Shown one piece after another: positions 1 through 64,000 of a stretch of 64,000 bases of DNA (position 1 is its first letter; each line of letters begins with the position of its first letter). A model generated the notes under the pieces. The model did not search any database. It had not been told where the DNA came from and saw nothing but the letters and a program-made list of their open reading frames with translations. Source of the stretch: an uncultured Methanomicrobiales archaeon (GTDB lineage Archaea; Halobacteriota; Methanomicrobia; Methanomicrobiales; Methanospirillaceae); the NCBI GenBank assembly GCA_963697895.1, contig OY969100.1, forward strand, positions 1,792,001 through 1,856,000, given 5' to 3'. The position numbers and the translations under genes are program-made.

Positions 1-1365
1 GGATAAGACGATCACCTGTTCCCGGGCTTCGTTATCAAGGATACCCAGTTTCTTGTGTTTTCTGTGGGGTGGCTTTTTCCTGTGAAATTGGGCGATCTTC
101 GCCATGATCAGGATCTCCCGGGGAGTAAAACCGGGAAGATCGGTATTCTGGATGATATACGCAGAATGTAACTGGTGATTGACATAGGAGATGAAAGAAC
201 CGATATCATGGAGAAATGTTGCATACTCCAGGAGCTCGCGTTCCCGGTCTGCAAAATGATGCAGGCCCAGGGCACGGGCAGAATCATAGAGCTCAAGCGC
301 AATGCGGGTGACATTCCGGGCATGAAATTCATTAATCCCGTACGAATGCCCGACCTGGAGGATGCTTCGCTGCCTGAGGTTCAGATCGCTGATGATCGGA
401 AAATTCTCCATCTGAGATAAATAGTCCACAATCAACCCATCCTGGAGGCCACGATTGGATACGGCAATCTGATCGATATCCAGTTCTTTGAGCAGGGTCT
501 CAAGGATTGCCGTCCCGCAGATGAGGATGTCGGCACGGTCAGGGTTGATACCGGGAAGCTTTTTCCGTTCTTTCAGCGGAAGTGAGCAAAGCATCGCGGA
601 TATCGCCTCTATTTCGGTCCGGCTGATGAAGATGGCATCTTCCTCATTCTTACGGGGGAACGCACGGCGGGCGATCTCTCCCAGGTTTATTACGGTGCCC
701 GAACTCCCGATCGCACAGTCTATCCTGAACTGCCGGGATTCCCTGATGACAGCGGCCATAGAATCCCGTACATAATCGCAGATCTGGCGATATTCCGATT
801 CGCTGACCGCCGCAACGTTTCCCCCCGGGAAGAACCTGTTCGAAAGCCGGATCGATCCCAGATCGATACTGTCGAGAAAGAAATGGCAGCGCTGGCTGCC
901 GATGGCAATTTCCGTGCTCCCTCCCCCGATATCGACAAACAGGGCGTGCTGGTCCCCTAGATTGATTCCACTGGAGACCCCGAGATAGATCAGGCGGGCC
1001 TCCTCCCGGCCGGAGATCACCCGCACGTCCACCCCGGTCTCCCGACGGAGCCTCCCCAGGAAGAGGTTCCGGTTCACGGCGTCCCGGGCCGCCGAGGTTG
1101 CAACGGCAACCACTTCTTCCGCTCCAAAGGACCGGGCCAGCTTGATGAACTGGGAGGTGACGAGGATCCCCCGGTCCATCGCCTCATCGCGGAGGATGTT
1201 TTCGGAGAATTCGCCTTCGCCGAGGCGGACCAGTTGTTTCTGCCGGGAGAGGATCGTGTATGAGCAGTCCCTGTTGATTCGGGCCACGAGGAGCCGTGTT
1301 GAATTGGTCCCGATATCGATAAAGGCCACGATACGAACCTTCGGGGAAGCGGGAGAACGAACCAT
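1..1365 (-). CDS. ppx: Ppx/GppA family exopolyphosphatase (3' end runs off window)
   Basis: Manual translation from ATG 1365: MVRSPASPKVRIVAFIDIGTNSTRLLV...VATSAARDA...ISGREEARLIYLG...DIGGGSTE; same frame open at the window edge (MAKIAQFHRK...); divergent from pst operon. Confidence 0.9.
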   Translation of the reverse strand, partial: MVRSPASPKVRIVAFIDIGTNSTRLLVARINRDCSYTILSRQKQLVRLGEGEFSENILRDEAMDRGILVTSQFIKLARSFGAEEVVAVATSAARDAVNRNLFLGRLRRETGVDVRVISGREEARLIYLGVSSGINLGDQHALFVDIGGGSTEIAIGSQRCHFFLDSIDLGSIRLSNRFFPGGNVAAVSESEYRQICDYVRDSMAAVIRESRQFRIDCAIGSSGTVINLGEIARRAFPRKNEEDAIFISRTEIEAISAMLCSLPLKERKKLPGINPDRADILICGTAILETLLKELDIDQIAVSNRGLQDGLIVDYLSQMENFPIISDLNLRQRSILQVGHSYGINEFHARNVTRIALELYDSARALGLHHFADRERELLEYATFLHDIGSFISYVNHQLHSAYIIQNTDLPGFTPREILIMAKIAQFHRKKPPHRKHKKLGILDNEAREQVIVLS

Positions 1366-1690
1366 GAGTATTTCAGTATGCAGCTTCTCATGATTAGAAA
1401 GATTCGGTCCGAAGCCAGGGGCTTCTCTCCCGATCACGCCTCTTTTGCACGTTCGTCGGGAACGGAGCGTGAATTACCGGCTTTGATGATCGTTCGGCAC
1501 ACCCGACAATAAGCAAGTTCAGGGTAATTCAATCGGTACAAGTGCACGATGATTCTCTTTAGATATCCTGGGTGTTTTTTACGGGGATTCCGTCCCCAGA
1601 TTCAGGAAGTATTTTCCCGGGAATATTGAGATATTCCCCAAAATCCGGGAAGACTTTCTCGCGGATACGTGATCTCGTACGGCTGATTAT

Positions 1691-1732
1691 CTATAATCTC
1701 TATTGATCACTATATCATATAGAGTTAAATAT
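1691..1732 (+). promoter_or_regulatory. pstS promoter with CTAT repeats/palindrome (candidate pho-box-like operator)
   Basis: CTAT at 1691, 1700, 1710; imperfect palindrome CTATATCATATAG 1710-1722; TATA-like TTAAATAT just downstream. Confidence 0.4.
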
Positions 1733-1787
1733 ATTCTATGGCGATAAAATGTATATATGCGGCGGCCCTTTTTCCCTTCGGAAAACC

Positions 1788-2663
1788 ATGAAAAAATTAC
1801 AGAAACATTCCGGTTTCATCGCCCTCGCGCTGGCAGGAATCCTCATTCTGATGCTCCTTGCAGCCGGTTGCACGGGAACCGGGGGAACTGTGACCCCCAC
1901 CCCGACAACTACGACCAAGACCTCCATCACCGTGACCGGCTCGACGACGGTTCTTCCCGTCGCCCAGGAAGCCGCGGATGACTATATGCTGATTCATCCG
2001 GATGCCAACATCCAGATCACCGGGGGAGGCTCCGGGGTGGGTGTCCAGGCGGCCGGCGAAAAGACCGCGGATATCGGGATGTCTTCCCGGGATGTCAAGC
2101 CCGATGAGATGAAGAAGTACCCGGACCTTGTCGCCATCCCCATCGGAAAAGACGGCCTGACGATGATCGTCAACCCCGCAAACCCGGTCAATTCCCTCAC
2201 GGCGGCACAGATTAAGGATATTTATACCGGGAATACCACGAACTGGAAACAGGTCGGCGGTTCCGATATGCCGATCGTCGTGATCGGAAGGGACAGTGCG
2301 TCCGGGACCCGGGACTATTTCACGAGCAGCATCATGGGCGGAGCGAACGCGACCAAGACGATGCTCGAAAAGAACTCGAACGGGGCGGTCACCCAGACAG
2401 TCGCCCAGACACCCGGCGCGATCGGGTATGTCGGGATCGGGTTTGTCGACCAGTACGTCAAGGCCCTGAAGATCGATATCAACGGAACCCTGTTCGAATC
2501 GACCGCGGATAATGTCCTCTCCGGGACGTACCCGTACTCGCGGTATCTCTACATGCTCACCTCCGGACAGCCGACCGGTCTTGCAAAGGACTACATCGAC
2601 TTCATCCTCTCGCCTCAAGGACAGGAGCACCTCAAGGTAGAGGGATACGTGCCGCTGAAGTGA
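1788..2663 (+). CDS. pstS: Phosphate ABC transporter substrate-binding lipoprotein
   Basis: LAAGC lipobox, TGSTTV, GGGSGVG, SSR, RDSASGT, YPYSRYLY motifs. Confidence 0.95.
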   Translation: MKKLQKHSGFIALALAGILILMLLAAGCTGTGGTVTPTPTTTTKTSITVTGSTTVLPVAQEAADDYMLIHPDANIQITGGGSGVGVQAAGEKTADIGMSSRDVKPDEMKKYPDLVAIPIGKDGLTMIVNPANPVNSLTAAQIKDIYTGNTTNWKQVGGSDMPIVVIGRDSASGTRDYFTSSIMGGANATKTMLEKNSNGAVTQTVAQTPGAIGYVGIGFVDQYVKALKIDINGTLFESTADNVLSGTYPYSRYLYMLTSGQPTGLAKDYIDFILSPQGQEHLKVEGYVPLK

Positions 2664-2754
2664 GCAGTCATCCTTAAACCCCATTATTTTTTGATGAACG
2701 CAATCCCCGGGTTAGAGGGACGAACCGATCGGAACAGGCCCTGCAAGAAGGTAT

Positions 2755-4698
2755 ATGATGGCAGCTGAAAGGAGCGGGTATCAGACGGCCGGATCTGTAT
2801 GGGGGAGATGGAAAGATCGGCTGATCAGATCCGTCTGGTTCATCTGTGCGATCTTTGCCGTCGTTGTCGTCTCGTTCATCCTCCTCTATCTCCTGTATAA
2901 CGGGTACCCTGCCTTCGTCGAGATCGGTCTTCAGGCATTTCTCTTCGGTACCACGTGGAACCCGACCGGCGTTCCTCCGTCCTACGGCATATTCCCCCTT
3001 ATCGTGGACACGATCCTCGTCATGATCGGCGCAATGGTGATCGCGGTCCCGCTGGGGATGGCCAGTGCCATCTTTATCTCCGAGCTGGCGGGGGACCGCC
3101 TGAAGAGCGTCATCAAACCGGCGGTTGAACTCCTCGCCGGCATCCCGTCGGTCGTGTACGGGTTCTTCGGGCTCGTGGTGCTCACGACCTGGATCCGGGT
3201 ATCCTTCGATATCCCGTCCGGGGAGACCTGGCTTGCCGGGTCGATCCTGCTCGGGATAATGGCCCTCCCGACGATCGTCAGCGTCTCCGAAGACGCGATC
3301 AGCGCGGTACCGCGGGAGTACAAGGAAGGCTCTCTCGCCGCCGGTGCCACCCGCTGGCAGACGATCAGCCGGGTGATCGTGCCTTCCGCCCTCTCCGGCA
3401 TCACCGCCGCGATCATACTCGGAATGGGACGGGCGATCGGGGAGACGATGGCCGTGCTCATGGTCACCGGAAATGCGGCAGTGATTCCGCAGCCCCTGTG
3501 GGATGTCCTCTCCCCGATCCGTACCCTCACGGCGACGCTCGGTATCGAGACCGGGGAGGTGCCGGTGGGAAGTCTCCACTACAGCGCCCTGTTCGGTATC
3601 GCCGTCGTCCTCCTCGTCATGACCCTCGCCATCAATATCATCGCCACGGTCATACTCGGCCGGATCCGGGCGGCACAGACCGGCGGTTCGGGGAAAAAAC
3701 CCTGGTTTACCGCGGACACCCGGAGCCGGATGACCAGGATCGCCCTATATTCCCTGTTTGCCCTTTTCGCCCTCCTGATCGTGAAAATCGCGGGGATCGG
3801 GCCCGGTCTCCTCACCATCTTCGCCATTGCAGTGCTCGCCCTCATCTGGAACCGGGTCTCCGCGCAGACCGGGCAGAAGATCGCGTATCTCTGTATCATC
3901 ATCGCGGTCGGGGTCGTCCTCGCCGCGCTCGGGGTCATCCTCCTCGATATCATCGTGAAAGGGATACCTGCACTCTCCTGGGAGTTTATCACCGGGTTTC
4001 CGGCCAATCTCGGCCGTTCCGGGGGGATCCTGCCGGCGATCGTCGGCACCATTTACCTGGTACTGGGGGCGATCGCGATCGCCCTCCCGATCGGGATCGG
4101 CGCCACCATCTACCTCTCCGAATACACCCGTGAGGGATGGGTCACCAAGGCCATCCGGACCGGGGTTGACCTCCTGAACGGCACCCCGTCGATCGTATTC
4201 GGGCTCTTCGGGTTCGCCTTCCTGGTGATCTTCCTCGGGTTCGGGGTATCCCTCCTCGCCGGCTGGATCACCCTGGCCATCATGGTGCTCCCGACGATCA
4301 TCCGCACGAGCGAGGAGTCGCTGAAGAGTGTTCCGAATTCCATCCGCGAGGGGAGCCTGGCGCTGGGAGCGACACAGTGGCAGACGATCCGGAAGGTCGT
4401 CCTGCCGCCGGCGGTGCCCGGGATCATCACCGGGACCATCCTCTCGATCGGACGGGCCGCCGGAGAGACAGCACCGATCCTCTTCACCGCGGTGGTATTT
4501 TCCACCCGGTTCCTCCCGAGCTCGATCTTCGAGCCCGTGATGGCCCTTCCCTACCACCTGTACATCCTCTCCACGAGTATACCAGGGGCACAGGCGAACG
4601 CGTACGCGACGGCTCTCGTCCTCCTGATCCTCGTGATCCTCTTCTACGGTGGTGCGATCCTGATTCGCAATTACTATCATAAAAAAATGAAATGGTGA
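2755..4698 (+). CDS. pstCA: Fused phosphate ABC permease PstC-PstA
   Basis: 647 aa with two permease halves ([10 protein letters not shown]...[10 protein letters not shown]; [10 protein letters not shown]...GRAAGETAP). Confidence 0.93.
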
Positions 4699-5540
4699 TC
4701 TCAATGACCATATCCGAACCCAAAAATATCGTCCCGCCGATGGTTATGCCCCGGGAGGCGGACGAAGAGATTTCCCCGGAAAAACCCGGGGAGATCATAG
4801 AGACCCGGAACCTTAACCTCTGGTACGGGGAAACGCAGGCGCTCAAAGAGGTCAGCATCCGGATCCTGAAAAACCGCGTGACTGCCCTGATCGGCCCTTC
4901 CGGCTGCGGAAAATCCACCCTTCTCCGGTGCTTCAACCGGATGAACGAGTTGATCGATACCTGCCGTATCGATGGCCTGGTCAACTTCCACGGCACGAAT
5001 ATCTATGGTCCGGGTATGGACCCGGTGGATATCCGGCGGAAGATCGGCATGGTCTTCCAGAAGCCGAACCCGTTCCCAAAGTCTGTCTACGAGAACGTCG
5101 CGTACGGCCCGAAGGTGCACGGTATGCGGGACCGGAGGAGACTCGATGCGATCGTTGAAGAGAGCCTGAGAAAGGCGGCGATCTGGGACGAGGTGAAAGA
5201 CCGGCTGCATGACTCGGCGATGGGGTTGTCCGGAGGGCAGCAGCAGCGGCTCTGCATCGCCCGGACCATTGCGGTGGAGCCGGAAGTGATCCTCATGGAC
5301 GAGCCGTGTTCTGCACTCGACCCGATCGCGACGGCAAAGATCGAGAGCCTGATCGATGAACTGAAGAAACAGTACTCGGTGATCATCGTCACCCACAACA
5401 TGCAGCAGGCATCCCGGGTGAGCGACTATACCGGCTTCATGTACCTCGGGCAGCTCGTAGAATGCGGGGTGACGAAGACGATATTTGAGCATCCGAAGGA
5501 GAAACTGACCGAGAATTATATCACGGGCCGGTTCGGATAG
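4692..5540 (+). CDS. pstB: Phosphate ABC transporter ATPase
   Basis: [39 protein letters not shown]; exact start uncertain. Confidence 0.96.
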
Positions 5541-5547
5541 GGGCACC

Positions 5548-6198
5548 ATGTCGGACAAATTTCATACAGAACTGGCGGAGACGAAGGAGGAAGTCCTCTC
5601 CCTGGGACATCTCGCGGAGGAGATGCTGGAAAAATCCGTCAGGGCTCTGGAGGACCGGGACATGGATCTTGCGGAGTGGGTGAAAGGGCAGAAGAGAGAT
5701 CTCTCCGGCCGGAACGATCGCATCGAGGAGGAGATCTACCAGATCATCGCGATCTACCAGCCCGTGGCAAAGGATATGCGGATGATCGCGTGTTCCCTCG
5801 GCCTCATCTCGTCATCCGAGCGGATAGGCCGGTACGGGAAGGATATCGCAAACATCGTGGTGGCCATCGGAGACGAGCCCGAGGTCGGAAACCTCGTCAG
5901 TATCCCGCACATGGCGGACCTGGTCCTCTCGATGATCGACGACGCGCTGTCGGCCTACGAGACCGGAGAACTCGCCTTAATCCGGAATCATTCACGGCGG
6001 GACGACGTGGTCGATGCGCTCCGGCACTCGATCTTCCGGGAATGCATCACGTACATGATGGAAGATCCCAAGACCATCACCCGGTGCACCAACTACGTGA
6101 TGGTCGCCCGCTACCTGGAGCGGAGCGCCGATCATTCGTGCAAAATGGCAGAAAAGATCCATTACATGATTACAGGGGAGCGGGTCGGGATAAAGTAG
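5548..6198 (+). CDS. phoU: Phosphate uptake regulator PhoU
   Basis: YQPVAKDMR, ERIGRY, ARYLERSADH; follows pstB. Confidence 0.93.
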   Translation: MSDKFHTELAETKEEVLSLGHLAEEMLEKSVRALEDRDMDLAEWVKGQKRDLSGRNDRIEEEIYQIIAIYQPVAKDMRMIACSLGLISSSERIGRYGKDIANIVVAIGDEPEVGNLVSIPHMADLVLSMIDDALSAYETGELALIRNHSRRDDVVDALRHSIFRECITYMMEDPKTITRCTNYVMVARYLERSADHSCKMAEKIHYMITGERVGIK

Positions 6199-6794
6199 GG
6201 ATAGAAAACGGTTTTTACTTCGCGGTCACTAAACCTTTGGCGGGCAGAAAGAAATCTTTTGTAACAGAGGGGGTCTTCTTATCATCTATACAGGTAATTC
6301 CTTCCGGTCCCGTTCATCGGAGGTAGATGATATCGCCCTTTCCGGATCTAAATATTCTCCTTGGAATTTTGTGCCAGCAGATCCCCATGAGGCAGTTGAA
6401 TGTACTGCTGGTGCGATATCAGGATCATAGACCAGATTTAAGCCCGGTCCGCGAGTTTAGCGGAGATCGTTTTTTTTATATCCTCTTTCTTGCAGAATGG
6501 GAAAGATCCCCCCGATTCGGGGGATGAACCTTAATTTCCCATAAAAAAACACTTGGAAAGAATCTTCGTGATGGCGTGAATATGGCTCTTAAAGGCCGAA
6601 AATTGTGAAAAGCGATGAAAAGCCGGCTATTGAAAAACCCGTGCCATCTCCGGACGTCATGAAGAAAGTAAACCATATCAACTTTACTTGTATAAAAATC
6701 AAGAATAAAATAACAAAATTTTTCCCATAACCTGCCGAGAAGAATACGATACTCGTCACATCAAGGCCCTTATTCGGGGAGGTTTCAGCATATC

Positions 6795-7652
6795 GTGTCA
6801 TTTCCGCATAGATGTTCTATGGGAAGAACAGAATCTGCACCAGGTTTCCTGTATGCACACGTGCTTTTCCTCCTCATGCTATTCTTCATTAGTGCCGCAC
6901 CGGGGGCCATGGCAACAACAACATCACTCCATATCCAGAAGATCGGCGTCGATGGTAAGACGATCCTTGCGGAAAAGACCGTGGATTACCGCTGGATGGA
7001 ACAAAATCTCCCGATTGAAGGGGATGGAACAGTCCATTATTATCACCAGGGCCCGATATTTGCCGATGATCCTGATCCGGCAGCGGAGGAACTCTTGCGA
7101 TGGAATCACCCGGAGGACCGGAATGTCCGGGAAAAGGATATGGGCGCCGTGAAGGGGACAAAACTACCGGATCTGACCGACCTGGTGGGGGGAATGAACC
7201 CGGGCGATACCGTCCGGGTGAAGGCGGATGACGGCTTTTCACGGACCTTTGCCTATGAAAATGTCTATAACCCTCCCCCGAGGCAGGGTCCGATGGTGAT
7301 CACCTGGTTCCGGGCGGATGATGGCTACGTTCCCAATTATACGACGGGTATGCGTCTGGTATTCTTTGCAGATAACGCCACCAACCCGTGGGGTATCCAC
7401 GCATTCGGAAACTGGGACTGGCACGAATCGGCGGCGACCGAATACTGGTATTACTATATCCAGGGGAACGAACGGTACCCGACCACGACCGGACTTTCTG
7501 TACAGTCGGTCTCGGAAATTACGGTCTACCAGGGGAATAATTCCGCAGGATCGGGTACTAATGCAACATCCGGGCCATCTCCCGGTCTCGAGGCACTTTT
7601 GATCGTCTGTGCGCTCGGGCTCGCCGGTATATTCCTTATGAGGAGTCGATAG
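6795..7652 (+). CDS. Secreted, C-terminally anchored protein of the locus-expanded QGP/KGT domain family (copy 1)
   Basis: Signal peptide; HYYHQGP, DMGAVKGT, KADDGF, WDWHE, YPTTTGLSV; C-terminal SPGLE + TM + RSR; start may be 6819. Confidence 0.8.
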   Translation: MSFPHRCSMGRTESAPGFLYAHVLFLLMLFFISAAPGAMATTTSLHIQKIGVDGKTILAEKTVDYRWMEQNLPIEGDGTVHYYHQGPIFADDPDPAAEELLRWNHPEDRNVREKDMGAVKGTKLPDLTDLVGGMNPGDTVRVKADDGFSRTFAYENVYNPPPRQGPMVITWFRADDGYVPNYTTGMRLVFFADNATNPWGIHAFGNWDWHESAATEYWYYYIQGNERYPTTTGLSVQSVSEITVYQGNNSAGSGTNATSGPSPGLEALLIVCALGLAGIFLMRSR

Positions 7653-7653
7653 C

Positions 7654-8518
7654 ATGTATCGCGAAAAAAAGTGTCTTTTCTGTGTCTGGTGTATTGTCAT
7701 CGTGCTGCTCGGGTGTGCCGGATGTCTGTTCATCCCTGTTTCGGCCGCCCCCACGTCCGAACTCCACATCCTCAAGCTCGCAGACAACGGGACGCGGATT
7801 TTGAATGAAACCACGGTCACCTGTCTATGGATGGAATCTCATCTCCCGGTATACGGGGACGGAAAGACGCACTACTACCACCAGGGGCCGGTCTTTGCCG
7901 AATCGAAGGAAGACCAGTGGGACCCGAATGAAACCACTAATTTCAAGGACATGGGTGCGGTGAAGGGAACGGCGGTCAAAGATCTCTGCGAACAGGTCGG
8001 AGGGATGGTCGCCGGCGATGAGGTGATGGTCAAGGCGGATGACGGCTACCACGTGGAATTCCCGTATGCAAATATCTATACCCCCGAGTCACGCCAGGGA
8101 GCCATCGCGGTCTGCTGGTTCAACGGAGAAGAATCGAGCTGTGGGTGAACGGCAGGGTACCGGCTACCCTCCTGATTATTATTCGGGCATGCGGATCGTC
8201 TTCTTTGCGGATAACACCACCAATGCGGGAGGACGGCACGTCTTCGGGAACGCGGACATGCGTGCGGTGATGCCCGCCGAATCGATACACCTGTTCGACA
8301 ACCTCTACCCCTCCACGAGTGGGTATACGGTGAAGTGGGTTGACGAGGTCCGCGTGTACCAGGGAGGATACCATGGCTCCGCCGATGCACTCCCGAAATC
8401 GTTCGCGGCGAAGACGAACGAATCGTATACCCCATCAGAAAAAAGCCCGTTATGGAGCATCTACGTCATAATCGCCCTCATATCCACGGCGTTTATCGCT
8501 TCCCGGAGGAGGAGATGA
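7654..8518 (+). CDS. QGP/KGT domain surface protein (copy 2), one frameshift near 8137
   Basis: ORFs 7654..8148 and 8039..8518 join into one paralog of 6795..7652; ends KSPLW + TM + RRRR. Confidence 0.75.
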
Positions 8519-9105
8519 TTCGGAGGCGCTTCAGGGTTGATCTTTTGGTTATCGCGGCCATCGTCATCCTGTCCGCATTGATCGCAGGATGTACAGGGAA
8601 CGGTACAGGGCCCCCATCTCAGACATCAGACCCCGCATTTGTGGACTGGCATCTCACGCTGAATGGTACCACAGGGAAAGTACTGACCCTGGAAGATCTG
8701 CGTGCCCTCCCGGCGGTCACGGGGCACGGGTATGCCGTTTCGACGACCGGAATCCGGTTTGGCCCCTATCTATGCACGGGAGTGGATCTTAGAGAACTCG
8801 TCTCCCTTGCGGGAGGCATGGAGCAGAACGACTCGGTCTGGGTATCCGCACCGGACGGGTACCTCTGGGTCTTCGATACCGAACAGCTCGAAGGGAGAGG
8901 GTTCATCACCATGAACGAATCCCTCCGGGAGATTCCCTCCCCTCCTCTCCGTATCATTCTCATGTATGAGCAGGATGGTAAGCCGCTTACGTACGATGAA
9001 GGTGGCCCGGCCCGGATCGCGATCGTGTCGGAGAAAAAAGGTATAGTTACCGAAGGGAGTGCCTGGGTCAAATGGGTCGATCGAATCGAGATTCACCGGA
9101 AATAA
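8515..9105 (+). CDS. Lipoprotein with molybdopterin-oxidoreductase (sulfite oxidase/MsrP fold)-like domain
   Basis: LIAGC lipobox; WHLTLNG...TGVDLRELV...SAPDGY...YEQDGKPL..GGPAR...WVKWVDRIE. Confidence 0.75.
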   Translation: MIRRRFRVDLLVIAAIVILSALIAGCTGNGTGPPSQTSDPAFVDWHLTLNGTTGKVLTLEDLRALPAVTGHGYAVSTTGIRFGPYLCTGVDLRELVSLAGGMEQNDSVWVSAPDGYLWVFDTEQLEGRGFITMNESLREIPSPPLRIILMYEQDGKPLTYDEGGPARIAIVSEKKGIVTEGSAWVKWVDRIEIHRK

Positions 9106-10115
9106 CGGCAATAATCAGATATGGCTCCCTGCTCCTCTCCCTCATGATAGTCATGGGGATTGCGGGGTGCCTATCGCAGGGGGAAGAAAAAGTTCCCCTG
9201 AAAGTCTTTGCTGCGGGAAGTCTGTTACTTCCGTTCGATCAGGCCGAGCACGAGTTTGAGCAGCTACATCCGGACATCGATGTCCAGATCGAGGGGCATG
9301 GCAGCATTCAGGTGATCCGGCAGGTCACGGACCTCCATCGTCCGGGGGACATGGTGGCCGTTGCAGACGAATCCCTGATCCCCGATATGATGTTCCGGCA
9401 GATGGACGATTCGGCAGGCAATTACTCCGATTCTCTCATCCCGTTCGGAAGAAACGAGATGGTGATAGTCTACACCAATAAGAGCCGGTACGCTGACGAA
9501 ATAAATGGAAATAACTGGTTTCGGGTACTTTCCCGGCCCGATGTCCGGGTGGGTATCGCGAACCCGATGCTTGATGCGTCGGGGTACCGGGCGTTGATGG
9601 TTACGATGCTTGCCGAGACCGAGTACCGGAACAGTACCATATTCGACCGGGTCATCGGAGACCATTTCTCCCCGCCTCTCAATGTGACCCGGAATGGATC
9701 TGATGTCCGCATCACGCTGCCGGAAGTCATGAAACCCTCGGACGATCATGTCGCGGTACGGGACGGGAGCATCTATCTGCTCTCGCTCCTCGAGACCGGC
9801 GGCATCGATTATGCGTTCGAGTACCGGAGTGTCGCCGAGGGCAATGACCTCAGGTGGATCAGTCTCCCTCCTTCCATCAACCTGGGGTCCGAAGCATATG
9901 AAGATCAGTATCGGACGGTCGCCGTGACCCTCGGTTTCCGGCGTTTCAGCACGATCGGAAGCGAGAGGACAGGGAGGCCGATCGTCTACGCCATGAGCAT
10001 TCCCCACACCGCTTCCCATCCTGAGATGGCCCAGGCATTCGCCGATTATATCGTCAATGAATCAAAGAAAGAACGCATTGGATGGCCTGCACCGTTGGGA
10101 GGAAGCAGCGGATGA
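9072..10115 (+). CDS. wtpA: Tungstate/molybdate ABC transporter substrate-binding protein
   Basis: IAGC lipobox, AAGSL, GSIQVIRQVTDL, DASGYR, IDYAFEYRSVA, INLG; true start probably downstream of 9072. Confidence 0.88.
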   Translation: MGRSNRDSPEITAIIRYGSLLLSLMIVMGIAGCLSQGEEKVPLKVFAAGSLLLPFDQAEHEFEQLHPDIDVQIEGHGSIQVIRQVTDLHRPGDMVAVADESLIPDMMFRQMDDSAGNYSDSLIPFGRNEMVIVYTNKSRYADEINGNNWFRVLSRPDVRVGIANPMLDASGYRALMVTMLAETEYRNSTIFDRVIGDHFSPPLNVTRNGSDVRITLPEVMKPSDDHVAVRDGSIYLLSLLETGGIDYAFEYRSVAEGNDLRWISLPPSINLGSEAYEDQYRTVAVTLGFRRFSTIGSERTGRPIVYAMSIPHTASHPEMAQAFADYIVNESKKERIGWPAPLGGSSG

Positions 10116-10942
10116 CTGCCCGGTTTGGAATCCCCCTGCCGGGGCGTCGGGTCGAATGGAGCATGGTCGCATTCTGGGCGATCGGGGCAATCCTCATCGG
10201 CCTCATATCTCTGGCGATCCTGGTCATCGCCCTCCCCAATCTCGTGCGCCCGGTGCACCTCGCCGAAACGGCGGCCGACCCGCTCGTGATATCAGCCCTC
10301 CTGGTCACCATGGTTGCCGGGCTGAATGCCGTCCTGATCCTGATCCTAACCGGAACCCCGCTCTCGTACGCCCTGTCAAGAACAGAATTCCGCGGAAAGG
10401 GAGTGGTCGAGAGCATCATTGACATCCCGCTCATCCTTCCCCACACGGTCGCGGGGTTGATGGTATATCTCCTCTTCATGACCAGGGGGGTGATCGGTGC
10501 CCCCTTCGCGAGTATCGGGGTGGTCTTCGAAGACGCTTACCCGGGAATCGTTGCAGCCATGGTGTTTGTGGCGATCCCCTACTATGTCAACTCGGTGCGG
10601 GAAGGATTCGAGAAGGTCCCGGTTCACCTGGAAAATGTGGCAAGGACGCTCGGGGCATCCCGGTTCCGGGCATTCTGGCACGTCGCAGTGCCGCTTTCGT
10701 TCCGGCACATCCTCTACGGTTCCCTGCTCGCATGGGGGCGGGCGATCGGAGAATTTGCCGCGGTGATCATGATTGCGTACTTCCCGATCGTGATCTCCAC
10801 GCTTATTTATTACCGGTTCAGCACGGGTGGCATCGTAGAGGCGAGCAGCATCGCATTTATCATGATCCTCGTATGTGCCGCGATCTTCGTATTGTTCCGG
10901 ATTCTCACGAAAAAGAGAGGCATCCGTGATGATCGGGCTTGA
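10112..10942 (+). CDS. wtpB: Tungstate/molybdate ABC transporter permease
   Basis: IDIPLILPHTVAG, ARTLGAS, WGRAIGEF. Confidence 0.88.
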   Translation: MTARFGIPLPGRRVEWSMVAFWAIGAILIGLISLAILVIALPNLVRPVHLAETAADPLVISALLVTMVAGLNAVLILILTGTPLSYALSRTEFRGKGVVESIIDIPLILPHTVAGLMVYLLFMTRGVIGAPFASIGVVFEDAYPGIVAAMVFVAIPYYVNSVREGFEKVPVHLENVARTLGASRFRAFWHVAVPLSFRHILYGSLLAWGRAIGEFAAVIMIAYFPIVISTLIYYRFSTGGIVEASSIAFIMILVCAAIFVLFRILTKKRGIRDDRA

Positions 10943-11993
10943 TAACGTCTCTTTGAAGATTGGATCCTTCTCGCTCAACCGGATATCGCTCGATATCCGG
11001 GACGGTGCCCATGTCTTCCTGATGGGACCATCGGGCGCCGGGAAAACCGTTGTACTGGAGACGATCGCCGGGCTCCACGTTCCCGAACAGGGAGCGGTGC
11101 TCATAGACGGGGTCGATTGCACCACCCTCCCCCCGGAAGAACGGAGAGTTGGGTTTGTCTATCAGGACTATTCGCTCTTTCCCCATTACACGGTAGCCCG
11201 GAATATTGCGTTCGGGATGCAGATGCGAGGAAAATCCCGGGATCACCAGGACCGGATGACCCGCGAACTGATCGACATGCTGGGCATCTCGCATCTCGCC
11301 GACCGGTACCCGCAGACATTGAGCGGCGGGGAGCAGCAACGGGTGGCGCTCGCCCGGGCACTCGCGATCGAGCCCCGGATACTCCTCCTCGATGAACCGT
11401 TTGCGGCGATCGACGCCCTGGCACGGGAAGAATGCATGGAAGGATTGCGGCAGGTGCACCGGAAAACCGACCTCACCATCCTCCAGGTAAGCCATTCCCG
11501 GGAAGAGGCATACACGCTCGGGGACGAGGTGATCCTGCTTGACCAGGGATCTGTCCTCCAGACAGGATCGACTACAGAGGTATTATCTCACCCGGTCAGC
11601 AGGAGAGCGGCAGCGATCGCCGGTTTTGAGAATATCTTCGAGGGAATCGCGGGCGATTCACAGGATGGCATTCTCGATGTTCACCTGAACGGGATCACAT
11701 TCCGGGGGTACGGACACATTCCTCAGGGAAACAGCGTGGTCGTCTGTATCCGTGCAGGTGCGTTCCGGTTTCTCTCTCCGGATGCCCGCGGGGAAAACAT
11801 CGTCCCGGGAGTCGTCAGTTCCCTGATCTATACCGATTACGAATGCAGGGTAACCCTCGAGGGGACTCCTTCGTTCAGGGCCTTTATACCCATACGGATA
11901 GCCAGGTCAGCCGATATCAGGGTTGGAGTGCCCATCCGGATATGTGTTGACCGGAACGAGGTCGTATTCCTCGATGCGGCGGTGCCGGTATGA
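10929..11993 (+). CDS. wtpC: Tungstate/molybdate ABC transporter ATPase with C-terminal TOBE-like region
   Basis: GPSGAGKT, YQDYSLFPH, LSGGEQQRVALARAL. Confidence 0.88.
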   Translation: MIGLDNVSLKIGSFSLNRISLDIRDGAHVFLMGPSGAGKTVVLETIAGLHVPEQGAVLIDGVDCTTLPPEERRVGFVYQDYSLFPHYTVARNIAFGMQMRGKSRDHQDRMTRELIDMLGISHLADRYPQTLSGGEQQRVALARALAIEPRILLLDEPFAAIDALAREECMEGLRQVHRKTDLTILQVSHSREEAYTLGDEVILLDQGSVLQTGSTTEVLSHPVSRRAAAIAGFENIFEGIAGDSQDGILDVHLNGITFRGYGHIPQGNSVVVCIRAGAFRFLSPDARGENIVPGVVSSLIYTDYECRVTLEGTPSFRAFIPIRIARSADIRVGVPIRICVDRNEVVFLDAAVPV

Positions 11994-14900
11994 ACAGGAA
12001 CCGAGTCGTCCGTGGATTACTCACCTGCATTTTCCTGTCGCTCATCCTCGTTATCCCGCCGGGGACCGCGACATCGACGGAAGTACGAATCGTGAAATTC
12101 GCTTCCGACGGGTATACGATCCTCAACGAGACAACGGTTGATTTCCGCTGGATGGAACAGCACCTTCCGGTACAGGGAGACGGAAACACCCATTATTACC
12201 TCCAGGGCCCGGTCTTTGCGGATAACCCGGATGATCGCTGGAACCCCGGGGAAGATACGAATGTAAAAGAGAAGGACATGGGAGCCGTGAAGGGGACGAA
12301 TCTCAAAGACCTCTGCGACCTCGTGGGAGGGATGGCGCTGGACGACGAAATGGTCGTAAAGGCAACAGACGGGTTCAGCCGCACGTTCGCGTATGACAAT
12401 ATCTACTCTCCCCCGTCGCGACAGGGCCCGGTTATTCTCGCATGGTACCGGGCTGACACGGGGTATGTTCCCACATATGCGGAGGGCATGCGACTACTCT
12501 TCCTCGCCGATACTTCGGACAATCCATGGGGGATTCATGCCATAGGGGTCTGGGACTGGCATGAAAGTGCCGCGGAACGGTACTGGTATTACTATTATAA
12601 CGGCAATGAACGGTATCCGACCACGACCGGGCTTTCGGTACAGTCCGTGGGGGAACTCCAGATCTTCAGCCAGGAAGAACCCACCGGGGTCATCCATGTG
12701 ACATCCCGGCCCGATGGCGGCCGGATATATCTCGATGATGAAGATACCGGGGAACTGACCCCCGCGTCCGTCACCGGTGTCACGGTCGGGTCGCATTCCG
12801 TCCGCGTGGAGAAGGACGGGTACGAAGTGCCGGACGAGGCGTGGGTAGACGTCACATACAACCGGGTCTCAGAAGCATTTTTTGATCTGATGCAGATCCC
12901 GGCGGTCTCGTCTGATGGATCCGGGGATTCATCCGCTGAAGAGGAGGACACAAAGGGAAAGGAATCAGGACCATCAGGATCGGAACTGGGCTTTTTCGCG
13001 CAGAATTCCCTGCGGGGAACTATATCTCTTGCAGAAATCCCGGGAATGAACGGATCCTGGAAGGACGGGGTGGAGCGCCCGTTTACCATCCCCGGGCTTC
13101 CCGATCAGGGTCTTGCCTTTGGCCGGTTGTATGTCTTCACCGCGAACTGTTCGGATACCTCATCGGCGTTGAATGAGGATTCCCTGTTTATTCTGAATAT
13201 TTCGGGCAGATCGATCCGGCCGGATCGCGTATACCGCGACCAGGGAGCAGAGGGATCGATCAAAACCTTTGCCTATAACATAACCGGCATTACGGATCGG
13301 GATTCGGGTGCAGCACTCCGCATGGAATCCCCGCCGGGGAGCTTATGCACGGTGGAAGGAGTGGTCATGCTTGGAGCCGTGGAAAATGATACGGCACAGC
13401 GGGTATCGTACCGGGTAAATGAAGGAGCGGATCTCATTGCTTCATCTCCCGGGCAGCCCCTGATCGACGCGGGAACCACGGCCGAGTTCGATATGGATCC
13501 TTTTGGAGTACCGTATACCCAGGCAAATCTCACCTTCATCACCACCGGAATGATCGCTGATCCCGCACCACGGTTCCAGGTCCAGGTAAACGGGGAGACC
13601 ATCTCGGGGACCTTCCCCGCGTCGGCGGACCCGGTGCATATCGCCAGAGTTTCATTCGAACCCCCCCCGCCGGGATCTCCGGTGGTTACATCCATACAGG
13701 CATTGATCAATCAAACGAACGGGTTGTACGGGGAAACCCGGGTTGCGGTCTTTACATTCACCGCGGTGAATGCCTCAAATCTGACACAATCGGCCCCCTA
13801 TGAAAATAAATCCGCCGAATCGGAACAAAATCAACATCCCATAGCAACATCTCCTCCCGTCACCATCGGGGAATCCTTACAGTCACCATCTCCCCCAGCC
13901 CCCGCGAATATACACGAACCGCCGGGCACAGGTCCGATCCACTGGATTACAGATATTTTCGATGCAATTACTACATTTATTCTTACCCTGTTCGGAGAAC
14001 CGGTTCCGGCCATTGCAACCGGAACGTCGGCACCGAACCCGGAACCGGGCAATCAGAGTATAGCAGACACAACTGATGCATCTCAACCGGGAACCGGAGA
14101 TGAACTCCAGGGATATCCGGAGGTTAAGAATAATGAGTCAGCTGTTTCGTTCGACCCTGATGATGAACACTCCGGCGTTGACGAAAAAACGCAGGATAAT
14201 ACCCTGAGCGCCACAACCGGTACCCCGGTTTCCCATCACGGGGGAGTGTATATCACTTCGTATCCCGCAGATGTCGAGCTGCGCATCGATAACAAGGTGA
14301 TCACCCGTCATCTCCCGGCGGTTATCTACGGAATGAGAGAAGGGATCCATTCGATCGAGGTACGGTTGAAATCCGATGATAACCGCATCATCGGCTCACA
14401 GTCCTCACGGGTCTGGATTTACCCGGAAGCCATAACGACCGCTCACTTCGACCTGGTCAGACCCGATATAAAACAGCAGGTTCATGTCAGCACCCGTGAT
14501 GGAACCAATGTTTCATTCGCCCTGAACGGATATTACCCCCTCCAGCGCACGCCTGCAGATATCGAATTCACCGGGACAGACCCCTTCATATCCGTCACCT
14601 ACGATGGTTCCTATCTTTCCTATACACTCTCCGCGAGGGTCATCAATACCGGGGAAATGGTGATTCTTCCCGGAATGCCCGACCTGTACCGGCTCCCGGT
14701 CGAGTCCTCCCCTTCCGGTGCGGAGGTGATCGTGGACGGGATACGCACGGGATACCGGACACCGGCGGTTGTTCCAAACCTCTCTGCCGGACTGCACCGG
14801 ATCATCGTCTCCCTTCCCGGGTACGATCCGGGAGAGGGGGTGGTCTCCATCCCGGTGAATGACGAGCCGATCGTGAAAACGCCTCTCCGCTATACCCTTG

Positions 14901-15142
14901 AAACCTATCCCTGCGGTTCCCTGAGTATTGAAAGTACGCCCCCCCGGGGAACCATCTATCTCGACGGTATCCTGACCGGTGAGAAGACCCCGTATCTCTT
15001 TACCGGAATACCTCTCGGGATCCATGAAATCATGCTCCGTCGCAATGGAGAAGACCGGATGATCGATGTGGTCGTAAAACCAGATGAGATTCAGCGGTAT
15101 GTCGTCGCGTTCAGGGAGAACGGGACAGAGGATTCCGTATGA
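11990..15142 (+). CDS. Secreted multidomain protein: QGP/KGT domain (copy 3) + PEGA repeats + DUF3344-like region
   Basis: N-domain highly similar to 6795 protein; PEGA-like segments (VTSRPDGGRIYLD, ITSYPADVEL, VESSPSGAEVIVDG, IESTPPRGTIYLDG); RLYVF...YNITG...NEGADL segment resembles DUF3344. Confidence 0.75.
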   Translation: MNRNRVVRGLLTCIFLSLILVIPPGTATSTEVRIVKFASDGYTILNETTVDFRWMEQHLPVQGDGNTHYYLQGPVFADNPDDRWNPGEDTNVKEKDMGAVKGTNLKDLCDLVGGMALDDEMVVKATDGFSRTFAYDNIYSPPSRQGPVILAWYRADTGYVPTYAEGMRLLFLADTSDNPWGIHAIGVWDWHESAAERYWYYYYNGNERYPTTTGLSVQSVGELQIFSQEEPTGVIHVTSRPDGGRIYLDDEDTGELTPASVTGVTVGSHSVRVEKDGYEVPDEAWVDVTYNRVSEAFFDLMQIPAVSSDGSGDSSAEEEDTKGKESGPSGSELGFFAQNSLRGTISLAEIPGMNGSWKDGVERPFTIPGLPDQGLAFGRLYVFTANCSDTSSALNEDSLFILNISGRSIRPDRVYRDQGAEGSIKTFAYNITGITDRDSGAALRMESPPGSLCTVEGVVMLGAVENDTAQRVSYRVNEGADLIASSPGQPLIDAGTTAEFDMDPFGVPYTQANLTFITTGMIADPAPRFQVQVNGETISGTFPASADPVHIARVSFEPPPPGSPVVTSIQALINQTNGLYGETRVAVFTFTAVNASNLTQSAPYENKSAESEQNQHPIATSPPVTIGESLQSPSPPAPANIHEPPGTGPIHWITDIFDAITTFILTLFGEPVPAIATGTSAPNPEPGNQSIADTTDASQPGTGDELQGYPEVKNNESAVSFDPDDEHSGVDEKTQDNTLSATTGTPVSHHGGVYITSYPADVELRIDNKVITRHLPAVIYGMREGIHSIEVRLKSDDNRIIGSQSSRVWIYPEAITTAHFDLVRPDIKQQVHVSTRDGTNVSFALNGYYPLQRTPADIEFTGTDPFISVTYDGSYLSYTLSARVINTGEMVILPGMPDLYRLPVESSPSGAEVIVDGIRTGYRTPAVVPNLSAGLHRIIVSLPGYDPGEGVVSIPVNDEPIVKTPLRYTLETYPCGSLSIESTPPRGTIYLDGILTGEKTPYLFTGIPLGIHEIMLRRNGEDRMIDVVVKPDEIQRYVVAFRENGTEDSV

Positions 15143-16446
15143 TTCGGAACACGCTGAAATCCGTGCAACCGGTAACTCTCCTATCGTTGCGCACTCTTCC
15201 TCCTTCAGGGAAGGCGATCTCCCTGATGCTTCTCCTCATGGCATTATCCTGCGTGGCATCTACGGTCTCCGCATACGATCTTCCCTCTGGCGATCAACAC
15301 GATTCCGTTATTCAATGGGGACCGTTTGTCACCGGAACCACCTCCCATTCGGCGATTATTAACTGGCGGACCGGGCTGCCAGTCGTCGGAGCGGTCGATT
15401 ATTGGAAAGGGGATGAAACCGGAGGTGAACTGTTCGAAGGTACCGTATCGGAAGATGATTCATTCACGATGCATCATCTTCTGTTGACCGATCTCGACCC
15501 TGACCAGACCTATACCTATCGTATCGCCGGATCCCCCGGGACCTTTTCATTCCATACCTACCCGCTCAACGGTCCCATCCGGTTTGCGGTGTATGGTGAT
15601 ACGCGGGAGCAGCTGCCGGACTGGAACCAGACGGCCCTTCATGCGCTCGTTGCGGAACGGATCGCCGGGGAACCCGGACTCCTGTTCGTGGTGCATACCG
15701 GGGATATGGTGAATGATCCGGCAGATAGTGGAGAGTGGAACCGTTTCTTTAACGCGGCAGGTCCGATGCTTGGGAACATCACCTTTTACCCGGTCCCGGG
15801 CAACCACGAAGGGGACCTGACAGAGTACCAGGACATCTTCGGGATGCCGGCCTGGTATTCGTTTAAGTGCGGCGATTCCGCATTTCTGGTCCTCGACAGC
15901 AATACCATTTCCCCCGCTATGAAGACCGAACAGGATTACTGGCTCATTGAGAATCTGAGTCGGCCTGCCGCATGGAAATTCGTATTTTTACACCACCCGA
16001 TGTACAGCGCGGAGATCAACCACTGGGGAGGATACGAGAATATCCGGAGATCCTGGGAAGATCTGTTCGTCAGGGAGGGGGTCAGTGCGGTCTTTTCCGC
16101 ACACGTGCATGCGTATGAGCATTTCGAGGAGAAGGGAATTCACTATTTTACCATTGCCACCGGAGGTGCACCATTCTACCCGCTTTCACCCCAAAATCCG
16201 GAAGGTTACCGGAACAGCCTTGAAAACACCCTCGCGTATGCGATTGTCACGGTGAATGGTTCTTCGGGAACAACGACGGTCGAAGTGATCGAAGTCGCCC
16301 GGGTACTGGATAAAGAGATAACCACCTTCCCTCCAGGGACCGTGTTCGATCGGGTCATCATATCACCGTCGGCACATGACAGATCTCTATTAAGGAAGTT
16401 CCCTGATATCTACCCGTTATTCAAGAAGCATCTCTCTCTGGTATGA
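15139..16446 (+). CDS. Secreted metallophosphoesterase, purple acid phosphatase-like (FN3 + calcineurin-like)
   Basis: YGDT, HTGDMV, PGNHE, HHP, AHVHAYE; N-terminal FN3-like LTDLDPDQTYTYRI. Confidence 0.88.
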   Translation: MIRNTLKSVQPVTLLSLRTLPPSGKAISLMLLLMALSCVASTVSAYDLPSGDQHDSVIQWGPFVTGTTSHSAIINWRTGLPVVGAVDYWKGDETGGELFEGTVSEDDSFTMHHLLLTDLDPDQTYTYRIAGSPGTFSFHTYPLNGPIRFAVYGDTREQLPDWNQTALHALVAERIAGEPGLLFVVHTGDMVNDPADSGEWNRFFNAAGPMLGNITFYPVPGNHEGDLTEYQDIFGMPAWYSFKCGDSAFLVLDSNTISPAMKTEQDYWLIENLSRPAAWKFVFLHHPMYSAEINHWGGYENIRRSWEDLFVREGVSAVFSAHVHAYEHFEEKGIHYFTIATGGAPFYPLSPQNPEGYRNSLENTLAYAIVTVNGSSGTTTVEVIEVARVLDKEITTFPPGTVFDRVIISPSAHDRSLLRKFPDIYPLFKKHLSLV

Positions 16447-16606
16447 ATTATTTCGAATTGAAAAGCACCAGAGCCCGCAATCATGAAGAGAGACCTGTTC
16501 ACATTAACCGGGTAAACTTAACTTTTTCCTATAACCATCGGGAATACTAACCTTTGTGCATTGACGGACCTGGCTCCCATCAGGTCTTCGGACAGGTGAT
16601 TCAAGC

Positions 16607-19600
16607 ATGAAAACGATACCGGCAATCATTACTCTCAGTGTTTCCCTATTTTTCATGGCAGCACTCTTCATCGTGCCTGTACTGGCAGCAGCGACCACAT
16701 CGGTCCAGATTATCAAGTATGCAGACGATGGATCGACGATTCTGAATCAGACCGCGGTCGATTTTCAGTGGATGGAGACCCATTTACCGGTCTATGGGGA
16801 CGGGGTCACCCATTACTATCACCAGGGACCGGTCTTTAACGACAGTATCCCTGACAAATGGAACCCGGAAGAGAACGATCCTGCCATCCTGACGAAAGAT
16901 TACGGGGCACTAAAAGGAACCGATTTAAAAGAGCCTGTGTGATCTGGTCGGGGGTATGCAGGCGGATGATTACAATGTCACGCTTAAGGCATCGGATGGA
17001 TTCTCCAAGGCCTTTGCCTATTCGAGTGTCTATAATCCACCTGCCCGGGCAGGGCCGATCGTCCTCACCTGGTACAGGGCCGATCAGGGGTATGTCAATG
17101 GTTCGTATACAACCGGAATACGGAACGTGATGTTTGCAGACACCTCTACAAATCCCTGGGGGGACCATGTCTTCGGACTCTGGGACATGCACGAGTCCTA
17201 TCCCGAAGCGTTCTGGTATTATTACCAGCCGGGGCTCCCGAGTACAACCGGCCTCTCGGTCCAGAATATTGCCTATGTCATCATTTACAGTTCAATTTCG
17301 CCACCGGAGACCCCATCCGCGAACTTCTCCGCCCTTCCTGTATCGGGAACGATCCCGCTTACCGTTCAGTTTACAGACAGACTCCCTGAATGATCCGACG
17401 AGCTGGGCCTGGGACTTCGACGATGACGGTGATGTCGACAGCATCGCCCAAAGCCCGGTATTCACCTATGCCGTGCCCGGGTCCTATTCGGTGAATCTTA
17501 CCGTCATGAATGCCGCCGGGAGCGATTCCGATGTTAAGATAGGGTATATCAATGCATTTGCAGCAACCAACACAACCCCAGCCATATCGTTCGTTCCCGC
17601 ATCCGCGTCCGTGCTCCCGGGAGGTTCAAAGGAGTATGAGATCAGGGTGGACAGCCTCCCGAAAGGTCTTGCGGGTTATGATCTCGTCTGCACCGTCTCA
17701 AACACCAGTGTCGCCGAGATCATCTCGGTCTCCTATCCGTCCTGGGCCGGTCTCCGGAATACCACGAATTACTCTGCCTGGTCCGTCCGGTTAAGCGGAG
17801 TGGATACCGACCGTCAGATTCAGCCGGGGGCAGTAAATGTGATCCTGGCAAACATGACTCTCAAAGGAGACATGGCCGGAGTAACGCCGATCGTCATCAG
17901 CAATGTGCACATGGACGCGGATGGGGGAGATGCGATAAATTCCTCGACGAATAACGGACAACTCATCGTCCAATCACTAACTCCGGCACCACCGGTAGCA
18001 AACTTCACCGGAACACCGAGATCAGGGAATGCTCCGTTGTTGGTCCAGTTCACCGACACTTCAACCGGTTCTCCGACGTCATGGGCCTGGGACTTCAACA
18101 ACGATGGGGTGATCGACAACACGAGCAGGAATCCGATGTATACCTACCTGAGTCCCGGAACGTATTCGGTGAACCTCACGGTCACGAATGCGGGCGGAAG
18201 CGACAGCGAGCTGAAGATGAATTATATTTCGGTGCAGTCACCGCCTCCGGCACCACCGGTTGCGAACTTCACGGGAACACCAAGGTCGGGGAATGCTCCG
18301 TTGTCTGTCCAGTTCATCGATACCTCGACTGGTTCCCCGACGAGCTGGGCCTGGGACTTCAACAACGACGGAGTGATCGACAACACCTCGCGAAATCCGA
18401 TGTATACCTACCTCAGTCCCAGAACGTATTCGGTGAACCTCACGGTCACAAATGCCGGCGGAAGTGACAGCGAACTGAAGACGAATTACGTCTCGGTGCA
18501 TTCACCGCCTCCGGCACCACCGGTTGCGAACTTCACGGGGACACCGAGATCAGGGAATGCTCCGTTGTCTGTCCAGTTCACCGACACTTCAACCGGTTCT
18601 CCGACGTCATGGGCCTGGGACTTCAACAACGATGGGGTGATCGACAACACCTCGCGGAACCCGATCTATACCTACCTAAGTCCGGGAACGTATTCGGTGA
18701 ACCTCACGGTCACGAATGCGGGCGGAAGCGACAACGAGCTGAAGATGAATTACGTCTCGGTGCATTCACCGCCTCCGGCACCACCGGTTGCGAACTTCAC
18801 GGGAACACCAAGGTTGGGGAATGCTCCGTTGTCTGTCCAGTTCATCGATACCTCGACTGGTTCCCCGACGAGCTGGGCCTGGGACTTCAACAATGACGGG
18901 GTAATCGACAACACCTCGCGGAACCCGATCTATACTTATCCGAGTCCGGGAACGTATTCAGTGAACCTTACGGTCACGAATGAAGGGGGAAGCGACAGCG
19001 AGCTGAAGACGAATTACATCACGGTGCAGGCACCGCCACCAGCTCCGCCGGTTGCGAACTTTTCGGGGACACCTCGATCCGGGAATGCCCCGTTGTCTGT
19101 CCAGTTCACTGACACTTCATCCGGTTCACCAACCAGCTGGGCCTGGGACTTCAACAACGACGGAGTGATCGACAACACCTCGCGGAATCCGATGTATACC
19201 TATCCGAATCCGGGAACGTATTCGGTGAACCTTACGGTCACGAATGCGGGCGGAAGCGACAGCGAGCTGAAGACGAATTACATCACGGTTTTGACACCAC
19301 CTCCCGCACCACCGGTCGCGAACTTCACGGGGACACCGAGATCGGGGAATGCTCCGTTGTCGGTGCAGTTCACTGACACTTCATCCGGAAGTCCGACGTC
19401 ATGGGCCTGGGACTTCAACAACGACGGAGTGATCGATAACACCTCGCGGAACCCGAGTTATACCTATCCGAATCCCGGAACGTATTCGGTGAACCTCACC
19501 GTCACAAATGCTGGTGGAAGCGACAGCGAGCTGAAGACGAATTATATCTCGGTGCAGGCAACACCCTCGGGAACAGCATCCGTCAGCGGTTGGGTCTCTA

Positions 19601-19959
19601 CAGGATCGGATATCGGATCTGTGTACGTCCCGGAGATCAGGGTCCGGTTCGCAACGAGCGTTTCCGATCTTTCCAACCCGGATCACTATTGGGAAGCAAC
19701 GACCGACCAGCGGGGAACGTATTCGATATCCGGCCTGCCGTCCGGAGTGACGCTCTATGCAAAGGCCCTGTCTCCTGTCGCTCGTCCGAATGCATATCTG
19801 GAACGGCCAATCCAGTACGAGGTGAATTCCGGCCGCCTGATCACCTGTCAAAACATTTCCAGCACCCCGCAGGTACTGCCGATCGCATTAGATGGCAAAA
19901 TACAGGTCAACTGGGTTCTGACTCAAAACCCCAGTGCCTTTGGTCTGCTCCTCTTATAA
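16607..19959 (+). CDS. Surface protein: QGP/KGT domain (copy 4) + PKD + cohesin-like + 6 tandem PKD; frameshifts near 16933 and 17380
   Basis: Three ORFs (16607..16942, 16956..17393, 17134..19959) are collinear with the 20102 paralog; WAWDF PKD motifs; GLAGYDL cohesin-like domain. Confidence 0.78.
17974..19557 (+). repeat. Six tandem 264-bp (88-aa) PKD-encoding repeats
   Basis: ccggcaccaccggttgcgaacttc recurs at 18247, 18511, 18775 (264-bp period); six PPVANF...WAWDF units in translation. Confidence 0.95.
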
Positions 19960-20101
19960 TTTTTTTCTCCCTTAAAGAGAATTAATATTGTTAAGTTAAC
20001 TAATACAATAATTAAATAGTAATGTTGATATCTGTTTCAAACGACTTCGATAATACCAGTCAAAAATTTTCTATCGAGCATTTCGACTGAGGTGAATTCA
20101 T

Positions 20102-23100
20102 TTGAGACAATTTCCCGTAAAATATACTTTGTATGCCGTGTTCATCCTCGCGGCAGTACTGCTTCTCGCGCCCGTAATGGCGGCGACGACTTCAGTACAT
20201 ATTGTAAAGTATGCGAATGACAATACGACCATCCTGAACGAAACAACGGTTGATTTCGCGTGGATGGAGGCAAATCTGCCGGTGCTTGGTGATGGTGTAA
20301 CACATTATTACCTGCAAGGGCCGGTGATGAATGAAAGCATCACTGATAAGTGGAACCCCGAGGAGAACGATCCCGCCATTCTCACAAAGGATTTCGGGGC
20401 GGTAAAAGGAACCGATCTTAAAGATCTTTGTGACTTGGTCGGTGGTATGCAGCCGGATGACTACAACGTCACGCTTAAAGCGCCGGATGGATTTAAACAG
20501 GCCTTTGCCTATTCAAGCATTTATAATACTCCCGCACGAGCAGGGCCGATCGTACTTACCTGGTACAGAGCAGATCAGGGTTATGTAAACGGTTCATATT
20601 CCGCGGGTATCCGGAACGTGATGTTTGCTGACACATCAACAAATCCCTGGGGGGATCATGTCTTCGGACTCTGGGATATGCATGAGGTCTATCCGGAAGC
20701 GTTCTGGTACTATTACCAGCCTGGCTTCCCGAGTGCAACCGGGCTCTCCGTTCAGAATATCGATCGAGTTCTTATCTATACCAACGACCCGGCGCCCCTC
20801 AACGCAAACTTCACGGCAAACGTAACCACCGGCCAAGTCCCGTTGGCCGTCCAGTTTAACGACACATCTACCGGTGGTCCGACAACATGGGCCTGGGATT
20901 TCTTTAATGACGGGACCATCGACAGCAACGCCCGTAACCCGGCATACACCTTTCCCGTTCCCGGTAATTACACGGTAAATCTGACGGTAACGAACGCAGA
21001 TGGAAGAGACAGTGAGGTGAAAACGAATTTCATTCATGTAACTGCCATCCCGGCATTCAATGTAATATTTAACGGCACCGTTACCCTAACCCCGGGTGAG
21101 ACATTTACTCAACTGGCGTACAATACCGGGACAAACTATACGGTCAACCGGACCACCCCGCTCGGGGCATTGAACGCTGCGGCAACGACCGCCGGATTCA
21201 CATATTCTGTAACTGATAAAAAATGGTCTGCAGATCAGGTCCTTCTTCTTGATAACGTCAGTGCCTATACGAAAGCTACCGGTAAATGGTATGCATATGT
21301 GAATGACGTATACAAAGATGGTGTCGGGAATCATCCAAATGGGTTGAACGTGATCGAGCTCTTCGATAACGATAGGGTTGAATTCTACTTTACAACCACA
21401 AGTGTCTCCGATCCTACTAATCTCACTGCAGTAAAGGAGCTGGCGACAACTGCAGTGAAGACCATTGCGGACATCCCTACCGTTCCTTCAATGGATGTCG
21501 TTTTTAACGGTACCGTGACCCTTACCCCGGGTGAAACGTTTACTCAACTGGCGTACAATACCGGGACAAACTATACGGTTAACCGGACCACCCCGCTCGG
21601 GGCATTGAACGCTGCGGCAACGACCGCCGGATTCACATATTCTGTAACTGATAAAAAATGGTCTGCAGATCAGGTCCTTCTTCTTGATAACGTCAGTGCC
21701 TATACGAAAGCTACCGGTAAATGGTATGCATATGTGAATGACGTATACAAAGATGGTGTCGGGAATCATCCAAATGGGTTGAACGTGATCGAGCTCTCCG
21801 ATAACGATAGGGTTGAATTCTACTTTACAACCACAAGTGTCTCCGATCCTACTAATCTCACTGCAGTAAAGGAGCTGGCGACAGCTGCAGTGAAGACCAT
21901 TGCGGACATCCCTACCGTTCCTTCAATGGATGTCGTATTTAACGGTACCGTGACCCTCACCCCGGGTGAAACATTCACCCAGCTGGCGTACAACTCCGGG
22001 ACAAACTATACGATCAACCGGACCACGCCGCTCGGTGCATTGAACGCTGCGGCAACGATAGCCGGATTCACGTACGATGTAACGGATAAGCGATGGTCTT
22101 CCGATCAGGTGCTCCTGCTCGATAACGTGTCTGTCTACAACAAATCCGCAGGCAAGTGGTATGCGTACGTGAACGGTGTATTCAAGGACGGGTACCAGAA
22201 CCATCCTGATGGCCTGAACGTTTTCGCGCTTGCGAACAATGATCAGGTAAATTACTTCTTCTCGATCAACGGTACCAATCTCACCGCCCCGACCGATGCT
22301 ATCGCAGCGGTGAAGATCAAAGTAAATATCGCAGGTTCAACTCCATCCGACTGGTCCCTCTCCCTCAGGGGTGCACGGACAGACACCATAACCAAGTCAT
22401 TCTTTGAACAGGCACTTGCGTGCCCAAGTTCAGGCCACCAGGTGAACTGGACCGATACCGACGGAAGTGTGTGGAGTGGTGTACCCCTCTGGCTTCTCGT
22501 GGGCGTGATCGACGACAACCCCGATGTCGGGCCCGATCACTTTAATTTCAATGATTCACTCGCCGCACAGGGATATTCGGTAAAGATAACCGCCGGCGAT
22601 GGCTTCAACACCACACTCGCGAGCGCCGACATCGCCCGCAATAACGGGTATATCGTTGCAAATAAACTGAACGGGAGCGATCTCCCGCTTCTTACTCCGG
22701 GAGGAAAGCGGTGCTGGCCGCTCTACCTGAAAGGTTCGGCGGTATTCGGCGGGCAGCAGGTCGGAAACATCACCTCAATCGAGCTCACGGGAATGCCACA
22801 GCCATCAGCTGGCTGGACACTAACGATGGAGGGTGACGTTACTGATGTGATCACCCAGGAATACTTCGAACAGGCGATCGCCTGCCACCACAACGTGACC
22901 TATACCGATGCAGGGGGGAGCGTCTGGACTGGTGTTGCCCTCTGGGACCTGGTCGGTTCCGTGGATGACATCGAGACGACCAGCCACTGGACATTTAATG
23001 ATACCCGGGCAAATGTAACCGGGTATACCGTCAGGGTTATCGCCGGCGATGGATTCAATAAAACATTTGACAGCCTCAACGTGAGCCATAATAACGGTTT

Positions 23101-25699
23101 TATTGTTGCAAATACTCTGAACGGATCAGCTCTCAGCGGTACAAACGGGCATTTGAAGCTCGTCGGACCGGCGACCACCTCCGGTCAACAGCGGGTCGGC
23201 AATATCACGACAATCCGCCTGGAAGGCCTCCCATCGTATCCTGCAGGGGCATACAGTCTCTCCCTGAAAGGAAAGATCAGCGATATCATCCCCGAACCGG
23301 AACTCGAGGCTTGGATTGCGGCGAATACTGCGACATACACTGACAGCAACGGGAATGAATACTCCGGTATTCCCCTTTGGTATTTGCTTGGCTGGGTGGA
23401 TGATCGGATTCCTGCCGGTCCAAATGGGTTCAACGAGGCGACCGCGGCAGCCGGTTACAAGGTGATTGTGAAAGCGGGTGATGGCTACTCGAAGGAGTTC
23501 TCGAGCACGACGATCGGGAAAAACAACGATCTGATCGTCGCCAATATGCTGAACGGGACTGCTCTTCCGAGCGACGGAAGTCATCCGCCATGGCCGCTCC
23601 GGCTGGTTGGGCCAGGGGCGACCGGAAGCAACAGCGTCGGGAATATCGTGGAGATTGACCTGACCGATTTCCAGACCGTGCAGTACCCGCGATTCCCCTC
23701 CATATCATCAAGTACGGTCCTGACGGAACCACCATCATCAATCAGACGAACGTAACCTATCAGTGGATGGAAATAAACCTCGCCGTCATCGGGGACGGGG
23801 TAACTGCGTATAAGTTCGAGGGTCTCACGCTCAACTCCTCGAACCTGTGGGACCCCGAGGAGACCTATCCGGGGGGGTTCAAGATCTCGAACGTGGTGAA
23901 AGGAACCCGTGTCCATGACTTGGCTGAACTCGTTGGCGGGATGGGATCGGGAACAACGATCACCTTCGTCGCAAGCGATGGCTTCGAGACAACACTCCCT
24001 TACTCGTCAATTTATACCAACCCGGCGATCCAGTCCCGGCAGGGAGATGCCGTCCTTGCTTGGTGGGGCGATGGGCAGTACGTGCCCGGTTATGCGGATG
24101 GGATGCGCCTCTTCTTCATGCCGTCTGACCATATCTATGGCCAGTGGGACATGCACGAGACACTGCCATCCCAGTACTGGCGTTATAATTACCAGGATGG
24201 TGTCCAGTACCCGTCCTGTGCGGGGCTTTCTGCAAAGTACATCACCGCCATCAAGGTTTATTCCTCTCCGGAATCAGACTGGACCCTGAATCTGGACGGG
24301 CGGGATATCGGCGGGATCAATTATACCGTGAGCAAGCCATACTTCGAGGAGGCACTGGCCTGCCAGTTCGAGTCGAACCACAGTGCAACCTTCACCGATA
24401 GCAGCGGACGGGTATGGGAAGGGATGCCGCTCTGGTTCCTCTGCGGGTTCGTCGATGATGCCGACATGCATTCTGCTAACTCCTACAACGACACAAAGGC
24501 GCTCGCGGGTTACAATATCACCATCACCGGAACGGATGGGTACAACTATACCTTCGATAGCAGGGATACGATCCGGAGTACCAACTATATCGTCGCGAAC
24601 ACCCTGAATGGCACGCATATCAACGGATCGGATTCCAGCTGGCCGCTGCGGCTTGTCGGGCAGAATGTGACCGGCGGAATGGTGGTCAAGAAGATCGCGT
24701 CGATCAAACTGACTCCCCAGGCATCTCTTCCACCCGAAACCCCGACCATATCGGTCGTTCCTGCCAGCCAGTCGTTCCCGGTGGGGACGAGCAGGGAATA
24801 CCAGATCGTGATGAATTCCATCCCGCCGGGTCTCGCGGGGTATGATCTGGTCGTGACCTGTTCCAATGCAAGTGTTGCGGAGATCCTCTCCATATCGTAT
24901 CCTTCATGGGCCGGGTTGAGCAATAACACCGTGATTACCCCGTCATCATTAAAACTGAGTGCGGTGGATACAAACCGGCAGGTCCAGCTGAATGCAACGA
25001 ACGTGGTCCTCGCAAATGTTACCGTAAAGGGTAATGCGGCAGGGACGACCTCCATTGTTATCACGAAGGTGCATATGGATACCGATGGCGGGGGGATTAT
25101 CACCCCTGATATCGTAAACGGACGGGCAATTGTATTCAGCCCCCTGAATGCGGATTTCAGCGGGACCCCGAGGACCGGCATGGCGTCGAGGAATGTATCG
25201 CTCGACGTGAATTTCACGGATCTTACGACCGGGTCGCCGAATGCGACGGCATGGCACTGGGACTTCGGGACGCTCGGGAACGGCAACACATCGACGGCGC
25301 ATAATCCAAAGGCCCACTACTACGGGGTAGTAGGGAGTGTATCCGACTCCAGCCTCGTGAGACTCTACGGGAACCATACCGTGACTCTCATCGCGAGCAA
25401 TGCGTATAACCAGTCGACGAAGGTCCGGACGGATTATATCTATATCACGCCACTGCTGAAACCGTTCCCCGGGTACACTTTACTGCCGACAGATATGAAC
25501 AGCGACTGGATGATGGAGGACATCAACGGCAACGGAAACCTCGATTATGACGACGTGGTCGCGTATTACCAGAACATGCAGTGGATCCGGGACCAGGTCG
25601 ATGTCGGTGTCGAACCTGTACGACTACAACAACAACGGTCGCATCGATTACGATGATGTCGTGGTTCTCTACTGGATCATCCTGGACAGTCATCCATGA
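20102..25699 (+). CDS. Giant surface protein: QGP/KGT domain x2, PKD x2, DUF4430-like x3, sulfite-oxidase-fold-like x4, cohesin-like, C-terminal dockerin-like; frameshifts near 23680 and 25618
   Basis: ORFs 20102..23755 and 23767..25656 joined by alternate frame LHIIKYGPDGTTIINQTNVTYQWME; alternate frame at end gives YDYNNNGRIDYDDVVVLYWIILDSHP-stop 25699. Confidence 0.78.
21058..22330 (+). repeat. Three tandem 435-bp (145-aa) repeats, first two nearly identical
   Basis: VxFNGTVTLTPGETFTQLAYN coding units at ~21061, 21496, 21931. Confidence 0.92.
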
Positions 25700-25942
25700 T
25701 CCTTGAGAGTGAGTCTGAGACTGCCGGACATAAACCGGCATCATTTTTTTTTTGAAAACGAATAAGGGCAATCGGATCCTATTGAATGAGTGGAAATGAA
25801 TCACATACCCAAGTCATTCCGGATAAGCAGTATCTCACCCGTAAAAAGGACAGCCCTGATCCCCCATTCGGTGATCTCAGTTGAATTGTTCTGAATCCTT
25901 TTCCCGTCCGGATGGACGGGTTATCATATCTCGCGAGGGACC

Positions 25943-26830
25943 ATGAAACACGCAATCCTCATAATTATCCTGATATCAGCCGCAGCATTCGCGTGCAGCT
26001 GCTCCGCTGCACCGACTCTGTCATTTGATCCCGTTGAACTGACCCTGGACCAGGGATCATCGGGAACCGTATCGATTTTTCTCTCGGAAGCACCGGATGG
26101 CCTTGCCGGCTATGACCTTGTGGTCACCCTGGCAAACCCCGGTACTGCCCGGATCACCGCAGTCTCGTACCCGTCCTGGGCAGGACTGAGTAACAGTTCG
26201 GGTGTTCCCGGAGAGCAGGTCTTCATGAGCGGTGTCGACATCAACCGGCAGGTGCAGGCGGGAGCGACGGGTATCCAGCTCGCGACCATTACCCTTGAGG
26301 GAGGAACAACGGGCACATCCACGCTGACAGTCTCGGATATCCATATGGATGCCGACGGAGGGGCGGGGATTGTTCCGTTAGTGAATACCGGGACGGTCGT
26401 CGTGGGTTCGGGGGTACTCCGGTCACCTGGACAACGGTCCCGACGACGGCCCCCGTGACGACGACGGTAACCGCGGCGTCTTCGACCGGCTCATCGTCTT
26501 CTGGTAATGGGGGCAGTTCCGGCGGAGATGGAGCCGGAACCTCCTCTGCGGAGACCACTTCCCCCGTGACGGGTGTCACTACCGTGTCACTCACACCGCT
26601 CGAAACCCATGTTGAAATCCCGGTCAGCACGCCATCCGCCGAACCTTCTCCGGCAACGGCTGTGACCGGAGACGACGACTGGAGCGAGCGCACCCCCGGC
26701 AACCCTGCCCAAGTTACCGTCTGTGCCGTCAGCCCTTGCCGGAATACCGCTCCTCTGGCTGGGAATCGTGATTATTCTGATCATAATCAGCATTGTCATC
26801 CTGGTTCTCGCCATAACCAAGAGGATCTAA
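25943..26830 (+). CDS. Membrane-anchored single cohesin-like protein with Ser/Thr linker; frameshifts near 26415 and 26670
   Basis: Signal peptide, APDGLAGYDL...SYPSWAGL...MDADGG domain; alternate frame ends LLWLGIVIILIIISIVILVLAITKRI-stop 26830. Confidence 0.75.
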
Positions 26831-27063
26831 CTTTTTTTCCGCTGTCATCTCCCGAATTGAACTGAGGTTTGGGAGATGAACCGGCTTGATCGAAATGAAT
26901 ATCTAAAAGAATCGGGTCAAGTACGCGAATATCAGACAGACAACAGGTAATCAGCAGACTAAAATTGCCATTCGTCTCTTCGAGATTCGGCATTCATCGG
27001 TTCCCGTTAAAAAAACCTCTCCTTTAATGCATTATCCGTCGATTCATTCTTACTGGTGACGGA

Positions 27064-28370
27064 ATGGCGGATATCCGGACGGAACGAATGGACGGGATTC
27101 TCATCGTCGGCGTGGAAGGCAGGCTGGACGAGTTCGGAGCCGTGCACCTCCAGGAAGCAATGGAAAAGGAGATCCATGACGATGACCGGTCGGTCATCAT
27201 AGATATGGACAATGTACCGTACCTGAGCAGTGCCGGAATCCGGGTATTCACCGCCTGGAAAAAGCGGGTAAAGGAACGAGGGGGGATCTTCGCCCTATCC
27301 GGCCTGCAGGAATTCCCGCTCGAGGTACTCCACATGGCCGGGTACACTCCTCGTTTTCGATCTTTGCCTCCCGGCAGGAGGCAGTCGACGCATGCCTGAA
27401 AGGGGACGATCGCTCCTTGCTCCTGCACGAGATGGCGTACCCGGCTGTTACCCGTGATGAAGCAGTATACACGATCGAGCAGGGTCATTCCCGTAAACCG
27501 GCAGTGCTGAGTGTTACCGGCGATCTTGGGAAGCTGCTCTCCTCCCGCCTGACAAACAGCGATATCAGGTCGCTCCGGTTCTCGGATGCGGTCTACTCGC
27601 TCGGGCTCGGGGCGCTCGGGAAGAACATCACCGCAGCGATGCCGCTCCTCGGGGAGATGATCACCCTTCACGGCTCGATGGTCTGGGTGCCGACCGACGG
27701 GAACATGACCCCGGATTTTTTCACCCCCGCCCATGACACCGGCGAGGTCCGGATCTTTACCGGGTTCAACATTGCACTCCACGGTCCCTTCCACGATATT
27801 GTCACGGTCGAGAGCCGGGGGAACACAGGTTTCACGATCGCGGAACTCTACCGATCCCTCTTCTCGATTGCACGGGAGCGGAGGCGTCCGTTCTCGGGGA
27901 TCCTTTCGATCGTCATGTGGGTGATCGCGGGAGGGGTCCGGAGCTCGGAGATCCGCCACGCGCCTGTGCTCGAAAATGCCCCTCTCAATGAGAAGACCAT
28001 CATGGACCCGGAGAATTACGACGAGTGGAATGCCACGATCCGCGATCCCCGGTACGGAGGCGACACCCTGGTCAGTTTCGGGTTTGGGATCGATCTCTCC
28101 GGGGATCTCTCCTCCTTCGACCGGCGGGTTCTCGGGTCCCTGTATTACGTCCACCCGGATAACGCTGGTGAACAGAATGAATATCTCCATAACCACGGGG
28201 TCGTCTTCCGGGATATTCCCTGGGAACCGGAACGGGACCTCGATCGGCATATCAGAAAGATCGTGAAGGAGGGGGAGTTCGTGGATATGCGGCACCTGCT
28301 CGATGATACGAGGATCCTCCACGCGAAATGCGGGGTGTCCTATATCTCCGCGATCACGACGAACCGGTGA
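27064..28370 (+). CDS. STAS (anti-anti-sigma-like) domain fused to unknown C-terminal domain; frameshift near 27345
   Basis: VEGRLD, IDMDNVPYLSSAGIRV; continuation in ORF 27417..28370. Confidence 0.7.
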
Positions 28371-28382
28371 TCGCGGAAGCCG

Positions 28383-28610
28383 TTTCCATACAACGAATCA
28401 TCGAGTGATATCTGTTTTTCACTCGACGAATTTTTAAAGAGGGGAATGGTTCCCCGCGACGAACCTTGATCGGTGTATCTGCTCCCCGCAAAGAACCGTT
28501 GAGGGATATCAGTTTCCACTCGACGAACGATTGAACAGCGAACCTTTTCCCCGCAAAGAACCGTTGAGCGTGGATCTGATTACGCTCGACGAACTATGGG
28601 AGTATACTGC
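28383..28610. repeat. Degenerate ~32-33 bp tandem repeat, about 7 units
   Basis: ttcc(a/c)c(t/g)c(g/a)a(c/a)gaa core at ~28383, 28416, 28450, 28482, 28514, 28547, 28580. Confidence 0.65.
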
Positions 28611-28684
28611 TCTCCCCTTACCCCCCCTTGAAGATCTGATCCGGGGTTCCGGAACAGGGACGAGCCGGGCTTCAGACCCCTGTC

Positions 28685-29443
28685 TCACTCGTCTTGGAAT
28701 GCACCGTTGTACAGCCAGACATGGTCGAGATCCTTCCCCCATTTCCCTTCCGTCTTTCGTTCACGAATGACGCGGGCGGGAATCCCGGCGGCGACTGAAT
28801 TCGGGGGGACGTCCGCGGTCACGATAGCACCACCGGCAACAATCGACTGTTCCCCGATGGTGACCCCGGGAAGGATCATCGCCCCGGTGAAGATCTTGGC
28901 AAAATCCCCGATCCGGACCGGAGCATAGGTACGGATGGCATGGTCCGATTCCGAGTGGTTGTGCGTGAATATCCGCACGAATTCCCCGATTCCCACAAAA
29001 TTCCCGATACGGATGCCTCCTTTCGTGTCAAAAAACGAACCGCGGTTGAAGAAGACGTCATCTCCGAGGCTGAGGAACTGCCCGAAGTTGAACCGGACAT
29101 CCCCTTCCGAATTGAAGTTCTTCCCGCACTCGCGAAAGAGTTTACGGGCTATCATCCGCCGGAACGGGAATGCGACATTCATGGAGAGGGAGAGCGGCGA
29201 TCGGTCGAACGCATCCCATAAAAAGTGGAGGTGGCGTTGTTCCGGACTGAATGGACTCTCTGCCGCTTTCGGCAGGTATTCACTGTATAACCGCATCTCG
29301 TCGAGGAACGTCTTATGAACGGGAGGCAACTCCAGGAGGGATAGGACCCGTTCCGTCCCCCCGGTATCGGGGCCTTCATCCAGTATAGACTTCAGTTCGT
29401 CGAGCAGATCCGGAACGGCTCTTTCCGACTGGGTTTGACTCAT
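28685..29443 (-). CDS. Hexapeptide-repeat O-acyltransferase (maltose/galactoside acetyltransferase-like)
   Basis: IRIGNFVGIG, ILPGVTIGEQSIVAGGAIVTADVP, GIPARVIR. Confidence 0.88.
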   Translation of the reverse strand: MSQTQSERAVPDLLDELKSILDEGPDTGGTERVLSLLELPPVHKTFLDEMRLYSEYLPKAAESPFSPEQRHLHFLWDAFDRSPLSLSMNVAFPFRRMIARKLFRECGKNFNSEGDVRFNFGQFLSLGDDVFFNRGSFFDTKGGIRIGNFVGIGEFVRIFTHNHSESDHAIRTYAPVRIGDFAKIFTGAMILPGVTIGEQSIVAGGAIVTADVPPNSVAAGIPARVIRERKTEGKWGKDLDHVWLYNGAFQDE

Positions 29444-29489
29444 ACCTATGGATAGGGGATGAATTATATGATAAGTAATCCCTCCTCGT

Positions 29490-29597
29490 GGGGGGATTGC
29501 CGGATGAGCAGCGGCGATTGATATACGTTCAGAACGCCTTGCGGGTGAATCTGCAATATCGGAGGTCGGGTTTACCCGATACCCGCCGAATCCCCGG
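29490..29597 (+). ncRNA. Candidate structured RNA or 5' leader
   Basis: TTATAT box at 29464; helices GGGGATT/AATCCCC, GCGGGTG/TACCCGC, TCGGG/CCCGA, GGCG/CGCC; pyrimidine tract follows. Confidence 0.35.
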
Positions 29598-29724
29598 ATT
29601 TCCATTCTTGTTATCTCACTCCTTTCCGACAACGCCCGTCTTTCTTGAAAGACCGCCAGCCTCATCCCTTACTCACATGCAGACGAAAATCCTCATCCCT
29701 TCCCCGCGCCTATACTCCTGATCA

Positions 29725-30897
29725 ATGTACGACCTCGCCAGACTCCGGGAAGAGTTCCCCGTCCTCTCCTCCTGCGTCTATCTCGACAGCGCGTCCACGA
29801 GCCAGACCCCCCGGTGTGCGGTTGAAGCGATCTGCGACTATTTTTATCACTACGCGGGAAATCACGGGAGAGGTGCCCATCATCTCGCCCGGAAGACCAC
29901 CGAACGGTACGAAGAGACACGGGATATTCTGGCTTCGTTCCTCGCGGTGCCGCCGGACCACCTCGTCTTCACCCGGAACACTACGGAAGCCCTGAACATG
30001 GTTGCAAACGGCCTGTCGTGGAAACAGGGAGACGAGGTTATCACGACCGTTCTCGAGCATCACGCAAATCTTCTCCCCTGGATGATGCTTCGGAAGAAAG
30101 GGGTCCATGTCCGTATTGTGCCTCACCGGAACGGCTACATCGAGCCGGGCACCGTTCAGGAAGCGATCTCTGCACGGACACGGCTGATCGCCGTAACGCA
30201 TATGCCCAACGTCATCGGCACGGTGCAGCCGGTCGGGGAGATCGGGCGGATCGCCCACGATGCGGGGGTGCCGATCGTGGTCGACGGCGCCCAGTCGGTC
30301 GGGCATTTTCCGGTCGATCTCAGGGATATCGATTACATGGGCATCCCGGGTCACAAGGGGCTGCTGGGGCCCCAAGGCACCGGTGCGCTCTATATGCAGG
30401 ATACGGGCTCGATCGAGCCCTCCCTCTTCGGGGGAGGGATGGTCGAGCGGGTATCACACGAGGAGGTGATCTTCCTGCCTCCACCGGCAAAATTCGAACC
30501 CGGCACCCCGAATATTCCGGGGGTCATCGGACTCGGCGCCGCAATCAGGCTCGTGGAGGCGCTTGGTGTCGGTAATATTCATGCCCACGAGATGGCGCTC
30601 GGCCACCAGATCTTCCGGGGGTTGTCTGAGATACCCGGGGTTACCGTGTACAGTCCCCCCGGGACCGGTGTGGTTTCGTTCACGGTCGCGGGGAAGAACC
30701 CGAACGCATTCGCCCGGGAACTCGATGACTACGGGAAGATCTGCGTGCGAAGCGGGATGCACTGCGCGGAACCCCTGACCCGTTCGTACCATTGCGAGGG
30801 GACGATCCGGGCATCGGTCGGGTGTTATTCCACGGAAGAGGAAGTCCGTGCCCTGGTCGATGCGGTACGTGTGCTGTCCGGCAGCGGAAAGGGTTGA
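29725..30897 (+). CDS. Cysteine desulfurase (class V PLP aminotransferase, SufS-like)
   Basis: YLDSAST, EHHAN, DGAQS, GHKGLLGP, RSGMHCA. Confidence 0.9.
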   Translation: MYDLARLREEFPVLSSCVYLDSASTSQTPRCAVEAICDYFYHYAGNHGRGAHHLARKTTERYEETRDILASFLAVPPDHLVFTRNTTEALNMVANGLSWKQGDEVITTVLEHHANLLPWMMLRKKGVHVRIVPHRNGYIEPGTVQEAISARTRLIAVTHMPNVIGTVQPVGEIGRIAHDAGVPIVVDGAQSVGHFPVDLRDIDYMGIPGHKGLLGPQGTGALYMQDTGSIEPSLFGGGMVERVSHEEVIFLPPPAKFEPGTPNIPGVIGLGAAIRLVEALGVGNIHAHEMALGHQIFRGLSEIPGVTVYSPPGTGVVSFTVAGKNPNAFARELDDYGKICVRSGMHCAEPLTRSYHCEGTIRASVGCYSTEEEVRALVDAVRVLSGSGKG

Positions 30898-31041
30898 TCT
30901 CCCTTCCTTCTCTTCATCACCGGAGTATCCCGAATTCTCTTCCTAACAGGATAATTCTATATAAGACGAATGGCAAAGTGTCTTATACTCGCAGAAGGTT
31001 CAAGAGAAATTACGCGAGGCTCTGGAATCCGTTCGTAATGC

Positions 31042-31368
31042 ATGTTACAAGGAGATGATGTACTGCCCGAAAGGAAGAACAACAATCCGCCGGAAGAGAT
31101 CGTCAGGGTACGATTACCCCAGAAGAGAAACAGGGAATTGTTTGCGATCGCCGAACTGATGATGGGGGCCAACCACATCCGGGTCAAAGGGTATGACGGT
31201 GTCATCCGGATGGGCCGGATCAAGGGAAAGATCAAGAAGAAGGTCTGGATCCGCGAAGGCGACATCCTCATCGTGATCCCCTGGAGCTTCCAGGACGATA
31301 AATGCGACATCATCTACCGGTACACCGGGCCCCAGGTTGAGTGGCTGAGAAGCCACGGTTACCTGTAG
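31042..31368 (+). CDS. eif1a: Archaeal translation initiation factor 1A
   Basis: MGRIKGKIKKKVWIREGD, WSFQDDKCDIIYRY; start uncertain. Confidence 0.95.
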   Translation: MLQGDDVLPERKNNNPPEEIVRVRLPQKRNRELFAIAELMMGANHIRVKGYDGVIRMGRIKGKIKKKVWIREGDILIVIPWSFQDDKCDIIYRYTGPQVEWLRSHGYL

Positions 31369-31468
31369 AATATCATTTTTCCCCATCGGTCGGAGAAGGA
31401 TAACTCTCTTTTCCGGGTCTTCTGATCGATGCGAATTATTTTTTTCATCAGCTCATCAGACGAACTGC

Positions 31469-33158
31469 TCATTGTTCTTTCTGTCTGATCGATACGGCGG
31501 GTACGTGGAGTTCGAACCGTGCACCCTTCCCGAATATCCCGGTTTCCCGTATCGTGATCCCGGTGATGGAGAGAATTTCACGGGACAGGAACAACCCCAA
31601 CCCGGTATTTTTTCCGTAATCCCGGGTGAAGATCAGTTCTTTCTCGGCATCCCGGATCCCTTCCCCGTCATCCTCGCAGAAGATGGTGAGCCCGTCATCC
31701 AAGGGTACGCATGAGAAACGGATCCCCTTCAGTGCCGGTCCGCCGTGCCGGATCGCATTCTCGATGAGGTTGTAGAAGACCTTTTCGAGGAGGAGATCTG
31801 CATAGACCTCGATTCCATCGGTATCGACGATGATGGAGGGTGTGGGTAACGGGAACTGGTCTGCAGATCTCTGGATGGTCTCCCGCAGGTCCTGCCACCG
31901 CGGTGCCTCGACCCCGATCTCCTGGTAATCCCGGGAGAAGGTGATCAATTCCTGTATCGTCTGTGCAGCTTTCTCGATCCGCTCGAAATACGAGTCTTTA
32001 CTCTGTCCGGCCTGGTCCTCCCGTATCAGGATGAGGTATCCCCGGATGATCATGAGCTGGTTCGTGATATCGTGGCGGATCACGCTGTTCATGAGTTTCA
32101 GACTTCGCACTCACCTGCACCAGCGCATCCTCGGCCCGTTTCCGTTCCGTGATATCACGTACGTTCGCGATGATCAATTCCCTCCCCTCGAGGGTGATCT
32201 TGCTCAGGTGCACCTCGACGTCGAATTCGGAACCATCGTCCGGGCGCCTGGCCCGCCATTCAAATAAGCGGGGGTTCCCCTCCATCACCTCCTGCCAGAT
32301 GCGGGGAAGCGACTCGAGAGGATTGGAAGGGGCGGAAAGGTCTTTCGTGAGGGATAACCGGGGGATCTCGTCACGGGTCACCTGGTACAGCTGAAGCACG
32401 CGGTCGTTCGCGTCGACGATGGTCCCGTCCGGGGTATGGAGGAAGATACCGTCATATGCGTTGTTGAAGATTGCCCGCATCTTTCGCTCGGAATCGTGCA
32501 TCTCCTCTTCCGCCTGGTTGCGGGAGAACTCAAATCCGATCGCCCCGACCCCGATAACGATCAATGCACCGAGAATGATCAGGTAGAGGATCTCGCCGAG
32601 GAAATTCATCCGGTTCAGAACGCGGTCCTCACTCATGTCCACCCCGACGATTCCCACGACGTCTCCCTTCGCATTCCGTACCGGTGCGTACCCCGAGAGG
32701 GTGGTCCCCCACTGGTCCGTGGCAAACTCACTCTCTACGGTATTTCCGGTAAATCCCTGGAGCATCTCCGCAGTCGGAGTCGCGTAGATATCCCCGATGG
32801 AAGCGGTTTCGCCCGGGGTATCCATTCCGTATTCGGCATCGACAATGAACTGGACGGTGTTGTTTACGTTTCGCATCGTGTAAATATACGTGATATCGGG
32901 GTTCGATTGTTCCATCGCATAGAGCTGATCCCGGATCGCGATGAATGCGGGAGATGATTCATCGCCGATCCGGAGTGTTGCGAGTGCATCCCCGTCTACC
33001 TGAGTGGCCACCACTGCGGCGAGCGTTCTTAACTCGTCCCGGGTCACCTCTTTTACGGCTGTCTGCGTCTCGATGTACAGGAAATTGAATACCACGATGG
33101 ATGCTATTAAAATAATAAATAAAACCAGTATTCGTATTTTTTTGGAAGAATATACCAT
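31469..33158 (-). CDS. Membrane sensor histidine kinase (Cache-like + PAS + HisKA/HATPase); frameshift near 32102
   Basis: Two TMs, DQWGTTLSGYAPV, PAS ...RDITERK, then RHDITNQL, NLIENAIRH, DDGEGI, GLGL in next frame. Confidence 0.85.
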
Positions 33159-33530
33159 GTTACCCATTCTTTTGCCCTTATTCCGGGAACGAATGCGGGG
33201 AATTATTTTCTGCGGGAATCCCTGCAGAGCAGTTCCCATTCATTATTCTTGGTTTATGTTCCTTGACAGATCAAAACATCGCTGGGCTCAATAAACCATC
33301 GATGCCACCCGGAAGATCATCGTACACGCCGTACACCCGAAGTTGTAATAATCCCGATCCCGTTATTCGTTCGCCATAACGGACACCGGTTCCGTCCCCA
33401 ACCTTCACCTGCCATAACAAAGGAGGGAAAAAATGATGCTCCAGAATCCCGGTATGGGAAGAGATAGGAATGGTTTTTCCGGAGGACGGGTATGTGCCGG
33501 GAACAGGTATCCCGGGCCCGATCGGAGATC

Positions 33531-34908
33531 CTATTTTTTGTCACTGCCTGCCGGTTTTTTCCGGGCGGCAGCCACGTTGGAAATTTTCGGGACCGTATCC
33601 AGTCCCCTGCTCCGGTGAAGCAGCATCTCGGCACGATCGAAACAGTGTTTTGCCTCGTCATTTTTCCCCAGTTCCTTATTGCAGAGCCCGATATAATTCC
33701 AGGCCTTCCAGTTATCCGGTTCCAGCTCGATCGCCCGCTCGAACGAAGGGATCGCCTGTTCTATTAAGGTGAAATCGCCGTTGGATTTTCCGATCTTTTC
33801 CCGCAGTTCTCCCTGATAATAATAGCATCCGGGATCCTTCTGGTCCAGGAAAATTGCCTGGTCGAAGCTCTGGAGGGCTTCCTCATACCGTCCCAGTTCC
33901 TTTAACGAGATCCCTTTGCCTTTCCATGCCCTCGCGTTGTCTTTTTCGCGTTCGATCGCACGGTCAAAGCAGGGGAGGGAATCTTCGAACCGCCCCTGCT
34001 GCTGTAACGCATATCCCTTCTGGAACCCCGTCATCTTATCCTTCCCAAAGATCCGGTCCATAAATCCCGCGGGTTTTTCCGAAAGATCCTTCTGCTGCTG
34101 CAACCGGGAATGTCGGACATCGGTGACGTCATGCACAGACTCGATAGCGGCGAGCAGGATTCCCTCCCGGTCATATATCCGCCTGACCTTTACCCAGAGG
34201 TATGCCTCCCTCCCCTTCAGACTTCGCCTCTCCGATCTCCGCGTTATAGGCCTCCCCCTCCTTCTTCGCCTGCGGATACTGCTTGTTCAGCACGACATCG
34301 TCGTTCTTCAGGACATAATCGATCAGGATCGGTTTCCGCTCGCCGTAGAGCGCGAGGGAATATTCTTTATTCCCTTTGTGCAGGATTTCCGCCGCTTTCA
34401 CCCCCGTCAGGGTTTCCATCGCCTTGTTCCAGGCGATCACCCGTCCGAAATGGTCTATCGCAAAGGTTGCATCGGGGAGGATGTCGATAAGATCGACCGA
34501 TTCCATCGTTAATTTAAGCGAGTTCTCTGCCTCCCGCCGCTGGACGGCCATCTCTATCATCTTCGCAAGCTCGGAGAACCGCCGTTGGGGATCGTCTTCC
34601 TTGGTTAAATAGAAATCCGCGCCATTGTTCAGCGCCTCCATCGCCACGAACTCCCGGCCCTTCCCGGTGAACATAATAAACGGCACCCGGTCTCCCTGCA
34701 TCCGGAGCATCTTGAGAAAGACGAGCCCGTCGATCTGGGGCATCATGTAATCGGAGACGATCACATCGAACGATCGGGTCTTCAGGATCCCGATCGCTTC
34801 CGGGACGTTCCTGCTCGTCTCCACCTGCATGTAACCCGTCCGTTCGAGGAAGATGCGGGTCAGCTCGAGGACTGCCGGGTCATCTTCCACGAGGAGTACG
34901 GAGATCAT
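33531..34908 (-). CDS. Receiver-PAS-TPR protein; frameshift near 34220
   Basis: LLVEDD...SDYMMP receiver, PDATFAID PAS, TPR repeats AWKGKG/AWNYIG in ORF 33531..34136. Confidence 0.8.
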
Positions 34909-35159
34909 ATTGAGTCACGTATATTGGCTGTCGAATAGTTGATAATTAATGATGTCTTGAGCAGATAAAAGATTGGTTCTGTGAGATCACCCCTGGGGAA
35001 TGATCACCGGGATGCATTGTTTTTCAGGGTATTTTCTCAATCGATTTTTCTGCGTATAACTGTCCGATAAAGATTTGGGGCGTAAAAAATTCTGCGATGT
35101 GGCTGATGTTAATATTAATCGGGGTAATTAATATGTATCTTTAAATTAACTCGTTCATC

Positions 35160-35582
35160 ATGGTGGAAAATCTTTCGCAGGGCGGAAAAAAAGCGATAAA
35201 GATTCAGATTCCCATCTTTTTCAAACTCATGGTAAGTATGCTTCTCGTCGCGACGATTCCGGTGGTTCTCCTTGGCATCCTTTCGATCGGCGGCACGGGA
35301 AGTATCGTTGCGAATATCGGCCTTGAATCGACGATCATCCTCATTACCGCAGTTACCCTGGTGATCGTCCTGATGTGGAGCTTCTTCCTCGCAAGCAGCA
35401 TCACCAATCCCATCATCCGATTGACCAACACTGCCCAGAGCATGAGCCAGGGGGAGATCAAAGCATCGGAGATCGAGGTAACATCCAATGATGAGGTCGG
35501 AGAGCTCGTCACGTCGTTCAACAAGCTGATCAACACCTACATGATCCTCGATACCCTTTCCAGGGATGATATCGGCAGGTAG
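35160..35582 (+). CDS. Small two-TM HAMP-domain protein
   Basis: ITNPIIRLT...NDEVGELVTSFNKL after two hydrophobic helices. Confidence 0.82.
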   Translation: MVENLSQGGKKAIKIQIPIFFKLMVSMLLVATIPVVLLGILSIGGTGSIVANIGLESTIILITAVTLVIVLMWSFFLASSITNPIIRLTNTAQSMSQGEIKASEIEVTSNDEVGELVTSFNKLINTYMILDTLSRDDIGR

Positions 35583-35590
35583 CGGGAACT

Positions 35591-35944
35591 ATGGCCGTAT
35601 TACATGACCTCCTGCATAAACTGTTCATCATCAACGGGGTGACCGCTGTTGCGGTTATTACGGGCGAAGGCCGGGTGGTGGAGAGCCTGGAGACGGAGAC
35701 CGTCGACGATGCGCAGCTTGCGGCGGTCATCTCGTTCGTGATGGCCGAGTCGGGTGTGATGGCCAGAAAATTCGGGAAGGAAAATCTCTCCCTGGTTTAT
35801 CTGGAGTTCCAGGACCGGGTGCTGATATCGGTTCCCCTGAACGGCCAGTTTGTTATCGTCTTCATCGCGAAGCCGAACACCAATCTTGCGCAGATACATG
35901 CCGAACTGAAGAGGGACAGGGATATGATCGTCGGGGCACTATGA
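35591..35944 (+). CDS. Roadblock/LC7 (MglB-like) protein
   Basis: 117 aa, INGVTAVAVITGEG...AAV...NLAQI pattern. Confidence 0.82.
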   Translation: MAVLHDLLHKLFIINGVTAVAVITGEGRVVESLETETVDDAQLAAVISFVMAESGVMARKFGKENLSLVYLEFQDRVLISVPLNGQFVIVFIAKPNTNLAQIHAELKRDRDMIVGAL

Positions 35945-37110
35945 TCGGAAACCTTCCGGAAGGTACATTTATCGGCCGCATGAAGGCCTCTATCGAATGG
36001 GTGATCTCGCATACCGCCCGGTTTGCAGGAGTAGTCATCATAACGATCCAGGATGGTTCCGGTTTTATTCTGATCGACAAAGGAAAGCCCCTCTATTATT
36101 ATTTCAGGCATGGACAGCAGACCCTGGAGGGGAACAACGCGTATGATTATTTCCATAGTTTCCCGGTTATTTCGTTCGAGCTGAAACGGTACGATCCCCG
36201 GGAAATGTCCGAGGCGGATGACCAGATTCGATCAGCGGGAATAAAGCCCGTTCCGGTGGCACCCCTGAACGGGGATCTGAACACGGTCGACTTCCTGAAG
36301 AACGCTCACTCGGGAAATTTGTCGTCCGGTATCCCGGCAGCGTCCCCTGACCTGACCGATTCCGTGGAGACGGGAATTTCCCGGGAAGATACCATCCTGT
36401 TTGAAGATATCCTCGAAGATGAGATCCCGAAGGAGAAGACCGGGGAGAACACCGGAGGGAAGACCGGGGAGATCGCCAGGGGGGACCCTTCTGAGAACAC
36501 CCTGGAGCAGATCGGCAAGATCACCGTGGGGTCCTCTTTGGAGAACACCATGGAGATCCCGGAGGCGAAGACCGGGGAGAGCACCCCGGACCACACGGGG
36601 GATAGCACCATGGAGATGATTGTGGAGAGCACCCCGGATAATGAGGAGGATATATCTATGGAGATGACCGTGGAGATCGCCGTCCGGCAGATCGTCTCCG
36701 ACGAAACAGGGGAACGCCCCGTGATATCGCAGGACGACTACACGGACGAAGGAATGCTCTCGCGGGTGGGGGAACTCCTTCTCGGGCAGCTCGTCGGCAT
36801 CCCCGGTGTTCTTGCCGTCTCTCTCTTCAACCGGGATATACATCTCCTCTCTCTTGGGGAGGTGAATCTCGAGCACCTCGTCGACGCGGCCGAGGACCTG
36901 ATGTACGGCGCACGCGAGGTCTCCTCGTTGGGGGAGATGGGGCCGTTCGTGCAGATGACGCTGCAACTGCCGAGCGGGAACGTCATCATCGCACCCTACT
37001 GGGACGACTACCTCTGCATCCTGACCAGTCCGGATATCAACCTCGGCCAGATCAGGAAGATCGTCCGGCACATTCCCCCGGGACAACAGGCGATCCCCCG
37101 AAAGGCATAA
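35941..37110 (+). CDS. Protein with DUF2226-like N-domain, acidic repeat linker and C-terminal roadblock domain
   Basis: NLPEGTF..G.I.....G.ILIDKGK N-terminus; IPGVLAVS...INLGQIRK C-terminus. Confidence 0.65.
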   Translation: MIGNLPEGTFIGRMKASIEWVISHTARFAGVVIITIQDGSGFILIDKGKPLYYYFRHGQQTLEGNNAYDYFHSFPVISFELKRYDPREMSEADDQIRSAGIKPVPVAPLNGDLNTVDFLKNAHSGNLSSGIPAASPDLTDSVETGISREDTILFEDILEDEIPKEKTGENTGGKTGEIARGDPSENTLEQIGKITVGSSLENTMEIPEAKTGESTPDHTGDSTMEMIVESTPDNEEDISMEMTVEIAVRQIVSDETGERPVISQDDYTDEGMLSRVGELLLGQLVGIPGVLAVSLFNRDIHLLSLGEVNLEHLVDAAEDLMYGAREVSSLGEMGPFVQMTLQLPSGNVIIAPYWDDYLCILTSPDINLGQIRKIVRHIPPGQQAIPRKA

Positions 37111-37193
37111 AGAATCTGGGGGAAACATATCATCCGGGAAAAAGAGCGGAACCCGAGAAAAAAAATCGATCGTCAGATACGTGAGGCCGGCCG

Positions 37194-37832
37194 ATGCATA
37201 CCATTCTTGTTGTGGATAATATCCCCGCGATCGTCGACCTGATCGCACGGATGCTTGAGCAGGGGGGCTATCGGGTACTCCGCGCCGGAGGCGGCGAGGA
37301 GGCCCTCGCGGTCCTTGAAACCGCAAGACCGGACCTGATCCTTCTCGATATCGTGATGGAACCGATGGATGGCTGGGAGACGCTCCGAAAGATTAAATCG
37401 GGCGATTCCCCTACGTCCACCATTCCCGTCATGATGATGACGGTGAAGCACCTGACCGTCGAAGATGTGGAGGAGTTCGGTCCGCTGATCGAGGACTACC
37501 TCAATAAACCCATAACCCGGCGTGAATTACTGGATGCGGTCGAGCACTTTTTCCATCACCGCGACCACATCGAGGTCCAGATGCAGATCGCCGGTGAGCT
37601 GGGCGCATCCCCCGCATTAATCGATGAATACCTGTCGCTCTCCCGGATCACGGACGTGCAGCAGCACCTCATCCATATCCTCCAGCATGCCCGGACGAGC
37701 GAATTTTTCACCCCCGAACGTCGCGAGGAGTTCGTGGCTGCGATCAACCTGATGCAGAACGCGGTGAACGAGAAGATGGGCCGACTCGAAGAGATTAAAG
37801 CTGAGTTTGGGAAGATCGGGGTGACGATGTGA
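37194..37832 (+). CDS. Response regulator receiver with helical C-terminus
   Basis: ILVVDN, PDLILLDIVMEPMDG, YLNKP. Confidence 0.88.
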   Translation: MHTILVVDNIPAIVDLIARMLEQGGYRVLRAGGGEEALAVLETARPDLILLDIVMEPMDGWETLRKIKSGDSPTSTIPVMMMTVKHLTVEDVEEFGPLIEDYLNKPITRRELLDAVEHFFHHRDHIEVQMQIAGELGASPALIDEYLSLSRITDVQQHLIHILQHARTSEFFTPERREEFVAAINLMQNAVNEKMGRLEEIKAEFGKIGVTM

Positions 37833-37897
37833 CGGTTCTGGTGTGGCGAGTTCGATGGGTTTCAGAATAAGTTCAAAGGGTCAAGAATAAAAAATTA

Positions 37898-38799
37898 GGT
37901 GATTATGTAACTTCGACCCCTACCAACATGTAAACCTAGGAGGAGATCATATAAATCTTGCTCCCGGTGATTATATCTCCATTCCATTTCTTTGATGTAA
38001 TAGAGAAATTTCTCTTTTGAGATCCCATGATGTTTAATCAGCCTCTCCTTCGCAAAGGACCAGAATCCCTCTATACCATTGAATAGACCTTTCCCTGCTT
38101 GAATTTGAATGAATGATCGATACTCAAATGTCTAAAACCGCAAAACATGAGAGAGTCATAACCCCGCCATCTGTCGGTGTACACAATAGACCCTCTTCTC
38201 ACTCGTTTCACAGTTTCCGTCATAAGCGACTCAGCTTTTACATCCTGAATGATGTTAACTGAAACCTTTTCTCCTCGTTCCAGGATCCCGAATACGATGG
38301 TCTTGTGACCCGCACCCCTACCCCGTTTCCCTTTTCTTTTACCACCAAAGTACGATTCATCTGCTTCAATCTCTCCCTTCAGGATCTCATCATATTTCGC
38401 CAATTCTTCTGCGATAACCTGGCGAAGCAGATTAAATCCTTTGAGGGTAGTTTCATAGCTTAAGTTCAATTCACTCGATGCATTTTTCGCAGATATCGAC
38501 AATTCAAACAGTTTAATCAAATATAACCATTTTGAAGGAGAGATATTCATCAGTGAAAATTTTGTATCTTTCAGGGGCCAGCAAATCCTGTTTGCATTGC
38601 TTGCACCGGATTCGTTTACTGCCCATGAAATAATATTGGTTAGAATTGCAATAGGAACAGAATCGTTCCCCGATTCTACCCCAGAGGTATTCAAGAGCCT
38701 GATTATCATCTGATATCAGTCTCCCGAATTCCTTCGTTTCCATGTGTTGCATAGGATCCATCCTTCCTTAAGGTTAGGGGTGGACTCTACACAATCGCC
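37898..38799 (-). mobile_element. IS1595-family insertion sequence (902 bp) with terminal IRs and 8-bp TSD
   Basis: Ends GGTGATTATGTAACTTCGACCCCTA / rc GGCGATTGTGTAGAGTCCACCCCTA; AAAAATTA at 37890-37897 and 38800-38807. Confidence 0.9.
37903..38761 (-). pseudogene. IS1595 transposase with two frameshifts (~38580, ~38075)
   Basis: Zn ribbon CSYC..CKQC; EADESYFGG..GKRGRGA, VYTD, then GFWSFAK...KEMEWRYN in another frame; 3' end approximate. Confidence 0.8.
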
Positions 38800-38979
38800 A
38801 AAAATTATTCTTAAAAATATCCAGCGCAAATCTTTCGATGGAATGGTTCTCTCAAATGATAAATTTTTTAAATCATTGATTTTTTTATAATTCTGTTGAA
38901 ATTCTCGAGGAAGTTTCCTTCAAAAAATAACTCACGTCAATATTGTTAACCCGTAACGGATAATTGTTTTAAAAAATTA

Positions 38980-39801
38980 TTATAATGAGAGGATAGTCAC
39001 ATTATAGGTCTTTATTACGAGTTTTTCCACATCCGGGTCGAGAATAAACGTCGAATAAAATGCATCACTATCAACAGGTTGCATTTTTAATGAAGGGCTG
39101 TTGAAATAGTTACGCCATGCAATATTGTAATTATTCTCATTATCCGCTTCGTATTTCACTGTTACAGAAGAACCTGACGGGACATCGTACGTGGTTTGTT
39201 TTGCATCCACAAGTTTCATCCTGACGGTCCCTATAGCGGTTTGTGAGAAATCATCCGAGGCGTTCAAAGTGATGAACGACATAACGAAGGTGTTTGGTCC
39301 ACCCGTTGGTTCGTCATAGAACCAGCGGGGTTCCGCAAGCATGGCCGACCCAGTGGGGGAACTCCAGTACCGGACATGGACCGCACCGTTCTCAAGACTT
39401 ATCGTGGCTGTTCCATCCTGGGAATTATAATTTATCTCCCCCGGTGAGAAAGTGCCTTGTGGTACCCCATCTATATCGACAGTAAATTTCGATTTCAAAC
39501 CAGCACCAATTTCCGGTTCCTTTTGAATCGACATCGTGCCTCCTGCCACCTGAAGAGTTGTTTCCTTGTAAGGAACAATTTTATACGTCAGGCTATTCAG
39601 ATCATTCTGGATCACGATCATATTTCTTTCCATATTTCGGACATTCGTGTTCTGCTGTTCCTGAAGGAGCATCGGATACCCATAAAGGGTGACCAGAGCA
39701 ATCCCAAGGGTCATTATTCCGAAAAGGAGGATGAAACCGATAGCCTCTGATACTCCGCTCTCAAAAAACAATTCATTATCTTGTCGTTTCACGATGGACA
39801 C
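38980..39801 (-). CDS. Pilin-like protein (class III-like signal, SG/VSEAIGFILL)
   Basis: N-terminal G-VSE + hydrophobic helix. Confidence 0.7.
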   Translation of the reverse strand: MSIVKRQDNELFFESGVSEAIGFILLFGIMTLGIALVTLYGYPMLLQEQQNTNVRNMERNMIVIQNDLNSLTYKIVPYKETTLQVAGGTMSIQKEPEIGAGLKSKFTVDIDGVPQGTFSPGEINYNSQDGTATISLENGAVHVRYWSSPTGSAMLAEPRWFYDEPTGGPNTFVMSFITLNASDDFSQTAIGTVRMKLVDAKQTTYDVPSGSSVTVKYEADNENNYNIAWRNYFNSPSLKMQPVDSDAFYSTFILDPDVEKLVIKTYNVTILSL

Positions 39802-40265
39802 CCGCCTCCCGTAGAATTATAACACATCTGATTGATTCCACCGCTTGAAGTACTTCCTTTCAATCCTAATGTAGAACCAATACCCGCAAGAGGGATCTCA
39901 ATTTCGAGGAGATCTCCCGATATCAAAATTTTCTCCTTCCCGTATCCTCCTTCCGATTGTTGTATATCAACCATATACCCCTTTCCTGCAATATCATCAG
40001 GGATGTTAAAGTTGGTCACGACCAGGCCTTCTTTGTTTTGAACATAGGGAGATATGACGTAGAGATCGACCATTCGAGTGCTCACCCCATTTCCAACGTC
40101 GATATATGCGTGGTGTGTCAGGGTATATAGGGGATTCTGGATGAAGACCGGATAAACGGAAAGAAGAATTATTGTTATGAATAAAAGGAGCATACCGGTT
40201 ATCAGAATATATTCGACCAGACTGGCGACCCCATCTTCCCATTGATCACAGCTGAACGATCTCAT
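39789..40265 (-). CDS. Pilin-like protein (EDG/VASLVEYIL)
   Basis: Class III-like N-terminus; overlapping operon. Confidence 0.68.
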   Translation of the reverse strand: MRSFSCDQWEDGVASLVEYILITGMLLLFITIILLSVYPVFIQNPLYTLTHHAYIDVGNGVSTRMVDLYVISPYVQNKEGLVVTNFNIPDDIAGKGYMVDIQQSEGGYGKEKILISGDLLEIEIPLAGIGSTLGLKGSTSSGGINQMCYNSTGGGCPS

Positions 40266-40590
40266 GATATCTGGTCACTCCATTATTGTAATTTATTATC
40301 AGCGAATCGGATGTTTCACTAATACCAACAACAGCATACTTCCGTGATAACGAAAGGCTAGTGATATCTTTATTCACTTCTGTGAGATCCGTGGTCATAT
40401 TCCGCGATTCGAATACCTCACTTCGCAGATCCTGGATATCCGACTTGGGAAAGTCGAGAACGCTTTCCGCAGTTGTCTGGCCAACCAGGGTTGATTGATT
40501 TACAATTATCGCTAAGAAAAAAATGCTGACGCTGATTATAAATCCCATAAGTAATATCCATTGTCCATCCTCATTTATCAGTCGCGCCAC
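40246..40590 (-). CDS. Pilin-like protein (EDG/QWILLMG)
   Basis: Class III-like N-terminus. Confidence 0.68.
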   Translation of the reverse strand: MARLINEDGQWILLMGFIISVSIFFLAIIVNQSTLVGQTTAESVLDFPKSDIQDLRSEVFESRNMTTDLTEVNKDITSLSLSRKYAVVGISETSDSLIINYNNGVTRYHEIVQL

Positions 40591-41102
40591 ATCAAAACCT
40601 CCAGTAAGACAGATTGTGATCGTGTTTTATCGATCGGAAGGGACGGGTTAATTCCTGTTACATTGGTTACTAAAACCCGCCGTGTAACCTTTACCGTATG
40701 CTCATGGCCGGTTACATCTCCTGTCAAGCCCGAATGAGAAAATGGATAATGATCGATCGTATCGTCATCGATTTTGCGATAATATACATCGGAACTGAAT
40801 TTTATCTCTTCTGCCCAATTCTGTGAATTTGCTTTGGACAATGTTGAGAATGCCGTCCTGAATGCATCCGTATCATTTGTGCGGATATAGACTTCCAATG
40901 GGCTTTCCATGGTATCATCGAGGGGTGTATCCATAACAGCCAGAACATCTTCACCGAGTTGTTCCTGTTGCATATCGAAGATATGAGTATCTCCCGGGGT
41001 AAAGACGGTCGTCGTACTGATGATCAAATACGCCGTTACGATCATGAGTATCCCGGCAGCAATGCCTTCAATAGTGTAGAGAATGCCTCCATCGTTCACC
41101 AT
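40578..41102 (-). CDS. Pilin-like protein (DGG/ILYTIEG)
   Basis: Class III-like N-terminus. Confidence 0.68.
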   Translation of the reverse strand: MVNDGGILYTIEGIAAGILMIVTAYLIISTTTVFTPGDTHIFDMQQEQLGEDVLAVMDTPLDDTMESPLEVYIRTNDTDAFRTAFSTLSKANSQNWAEEIKFSSDVYYRKIDDDTIDHYPFSHSGLTGDVTGHEHTVKVTRRVLVTNVTGINPSLPIDKTRSQSVLLEVLMWRD

Positions 41103-42208
41103 ATTCTCACCTCCAGGACTGCAGGAGTAAGAACGGTGCGATCGAATTCGGATGTTGTGATATCAGGGTTGTAATCATAACCGTAGTCTCCCACGAGGTA
41201 TGTTCCGTTTGTTAGATTACGAATGGTCATTTTGACATCGATTGAATCGACAGGACCGATATTCGGGAAGTATCTGCGGGTAAAATAACCCGGCTCAATC
41301 TCAATATATGTTCTATTATTTACCGGTTCATCCATGGCGACGCCGATATCAGGGAATCGCTTTACATAGTTGGGATCATCGTAATTTTTAAGAAGAATGG
41401 TCGGAGAATCCGGTTCGGGATCTTCGCACGTGGGGGAACAGACCTGTAGATAGGTCATATGATACGTATCCGATCCGTTGATGCCTTTCAGATTGATAAC
41501 CGTCTGCTCCACTGCCGGATAAATCATATACGCGGGATCTCCTTGAGAAATATTCCGGAAACTGTAGGTCACCGTGATTTTACCTGATTCATTCTTTACG
41601 GGTAAGTTTGTAAGGGTGAGGCCTGTGGTTTTCTTTACAAGGACAACCCTCCTGATGTATCCCGTGGAGGTATTATCTGGTATTTGGCTTCCAACATAAA
41701 CTGGATTGGATCCATCTAGCATCATGAAAGAGATGTTGAACTGGTAAGGATAATCCCCGAATATGATCTTGTCTTTATAGAAATCTTGGTCGTAATTCGT
41801 TGAATTAAAGAATTGTGTTATTTTGTGTGACATAAGCACGCGGGGGGGAGTATCATAATAATACCTTGGGAGCATCAATCCCATTCGGAGTGTATTGCTC
41901 TCATGATATTGATTGTAATATTCTGGATAGATGAGATCCCAGGAATAACGGTCCGGTGCTATATACGAAATCCCAACTGTCTCGTCAATCTCCCCTGGGT
42001 CCTCGACAAGAATCACCCCTGTCCGGTATGCAACTGCATCGAAATCAATGGTCTTGCTCTGGAGTCCGATTAGAAGCGCAGAGGTCATCGTTGCCACAAT
42101 GGCGAAAGCAATCAAAAATATCGATAACCCGACAATGAAATCGAGGGATGACTGAGCAGAGTCGTCAAGAGAGATTGATTTTACCATTATGGACTTTTTA
42201 TCAATCAT
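41096..42208 (-). CDS. Large pilin-like protein (DSA/QSSLDFIVG)
   Basis: A/QxSLDF class III-like motif, LVEDPG. Confidence 0.7.
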   Translation of the reverse strand: MIDKKSIMVKSISLDDSAQSSLDFIVGLSIFLIAFAIVATMTSALLIGLQSKTIDFDAVAYRTGVILVEDPGEIDETVGISYIAPDRYSWDLIYPEYYNQYHESNTLRMGLMLPRYYYDTPPRVLMSHKITQFFNSTNYDQDFYKDKIIFGDYPYQFNISFMMLDGSNPVYVGSQIPDNTSTGYIRRVVLVKKTTGLTLTNLPVKNESGKITVTYSFRNISQGDPAYMIYPAVEQTVINLKGINGSDTYHMTYLQVCSPTCEDPEPDSPTILLKNYDDPNYVKRFPDIGVAMDEPVNNRTYIEIEPGYFTRRYFPNIGPVDSIDVKMTIRNLTNGTYLVGDYGYDYNPDITTSEFDRTVLTPAVLEVRIW

Positions 42209-42418
42209 TTCTCGTATATCCTCTACTACCAGATTCCTCTGAAATATATATAAGGCATGCGTAAAACTCTCTGATTAATCTTCTTCATGGCGATTAAATT
42301 ATTAAAATAAAATAATATTATAAATTATCACGGAAAAATTTTCTATTTATAAATAGATCCTCATTTTTAGATAGTTATATTAAGATGAATATTATATCAA
42401 GAGTGAGGCTTAAGAGAG

Positions 42419-45400
42419 GTGGTGTGGGGGATGACCTACGTACGGACAGTTATACTCGTAATTCTGGTCTTCGGATGTGTAATATATTCTGCGTCGGCAC
42501 TTACTCCGGACGATATACGGATATTCAATAGTAGTAAGAGATGGGTAGTCGCAAATGGATCAGATAGTGCAAATATCACGTTGGTAATGTTCAATTTGAG
42601 CACAGGGCAACCAGTCAACAACTCGTATGTCACTTTTTCCGTGAATGATTCGCTTCTTGGTACGGTATCGTCCCCGTCTCCGATAATCAATGGAACTTCC
42701 AGGACAACGTTCCACACAAAGATAAAAAGCGGAACTGCACTCATAACAGCCAACATTTCATATTACACAAATGATTCAGACCCAAACTCGTTAAAATCAA
42801 TGAATCTGTCCCTCACCCAACTTATCGATCATGATATACCGGCAAAAATTCCATCGGGGGGAATAATTCTCCCACCGGATGGCGAAGAAAGGGTTGGAAA
42901 CTACACTCCCATTGGGATACTCATTCAGGATAATCATGCGAACCCTGTAGATAATCGACGTGAAGTGGATGAAGGACGAGAAGCGGAAAAAGTCCTGTTC
43001 TCAGTGACAGGATCCCCTGGCGCGCCAAATTCTACTGCTTACTTCATGCCCGGGGCGGTAAAAAATCTCACGGCAGAGGTTAATGGGACCGGATGGGCCA
43101 TGACAACATTTCGTCTTGACATTCGCCCCGGGCCGAACATCATCAAAATTGATCCATTGACGTTTGTTCCAGACCTTAAAAGGACAATCTTCGGGGTTGC
43201 AGATGGCATGCCATGGTTCATCACCAGTAGGATTTCCACTAGTGAGGGTTTTGAGAGAAATTATACCCTTGCCGACGGGATACAGAAATTTTATATTCTC
43301 TATAAAGTTGAAGACGAATACCACAATGGTGTCCAATTGAAGGATATCCTAATCAATACTGATATCGGTGAAAACTCCATAGTAACCACCAATGCAACAG
43401 GATATATTGGGATCGATTATGGTCCGAAATCCGATATGGGAGATGTTTATATTACGGCTAGAACCGCCCAAAACTCTTCAGTATGGATTTCTGATTTGGT
43501 CCGGTTCGTCAATCTCACTGCAAATGATATGATTTTTACCGCAAGTCCTCAATCAATGGCCAGTTATGACGCAAAAAAAAGTAATGCCACGCTACAAGCA
43601 CTGGTCATCGATTCGGAGGGAAATCCAATTCCAACCGGTGAACGAGTGAAATTTACATTGTCGAATATCCAGGGTGATATTCCTAATATGACAGCTCAGC
43701 CGAGTCTGAGGAATGAAACCGACAGTGGGAAAAGTGTTGTATGGGCTACTACCAACGATCTGGGCATTGCAACTGTTTACTTGAAGCCATGTTCATTTAT
43801 GGATAACGAAAGTGCCCAAACGTTCAAGGTCCAGGCAACCGCAACCTGTACGGTGGCCGCAGAATGGGTTAATCCAAATGGCACGATAATTGTTCGCTAT
43901 ATACCTTTCACCTTCAAGAATTATCCCTATCTTTCTGTAATGACCTCAGTTGATCAATCAAAAGTGAATGTATCAGGGACTGTAAATGTGACATTGACCC
44001 TGAAAGGTGATGGGTTTTTACTTGATCCAAAACCCGTCGATGTAATGCTGGTGATTGACAAGTCAGGAAGCATGGAAAGTTATCAGATTTACGATGAAGT
44101 TACAAAGAAATACATCAGCCGCATGCAAGCTGCAAAGAATTCTGCAAATAATTTCACCTATCTAATGAACAGTACAACGGACCGAATTGGTCTTGTGGCC
44201 TTTGATTTTGAAAGTACATCTGCTCCCAACCAATCGCTGACAAATAATTTCCCCGGAGTTAGGTCAAAAATCAATGCTCTAGATCCAAATGGTGGTGCCA
44301 CCGCTATGCGTTCTGGTATCAAGAGGGCTTTGGATCATATGATTGCGAATCCCAATTCAGATCCCCGGGCAATTCGGGCAATTATTGTAATGACGGATGG
44401 CAATTGGAATAATGGCGGGAGCCCACTCGCTGTGGGAAAAGGGTACTCTTTCAATAGTGAAAGCTACGAAGAACGTGATTTGGGAGTCCACGACAGTTAT
44501 TGGAATAAAGGGTTTACTGGATGGGCAAAATATTTCGAGGAAATTGATTATCGCTGGTATGATGGGTTAGGTGGTAACATTACTGGGAGATTCAATAATG
44601 TCCCCGTGGTGTATGAACCTGCGGAATACGATGCTGCGAGCGGCGCATTTGTTGGTCCAATCGATATTCGTAACCAGAGTGATGTTTATTATTGTACTGA
44701 TGGGCAGTTCACAAATCAAAATATGTCCATATATGCAGACAATAATGGCATTAAAATTTATGCAATTTCTTTTGCGATGAATATTCCCCAAGAGGAACGA
44801 GATGCTCTTACCACTTTAGCAAATTCTACGGGAGGATTTTACCGGCACGCACCTACATCCCAGGAATTGACCGAAATTTATGCAATCATTGCAGGAGATC
44901 TCAGAAAACATGCAGGAGTTAATACCACATCCAATGTCAGTTTCCAGAATGTGGTGGTCAAGAACGTCACTGTTCCGGGGGCGGATACCTTTGATTATCA
45001 ATTTATTAACGGAATTTCAACATTCATTGAACGCTGGAAGACGGGATTCAGCCCAACCTATCAGACAACCCGAAATGATACCCAGAATTGGACAACCCAC
45101 CATTCATTCAACTTTAACGACATTGGCACGATGGATATTAACGACAATTGGCAGGTGACATTCAGTCTTCGCGTGCTCAGGGAAGGGGATATTCACGTAT
45201 TCGATCCCGACTCCGTTATCACTTTCGATGATGGAACAAAATCGTTACACATCCCTGATACTGTCATAAATGCAATAGCTAACCTCAGAAATGAAAGTTT
45301 TGACTCAGGAGAATTTTATGAAGAGGGAATAAACGTCACCCAAATTTCTTCGACCAGGTATGAATGGACATGGAATAGAACATATACAGGAGAAAAGCCC

Positions 45401-45673
45401 GTTCAGGAATACTATTTCATCTCTCTTGACGGGGGTTACCAGTGGACACTTGTCGGAGATACCCTTCTTAATGCAGAGGAAGCCAGGAATGAGGTAGTAG
45501 GTCATTTCATTTATGATATTCAGAATTTACTCCCTCATGGAGCTGATTTATCCGAAGTAACCGTTGATTTCAAACTAAAGGCATATGCAATTGATTCAGC
45601 ATCCCCGCGAGCACCGAGGGGACCACAGATTGTGAGATTGCCCACCAATGTTACCTATATTACCCTTGAATAA
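42419..45673 (+). CDS. Secreted vWA-domain adhesin with Ig-like (invasin/Big_1-like) domains
   Basis: Signal peptide; VANGSDSANIT; MIDAS DKSGS...T...MTDG; IYAISF, STGG. Confidence 0.85.
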   Translation: MVWGMTYVRTVILVILVFGCVIYSASALTPDDIRIFNSSKRWVVANGSDSANITLVMFNLSTGQPVNNSYVTFSVNDSLLGTVSSPSPIINGTSRTTFHTKIKSGTALITANISYYTNDSDPNSLKSMNLSLTQLIDHDIPAKIPSGGIILPPDGEERVGNYTPIGILIQDNHANPVDNRREVDEGREAEKVLFSVTGSPGAPNSTAYFMPGAVKNLTAEVNGTGWAMTTFRLDIRPGPNIIKIDPLTFVPDLKRTIFGVADGMPWFITSRISTSEGFERNYTLADGIQKFYILYKVEDEYHNGVQLKDILINTDIGENSIVTTNATGYIGIDYGPKSDMGDVYITARTAQNSSVWISDLVRFVNLTANDMIFTASPQSMASYDAKKSNATLQALVIDSEGNPIPTGERVKFTLSNIQGDIPNMTAQPSLRNETDSGKSVVWATTNDLGIATVYLKPCSFMDNESAQTFKVQATATCTVAAEWVNPNGTIIVRYIPFTFKNYPYLSVMTSVDQSKVNVSGTVNVTLTLKGDGFLLDPKPVDVMLVIDKSGSMESYQIYDEVTKKYISRMQAAKNSANNFTYLMNSTTDRIGLVAFDFESTSAPNQSLTNNFPGVRSKINALDPNGGATAMRSGIKRALDHMIANPNSDPRAIRAIIVMTDGNWNNGGSPLAVGKGYSFNSESYEERDLGVHDSYWNKGFTGWAKYFEEIDYRWYDGLGGNITGRFNNVPVVYEPAEYDAASGAFVGPIDIRNQSDVYYCTDGQFTNQNMSIYADNNGIKIYAISFAMNIPQEERDALTTLANSTGGFYRHAPTSQELTEIYAIIAGDLRKHAGVNTTSNVSFQNVVVKNVTVPGADTFDYQFINGISTFIERWKTGFSPTYQTTRNDTQNWTTHHSFNFNDIGTMDINDNWQVTFSLRVLREGDIHVFDPDSVITFDDGTKSLHIPDTVINAIANLRNESFDSGEFYEEGINVTQISSTRYEWTWNRTYTGEKPVQEYYFISLDGGYQWTLVGDTLLNAEEARNEVVGHFIYDIQNLLPHGADLSEVTVDFKLKAYAIDSASPRAPRGPQIVRLPTNVTYITLE

Positions 45674-45769
45674 ACAAAATCTCAATTTTATAAGATTTAA
45701 AGTCAGATTTTTCCGTAAATTATAAGGAATTTAAAAAATGTTCTTTGTCGAGTTATATAAAAAAACCGC

Positions 45770-46354
45770 TCACCAGAATATTTCTTCTCCCGTTGTTGCA
45801 TTAAATGTATATTCGAATATCTTTCCCGGATGATTTCCTCTAAGATAATACACACCATTTCGTAATTCCAGTTCATCAATAGAAGATATCCCATTATTCG
45901 TCAGATCCAAAATCAGCGGTTTATGGTTAATGAATAAATCTTCAGGATGAAGAATTGTTTTCAGATCTATTGCAGTATCCTTACTACTCTCTTCCCATAT
46001 CATGGTGTAAAACCGCCCCTGAGTGCAGATAAAATAAAATGGATCTGTCGAATTTACCGACAATACCCAAATTTGGGCGCGCCCGTTACTATCCAGGTCT
46101 CTCCCGATAATGTTATGGATGGTATAGCCAGGTGCGTCTCCCATCCCCAATCCTATATCATCATCATTGAGTATGTCAATAGCCGAATCTAACGTTAATC
46201 TTTCAGCGCTTAATTTATCTATTGAAACAGGGGTGCCTGAATCATCGGGGATAGATGAGTTCTTGGAATTGCATCCTGTGGAAAAAATAAAAATGAGCAA
46301 TAATGATACAATAGCCAACTTGAAGAAGTTTTTAGGGAGAGATCCTGTCATCAT
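45770..46354 (-). CDS. Hypothetical lipoprotein
   Basis: FSTGC lipobox; 194 aa. Confidence 0.65.
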   Translation of the reverse strand: MMTGSLPKNFFKLAIVSLLLIFIFSTGCNSKNSSIPDDSGTPVSIDKLSAERLTLDSAIDILNDDDIGLGMGDAPGYTIHNIIGRDLDSNGRAQIWVLSVNSTDPFYFICTQGRFYTMIWEESSKDTAIDLKTILHPEDLFINHKPLILDLTNNGISSIDELELRNGVYYLRGNHPGKIFEYTFNATTGEEIFW

Positions 46355-46466
46355 TACTGGAATTAGAATATATGATTGATAAACATAACGGAAAAATGAG
46401 ATGAACGAGAATTAAATCAAGAATCAAATGGATGCTCTTTCTTGATAGCATAATTCATATTTTAAA

Positions 46467-46913
46467 ATGAAACCCGTGACCCCTGCCATCGCTCGCGAGC
46501 TCGCGAAGGAAGAGTTCACCCTCGCAGAAAAAGTATGGGAAGAGTACCGGCAGCAGAAAGCGGATCCTGTTGCGGACCGGATCTTCGGGGTGTTTGTCGG
46601 GGGAAAATGTGTCGGGGTGGCCCGGTGCAAGCGGCATGCAGACGGGCTCGAGGTCGACGGCGTCTTCGTCCTCGAAGAGTACCGGGGGAGACACCTCGCG
46701 GACCTGGTCGTCGGGGAGCTCGTGAAGGGGTGCGGGAACGATGTTCTCTTCATGCACTCGACGCTCGCACTCGTCAATTTTTATAAAAAATTCGGGTGGC
46801 GGCCGATCCCTGAGACCGAGCTCCCGCCCACAATCAAGGAGCGGCTGATCTTCTGCCTCGGGGAGATGGAGGGGTGCAACGCGGTCCCGATGCGGCGCGA
46901 GCCGACGCGGTGA
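46467..46913 (+). CDS. GNAT acetyltransferase
   Basis: VFVLEEYRGRHLA, FYKKFGW. Confidence 0.88.
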   Translation: MKPVTPAIARELAKEEFTLAEKVWEEYRQQKADPVADRIFGVFVGGKCVGVARCKRHADGLEVDGVFVLEEYRGRHLADLVVGELVKGCGNDVLFMHSTLALVNFYKKFGWRPIPETELPPTIKERLIFCLGEMEGCNAVPMRREPTR

Positions 46914-47120
46914 AGCAGGGGGAAAGTCAGACACCACTGCGGGAGATATACCCGTGTGATGTGCAGCGGCGAATGACTCATGCATGAATTGGTAAAGGAG
47001 GTCTACCTTTTCCCTGGGCTCCGTACCGGGCCTTCCTCGAGGAAGGCCGTATCGCCACGAAACAGATTGCCTGTTAGGATAAGGAAAATGTGTATAATCT
47101 CATGATGCCAATTTACTCGT

Positions 47121-47345
47121 ATGAAATATACGGTTGTCCTCGAACCACAGGAAGAGGGTGGGTATACCGCCCAGTGTGTGGAGTTACCCGGGGCCATCAG
47201 CCAGGGCGAGACGAAAGAAGAGGCACTCAATAACATCAAAGAGGCAATCGAACTTATTTTAGAAGTCCAGCGCGAAGAGCTCCATAAGAAGACTCATACA
47301 TTCCGATCGGAAATAATCAAAGTTGACGTGGCGGATGTCTCGTAA
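47121..47345 (+). CDS. hicB: HicB family antitoxin
   Basis: EEGGY..ELPGAISQGETKEEALNNIKEAI. Confidence 0.92.
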   Translation: MKYTVVLEPQEEGGYTAQCVELPGAISQGETKEEALNNIKEAIELILEVQREELHKKTHTFRSEIIKVDVADVS

Positions 47346-47556
47346 ACTTCCGGTAGTCTCCGGGGAGAAACTGGTTAAGCTTCTTACGAGAGAGGGCTTT
47401 GAAATCCGGCGGCAGAGTTCAAGCCATATCGTCCTGCAGAAAGGGTGGCGTGTATTTTCAGTGCCCCTTCACAAGGAGTTAAAGAAAGGCACTCTTATCG
47501 CAATCCTGAAGCAGGCAGATATTACGGTCGAAGAATTTAAACAATGGTTCGCCTGA
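47335..47556 (+). CDS. hicA: HicA family toxin
   Basis: LPVVSG..GF..RQSSSH..VPLHKELKKGTL..ILKQA. Confidence 0.92.
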   Translation: MSRKLPVVSGEKLVKLLTREGFEIRRQSSSHIVLQKGWRVFSVPLHKELKKGTLIAILKQADITVEEFKQWFA

Positions 47557-47700
47557 TTCTGTGGAGCGATCAAGCAGATGAAAGGTTCAGATCAATCATA
47601 ACAAAAAAATCTTATATCCCCGGATCATTTTTCAGCCCGGGGAGATAAAATCCCAAAACATATCTCCCCAAATATTGCCTGTTTTCTGGGAAAATCCCCT

Positions 47701-48208
47701 GTTTTACGTTGAATACCCCCCCCTCAATAGCCGGTAGAACGATGCCTCTCCGACGTTTTATGCGACCCCTGACACTCTGGCTCTGTATTCCCCGCTATTA
47801 AGCATCTCTTTTCTTGAGTATCCTGCTGTTATTTCTTATTCAAGGGCGAATGAGGAGGATTTCAGATGACGGTGTTCACGGACCTGCTTTTTAGCGGCAG
47901 GGTTCTAAGGTCCAGGATGAAATTTACCTGAAAGAAGGTTTTTGGGGGCTCCATTCTTCTCATTTCAGGTTAGGATCGGAATAATAGAGGACGAGATTCC
48001 AAAGTAATTATTGAAGAGATCATTTTCCCTTCATCGTCGATTAACATTCAGGGGTAAATTAGGCCTCGAAATGGAGATTAATCCTCAGAATATCCAGCGT
48101 TTTACGGTGCGTACAATGTTAAATGTCCGGTCGAACAGTCCGTGCCACGACGTAATATGCGACCCAAAATTTCGCGCTTTGTATTCTCTGCTATTAAGCA
48201 CCTTTTTC
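47701..48208. repeat. Two diverged ~110-bp direct repeats about 397 bp apart
   Basis: 47701-47813 vs 48099-48208 share gttttacg, ccggt.gaac, cgacgt..tatgcgaccc, tgtattc.c.gctattaagca. Confidence 0.75.
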
Positions 48209-48568
48209 ATGCCTTTTTATGACATCATTCCTGGTTCAGGGGCCTATATAAGGAGATATTGTTGTCGGTATTCACCGGGAGACCGGTGAGCCAGAGATAC
48301 AACCCGAAATCCGGGAAAATACGCCCGAAATGAGGTTTTCCGGATGCCATTCTCCCGATCCCGGGTTATGTTTTTGATGAGTATTTCCGGAATAAAGTCC
48401 TCCGGAAAGTATCCTTACCGCAACAGGGAATGGTTATCCGTTAAAATTCTGCAAGTGAAGTGGGGAAGTCCGAATGACAGATAGGTGACCTGCATGACCT
48501 GCCTCGAACTATTATTCAATCCATCCATACCCGCATGTATAATATTCTCATGGCAGCAATTCAGGAAT

Positions 48569-48874
48569 ATGAGTCCAGCACCCTCTACATTCATCTCTCT
48601 GTTACGCCCCGGGCGCTCTGATTTTATCGCGACCATGACCCCGGAAGAGAGGGCGATAATGGATCGGCACCTCTTATATATCGATGAGCTCGCCGGAAAA
48701 GGAAAGGTCATTCTTGCCGGTGCAGCCACGGATGGGTCGGTTGGCCTCCTCGTCTTCCAGGCGGATTCGGCCGAGGAAGCACAGCAGATCCTTGATGACG
48801 ACCCGGTCGCGAATTCAGGGATCGGCCAGCTCGAGCTCCACCCGTTCTGGGTCGGGGTACACGCGAGCCGTTGA
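48569..48874 (+). CDS. YciI family protein
   Basis: H..YI..L..KGKVILAG, AEEA...DDDP. Confidence 0.82.
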   Translation: MSPAPSTFISLLRPGRSDFIATMTPEERAIMDRHLLYIDELAGKGKVILAGAATDGSVGLLVFQADSAEEAQQILDDDPVANSGIGQLELHPFWVGVHASR

Positions 48875-49282
48875 TGCACTTGGAAATAATTTTAGAGACT
48901 GCGTAGGGATCTTTAAAAAAAAAATTCTGAAATGTATAGCTTCATTGACGGGATGTTCTTAAAAGAAAATATTTTAGATGCACCATTGTTCGACTGTTCT
49001 GAATAACGAAAACTTACTAAAAATATTTTAGGAATTCTCAATGACCGGATGAGATAGGATATTCACTCAATAATTATTTCCCGAAATAATACTCTTCGGT
49101 CGCTGAAGGTCTTCCCCCCGCAAATATTTCATAATAACCAAACCTTCCATAATCTGAAACAAAAGAGGAACTCCGGATACTGATATAACGATGATACCGG
49201 AACGATCCTGAAGCCTCGAAAACAACTCCCCCAAAAAATTTTCGATTACCTTCTCCCCGCGAGAAATCCTGATAGAACGGTA

Positions 49283-49810
49283 TCACGGCGCAACCAAATC
49301 CAGCGACAGCATCATCTCGGGGGAGACCGGGCCCTGCGACCGGAGGAGCCGCATCGTCTGGCGGAGCTTTGCCCGGAGGCGCTGGTTCTCGGACTCGAGC
49401 CGCCTGACCCGGCTGTAGAGGGGCTCCTTCCCACCCGCACCGCAGAGGCTCGCGATGTACCGCCGGAGGAGCCGGTCGGCCGGGTTCTGCTGGCGCGGGA
49501 TCCATTGGATATCGATCCTTAATTCCTTCTCGAGGATCAGGTGCTGGATCTCGGCACCCTTCCGGATGAATGAAGGGTTCCGGGTCTGGTTCCCGGTCGT
49601 CAGGTGCCAGACGACCGCCTGGCTGTCCGTCTTCACGCGGGCGGAGGCATGGTGCGGCAGGTTCTCCAGGGCGAGGATCACCGCGTTGAACTCCGCGTCG
49701 TTGTTCGACGCCCCCTTCTCGTACATGAAGTAGACCTCGTCGTCCGGGAAGAGGGCGACGCTGTGCCCGTCCCCGCTCCCGTCGACCGTGATGTCGATCC
49801 GGTCCGGCAT
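49283..49810 (-). CDS. Ribonuclease HI-like protein with C-terminal coiled coil
   Basis: VDGS, SNNDAEF, TDSQ, WIPRQQNPAD. Confidence 0.8.
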   Translation of the reverse strand: MPDRIDITVDGSGDGHSVALFPDDEVYFMYEKGASNNDAEFNAVILALENLPHHASARVKTDSQAVVWHLTTGNQTRNPSFIRKGAEIQHLILEKELRIDIQWIPRQQNPADRLLRRYIASLCGAGGKEPLYSRVRRLESENQRLRAKLRQTMRLLRSQGPVSPEMMLSLDLVAP

Positions 49811-50063
49811 CGCCGGTCCGGGGTGCCTCTCCGGGGAGAAAAGGGCCGAAACCGGGAGCGTTCCATCGCCGTAGGCAAAGAAGAGAGCGCGAGGGGGGAG
49901 GGAGAGGGTATGGATAAAATCGCAATCACGGGACTCGGTTTCGCGATGCAACCGGGTTACTCTCCTCGATCGTTAGAAGGAGATGTACGTACAAATATTT
50001 AATTATTGTGTTTGGATCGCCAAAGTCCGCCCGGCGATGGCCGGTTTTTATGATCCGGAAGCC

Positions 50064-50936
50064 CTACCGGACGATCTTCGCGATCGGGATCTCGAGGATG
50101 TCCTCTGCCCCTGCATCCTTCAGCCGCGGGATGAGCTTGTTCACCATATCCTTGTGCACCACCGTCTCGATGCTGTAATAGTCGATCCCGTGGAGACGGC
50201 TCACCGTCGGTTTCTTGAGGGCCGGGAGTGCCGCGACCACCTGCTCCATCGACCCGGCCGGCACGTTCATCGAGAGGAGCACCTGGTTCCGGGCATCGAG
50301 GACCCCGTACAGGAGGGTGACGATCTCCTCGATCTCCTTTTTCTTCACCGGGTCCTCGAAGCTCGCCTTGTGTGCGATCGCCACCGTGTAGGACTCCATG
50401 ATCTCCCCGATGATCTTCAGGCCGTTCCGCCGGAGCGTCGTTCCCGTCTCGGTCAGGTCCACGACGACATCCATCAGGTCGGGCACCTTCGCCTCCGACG
50501 CCCCGTAGCTCGGGAAGAGCCGGATCGGGATGCCGAGCTTCCCGAAGTACTGTTTCGTCATCACCGGGTACTCGGTGGTGACCCGGCTCTCCGGCCGGAT
50601 CTGCCGGACGTCGTCGATCGGTTCCGAGGCGTGCACGGCAACGACGATCCGGACGTTCCCCTGCCCCGTCTTGCTGTAGGAGAGGTTCGCGACCTCCTTG
50701 ACCGATGCACCGGTCTCCCGCACCCAGTCGAGGCCGGTGATCCCGAGGTCGAAGTACCCCATCTCCACGTAGGTCGGGATCTCCTGCGGACGGAGGATCT
50801 TCATCTTCCCGATCCGGTCGTCGTCGATACGGGGACTGTAATCCCGGTCGGTCCGTTTCACCTCGAGGTCGGCCTCCCTGAAGAGCTGGAGGGTCTGGGC
50901 CTCAAGGCTTCCCTTGGGCAGTGCGATGCTGATCAT
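50064..50936 (-). CDS. hisG: ATP phosphoribosyltransferase (long form)
   Basis: IALPKGSL, DLGITGLD, TEYP, GASE, VDLTETGTTL. Confidence 0.95.
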   Translation of the reverse strand: MISIALPKGSLEAQTLQLFREADLEVKRTDRDYSPRIDDDRIGKMKILRPQEIPTYVEMGYFDLGITGLDWVRETGASVKEVANLSYSKTGQGNVRIVVAVHASEPIDDVRQIRPESRVTTEYPVMTKQYFGKLGIPIRLFPSYGASEAKVPDLMDVVVDLTETGTTLRRNGLKIIGEIMESYTVAIAHKASFEDPVKKKEIEEIVTLLYGVLDARNQVLLSMNVPAGSMEQVVAALPALKKPTVSRLHGIDYYSIETVVHKDMVNKLIPRLKDAGAEDILEIPIAKIVR

Positions 50937-50977
50937 ACCAGAGAAGAAGGATTTCGGGAATGATAAATAGGTGACGG

Positions 50978-52237
50978 TCAGTCGAGCGTGTGCACCACGA
51001 GCCCGGAGAGCAGTTTCGGCTCGAACCAGGTCGATTTCGGGGGCATGACCCCGCCCGCGTCCGCGACGGCGAGCACCACGTCCACCCGGACCGGCTGCAT
51101 CGAGAACGCGACCGAGAATTTCCCCCGGTCGACGAGCTCCTCCAGGTCGGCGAGCGGGCGGGCACCGCCGAGATACTGGAGCCGCCGGTCGCCCCGGGGG
51201 TCGGTGATCCCGAGGATCCCGGTCAGGACCTGTTCCTGGAGGACCGAGACGTCCAGGCATTCGATCGGAGAGCGGGCGGGATCGACCGGGGCGGAACATT
51301 CGTACCACTCGCCGGAGAGGTACATGTGAATGACATGGTACCGGGATGCCGGGCTGATCCGCGGCGGGATATGGTACGCCCCCGTATCCACCGGACCACA
51401 GGGGCTCACCCGGAAGACGGTCGCCATCCGTTCCCGGAACGCACCGGGGGTGTACGGGCCGAGGTCGGTGACGAGCCGGCTGTACCCGTGGATCCTGACC
51501 TCGTCATGGGAGAAGAGCACCCCCATGAAATGGCCCGACTCCTCCGTGTAGCGCCCTTCGGCCTGCCGCCTTTCCGCGACATTGACCGCGGATTTTGCCC
51601 GGTGATGCCCGTCCGCGATGTATACCCGGGGAATATCCGAAAAAAGCCGCGTTAACCGGTCGAGGTCTCCGGGTTCGCGGATGACGAAGATCTCATGCGT
51701 CGCCCCCGATGCATCGCATACCCGGGTCGCGGGCGCCCTGCCCGTGAGGCAGGCATCGACCGAGGCACGTACCCCGCCGGTCTCCCGGTAGAAGAGCACG
51801 ACCGGCCCCGTCTGCGCATTCACCGTATCGATGTGGGCGGTCCGGTCGACCTCCTTATCGTACCGCGTCTGCTCATGCCGCCGTATCCGGTTCTCCCGGT
51901 AATCGTCGACGGAGAGGCAGCAGCAGAGGCCGGTGTAGACCGCCGTCCCCCAGGTGACCCGGTAGATGTACATCGAAGGCGAAGCGTCCCGTTTCATCAT
52001 GCCGCTCGCGATCATCTCATCGAAGGTCTCGCGTGCCTTCCGGTATACCGCGGGGTCGTGGGGAGGGAGATCCGGGAGCTCCGCATCGGCGCGGCTCACC
52101 CGGAGAAAGTTCATCCGGTTCTCCCTGATGCACTCGCGTGCCTCGTCCATGCTCACGACATCGTACGGTACAGCGGCGATATCCTGTGCCCGGCCGGGAT
52201 CGGGCCGCACACCGGCAAACGGGAAGATCTCTACCAT
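50978..52237 (-). CDS. DUF1015 family protein
   Basis: PYDV, RHEQT, YIADGHHR, MPPKSTWFEPKLLSGL. Confidence 0.9.
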   Translation of the reverse strand: MVEIFPFAGVRPDPGRAQDIAAVPYDVVSMDEARECIRENRMNFLRVSRADAELPDLPPHDPAVYRKARETFDEMIASGMMKRDASPSMYIYRVTWGTAVYTGLCCCLSVDDYRENRIRRHEQTRYDKEVDRTAHIDTVNAQTGPVVLFYRETGGVRASVDACLTGRAPATRVCDASGATHEIFVIREPGDLDRLTRLFSDIPRVYIADGHHRAKSAVNVAERRQAEGRYTEESGHFMGVLFSHDEVRIHGYSRLVTDLGPYTPGAFRERMATVFRVSPCGPVDTGAYHIPPRISPASRYHVIHMYLSGEWYECSAPVDPARSPIECLDVSVLQEQVLTGILGITDPRGDRRLQYLGGARPLADLEELVDRGKFSVAFSMQPVRVDVVLAVADAGGVMPPKSTWFEPKLLSGLVVHTLD

Positions 52238-52290
52238 GGGACCGGGCCACACTCTTAATATTCATTTTCTTGCCGGACTATATTATAGCA

Positions 52291-52785
52291 ATGACCAGTG
52301 AGCCGGAACGGCAGTTTACAACCGGAAACGGGATCAGGATCCGGAGGGCAGGTCCCGGGGACATCCCCGGGATGACCGCCATCGAACAGGAATCATTTCC
52401 GGATCCCTGGGATGCGGCGATCCTCGCGGAGACGATCACCTATTTCAAAAACACCGTCTTTGTCGCGACGAAAGGAACCGCCGTCATCGGGTTCATTGCC
52501 GGGGGGCTCGAGGACACGGGGGAGGAGATCTACGGGCACATCTGTAACCTCGCGGTCACCCGGGAGTTCCGGAGATCCGGGATCGGGCGGATGCTCGTCG
52601 CACGGGAGGAGCACCAGTTCGCATCCGAACTCGCGTCCGCCGTCCAGCTCGAGGTTCGCCGGTCCAACCGGGTTGCACAGGAGTTCTACCGGCGGCTCGG
52701 GTACCGCGAGGTCTTCCAGATCGCCGGGTACTATCTCAACAACGGGGAGGACGCGATCGTCATGATGAAGTGGTTCCGGTTCTGA
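52291..52785 (+). CDS. rimI: RimI-like N-acetyltransferase
   Basis: IEQESFPDPW, LEVRRSN, YY..GEDA. Confidence 0.88.
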   Translation: MTSEPERQFTTGNGIRIRRAGPGDIPGMTAIEQESFPDPWDAAILAETITYFKNTVFVATKGTAVIGFIAGGLEDTGEEIYGHICNLAVTREFRRSGIGRMLVAREEHQFASELASAVQLEVRRSNRVAQEFYRRLGYREVFQIAGYYLNNGEDAIVMMKWFRF

Positions 52786-52819
52786 AAAAGATCTGATTCT
52801 CTTCATTACCTGAAACAAG

Positions 52820-53160
52820 GGCCATCATCTCTTCCCCGTGATTCTCTTCATTCCCCACATGCAGCCGGAGCATGAATGGCCATCATCTCTTCCCATGATT
52901 CTCTTTATTCCCCACATGCAGCCGGAGCATGAATGGCCATCATCTCTTCCCATGATTCTCTTTATTCCCCACATGCAGCCGGAGCATGAATGGCCATCAT
53001 CTCTCCTCCCCGTGATTCTCTTCATTCCCCACATGCAGCCGGAGCATGAATGGCCATCATCTCTTCCCCGTGATTCTCTTCATTCCCCACATGCAGCCGG
53101 AGCATGAATGGCCATCATCTCTTCGCCTGATCCCCTTCATTCCCCGCAACCGGAGCATAA
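52820..53160. repeat. 57-60 bp tandem repeat, ~6 units, between convergent genes
   Basis: gccatcatctct at 52821, 52879, 52936, 52993, 53053, 53111. Confidence 0.95.
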
Positions 53161-53193
53161 AGGAACCATTTATAAAAAAGGATTAGCGGAGGA

Positions 53194-54423
53194 TCATTTC
53201 CCCCGTCCGAGAGCCTGGTGCGCACGGGCGAGGTGCTGGGCGGCAAGCGCCCCGAGGAGGGAGAGTTCCCCTGCGAGGACGGCGCACGCGACGATCTCCG
53301 CGAATTTTCGCGCATGGGACCCCGGTGGTGTTCCTCCGCCGGCCACGCCGAGGAGGGAGAGGCATTCCCGCTGGGTATCCAGGCCGGTGCCCCCGCCGAC
53401 CGTGCCGAGCGGGAGCGACGGGAGGGTGACCGCGACGTACACCCCCGATGCAGTCGTGTCCACGGTCGTGATGCAGCTGCTTCCCTCCACCACGTGTGCC
53501 GGGTCCTGGCCGCACGCGATGAAGATCGCGGCAACGACGTTGGCCGCCTGCGCATTGAAACCCAGGGATCCCGCACGCGCCGAACCGACCAGGTTCTTCC
53601 GCATGTTCACCTCGGCGATGGTTGCCGCATCGGATTTGAAGACCTCCCGGACGAGCTCGCCGGAGAGCGCGACCCCGGCGACGACACTCCGTCCCCTCCC
53701 CCGGACCAGGTTGATCGCCGCGGGTTTTTTGTCGGTGCACATGTTGCCCGAGAGGGCGACGAGCCGGGCACCGGTCGCTTCGCTGATCAGGTCCGCGATC
53801 CGCGCACTCGCGATCGTGACCATGTTCATCCCCATCGCATCCTTCGTATCGAACTCGAAGCGCACGAAGACGTTCGTACCGGTCACGATCGGTACCGCGT
53901 CGATCAGGCGGCCATGGGAGGTCGTGGCCGCCGCCGCTTCGCAGATCCGGTCCCGGTGCGCATCGACCCAGTCGGCGATCTCCTTAGCGTGAACGACATC
54001 CCGGGCCGCGAAGACCGGTGCCCGGGTCATGCCGTCACGGAGGATACGCGCCTCCGCACCCCCGGCCCGGGTGATCGCCCCGCACCCCCGGTTCACCGAT
54101 GCGACCAGCGCACCCTCGGTCGTGGCAAGGGGGACGTAGTACTCCCCGTCCGCGTATTCGCCCCGGACCCGGAGCGGACCGGCGACCCCGACCGGCACCT
54201 GCACCGCCCCGATCATGTTCTCGCAGTTCTTCCTGACCACCTGGTCGATGCCGATGGTGTATGAGCCGAGCTGGGGCAGGGCCGTTCCCGTCTCCCGCTC
54301 GATAAAAGTCCGCCGCACGAGGACCGCCTCGTCGGGAGGAAGGGACTGCTCGAGCGCGTAGAGCCGGAGTGCCCCGGACTTCAGCCGGTGAATATAGGTC
54401 TCCCTGTCTGGATCATCGTTCAT
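53194..54423 (-). CDS. hmgA: HMG-CoA reductase (class I, NADPH)
   Basis: CENMIG, ATTEGALVAS, DAMGMNM, GNMCTDKK, GTVGGGT. Confidence 0.96.
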   Translation of the reverse strand: MNDDPDRETYIHRLKSGALRLYALEQSLPPDEAVLVRRTFIERETGTALPQLGSYTIGIDQVVRKNCENMIGAVQVPVGVAGPLRVRGEYADGEYYVPLATTEGALVASVNRGCGAITRAGGAEARILRDGMTRAPVFAARDVVHAKEIADWVDAHRDRICEAAAATTSHGRLIDAVPIVTGTNVFVRFEFDTKDAMGMNMVTIASARIADLISEATGARLVALSGNMCTDKKPAAINLVRGRGRSVVAGVALSGELVREVFKSDAATIAEVNMRKNLVGSARAGSLGFNAQAANVVAAIFIACGQDPAHVVEGSSCITTVDTTASGVYVAVTLPSLPLGTVGGGTGLDTQRECLSLLGVAGGGTPPGSHARKFAEIVACAVLAGELSLLGALAAQHLARAHQALGRGK

Positions 54424-54529
54424 GGTTCCCGATCAGGTACTGGTTCCGGGGTCATTTTATGGTATTGACCGGTCTCTCCGGAACCGAAGAGTTTTAGCCC
54501 CTGCCCGGCGCTATGGAGCTGAAGATCTG

Positions 54530-55444
54530 ATGCCCGGACGGCAGTGGTATCTGGAGGTGGCGCGGGAACGGGCTGAGGAGGTACGGAGATCGCTTTGGGA
54601 ATCCGGGCTCCTGGACCGGTCCCTCCGTCCCCGGAGCGAGGGAGATACGGTACTCTTTCCGGTCGTCCGGTGGTGCGAGGGAGCCCGGGAAGGGGAGTTC
54701 GAGGTGCATACCCCGCCTGTAATGCTGCCGCGGCACGAGCTGATCGGCGGTATTGCCGTCATGCAGGAACCGGACCGGGAGGCGGCCGCGGTCCTGCTCG
54801 CATCGCGACCGTCGCTCCACACGGTCCTCTTCGCGGAGAGCGATGTCGAAGGGGAGTACCGGACCCGCCGGTTCACCGTGCTTGCCGGGGAACCGACCAC
54901 CCGGACCCGGTACATCGAATATGGCCACCGGTTCCGGATCGATCTCGGCCAGGCCTATTTTTCCGCCCGCCTCTCGGAGGAGCGGCAGCGGGTCCGGAGA
55001 CTGATGGGTACGGACGAGATCGTGCTCGACATGTTCGCCGGGGTCGGGCCGTTTGCCATCACCCTCGCCACACAGGCACGGCTGGTCGTCGCCGCCGACA
55101 TCAATCCGGGAGCCGTGCGGCTCATGGAAGAAAACCTCCTCCTGAACCGGACGAAGAACGTGATCCCCGCCCTCATCGATGCGTCCCGTCTCCCGCTCAT
55201 CGTTCCCTGGCGGTTCGACCGGATCATCATGAACCTGCCGATGGAGGCGGGCCGGTATCTCCCGGAAGCCTTCCGGCTCTGCCGGCCCGGCGGGATGATC
55301 CACCTCTATGCACTCCAGGAAGAGGAGGGGGCACACCTCGCCTGTATCCGGCAGTACCCGGTCTCATCCGTCTCGGAACGGCAGGTCCGGAGTTACTCGC
55401 CGGGGCGGTGGCATGCGGTGTACGATATCACGACAGAGGGATAA
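54530..55444 (+). CDS. Trm5/Met10+-like tRNA methyltransferase
   Basis: YFSARL..ER, DMFAGVGPF, DINP, IMNLP. Confidence 0.85.
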   Translation: MPGRQWYLEVARERAEEVRRSLWESGLLDRSLRPRSEGDTVLFPVVRWCEGAREGEFEVHTPPVMLPRHELIGGIAVMQEPDREAAAVLLASRPSLHTVLFAESDVEGEYRTRRFTVLAGEPTTRTRYIEYGHRFRIDLGQAYFSARLSEERQRVRRLMGTDEIVLDMFAGVGPFAITLATQARLVVAADINPGAVRLMEENLLLNRTKNVIPALIDASRLPLIVPWRFDRIIMNLPMEAGRYLPEAFRLCRPGGMIHLYALQEEEGAHLACIRQYPVSSVSERQVRSYSPGRWHAVYDITTEG

Positions 55445-55472
55445 GGAAAGGGCGAATCCGAAAAAAAGGCGG

Positions 55473-55600
55473 TTATGAGACGGGAACAAATTTCGTCCCG
55501 TAATTTATGAAACGGGAACGAACTTCGTCCCGTAATGGATGAAACGGGGAACAAATTTCGTCCCGCAATTTATGGGACGGGAACAAACTTCGTCCCGTAG
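55473..55600. repeat. Four ~32-bp tandem units, last one being the 3' end of the DUF35 gene
   Basis: ttatg..acgggaac.aa.ttcgtcccgtaa at 55473, 55505, 55537, 55570. Confidence 0.92.
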
Positions 55601-55962
55601 TGGATGACCCCGCTCTCGCCATCGGCCATGATCCGCCGGAAGACCGGCCGGACCTTCATCCCGATCGCTGCCGCTTCCGGGGCACAGACGACCTGGCCGG
55701 TGAGCCGCGGACCCTCGTCGAGGCGGATGATCGCGAGGACATACGGGGTCGCCTGTTCAAACTGCTCGCTGGCGGTCCGGATGATCGTGTACGTCACCAC
55801 TTCCCCCGTTCCCCTGAACTTATGATCGACGATCTCCCCCGCCCGCCGGCAGTCGGGGCAGAACGTCCGGGGCGGGAAGAAGTACCGGTCGCATTGCGTG
55901 CAGTGGGTGCCGATCAGGTTGTACCGCTGCGGGATCTTCCGCCAGAACCGTGCGACAGACAT
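55570..55962 (-). CDS. DUF35 Zn-ribbon/OB-fold scaffold protein
   Basis: CTQC..FPPR..CPDC, PVFRR, YGTKF; follows thiolase. Confidence 0.93.
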   Translation of the reverse strand: MSVARFWRKIPQRYNLIGTHCTQCDRYFFPPRTFCPDCRRAGEIVDHKFRGTGEVVTYTIIRTASEQFEQATPYVLAIIRLDEGPRLTGQVVCAPEAAAIGMKVRPVFRRIMADGESGVIHYGTKFVPVP

Positions 55963-55964
55963 GG

Positions 55965-58176
<2,212 letters not shown>

Positions 58177-58183
<7 letters not shown>

Positions 58184-58887
58184 GGCTCTTCCCTCAGTTT
58201 GCTCACGATCTGATCAATCTCCATCTTTGTACAGAGCACGGTGATATGGTCGCGCTCTGCCATTTTCGGGACGAGCGGATGGACCAGGCCCGGTTCGATC
58301 CCCTGAAGCACCACGCACCGGGGCTTGAAGGGGGTGACCCGGATTGCCACCATCGGTGACTTGCCCGATGAAACTTCGGTAAAGATCAACGCCCGTTCCG
58401 TGCTCCACCCGTAGATCCGGTTGAACTCGTTCGAGGAGAGCTGCAGGATCGCATTCAGGCTGTTGATGACCGTATACCCGAAGATGGACTGGTCCAGGTC
58501 ACCGCACAGGGACGTACATCCGATCGCCTCTGCAAACTGCCGGAGCCCGACCGGCGACGGGTAATCATGCATATCGTAGATCACATCGTCGTCGAACTCG
58601 CTGTACAGCATCTTTGCATATTTCTGCATGTATCTGCCGCCGTTTGCCTCGTCGATCGAAAGGATCGTGTCGACGATCTTTCCCACGACGGCTGTCCCGG
58701 GGCTCTTCCGCCGCCCGCTCTCGTAGTCGCTGATCACGGACGGGGAGACATCGAGCCGATCGGAGAGCACCCCCTGGGGGATGTTGAAGTTCATCCGCCA
58801 TTTCTTCAGGGCCTTGCCCGGGGAGTCTGATAGGGTGATCTCGCCGGCCATCTTCTCGGCCAGCTGATTCCGCAACCCGGATTTCAT
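58177..58887 (-). CDS. XRE-type HTH transcriptional regulator
   Basis: [34 protein letters not shown]. Confidence 0.85.
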
Positions 58888-58984
58888 GTCTTATGAAGTC
58901 GGCAGGGATATTAATATAATTACCGAATGAGGCTTCGACATTTCACGAAGTCCGGCCGAAGCGAATCCATAAATAATATGCATC

Positions 58985-58994
58985 TCAAATTTGA
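58985..58994. promoter_or_regulatory. Palindrome TCAAATTTGA, candidate operator for the HTH-riboflavin kinase
   Basis: Perfect 10-bp palindrome between TATA-like ATAAATA and the ribK ATG. Confidence 0.35.
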
Positions 58995-58998
58995 TAAC

Positions 58999-59667
58999 AT
59001 GGTCATGGCCGAGGATCTCCAGTGCCTGAAGGCGATCGCGCTCATGGGCGGGTGCCGGGGACCGGTCTGGGTCTCCTCGCAGTCGCTCGGCACCGCACTC
59101 CGGATCAGCCCGCAGACCGCATCGCGCCGCCTGCAATCGCTGGAACGCCAGACGCTCGTCACCCGGTCGATCGCGCCGGGCGGCCAGTACATCTCGGTCA
59201 CCCGGCCGGGGGAAGACGAACTCCGGCGGGAATACGCCGATTATTGCCGGGTCTTCTCCCGGGAAGGAGTCCATTACAGCCTTTCCGGCTGCGTGATCAC
59301 CGGGCTCGGAGAGGGACGATACTACATGAGCCTGGAGCCCTATCGCCGGCAGTTCAGGGAGCACCTGGGTTTTGAACCTTATCCGGGAACCCTCAATCTC
59401 CGGCTGAACTCCCCGGGGATCCAGTACCGGAAAAAAATGGAGACCCTGGAATGGATTCCCATTCATGGATTCAGGGCGGAAGAACGGACGTTCGGGGATG
59501 TACGCTGCATTCCGTGCCGCATCGGGGATATCCGGTGCGGGATCGTGGTTCCGGGGAGGACGCACTACCCGGAAGACATCGTCGAGCTGGTCGCCCCGGT
59601 CGGGCTCCGGGAAGAACTGGGACTGAAAGACGGGGATATGGTCACCGTGGAGGTGGATTATGATTGA
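58999..59667 (+). CDS. ribK: CTP-dependent riboflavin kinase with N-terminal winged HTH (RbkR type)
   Basis: SPQTASRRL, GLGEGRYY, PYPGTLN, RTHY. Confidence 0.93.
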   Translation: MVMAEDLQCLKAIALMGGCRGPVWVSSQSLGTALRISPQTASRRLQSLERQTLVTRSIAPGGQYISVTRPGEDELRREYADYCRVFSREGVHYSLSGCVITGLGEGRYYMSLEPYRRQFREHLGFEPYPGTLNLRLNSPGIQYRKKMETLEWIPIHGFRAEERTFGDVRCIPCRIGDIRCGIVVPGRTHYPEDIVELVAPVGLREELGLKDGDMVTVEVDYD

Positions 59668-60346
59668 AGATGCGGTCAGGGAACTCGCCGCCGGGAAATT
59701 CATTTTACTGTACGATTTCGATGATCGGGAACGGGAAACGGACTTTGCGATACGGGCGGATGCGGTGACCCCGGCCCACATCCTCCGGATGAGAAAGGAC
59801 GGCGGGGGGCTGATATGCACGGCGATCCACCCGGACGCGGCAAAAATTCTTCGCCTGCCATTCGCGAGCGACCTCTTCCGGGACTGCGGGAGGAGCGAGC
59901 TTGCCGGCGTGGTGGAGAAGCCGGGGGATATCCCGTACGATCGGAGAAACCATTCATCCTTCTCCCTCTGGGTGAATCACCGGAGCACGTTCACGGGTAT
60001 CACGGACCGGGATCGCGCCATGACGATCAATGCGGTCGCCGACGAGGTGAAACGATCGATGAACGGCGGGGGAGCCGATTTCCATGCACAGTTCCGGACC
60101 CCCGGGCATGTGGCCATCCTGCGGGCCGCTGACGGCCTCCTCGACCAGCGAACCGGGCAGACAGAACTGTCGGTGGCACTGGCAGAACTCGGCGGGATCA
60201 CTCCGGCGATCACCATCTGCGAGATGCTCGATGACGAATCCGGCAACGCGCTTTCAAAAGACGATGCAATGAAATACGCACGGAGACACGGGCTTGTCTT
60301 TATTGAAGGGCGCGAAGTGATCGACCGGTGGCGACAGAAGCGGTAG
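59660..60346 (+). CDS. ribB: 3,4-dihydroxy-2-butanone 4-phosphate synthase
   Basis: DRERETD, GGLIC, TGITDRDR, PGHV, ICEM. Confidence 0.95.
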   Translation: MIEDAVRELAAGKFILLYDFDDRERETDFAIRADAVTPAHILRMRKDGGGLICTAIHPDAAKILRLPFASDLFRDCGRSELAGVVEKPGDIPYDRRNHSSFSLWVNHRSTFTGITDRDRAMTINAVADEVKRSMNGGGADFHAQFRTPGHVAILRAADGLLDQRTGQTELSVALAELGGITPAITICEMLDDESGNALSKDDAMKYARRHGLVFIEGREVIDRWRQKR

Positions 60347-60577
60347 GGTCGAAACGGGCGTATTTCGTCCCCGAATGATTTTTTCGAAAGACTGTACCGT
60401 TGGGAGGATTTTCGTCCTCCCGAACGCGGAATACTTCTTCTTTAACGGGTGTTTCATCAGATTTTTATAGATGAGAACCAGATTAGTCTGCGACAGGATT
60501 GTGCGTCCGGAGGTGAGAATGCTCTCGAACTCCCCCGCGCTCTCCCCCCGTCGCTCTGATATTCGAGAGGGAGAATT

Positions 60578-60802
60578 ATGGTACATGTTGTGATCGATCG
60601 CGAGGCCTGCGTCAGCTGCGGGTCATGTTATGATGTCTGCCCGGAATTTTTTGAGGAGAACCCCGGGGATTCGTTCAGCCAGGTTATCGAAAAGTACCGG
60701 ACCGGGGGAGAACCCGGTGAAGGAGATGCCCCGGATACGCTCGAGCAGTGCGCCACAGACGCGGCTGATGCGTGCCCGGTGCAGATCATCCATATCGGAT
60801 AG
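60578..60802 (+). CDS. Monocluster ferredoxin
   Basis: CVSCGSC...CP ... ACPVQII. Confidence 0.92.
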   Translation: MVHVVIDREACVSCGSCYDVCPEFFEENPGDSFSQVIEKYRTGGEPGEGDAPDTLEQCATDAADACPVQIIHIG

Positions 60803-61057
60803 CGAAGAATGGGGAACCCCGTTCATCCTCAGTTTTTTTGGTTCCGGTAACGGGGATTCACTCTTGCACGAACTTCCTGTATGGACCGATCGCGATCTCT
60901 TCAGAGTTCTCCCAAGAAGGGCTTCCTGTAAACCGTTGGAGAGAAAGCCCTGAAAATGTGATGCCGCGTTTATTTTCTGTGAATGAAGATTTTTTTCCGT
61001 CCAACGCACGCGGGGACGCTTCAGAAAAGATGAAAGGGGAGTTCTTCTTCCTGCGAT

Positions 61058-61519
61058 CTATGCGGAGACGCGGGGAAATACCACTCTTGCCAGCCAGAAC
61101 TGCTCGAAAGAATGGATCATGGTGTTGAATTCGGACAGATCGAGTGGCTTGGTAAGGTAGCAGTTTGCATGCAGCTCGTAGGTCATCGTGATATCCTGCT
61201 CGGCCTGCGAGGACGTCAACACCACCACCGGTATCCGTTTCAGCTCGTCATTTTGTTTGATCTCGGCGAGGACTTCCCGCCCGTCTTTCTTCGGGAGATT
61301 GAGATCGAGGAGGATGATATCGGGTACTGGTGCCTCCGCAAAGCGCCCTTTCCGGTAGAGAAATTCCATCGCCGCTTCCCCGTCTTCCACCACGCTGATA
61401 TGGCCGACGATCGTGCTCCCCTTCAGACCCTCCCGTATCAGCCGGACATCCCCGGGATTATCCTCAATCAGGAGGATCTCGATTTTTTCTTCTTCTTTGG
61501 CCATATTCTTTGCCCTCAT
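61058..61519 (-). CDS. Single-domain response regulator
   Basis: LLIEDNPGD, LLDLNLPKKDG, YLTKP, FW. Confidence 0.92.
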   Translation of the reverse strand: MRAKNMAKEEEKIEILLIEDNPGDVRLIREGLKGSTIVGHISVVEDGEAAMEFLYRKGRFAEAPVPDIILLDLNLPKKDGREVLAEIKQNDELKRIPVVVLTSSQAEQDITMTYELHANCYLTKPLDLSEFNTMIHSFEQFWLARVVFPRVSA

Positions 61520-61658
61520 TTACCTGGGAAACGCTTCGTTTGAGCAGTCATTTCGAACTATGTCAAGCATAATAGCGGATATACGTTAAAAACATTTTCA
61601 TTGTTCATCATCTGAATACCGGACCGGGAAAAGTGACGTAATGTCAACCCGTCATCCA

Positions 61659-63974
61659 TCATTTCCGCTGTCGTTCGCGGGTCAGATCCTGGGCATACAT
61701 ACGGATCGTGCCGTGCTCGGGAGACAGGTAGATGGATTCCCCGAATATCGCCTTGCCGATCAGGATCTCCCGGTAGAAGAACCCGTCGTCCCCGTTCCGT
61801 AACTCCGCGAGAATCCCGTCCATGTCCTTGGGAAAGAAGAGATCGGGGTTGTTGGGGAGTCCCAGTCTGCGCAGGGCCAGATCACAGGCGATGTTGGCGA
61901 AGGCGACCGACCCGTCGTTCCGGATCTCCAGGATGGGTTGCGGGTTCTCCTGCGTGAATGAAGCGATATGGCGGAACCGTTTTTCACTCATCTCCAGCTC
62001 GCTTGAGAGCCTCTTCATCTCCGTGATGTCCCGTGCGATCGTCGAGCGGCCGATGATCTCTCCCGTCACGCCATAAATCGGGGAGATGGAAGCCGATATA
62101 TCCATGACCCTGCCGTCCTTCCGTATCCTCCGGGTCTCGAAGTGATCGATATGCTCCCCGGTCAGGATCCTCCGGACGATATCCTCCTGTTCATGGGCCC
62201 GGTCGGGCGGGACATTTCCGGTGAGCGGCTTTCCGAGCACCTCCTCCCGGGTCCACCCGTATATCCGTTCCGCACCCGGGTTCCAGGCGATAATGTTCCC
62301 CTCGCGATCACGGCCGATGATCGCATCCTCCGAAGACTCCACGAGCAGGGCAAGGAGCTGACTCTGCTTCTGGGCCTCGACCAGATCGGTGATATCCCGA
62401 AAGATTGTAACCGCCCCGATGATCACATTTCCCTGCGTTACCGGGGTGGCACTCAGCAGAACATCCCGGGCTGTCCCGTCCGGCCCGGTATACCGGACCG
62501 CCGTACCGATCACCCGTTCCCCGGAGAGAGCCCGGTTCACGACCGAATCCTCCGGTTGAAGGGTGTCTGCATCGGGTATGGTTGTTCCCGGATTCCCGGG
62601 AGTCTTATGGTGAATATCTTCATCCCTGATCCCGACGATCTCCCGTGCGGCGTCGTTGACGACGAGATAGTTCCCGGAAGCATCATACACGATGATGCCG
62701 TCTCCCGCCTCCCGGAGGATCGCCTCGAGGAATTTCTTCTGTTCCCGGATCTCCTGCTCCGCTCTCTTCCGCTGGGTGATGTCCTGGCCGATGCCGTAGA
62801 GGAGCGTTCTGTTCCCGATCGTGAGCGGTACAACCTGTAACAGCATGCTCTTCGTCCTGCCATGCACCGTGTATTCGGTCTCGATCGTGCGTCTTCGCGC
62901 CTGGGGTGGCTTCAGAGACGGTCGGATCTGTTCAAACCCCGGCATCCACTCGGTTACGGGGCGATCCTGCATATCTTCCATTCTCCGTTCCATGAACTCA
63001 AGGGCTGCGATATTTGCGTCCGTGAGCTCCCCGTGGTCACCCGCGATGATGATCGGGTTTAAATGGTTGTCAAAGATGGTCCGGAATTTCTGTTCGCTCT
63101 CGATGAGGGCGTCTTCATTCCGCTTACGGGCAATTACCTGAACGAACAGGTTTCCTATCGTACCGAGGAGGCTCTGGTCAGCTCCCGACCATTTTTTCGC
63201 CCTCCGGTGCATCACGGCAAAGATACCGATGAGTTCGCCGTTGAGCGTGAGCGGGAGATACAATACGCTTTTCGCTCCGATATTTTTCCAGAACGCCTGT
63301 TCGGCCTGGGCTTCAGGGGGAAGAGAACCGGTATTCGCGACCATCACCGTCTCGCCCGCCGCCAGCCGGGGCATCAGCCACCGGTATCCCTCGACGGAGG
63401 TCCCCGTCACAAACGGTTCGATCGTTTCGGTTCTCCGGGCACACCACTCGTATATCTCTTCGATAGTGGTTCCATCGTCAGATAGAAGGCCTGTCAGGCA
63501 CCGTTCCGCACCGGTACATTCTCCGATTCTCCCGAGAATGAGCCGGATGTCTTCGAAGATCTGCCCGGTTGGCGCACTGATGAACTGCCGTGCGATCGTC
63601 GAAATAAGTTCCTCTTTCCTGATCCGGTCCAGGAGTGCTTCCTGTGCTTTTTTCAGTTCCTTTATGTCCCGGCCCGGGCTTTTTGGAGTCGGGTGGGGTT
63701 CGCCTGCAGCGTTCCATTCATCTTTCGACCGTCGGGTCTCTCTTAATGCCGGGACGCTCTCATCCCGGGGGGAGGATCTTCGCTCAAGGAAGTCCTGGAG
63801 CATCTGCCTGACCTCCGGACATGCATCGCGGTGTTCCTCGTTTTCTTCAAGAAACCGCTTGATTTCCCTGATTGCCTGATCTACCGTCATGCTTTTACTC
63901 TTCCCGTCCGGCACGACGATCGCCCCCTCCGGGTCTCTGCGGGTTCCATCCTGTGCGGGAATCCCCCCGGGCAC
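61659..63974 (-). CDS. GAF + multi-PAS sensory protein without visible kinase domain
   Basis: GAF (EWCA...LPL), PAS/PAC ends QDITQRK, RDITD, RDITE; start uncertain, could lie beyond window. Confidence 0.8.
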   Translation of the reverse strand: MPGGIPAQDGTRRDPEGAIVVPDGKSKSMTVDQAIREIKRFLEENEEHRDACPEVRQMLQDFLERRSSPRDESVPALRETRRSKDEWNAAGEPHPTPKSPGRDIKELKKAQEALLDRIRKEELISTIARQFISAPTGQIFEDIRLILGRIGECTGAERCLTGLLSDDGTTIEEIYEWCARRTETIEPFVTGTSVEGYRWLMPRLAAGETVMVANTGSLPPEAQAEQAFWKNIGAKSVLYLPLTLNGELIGIFAVMHRRAKKWSGADQSLLGTIGNLFVQVIARKRNEDALIESEQKFRTIFDNHLNPIIIAGDHGELTDANIAALEFMERRMEDMQDRPVTEWMPGFEQIRPSLKPPQARRRTIETEYTVHGRTKSMLLQVVPLTIGNRTLLYGIGQDITQRKRAEQEIREQKKFLEAILREAGDGIIVYDASGNYLVVNDAAREIVGIRDEDIHHKTPGNPGTTIPDADTLQPEDSVVNRALSGERVIGTAVRYTGPDGTARDVLLSATPVTQGNVIIGAVTIFRDITDLVEAQKQSQLLALLVESSEDAIIGRDREGNIIAWNPGAERIYGWTREEVLGKPLTGNVPPDRAHEQEDIVRRILTGEHIDHFETRRIRKDGRVMDISASISPIYGVTGEIIGRSTIARDITEMKRLSSELEMSEKRFRHIASFTQENPQPILEIRNDGSVAFANIACDLALRRLGLPNNPDLFFPKDMDGILAELRNGDDGFFYREILIGKAIFGESIYLSPEHGTIRMYAQDLTRERQRK

Positions 63975-64000
63975 CGGACCGGCCCTGATCCTCTGCGTGA

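Follow-up and report, generated by a model that had tools for sequence, protein, structure and literature searches.

Among described proteins, the closest to those reported here is PruR (PDB 7kom, 7kp2, 7kos, 7kou, 7rkb; PMC11194511), a cofactor-less protein of the sulfite-oxidase (SUOX) fold exported to the periplasm of Agrobacterium, Vibrio and Klebsiella. It lacks the Mo-ligating cysteine, has a truncated Cys hairpin, and its gene lies immediately 5' of that for its partner, the c-di-GMP enzyme DcpA. The same fold is found in the SUOX-family molybdoenzymes (1sox/1ogp, SorT, YedY/MsrP 1xdq), which retain this cysteine and in which Tat export and dimerisation, heme or MsrQ partner domains are seen. 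Tungstate/molybdate importers are represented by WtpABC of Pyrococcus furiosus and its relatives (PDB 3cg1, 2onk, 3cfx, 3cfz; PMC10221389). In the zinc relay of Streptococcus pneumoniae, the surface metal binder PhtD and the ABC-importer binding protein AdcAII are encoded in one operon, and metal transfer from the former to the latter is reported (PMC3842936).

The window analysed here, a stretch of 64,000 nucleotides from a methane-producing archaeon, holds at 6795-26865 on the + strand a single array of same-strand genes of about 20 kb, operon-like, with secreted or anchored products and wtpABC in their midst. The eight genes over 6795-16446 abut or overlap. The tight junctions that the first-pass annotation had listed (7652/7654, 8518/8515, 10115/10112, 11993/11990, 15142/15139) were found again, together with a further overlap, 9105/9072, and the signal peptides and lipoboxes it had described are seen in the ORF translations. 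The genes are as follows, X being a repeated domain and SOsmall a small lipoprotein.

6795-7652, + strand: X1, 285 aa, with signal peptide, X domain (6918-7544) and C-terminal membrane anchor
7654-8518, + strand: X2, second small X-domain surface protein (X domain 7744-8139 + 8162-8368); frame break near 8140 in the assembly
8515-9105, + strand: SOsmall, lipoprotein with a single cysteine-less SUOX-fold domain; its end overlaps the start of wtpA
9072-10115, + strand: WtpA of the cluster-type clade, lipoprotein, predicted to bind tungstate/molybdate
10112-10942, + strand: WtpB-like ABC permease
10929-11993, + strand: WtpC-like ABC ATPase (ORF begins at 10875, probable start 10929)
11990-15142, + strand: X3 protein, 1050 aa, with signal, X domain (12068-12685), DUF3344 and PEGA repeats
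15139-16446, + strand: secreted metallophosphoesterase, purple-acid-phosphatase-like (PF00149, PF16656)
16607-19959, + strand: X4 protein, with signal, X domain (16688-16939 + 16956-17324), cohesin-like module and seven PKD repeats; frame breaks near 16933 and 17381
20102-25696, + strand: giant protein, represented by two ORFs, 20102-23755 and 23767-25656 (frame broken near 23681 and near 25617), with X5 (20183-20767), PKD, three transcobalamin-beta-like repeats (21056-22345), three Cys/His SUOX modules (22346-23668), X6 (23692-24264), a fourth Cys/His SUOX module (24274-24717), a cohesin-like module (24745-25143), a PKD-like module and a dockerin-like end
25943-26865, + strand: small cohesin-like protein whose tail is rich in Ser/Thr; frame broken near 26409

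Four genes (X2, X4, the giant protein and the small cohesin-like protein) are thus broken into extra ORFs by frame breaks that are missing in other assemblies. Over the X2 stretch, the contigs of three runs each have one gap; the X4 breaks are not in the contigs of the two runs labelled X3 and X4, nor those of the giant protein in the contigs of other runs. In a relative (G123), the giant protein is one uninterrupted ORF of 2027 aa.

The six-copy domain X is real (about 200 aa, 41-66% identity), and all eight of its matches in the 2.09-Mb genome lie within the locus. The first-pass annotation had taken it for an unknown domain, separate from five sulfite-oxidase-like modules, a split that missed their common fold. 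A separate domain is ruled out by hhalign, where the X profile matches the SOsmall family at 97.5% (E 5.7e-12), and by the structure prediction and Foldseek search that had been proposed: the AlphaFold model (pLDDT 95.0) retrieves SUOX-fold entries throughout ranks 1-45, with the pterin-binding PruR (7kom) at rank 1. The model aligns to 7kom over 131/134 residues (Z 12.1, rmsd 3.2; VIA) and to chicken sulfite oxidase with Z 12.1, so that X is a divergent SUOX/PruR fold. The five modules named earlier hold up as SOsmall plus the four starting at 22346, 22808, 23246 and 24274, bringing the SUOX-fold modules of the locus to 11.

SOsmall passes PF00174 (41.6 bits; cut-off 24), and its profile, which lacks the Cys hairpin, matches that of 1ogp, a plant sulfite oxidase, at E 3.9e-7. 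The four modules of the giant protein, scanned singly, give weak Pfam matches only for the third (22 bits) and the fourth (16.7 bits), and their family profile matches that of SOsmall over 123 columns (95.4% probability, E 1.8e-8). In this family the Cys is conserved in 95/108 and the His in 101/108 large-protein modules, within the motif FE...AC(x0-4)H...[YW]TD; its profile reaches SorT at E 6e-4, and in the HMMER alignment, a weak one, the conserved Cys lies outside the canonical column. No conserved domain Cys is present in SOsmall or X, the signals are of the Sec type (SOsmall carries a lipobox), and TatC was not found in the genome (93.85% complete); SOsmall and X are therefore probably not Moco enzymes. 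Compared with PruR, SOsmall is similar in size and likewise directly upstream of its presumed partner, which here is WtpA and not DcpA. Sequence similarity to PruR is borderline (E 0.019 for the SOsmall profile against 7kom), X has about 70 additional residues, giant surface proteins carry the modules in arrays reaching six, and the carriers are archaea and Firmicutes, whereas those of PruR are Proteobacteria.

Among the remaining modules, the seven PKD repeats, PEGA, DUF3344 and the phosphatase (Metallophos and Pur_ac_phosph_N) are confirmed by Pfam. The cohesin-like module has no match in Pfam and PDB sequence searches, and its 30 best Atlas matches are all Cohesin (top score 0.96), which backs the earlier call; the dockerin-like end gives weak EF-hand matches only. 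The three 145-aa repeats likened earlier to DUF4430, which Pfam does not match at E up to 1, give a model (pLDDT 96.3) that resembles the transcobalamin beta domain (PDB 5no0, 5np4; Z 8.2-8.3, rmsd 2.3-2.5 over 86 residues; next best 5.3). Their first Atlas match is a DUF4430 cluster (score 0.87), although the Foldseek E-values are just 0.17-0.26, and there is no sign of a corrinoid link within the locus. The phosphoesterase is found in 38 of 67 X-centred loci, and its metal-ligand motifs show conservation of 95% or more across 42 homologs.

With 315 bits, the WtpA of the locus clears the TIGR03730 cut-off of 242.75, and it matches the WtpAs in the PDB at E 1e-64; WtpB and WtpC have NF040839 (252 bits, under the cut-off of 340) and NF040840 (301 bits, under the cut-off of 440) as best matches. 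Cluster-type WtpAs keep AGSL, GS and D..GYR, but form a clade of their own, with 34-39% identity to the further WtpA paralogs that their genomes carry (51 SOsmall-linked against 12 other paralogs, SH-aLRT 100). They also differ in an invariant His in GHGS, an invariant Glu in DYAxEY and the invariant RDGS that replaces RS.E.E/D of the solved WtpAs. We take the latter stretch to be the Glu-ligand site, and the ligand chemistry of cluster-type WtpA may therefore differ.

The co-location of homologs with W/Mo transporters, which the first-pass annotation had named beforehand as its test, is very strong. The 67 X-centred loci include SOsmall in 50 and cluster-type WtpA in 47, directly downstream of SOsmall in 47/47 (HSP gaps -30 to +70 nt); at loci of at least 12 kb (n = 44), the counts are 42 and 39. 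In 19 of the 47 WtpA-bearing loci, WtpBC is not beside WtpA. Four of five complete X-positive genomes, from five genera, have the arrangement, with all four strong SOsmall genes directly upstream of a WtpA; the exception (G087) has an X cluster whose surroundings hold neither SOsmall nor WtpA nor the phosphoesterase. In five complete X-negative relatives, neither SOsmall (0/5) nor cluster-type WtpA (0/5) was found. Across the complete genomes checked, G087 apart, the cassette genes are jointly present or jointly absent. Outside the order, a SUOX-fold gene lies directly 5' of WtpA in 9 of 11 loci fetched.

SOsmall also occurs in Syntrophomonas-type bacteria (6 of 61 genomes searched in that order). 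In four of these six, the same-strand cassette has RF01055 riboswitches (50-80 bits) immediately upstream of its first gene; these four genomes are related to one another, and each carries 7-12 riboswitches of this type. The P3 stem is absent in all five alignments examined, and the P3-less Moco/Tuco type is tied to tungsten-cofactor metabolism by Regulski et al. (2008, PMC2408646). In one bacterial copy, a c-di-GMP-II riboswitch lies 5' of the Moco/Tuco one. No riboswitch was found in the archaeal window.

The WtpA enrichment, the joint presence and absence and the bacterial Moco/Tuco riboswitches make it a well-supported prediction that the surface proteins are functionally linked to W/Mo homeostasis. 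To that extent the earlier reading, in which the flanking proteins would form a W/Mo capture apparatus, is partly supported; its separate unknown domain is not. We consider it probable that this conserved cassette serves a first, extracellular stage in acquiring tungsten/molybdenum, and we infer a chain of binding and transfer steps towards WtpA. Surface modules would capture scarce W/Mo species outside the cell, the phosphoesterase and the SOsmall lipoprotein would process them or pass them on, WtpA would take up the oxyanion and WtpBC would import it. Weighing against this reading are the window without a riboswitch, the G087 cluster, the 19 loci with no WtpBC beside WtpA, the altered RDGS stretch of cluster-type WtpA, and the kinship and many riboswitches of the bacterial genomes. 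Its closest analogy may be the PhtD-AdcAII relay, which differs in its histidine-triad fold, metal and organisms and has no processing enzyme; transfer is demonstrated there and proposed here.

As to what is captured, we tentatively favour pterin-bound or otherwise complexed W/Mo, possibly cofactor from dead cells in anoxic habitats, with the phosphoesterase helping to free the metal. Against this, the genome has MoaC and two MoeA and makes its own cofactor, so pterin salvage is not needed, and the sole ligands known for cofactor-less SUOX folds are free pterins acting as signals (PruR; PMC11194511). Somewhat doubtful, yet to be taken seriously, is that free tungstate, molybdate or their thio-forms are bound directly by the SUOX modules, chiefly the ones bearing the conserved Cys and His, and concentrated at the cell surface for WtpA without pterin, the phosphoesterase-like protein being an oxyanion-binding module and not an enzyme. 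The synteny, the WtpA clade and the riboswitches would apply equally, and the conserved Cys and His and the genome's own cofactor synthesis speak for it, as does the fact that purple acid phosphatases are classically and tightly inhibited by tungstate and molybdate. However, X and SOsmall lack the Cys, the phosphoesterase shows full conservation of its catalytic metal ligands, as an enzyme would, and we know of no SUOX-fold protein that binds a bare oxyanion without pterin.

Other functions of the same proteins appear improbable to differing degrees. It is unlikely that SOsmall and X carry no metal and instead control WtpA, the transporter or surface behaviour on binding free pterin as a signal: PruR pterin binders are the nearest solved structures, SOsmall is small, exported, cysteine-less and placed like PruR (PMC11194511), and the single c-di-GMP-II riboswitch would fit, but 11 modules on giant surface proteins far exceed the need of a sensor, no DcpA-type partner was seen, with no GGDEF/EAL among the domain matches of the locus genes, and what is conserved alongside is a binding protein, an importer and a phosphoesterase. 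Still less credible is scavenging of phosphate or another anion, in which the phosphoesterase would free phosphate, the altered WtpA-like protein would import it or the other anion and the SUOX proteins would be general binders. While pstSCAB-phoU lies directly upstream in the window, the secreted phosphoesterase is conserved and the WtpA binding-site stretch is altered, pst/phoU adjoin the cassette in just 2/67 loci (L006, L044), WtpA passes the tungstate equivalog model with its motifs retained, and the bacterial copies are behind Moco/Tuco riboswitches and not phosphate control. The SUOX fold, and the Ig-like, PEGA, PKD and cohesin-like modules usual in surface proteins, could also indicate extracellular Moco enzymes (MsrP/YedY-like, sulfite-oxidising) or plain adhesion/S-layer proteins merely travelling with wtpA; this we regard as highly improbable, given the absence of the Mo-ligating Cys and its hairpin in X and SOsmall, the Sec export without a detected TatC in the genome, and an SOsmall-WtpA adjacency too strict for hitch-hiking.

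No published description of the cassette was found in the literature searched for it, and it appears to be an outer step of tungsten/molybdenum acquisition that has so far gone undescribed.

Between 6795 and 26865 every long open reading frame (ORF) found in the scan of the window lies on the + strand. The parts of this cassette that bear most on its interpretation are:

8515-9105, + strand: SOsmall, a small cysteine-less lipoprotein with a sulfite-oxidase (SUOX) fold
9072-10115, + strand: cluster-type WtpA, the WtpA clade linked to SOsmall
20102-25696, + strand: giant multimodular protein, which includes copies X5 and X6 of the repeated X domain
21056-22345, + strand: three 145-residue repeats of the giant protein
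22346-24717, + strand: four Cys/His SUOX modules of the giant protein, at 22346, 22808, 23246 and 24274

The first eight genes follow one another with abutting or overlapping ends (7652/7654, 8518/8515, 9105/9072, 10115/10112, ~10942/10929, 11993/11990 and 15142/15139), so that they look like a single translationally coupled operon. Strand and gene ends thus bear out the first-pass annotation, which had described a co-oriented array of abutting and overlapping genes, and its claim of general secretion also stands, as a signal peptide or lipobox starts all products in the translations but the permease and the ATPase. Pfam also names PEGA, DUF3344, seven PKD repeats, a small PF00174 (Oxidored_molyb) protein and a purple-acid-phosphatase-like metallophosphoesterase. 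WtpA exceeds the cut-off of the tungstate equivalog TIGR03730 (315 bits vs 242.75; 315.4 bits in the genome search), and the WtpB- and WtpC-like partners are best matches that score under their NCBIfam cut-offs; the transporter is a variant of WtpABC.

Directly upstream of the cassette, at 1749-6198, lie pstS, a fused pstC-pstA ORF (647 aa), pstB and phoU. A phosphate regulon, which such neighbours might suggest, was rejected as a reading of the cassette because pst/phoU adjoin it in only 2 of the 67 related loci drawn from the best 80 of 207 stretches. On the other side, the stretch 38000-48000 is low in GC (41-43% vs ~55%), carries an IS1595-type transposase, DUF7287/7288/7289 proteins and a 1084-aa VWA/Big_1 protein, and is possibly a mobile island.

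In this assembly, four genes of the cassette are split by six interruptions, near 8140, 16933, 17381, 23681, 25617 and 26409. Contigs from four public metagenome runs were compared along the locus, and they have one or two letters fewer, or one more, exactly at 16933, 17381, 23681, 25617 and 26409; across 8069-8350 the contig pieces show a single gap, those of the near-identical metagenome run X1 included. Five of the breaks are therefore absent in other public runs, and the sixth, near 8140, is probably absent too. In the relative G123 one uninterrupted ORF of 2027 aa encodes the giant protein, and together with the other runs' contigs this makes the breaks private to this assembly, either as assembly errors or as very recent changes; consensus errors are the likely cause. 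A decaying pseudogene cluster, the other meaning that so many breaks could have, was rejected on the same two observations, and the interrupted genes should be read as whole. The second small X gene is likewise broken into two frames in the complete genome of G123 (locus L071, 17168-17777), at a position different from that of the window's break.

The X domain, of approximately 200 residues, occurs in six copies with 41-66% mutual identity, and all eight X matches in the 2.09 Mb, single-contig genome fall within the locus. The first-pass annotation had counted an unknown domain six times; the count stands, but X is not a separate unknown. Although it has no Pfam or NCBIfam family, and its profile finds nothing meaningful among PDB sequences, it aligns with the SOsmall profile at 97.5% probability (E 5.7e-12), and the SOsmall profile in turn matches X domains of other genomes at E 1e-5 to 1e-7. 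An AlphaFold2 model built from 40 sequences (pLDDT 95.0, pTM 0.91) retrieves in Foldseek SUOX-fold entries exclusively at ranks 1-45, led by PruR (7kom, E 4.4e-4; 7rkb, PruR with neopterin, 5e-4). VIA-align superposes the model on 7kom with Z 12.1 and an rmsd of 3.2 Å over 131/134 residues, and gives Z 12.1 for chicken sulfite oxidase and 8.0-8.5 for YedY. By model and profile alignment alike, X is a SUOX fold. Its family comprises 603 cluster representatives at E <=1e-3, and the conserved columns of the 40 X sequences contain no Cys.

The six X copies included, the locus encodes 11 SUOX-fold modules. The SOsmall profile matches plant sulfite oxidase 1ogp (E 3.9e-7) in an alignment from which the hairpin segment bearing the Mo-ligating Cys is absent, and its 51 homologs have no conserved Cys besides that of the lipobox. 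The four modules of the giant protein constitute a third family, related to SOsmall (95.4% probability, E 1.8e-8, 123 columns) and to SorT sulfite dehydrogenase (E 6e-4). A conserved motif, FE...AC(x0-4)H...[YW]TD, distinguishes them from X and SOsmall, which are both cysteine-less: of 108 modules in the window and its related loci, 95 have the Cys and 101 the His, and there is an invariant DD pair as well. This Cys lies outside the canonical column in what is a weak HMMER alignment, and the conserved Cys/His and DD look like a metal site.

The modules of the locus have the fold that binds molybdenum cofactor (Moco) in the SUOX family (PF00174), which would fit an exported Moco enzyme. The conserved Mo-ligating hairpin Cys of such enzymes is missing, and so is the Tat export typical of the extracytoplasmic ones; X and SOsmall differ from SUOX enzymes in both respects. 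SOsmall homologs carry Sec-type lipoprotein signals, with a lipobox in 37/51, and a twin-arginine motif is inconsistent (RR within 40 aa upstream in 15/51 only); no TatC match was found in the genome, which is 93.85% complete. Since Sec exports proteins unfolded, Moco inserted in the cytoplasm could presumably not be carried along. Without the Cys, without TatC and with Sec signals, an exported Moco enzyme was rejected.

The distribution of the cassette was surveyed in a scan of one genome per species, which gave 207 stretches encoding X relatives, of which the best 80 were kept and merged into 67 distinct loci. Most of these 67 loci (best 80 of 207) carry the labels Methanoregulaceae, Methanolinea, Methanoculleus or Methanospirillum, and three come from bins assigned to Syntrophomonadaceae (L048, L051) or Chloroflexota (L057). 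SOsmall is present in 50 and cluster-type WtpA in 47 of the 67 (best 80 of 207), with WtpB in 29, WtpC in 30 and the phosphoesterase in 38, and missing genes fall mostly on short contigs; when the same selection is limited to its 44 loci of 12 kb or more, SOsmall is found in 42 and WtpA in 39. Adjacency is strict: within the best 80 of 207 stretches, all 47 cluster-type WtpA genes directly follow SOsmall (HSP gaps of -30 to +70 nt), so that WtpA is the next gene in 47/50 SOsmall loci, the other three (L005, L022, L032) having no whole WtpA match. This lends good support, for the loci that hold WtpA, to the proposed tie of the surface proteins to a W/Mo transporter.

Presence and absence are also joint in complete genomes. 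The order X, SOsmall, WtpA is found in four of the five complete X-positive genomes, which represent five genera, and their strong SOsmall genes (4/4) directly precede WtpA. SOsmall is absent from five complete X-negative genomes of the same family, and the only WtpA among them, encoded by one genome, is of another type. In the relative G087, a cluster (L079, G087:C1:730000-745000) encodes five X-domain proteins plus repeat and SUOX modules and has no SOsmall, WtpA or phosphoesterase nearby, so that X proteins can occur apart from the transporter. X, present in 68/151 searched genomes of the order and 10/31 of the window's own family, is thus an accessory trait. SOsmall was detected in 35/301 searched genomes of the phylum; of its 11 matches outside the order, nine have a SUOX-fold gene directly before WtpA, eight the full order X, SOsmall, WtpA and five the phosphoesterase.

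The WtpA of the cassette belongs to a dedicated clade. In a quick maximum-likelihood tree (IQ-TREE) of 63 rows, 51 SOsmall-linked sequences are separated with an SH-aLRT of 100 from 12 others, namely six non-cluster paralogs (G000, the window's own genome, and its relatives G123, G008, G009, G087 and G011) and six second copies elsewhere in the loci. Cluster-type sequences retain AGSL and GS, as well as the Asp of D..GYR, which is invariant in 63/63 rows. They read RDGS in 49/51 rows vs RSMEME, RSMEVE or RSKETD in solved WtpAs, and in this RS.E stretch we presume the metal-ligand Glu to lie, going by A. fulgidus numbering. Two further differences from the solved WtpAs are invariant residues, the His in GHGS and the Glu in DYAxEY. 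In P. furiosus WtpA, Asp160 and Glu218 bond tungsten directly, according to the Hagen review (PMC10221389). Judged by these residues, the metal-binding chemistry of cluster-type WtpA may differ from that of textbook WtpA. The second WtpA of the window's genome (L068 7207-9180; G000:C1:1273206-1275179) is a 657-aa protein with an N-terminal PBP_like_2 fusion, with a TOBE-bearing ABC ATPase gene next downstream, and the same long frame occurs in G087 and G011.

Among the other surface modules, those that the first-pass annotation called DUF4430-like have a fold match and no Pfam family. The three 145-aa repeats have no Pfam match, and none to DUF4430 at E <=1; their model (pLDDT 96.3) superposes on the transcobalamin beta domain with Z 8.2-8.3 and an rmsd of 2.3-2.5 Å over 86 residues, the next best match reaching 5.3. 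Foldseek taken alone is weak (E 0.17-0.26), and the top Atlas match is a DUF4430 cluster (0.87). For the three modules described as cohesin-like, the best 30 Atlas matches are all Cohesin (top 0.96), yet there is no Cohesin (PF00963) match in Pfam at E <=1 and no PDB sequence match; the dockerin-like end found no Dockerin (PF00404) match at E <=1 and weak EF-hand matches only.

The metallophosphoesterase (PF00149, 61 bits; PF16656, 33 bits) has the metal ligands and the N-terminal Fn3-like domain of the purple acid phosphatase type. Conservation of its dinuclear-metal ligand motifs (D, GD, GNH, H, HxH) reaches 95% or more across 42 homologs, which fits a putatively active phosphoesterase. The window's protein has Asn in place of the Tyr of GDxxY, the motif of the purple chromophore, and is therefore probably not 'purple'.

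In Syntrophomonas-type bacteria, the whole cassette is found at 40-60% identity and with the same gene order (L048, L051, L097-L100), and their WtpA forms a branch next to the archaeal cluster type; identity and branching suggest a possible transfer between methanogens and their syntrophic partners. In the four riboswitch-bearing genomes described below, the bacterial genes form an uninterrupted, same-strand array of X plus repeat protein, giant protein, phosphoesterase, X, SOsmall, WtpA, WtpB, WtpC and X. No Rfam match was obtained in the window, where an RF01055 aptamer 5' of the operon is thus lacking, nor in L048, L051 and L057 over stretches that excluded the 5' end of the cassette. Searches of whole genomes located riboswitches upstream of bacterial cassettes. 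SOsmall is encoded in 6/61 searched genomes of that bacterial order, and one or two copies of RF01055 (50-80 bits, gathering score 36) stand directly 5' of the first cassette gene in four of these six, a count that overstates independence, since the four genomes are kin with 7-12 such riboswitches each; the remaining two bear none on the cassette's contig. As annotated, the aptamers show the whole bacterial cassette to be under predicted riboswitch control. The P3 stem is missing in all five aptamer alignments inspected, and P3-less representatives of RF01055 track tungsten-cofactor metabolism, according to Regulski et al. (2008, PMC2408646). At the head of one bacterial cassette (L098 138-223, genome G399), a c-di-GMP-II riboswitch (RF01786, 57.7 bits, gathering score 53.5) directly precedes the molybdenum/tungsten cofactor riboswitch, which would be a tandem of two riboswitch classes.

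Of known systems, PruR is like the cassette in fold and gene position, being a small exported Cys-less SUOX fold with a truncated hairpin. The cassette differs from it in operon structure, as it is not a bicistronic operon with a DcpA-type c-di-GMP enzyme. No description of such a system was found in the main texts of openly accessible papers, nor any accessory extracellular component of Mod, Tup or Wtp importers, and the available parts of the 2024 PruR paper and a 2026 pterin-signalling review do not describe one. The nearest working analogy is the PhtD-AdcAII zinc relay (PMC3842936).

The cassette is probably, in our view, a surface import route, and we infer each of its steps: surface modules would capture W/Mo species, the phosphoesterase and the lipoprotein would process them or pass them onward, and WtpA with WtpBC would import them. 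As to the ligand of this route, a complexed, pterin-bound metal is slightly favoured, because pterins are the only known ligands of the cofactor-less SUOX fold (PruR; PMC11194511), because the phosphoesterase is a conserved partner and because cofactor-type folds come along. The genome encodes its own cofactor synthesis (MoaC, two MoeA), which counts against the pterin-bound version, and an antenna for the bare oxyanion, formed by the Cys/His modules, is about as likely.

A bolder extension, which we regard as rather improbable, is that strict anaerobes harvest W/Mo from extracellular pterin cofactor, with the surface arrays, phosphoesterase, lipoprotein and dedicated WtpA acting in relay. PruR-like arrays and transcobalamin-beta-like modules would catch tungstopterin, molybdopterin or their breakdown products from dead cells, material that would last only without oxygen; the secreted phosphoesterase would strip the captured cofactor, and the SUOX-fold lipoprotein would give the freed metal to the dedicated WtpA. 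If true, this would constitute a trace-metal cofactor-recycling route common to methanogens and their syntrophic bacterial partners, across domains.

W/Mo enzymes such as formylmethanofuran dehydrogenase and formate dehydrogenase gate methanogenesis and syntrophic formate transfer. To our knowledge, the acquisition by anaerobes of trace, sulfide-complexed W/Mo is poorly understood, and the cassette, which extends to further families of the phylum and, under tungsten-type riboswitches, to syntrophic Firmicutes, supplies concrete proteins with which it can be tested. If confirmed, the proposed route would add a step to W/Mo homeostasis and give the SUOX fold a non-enzymatic role besides PruR signalling, and it would be relevant to trace-metal dosing of anaerobic digesters and to methane-cycle models.
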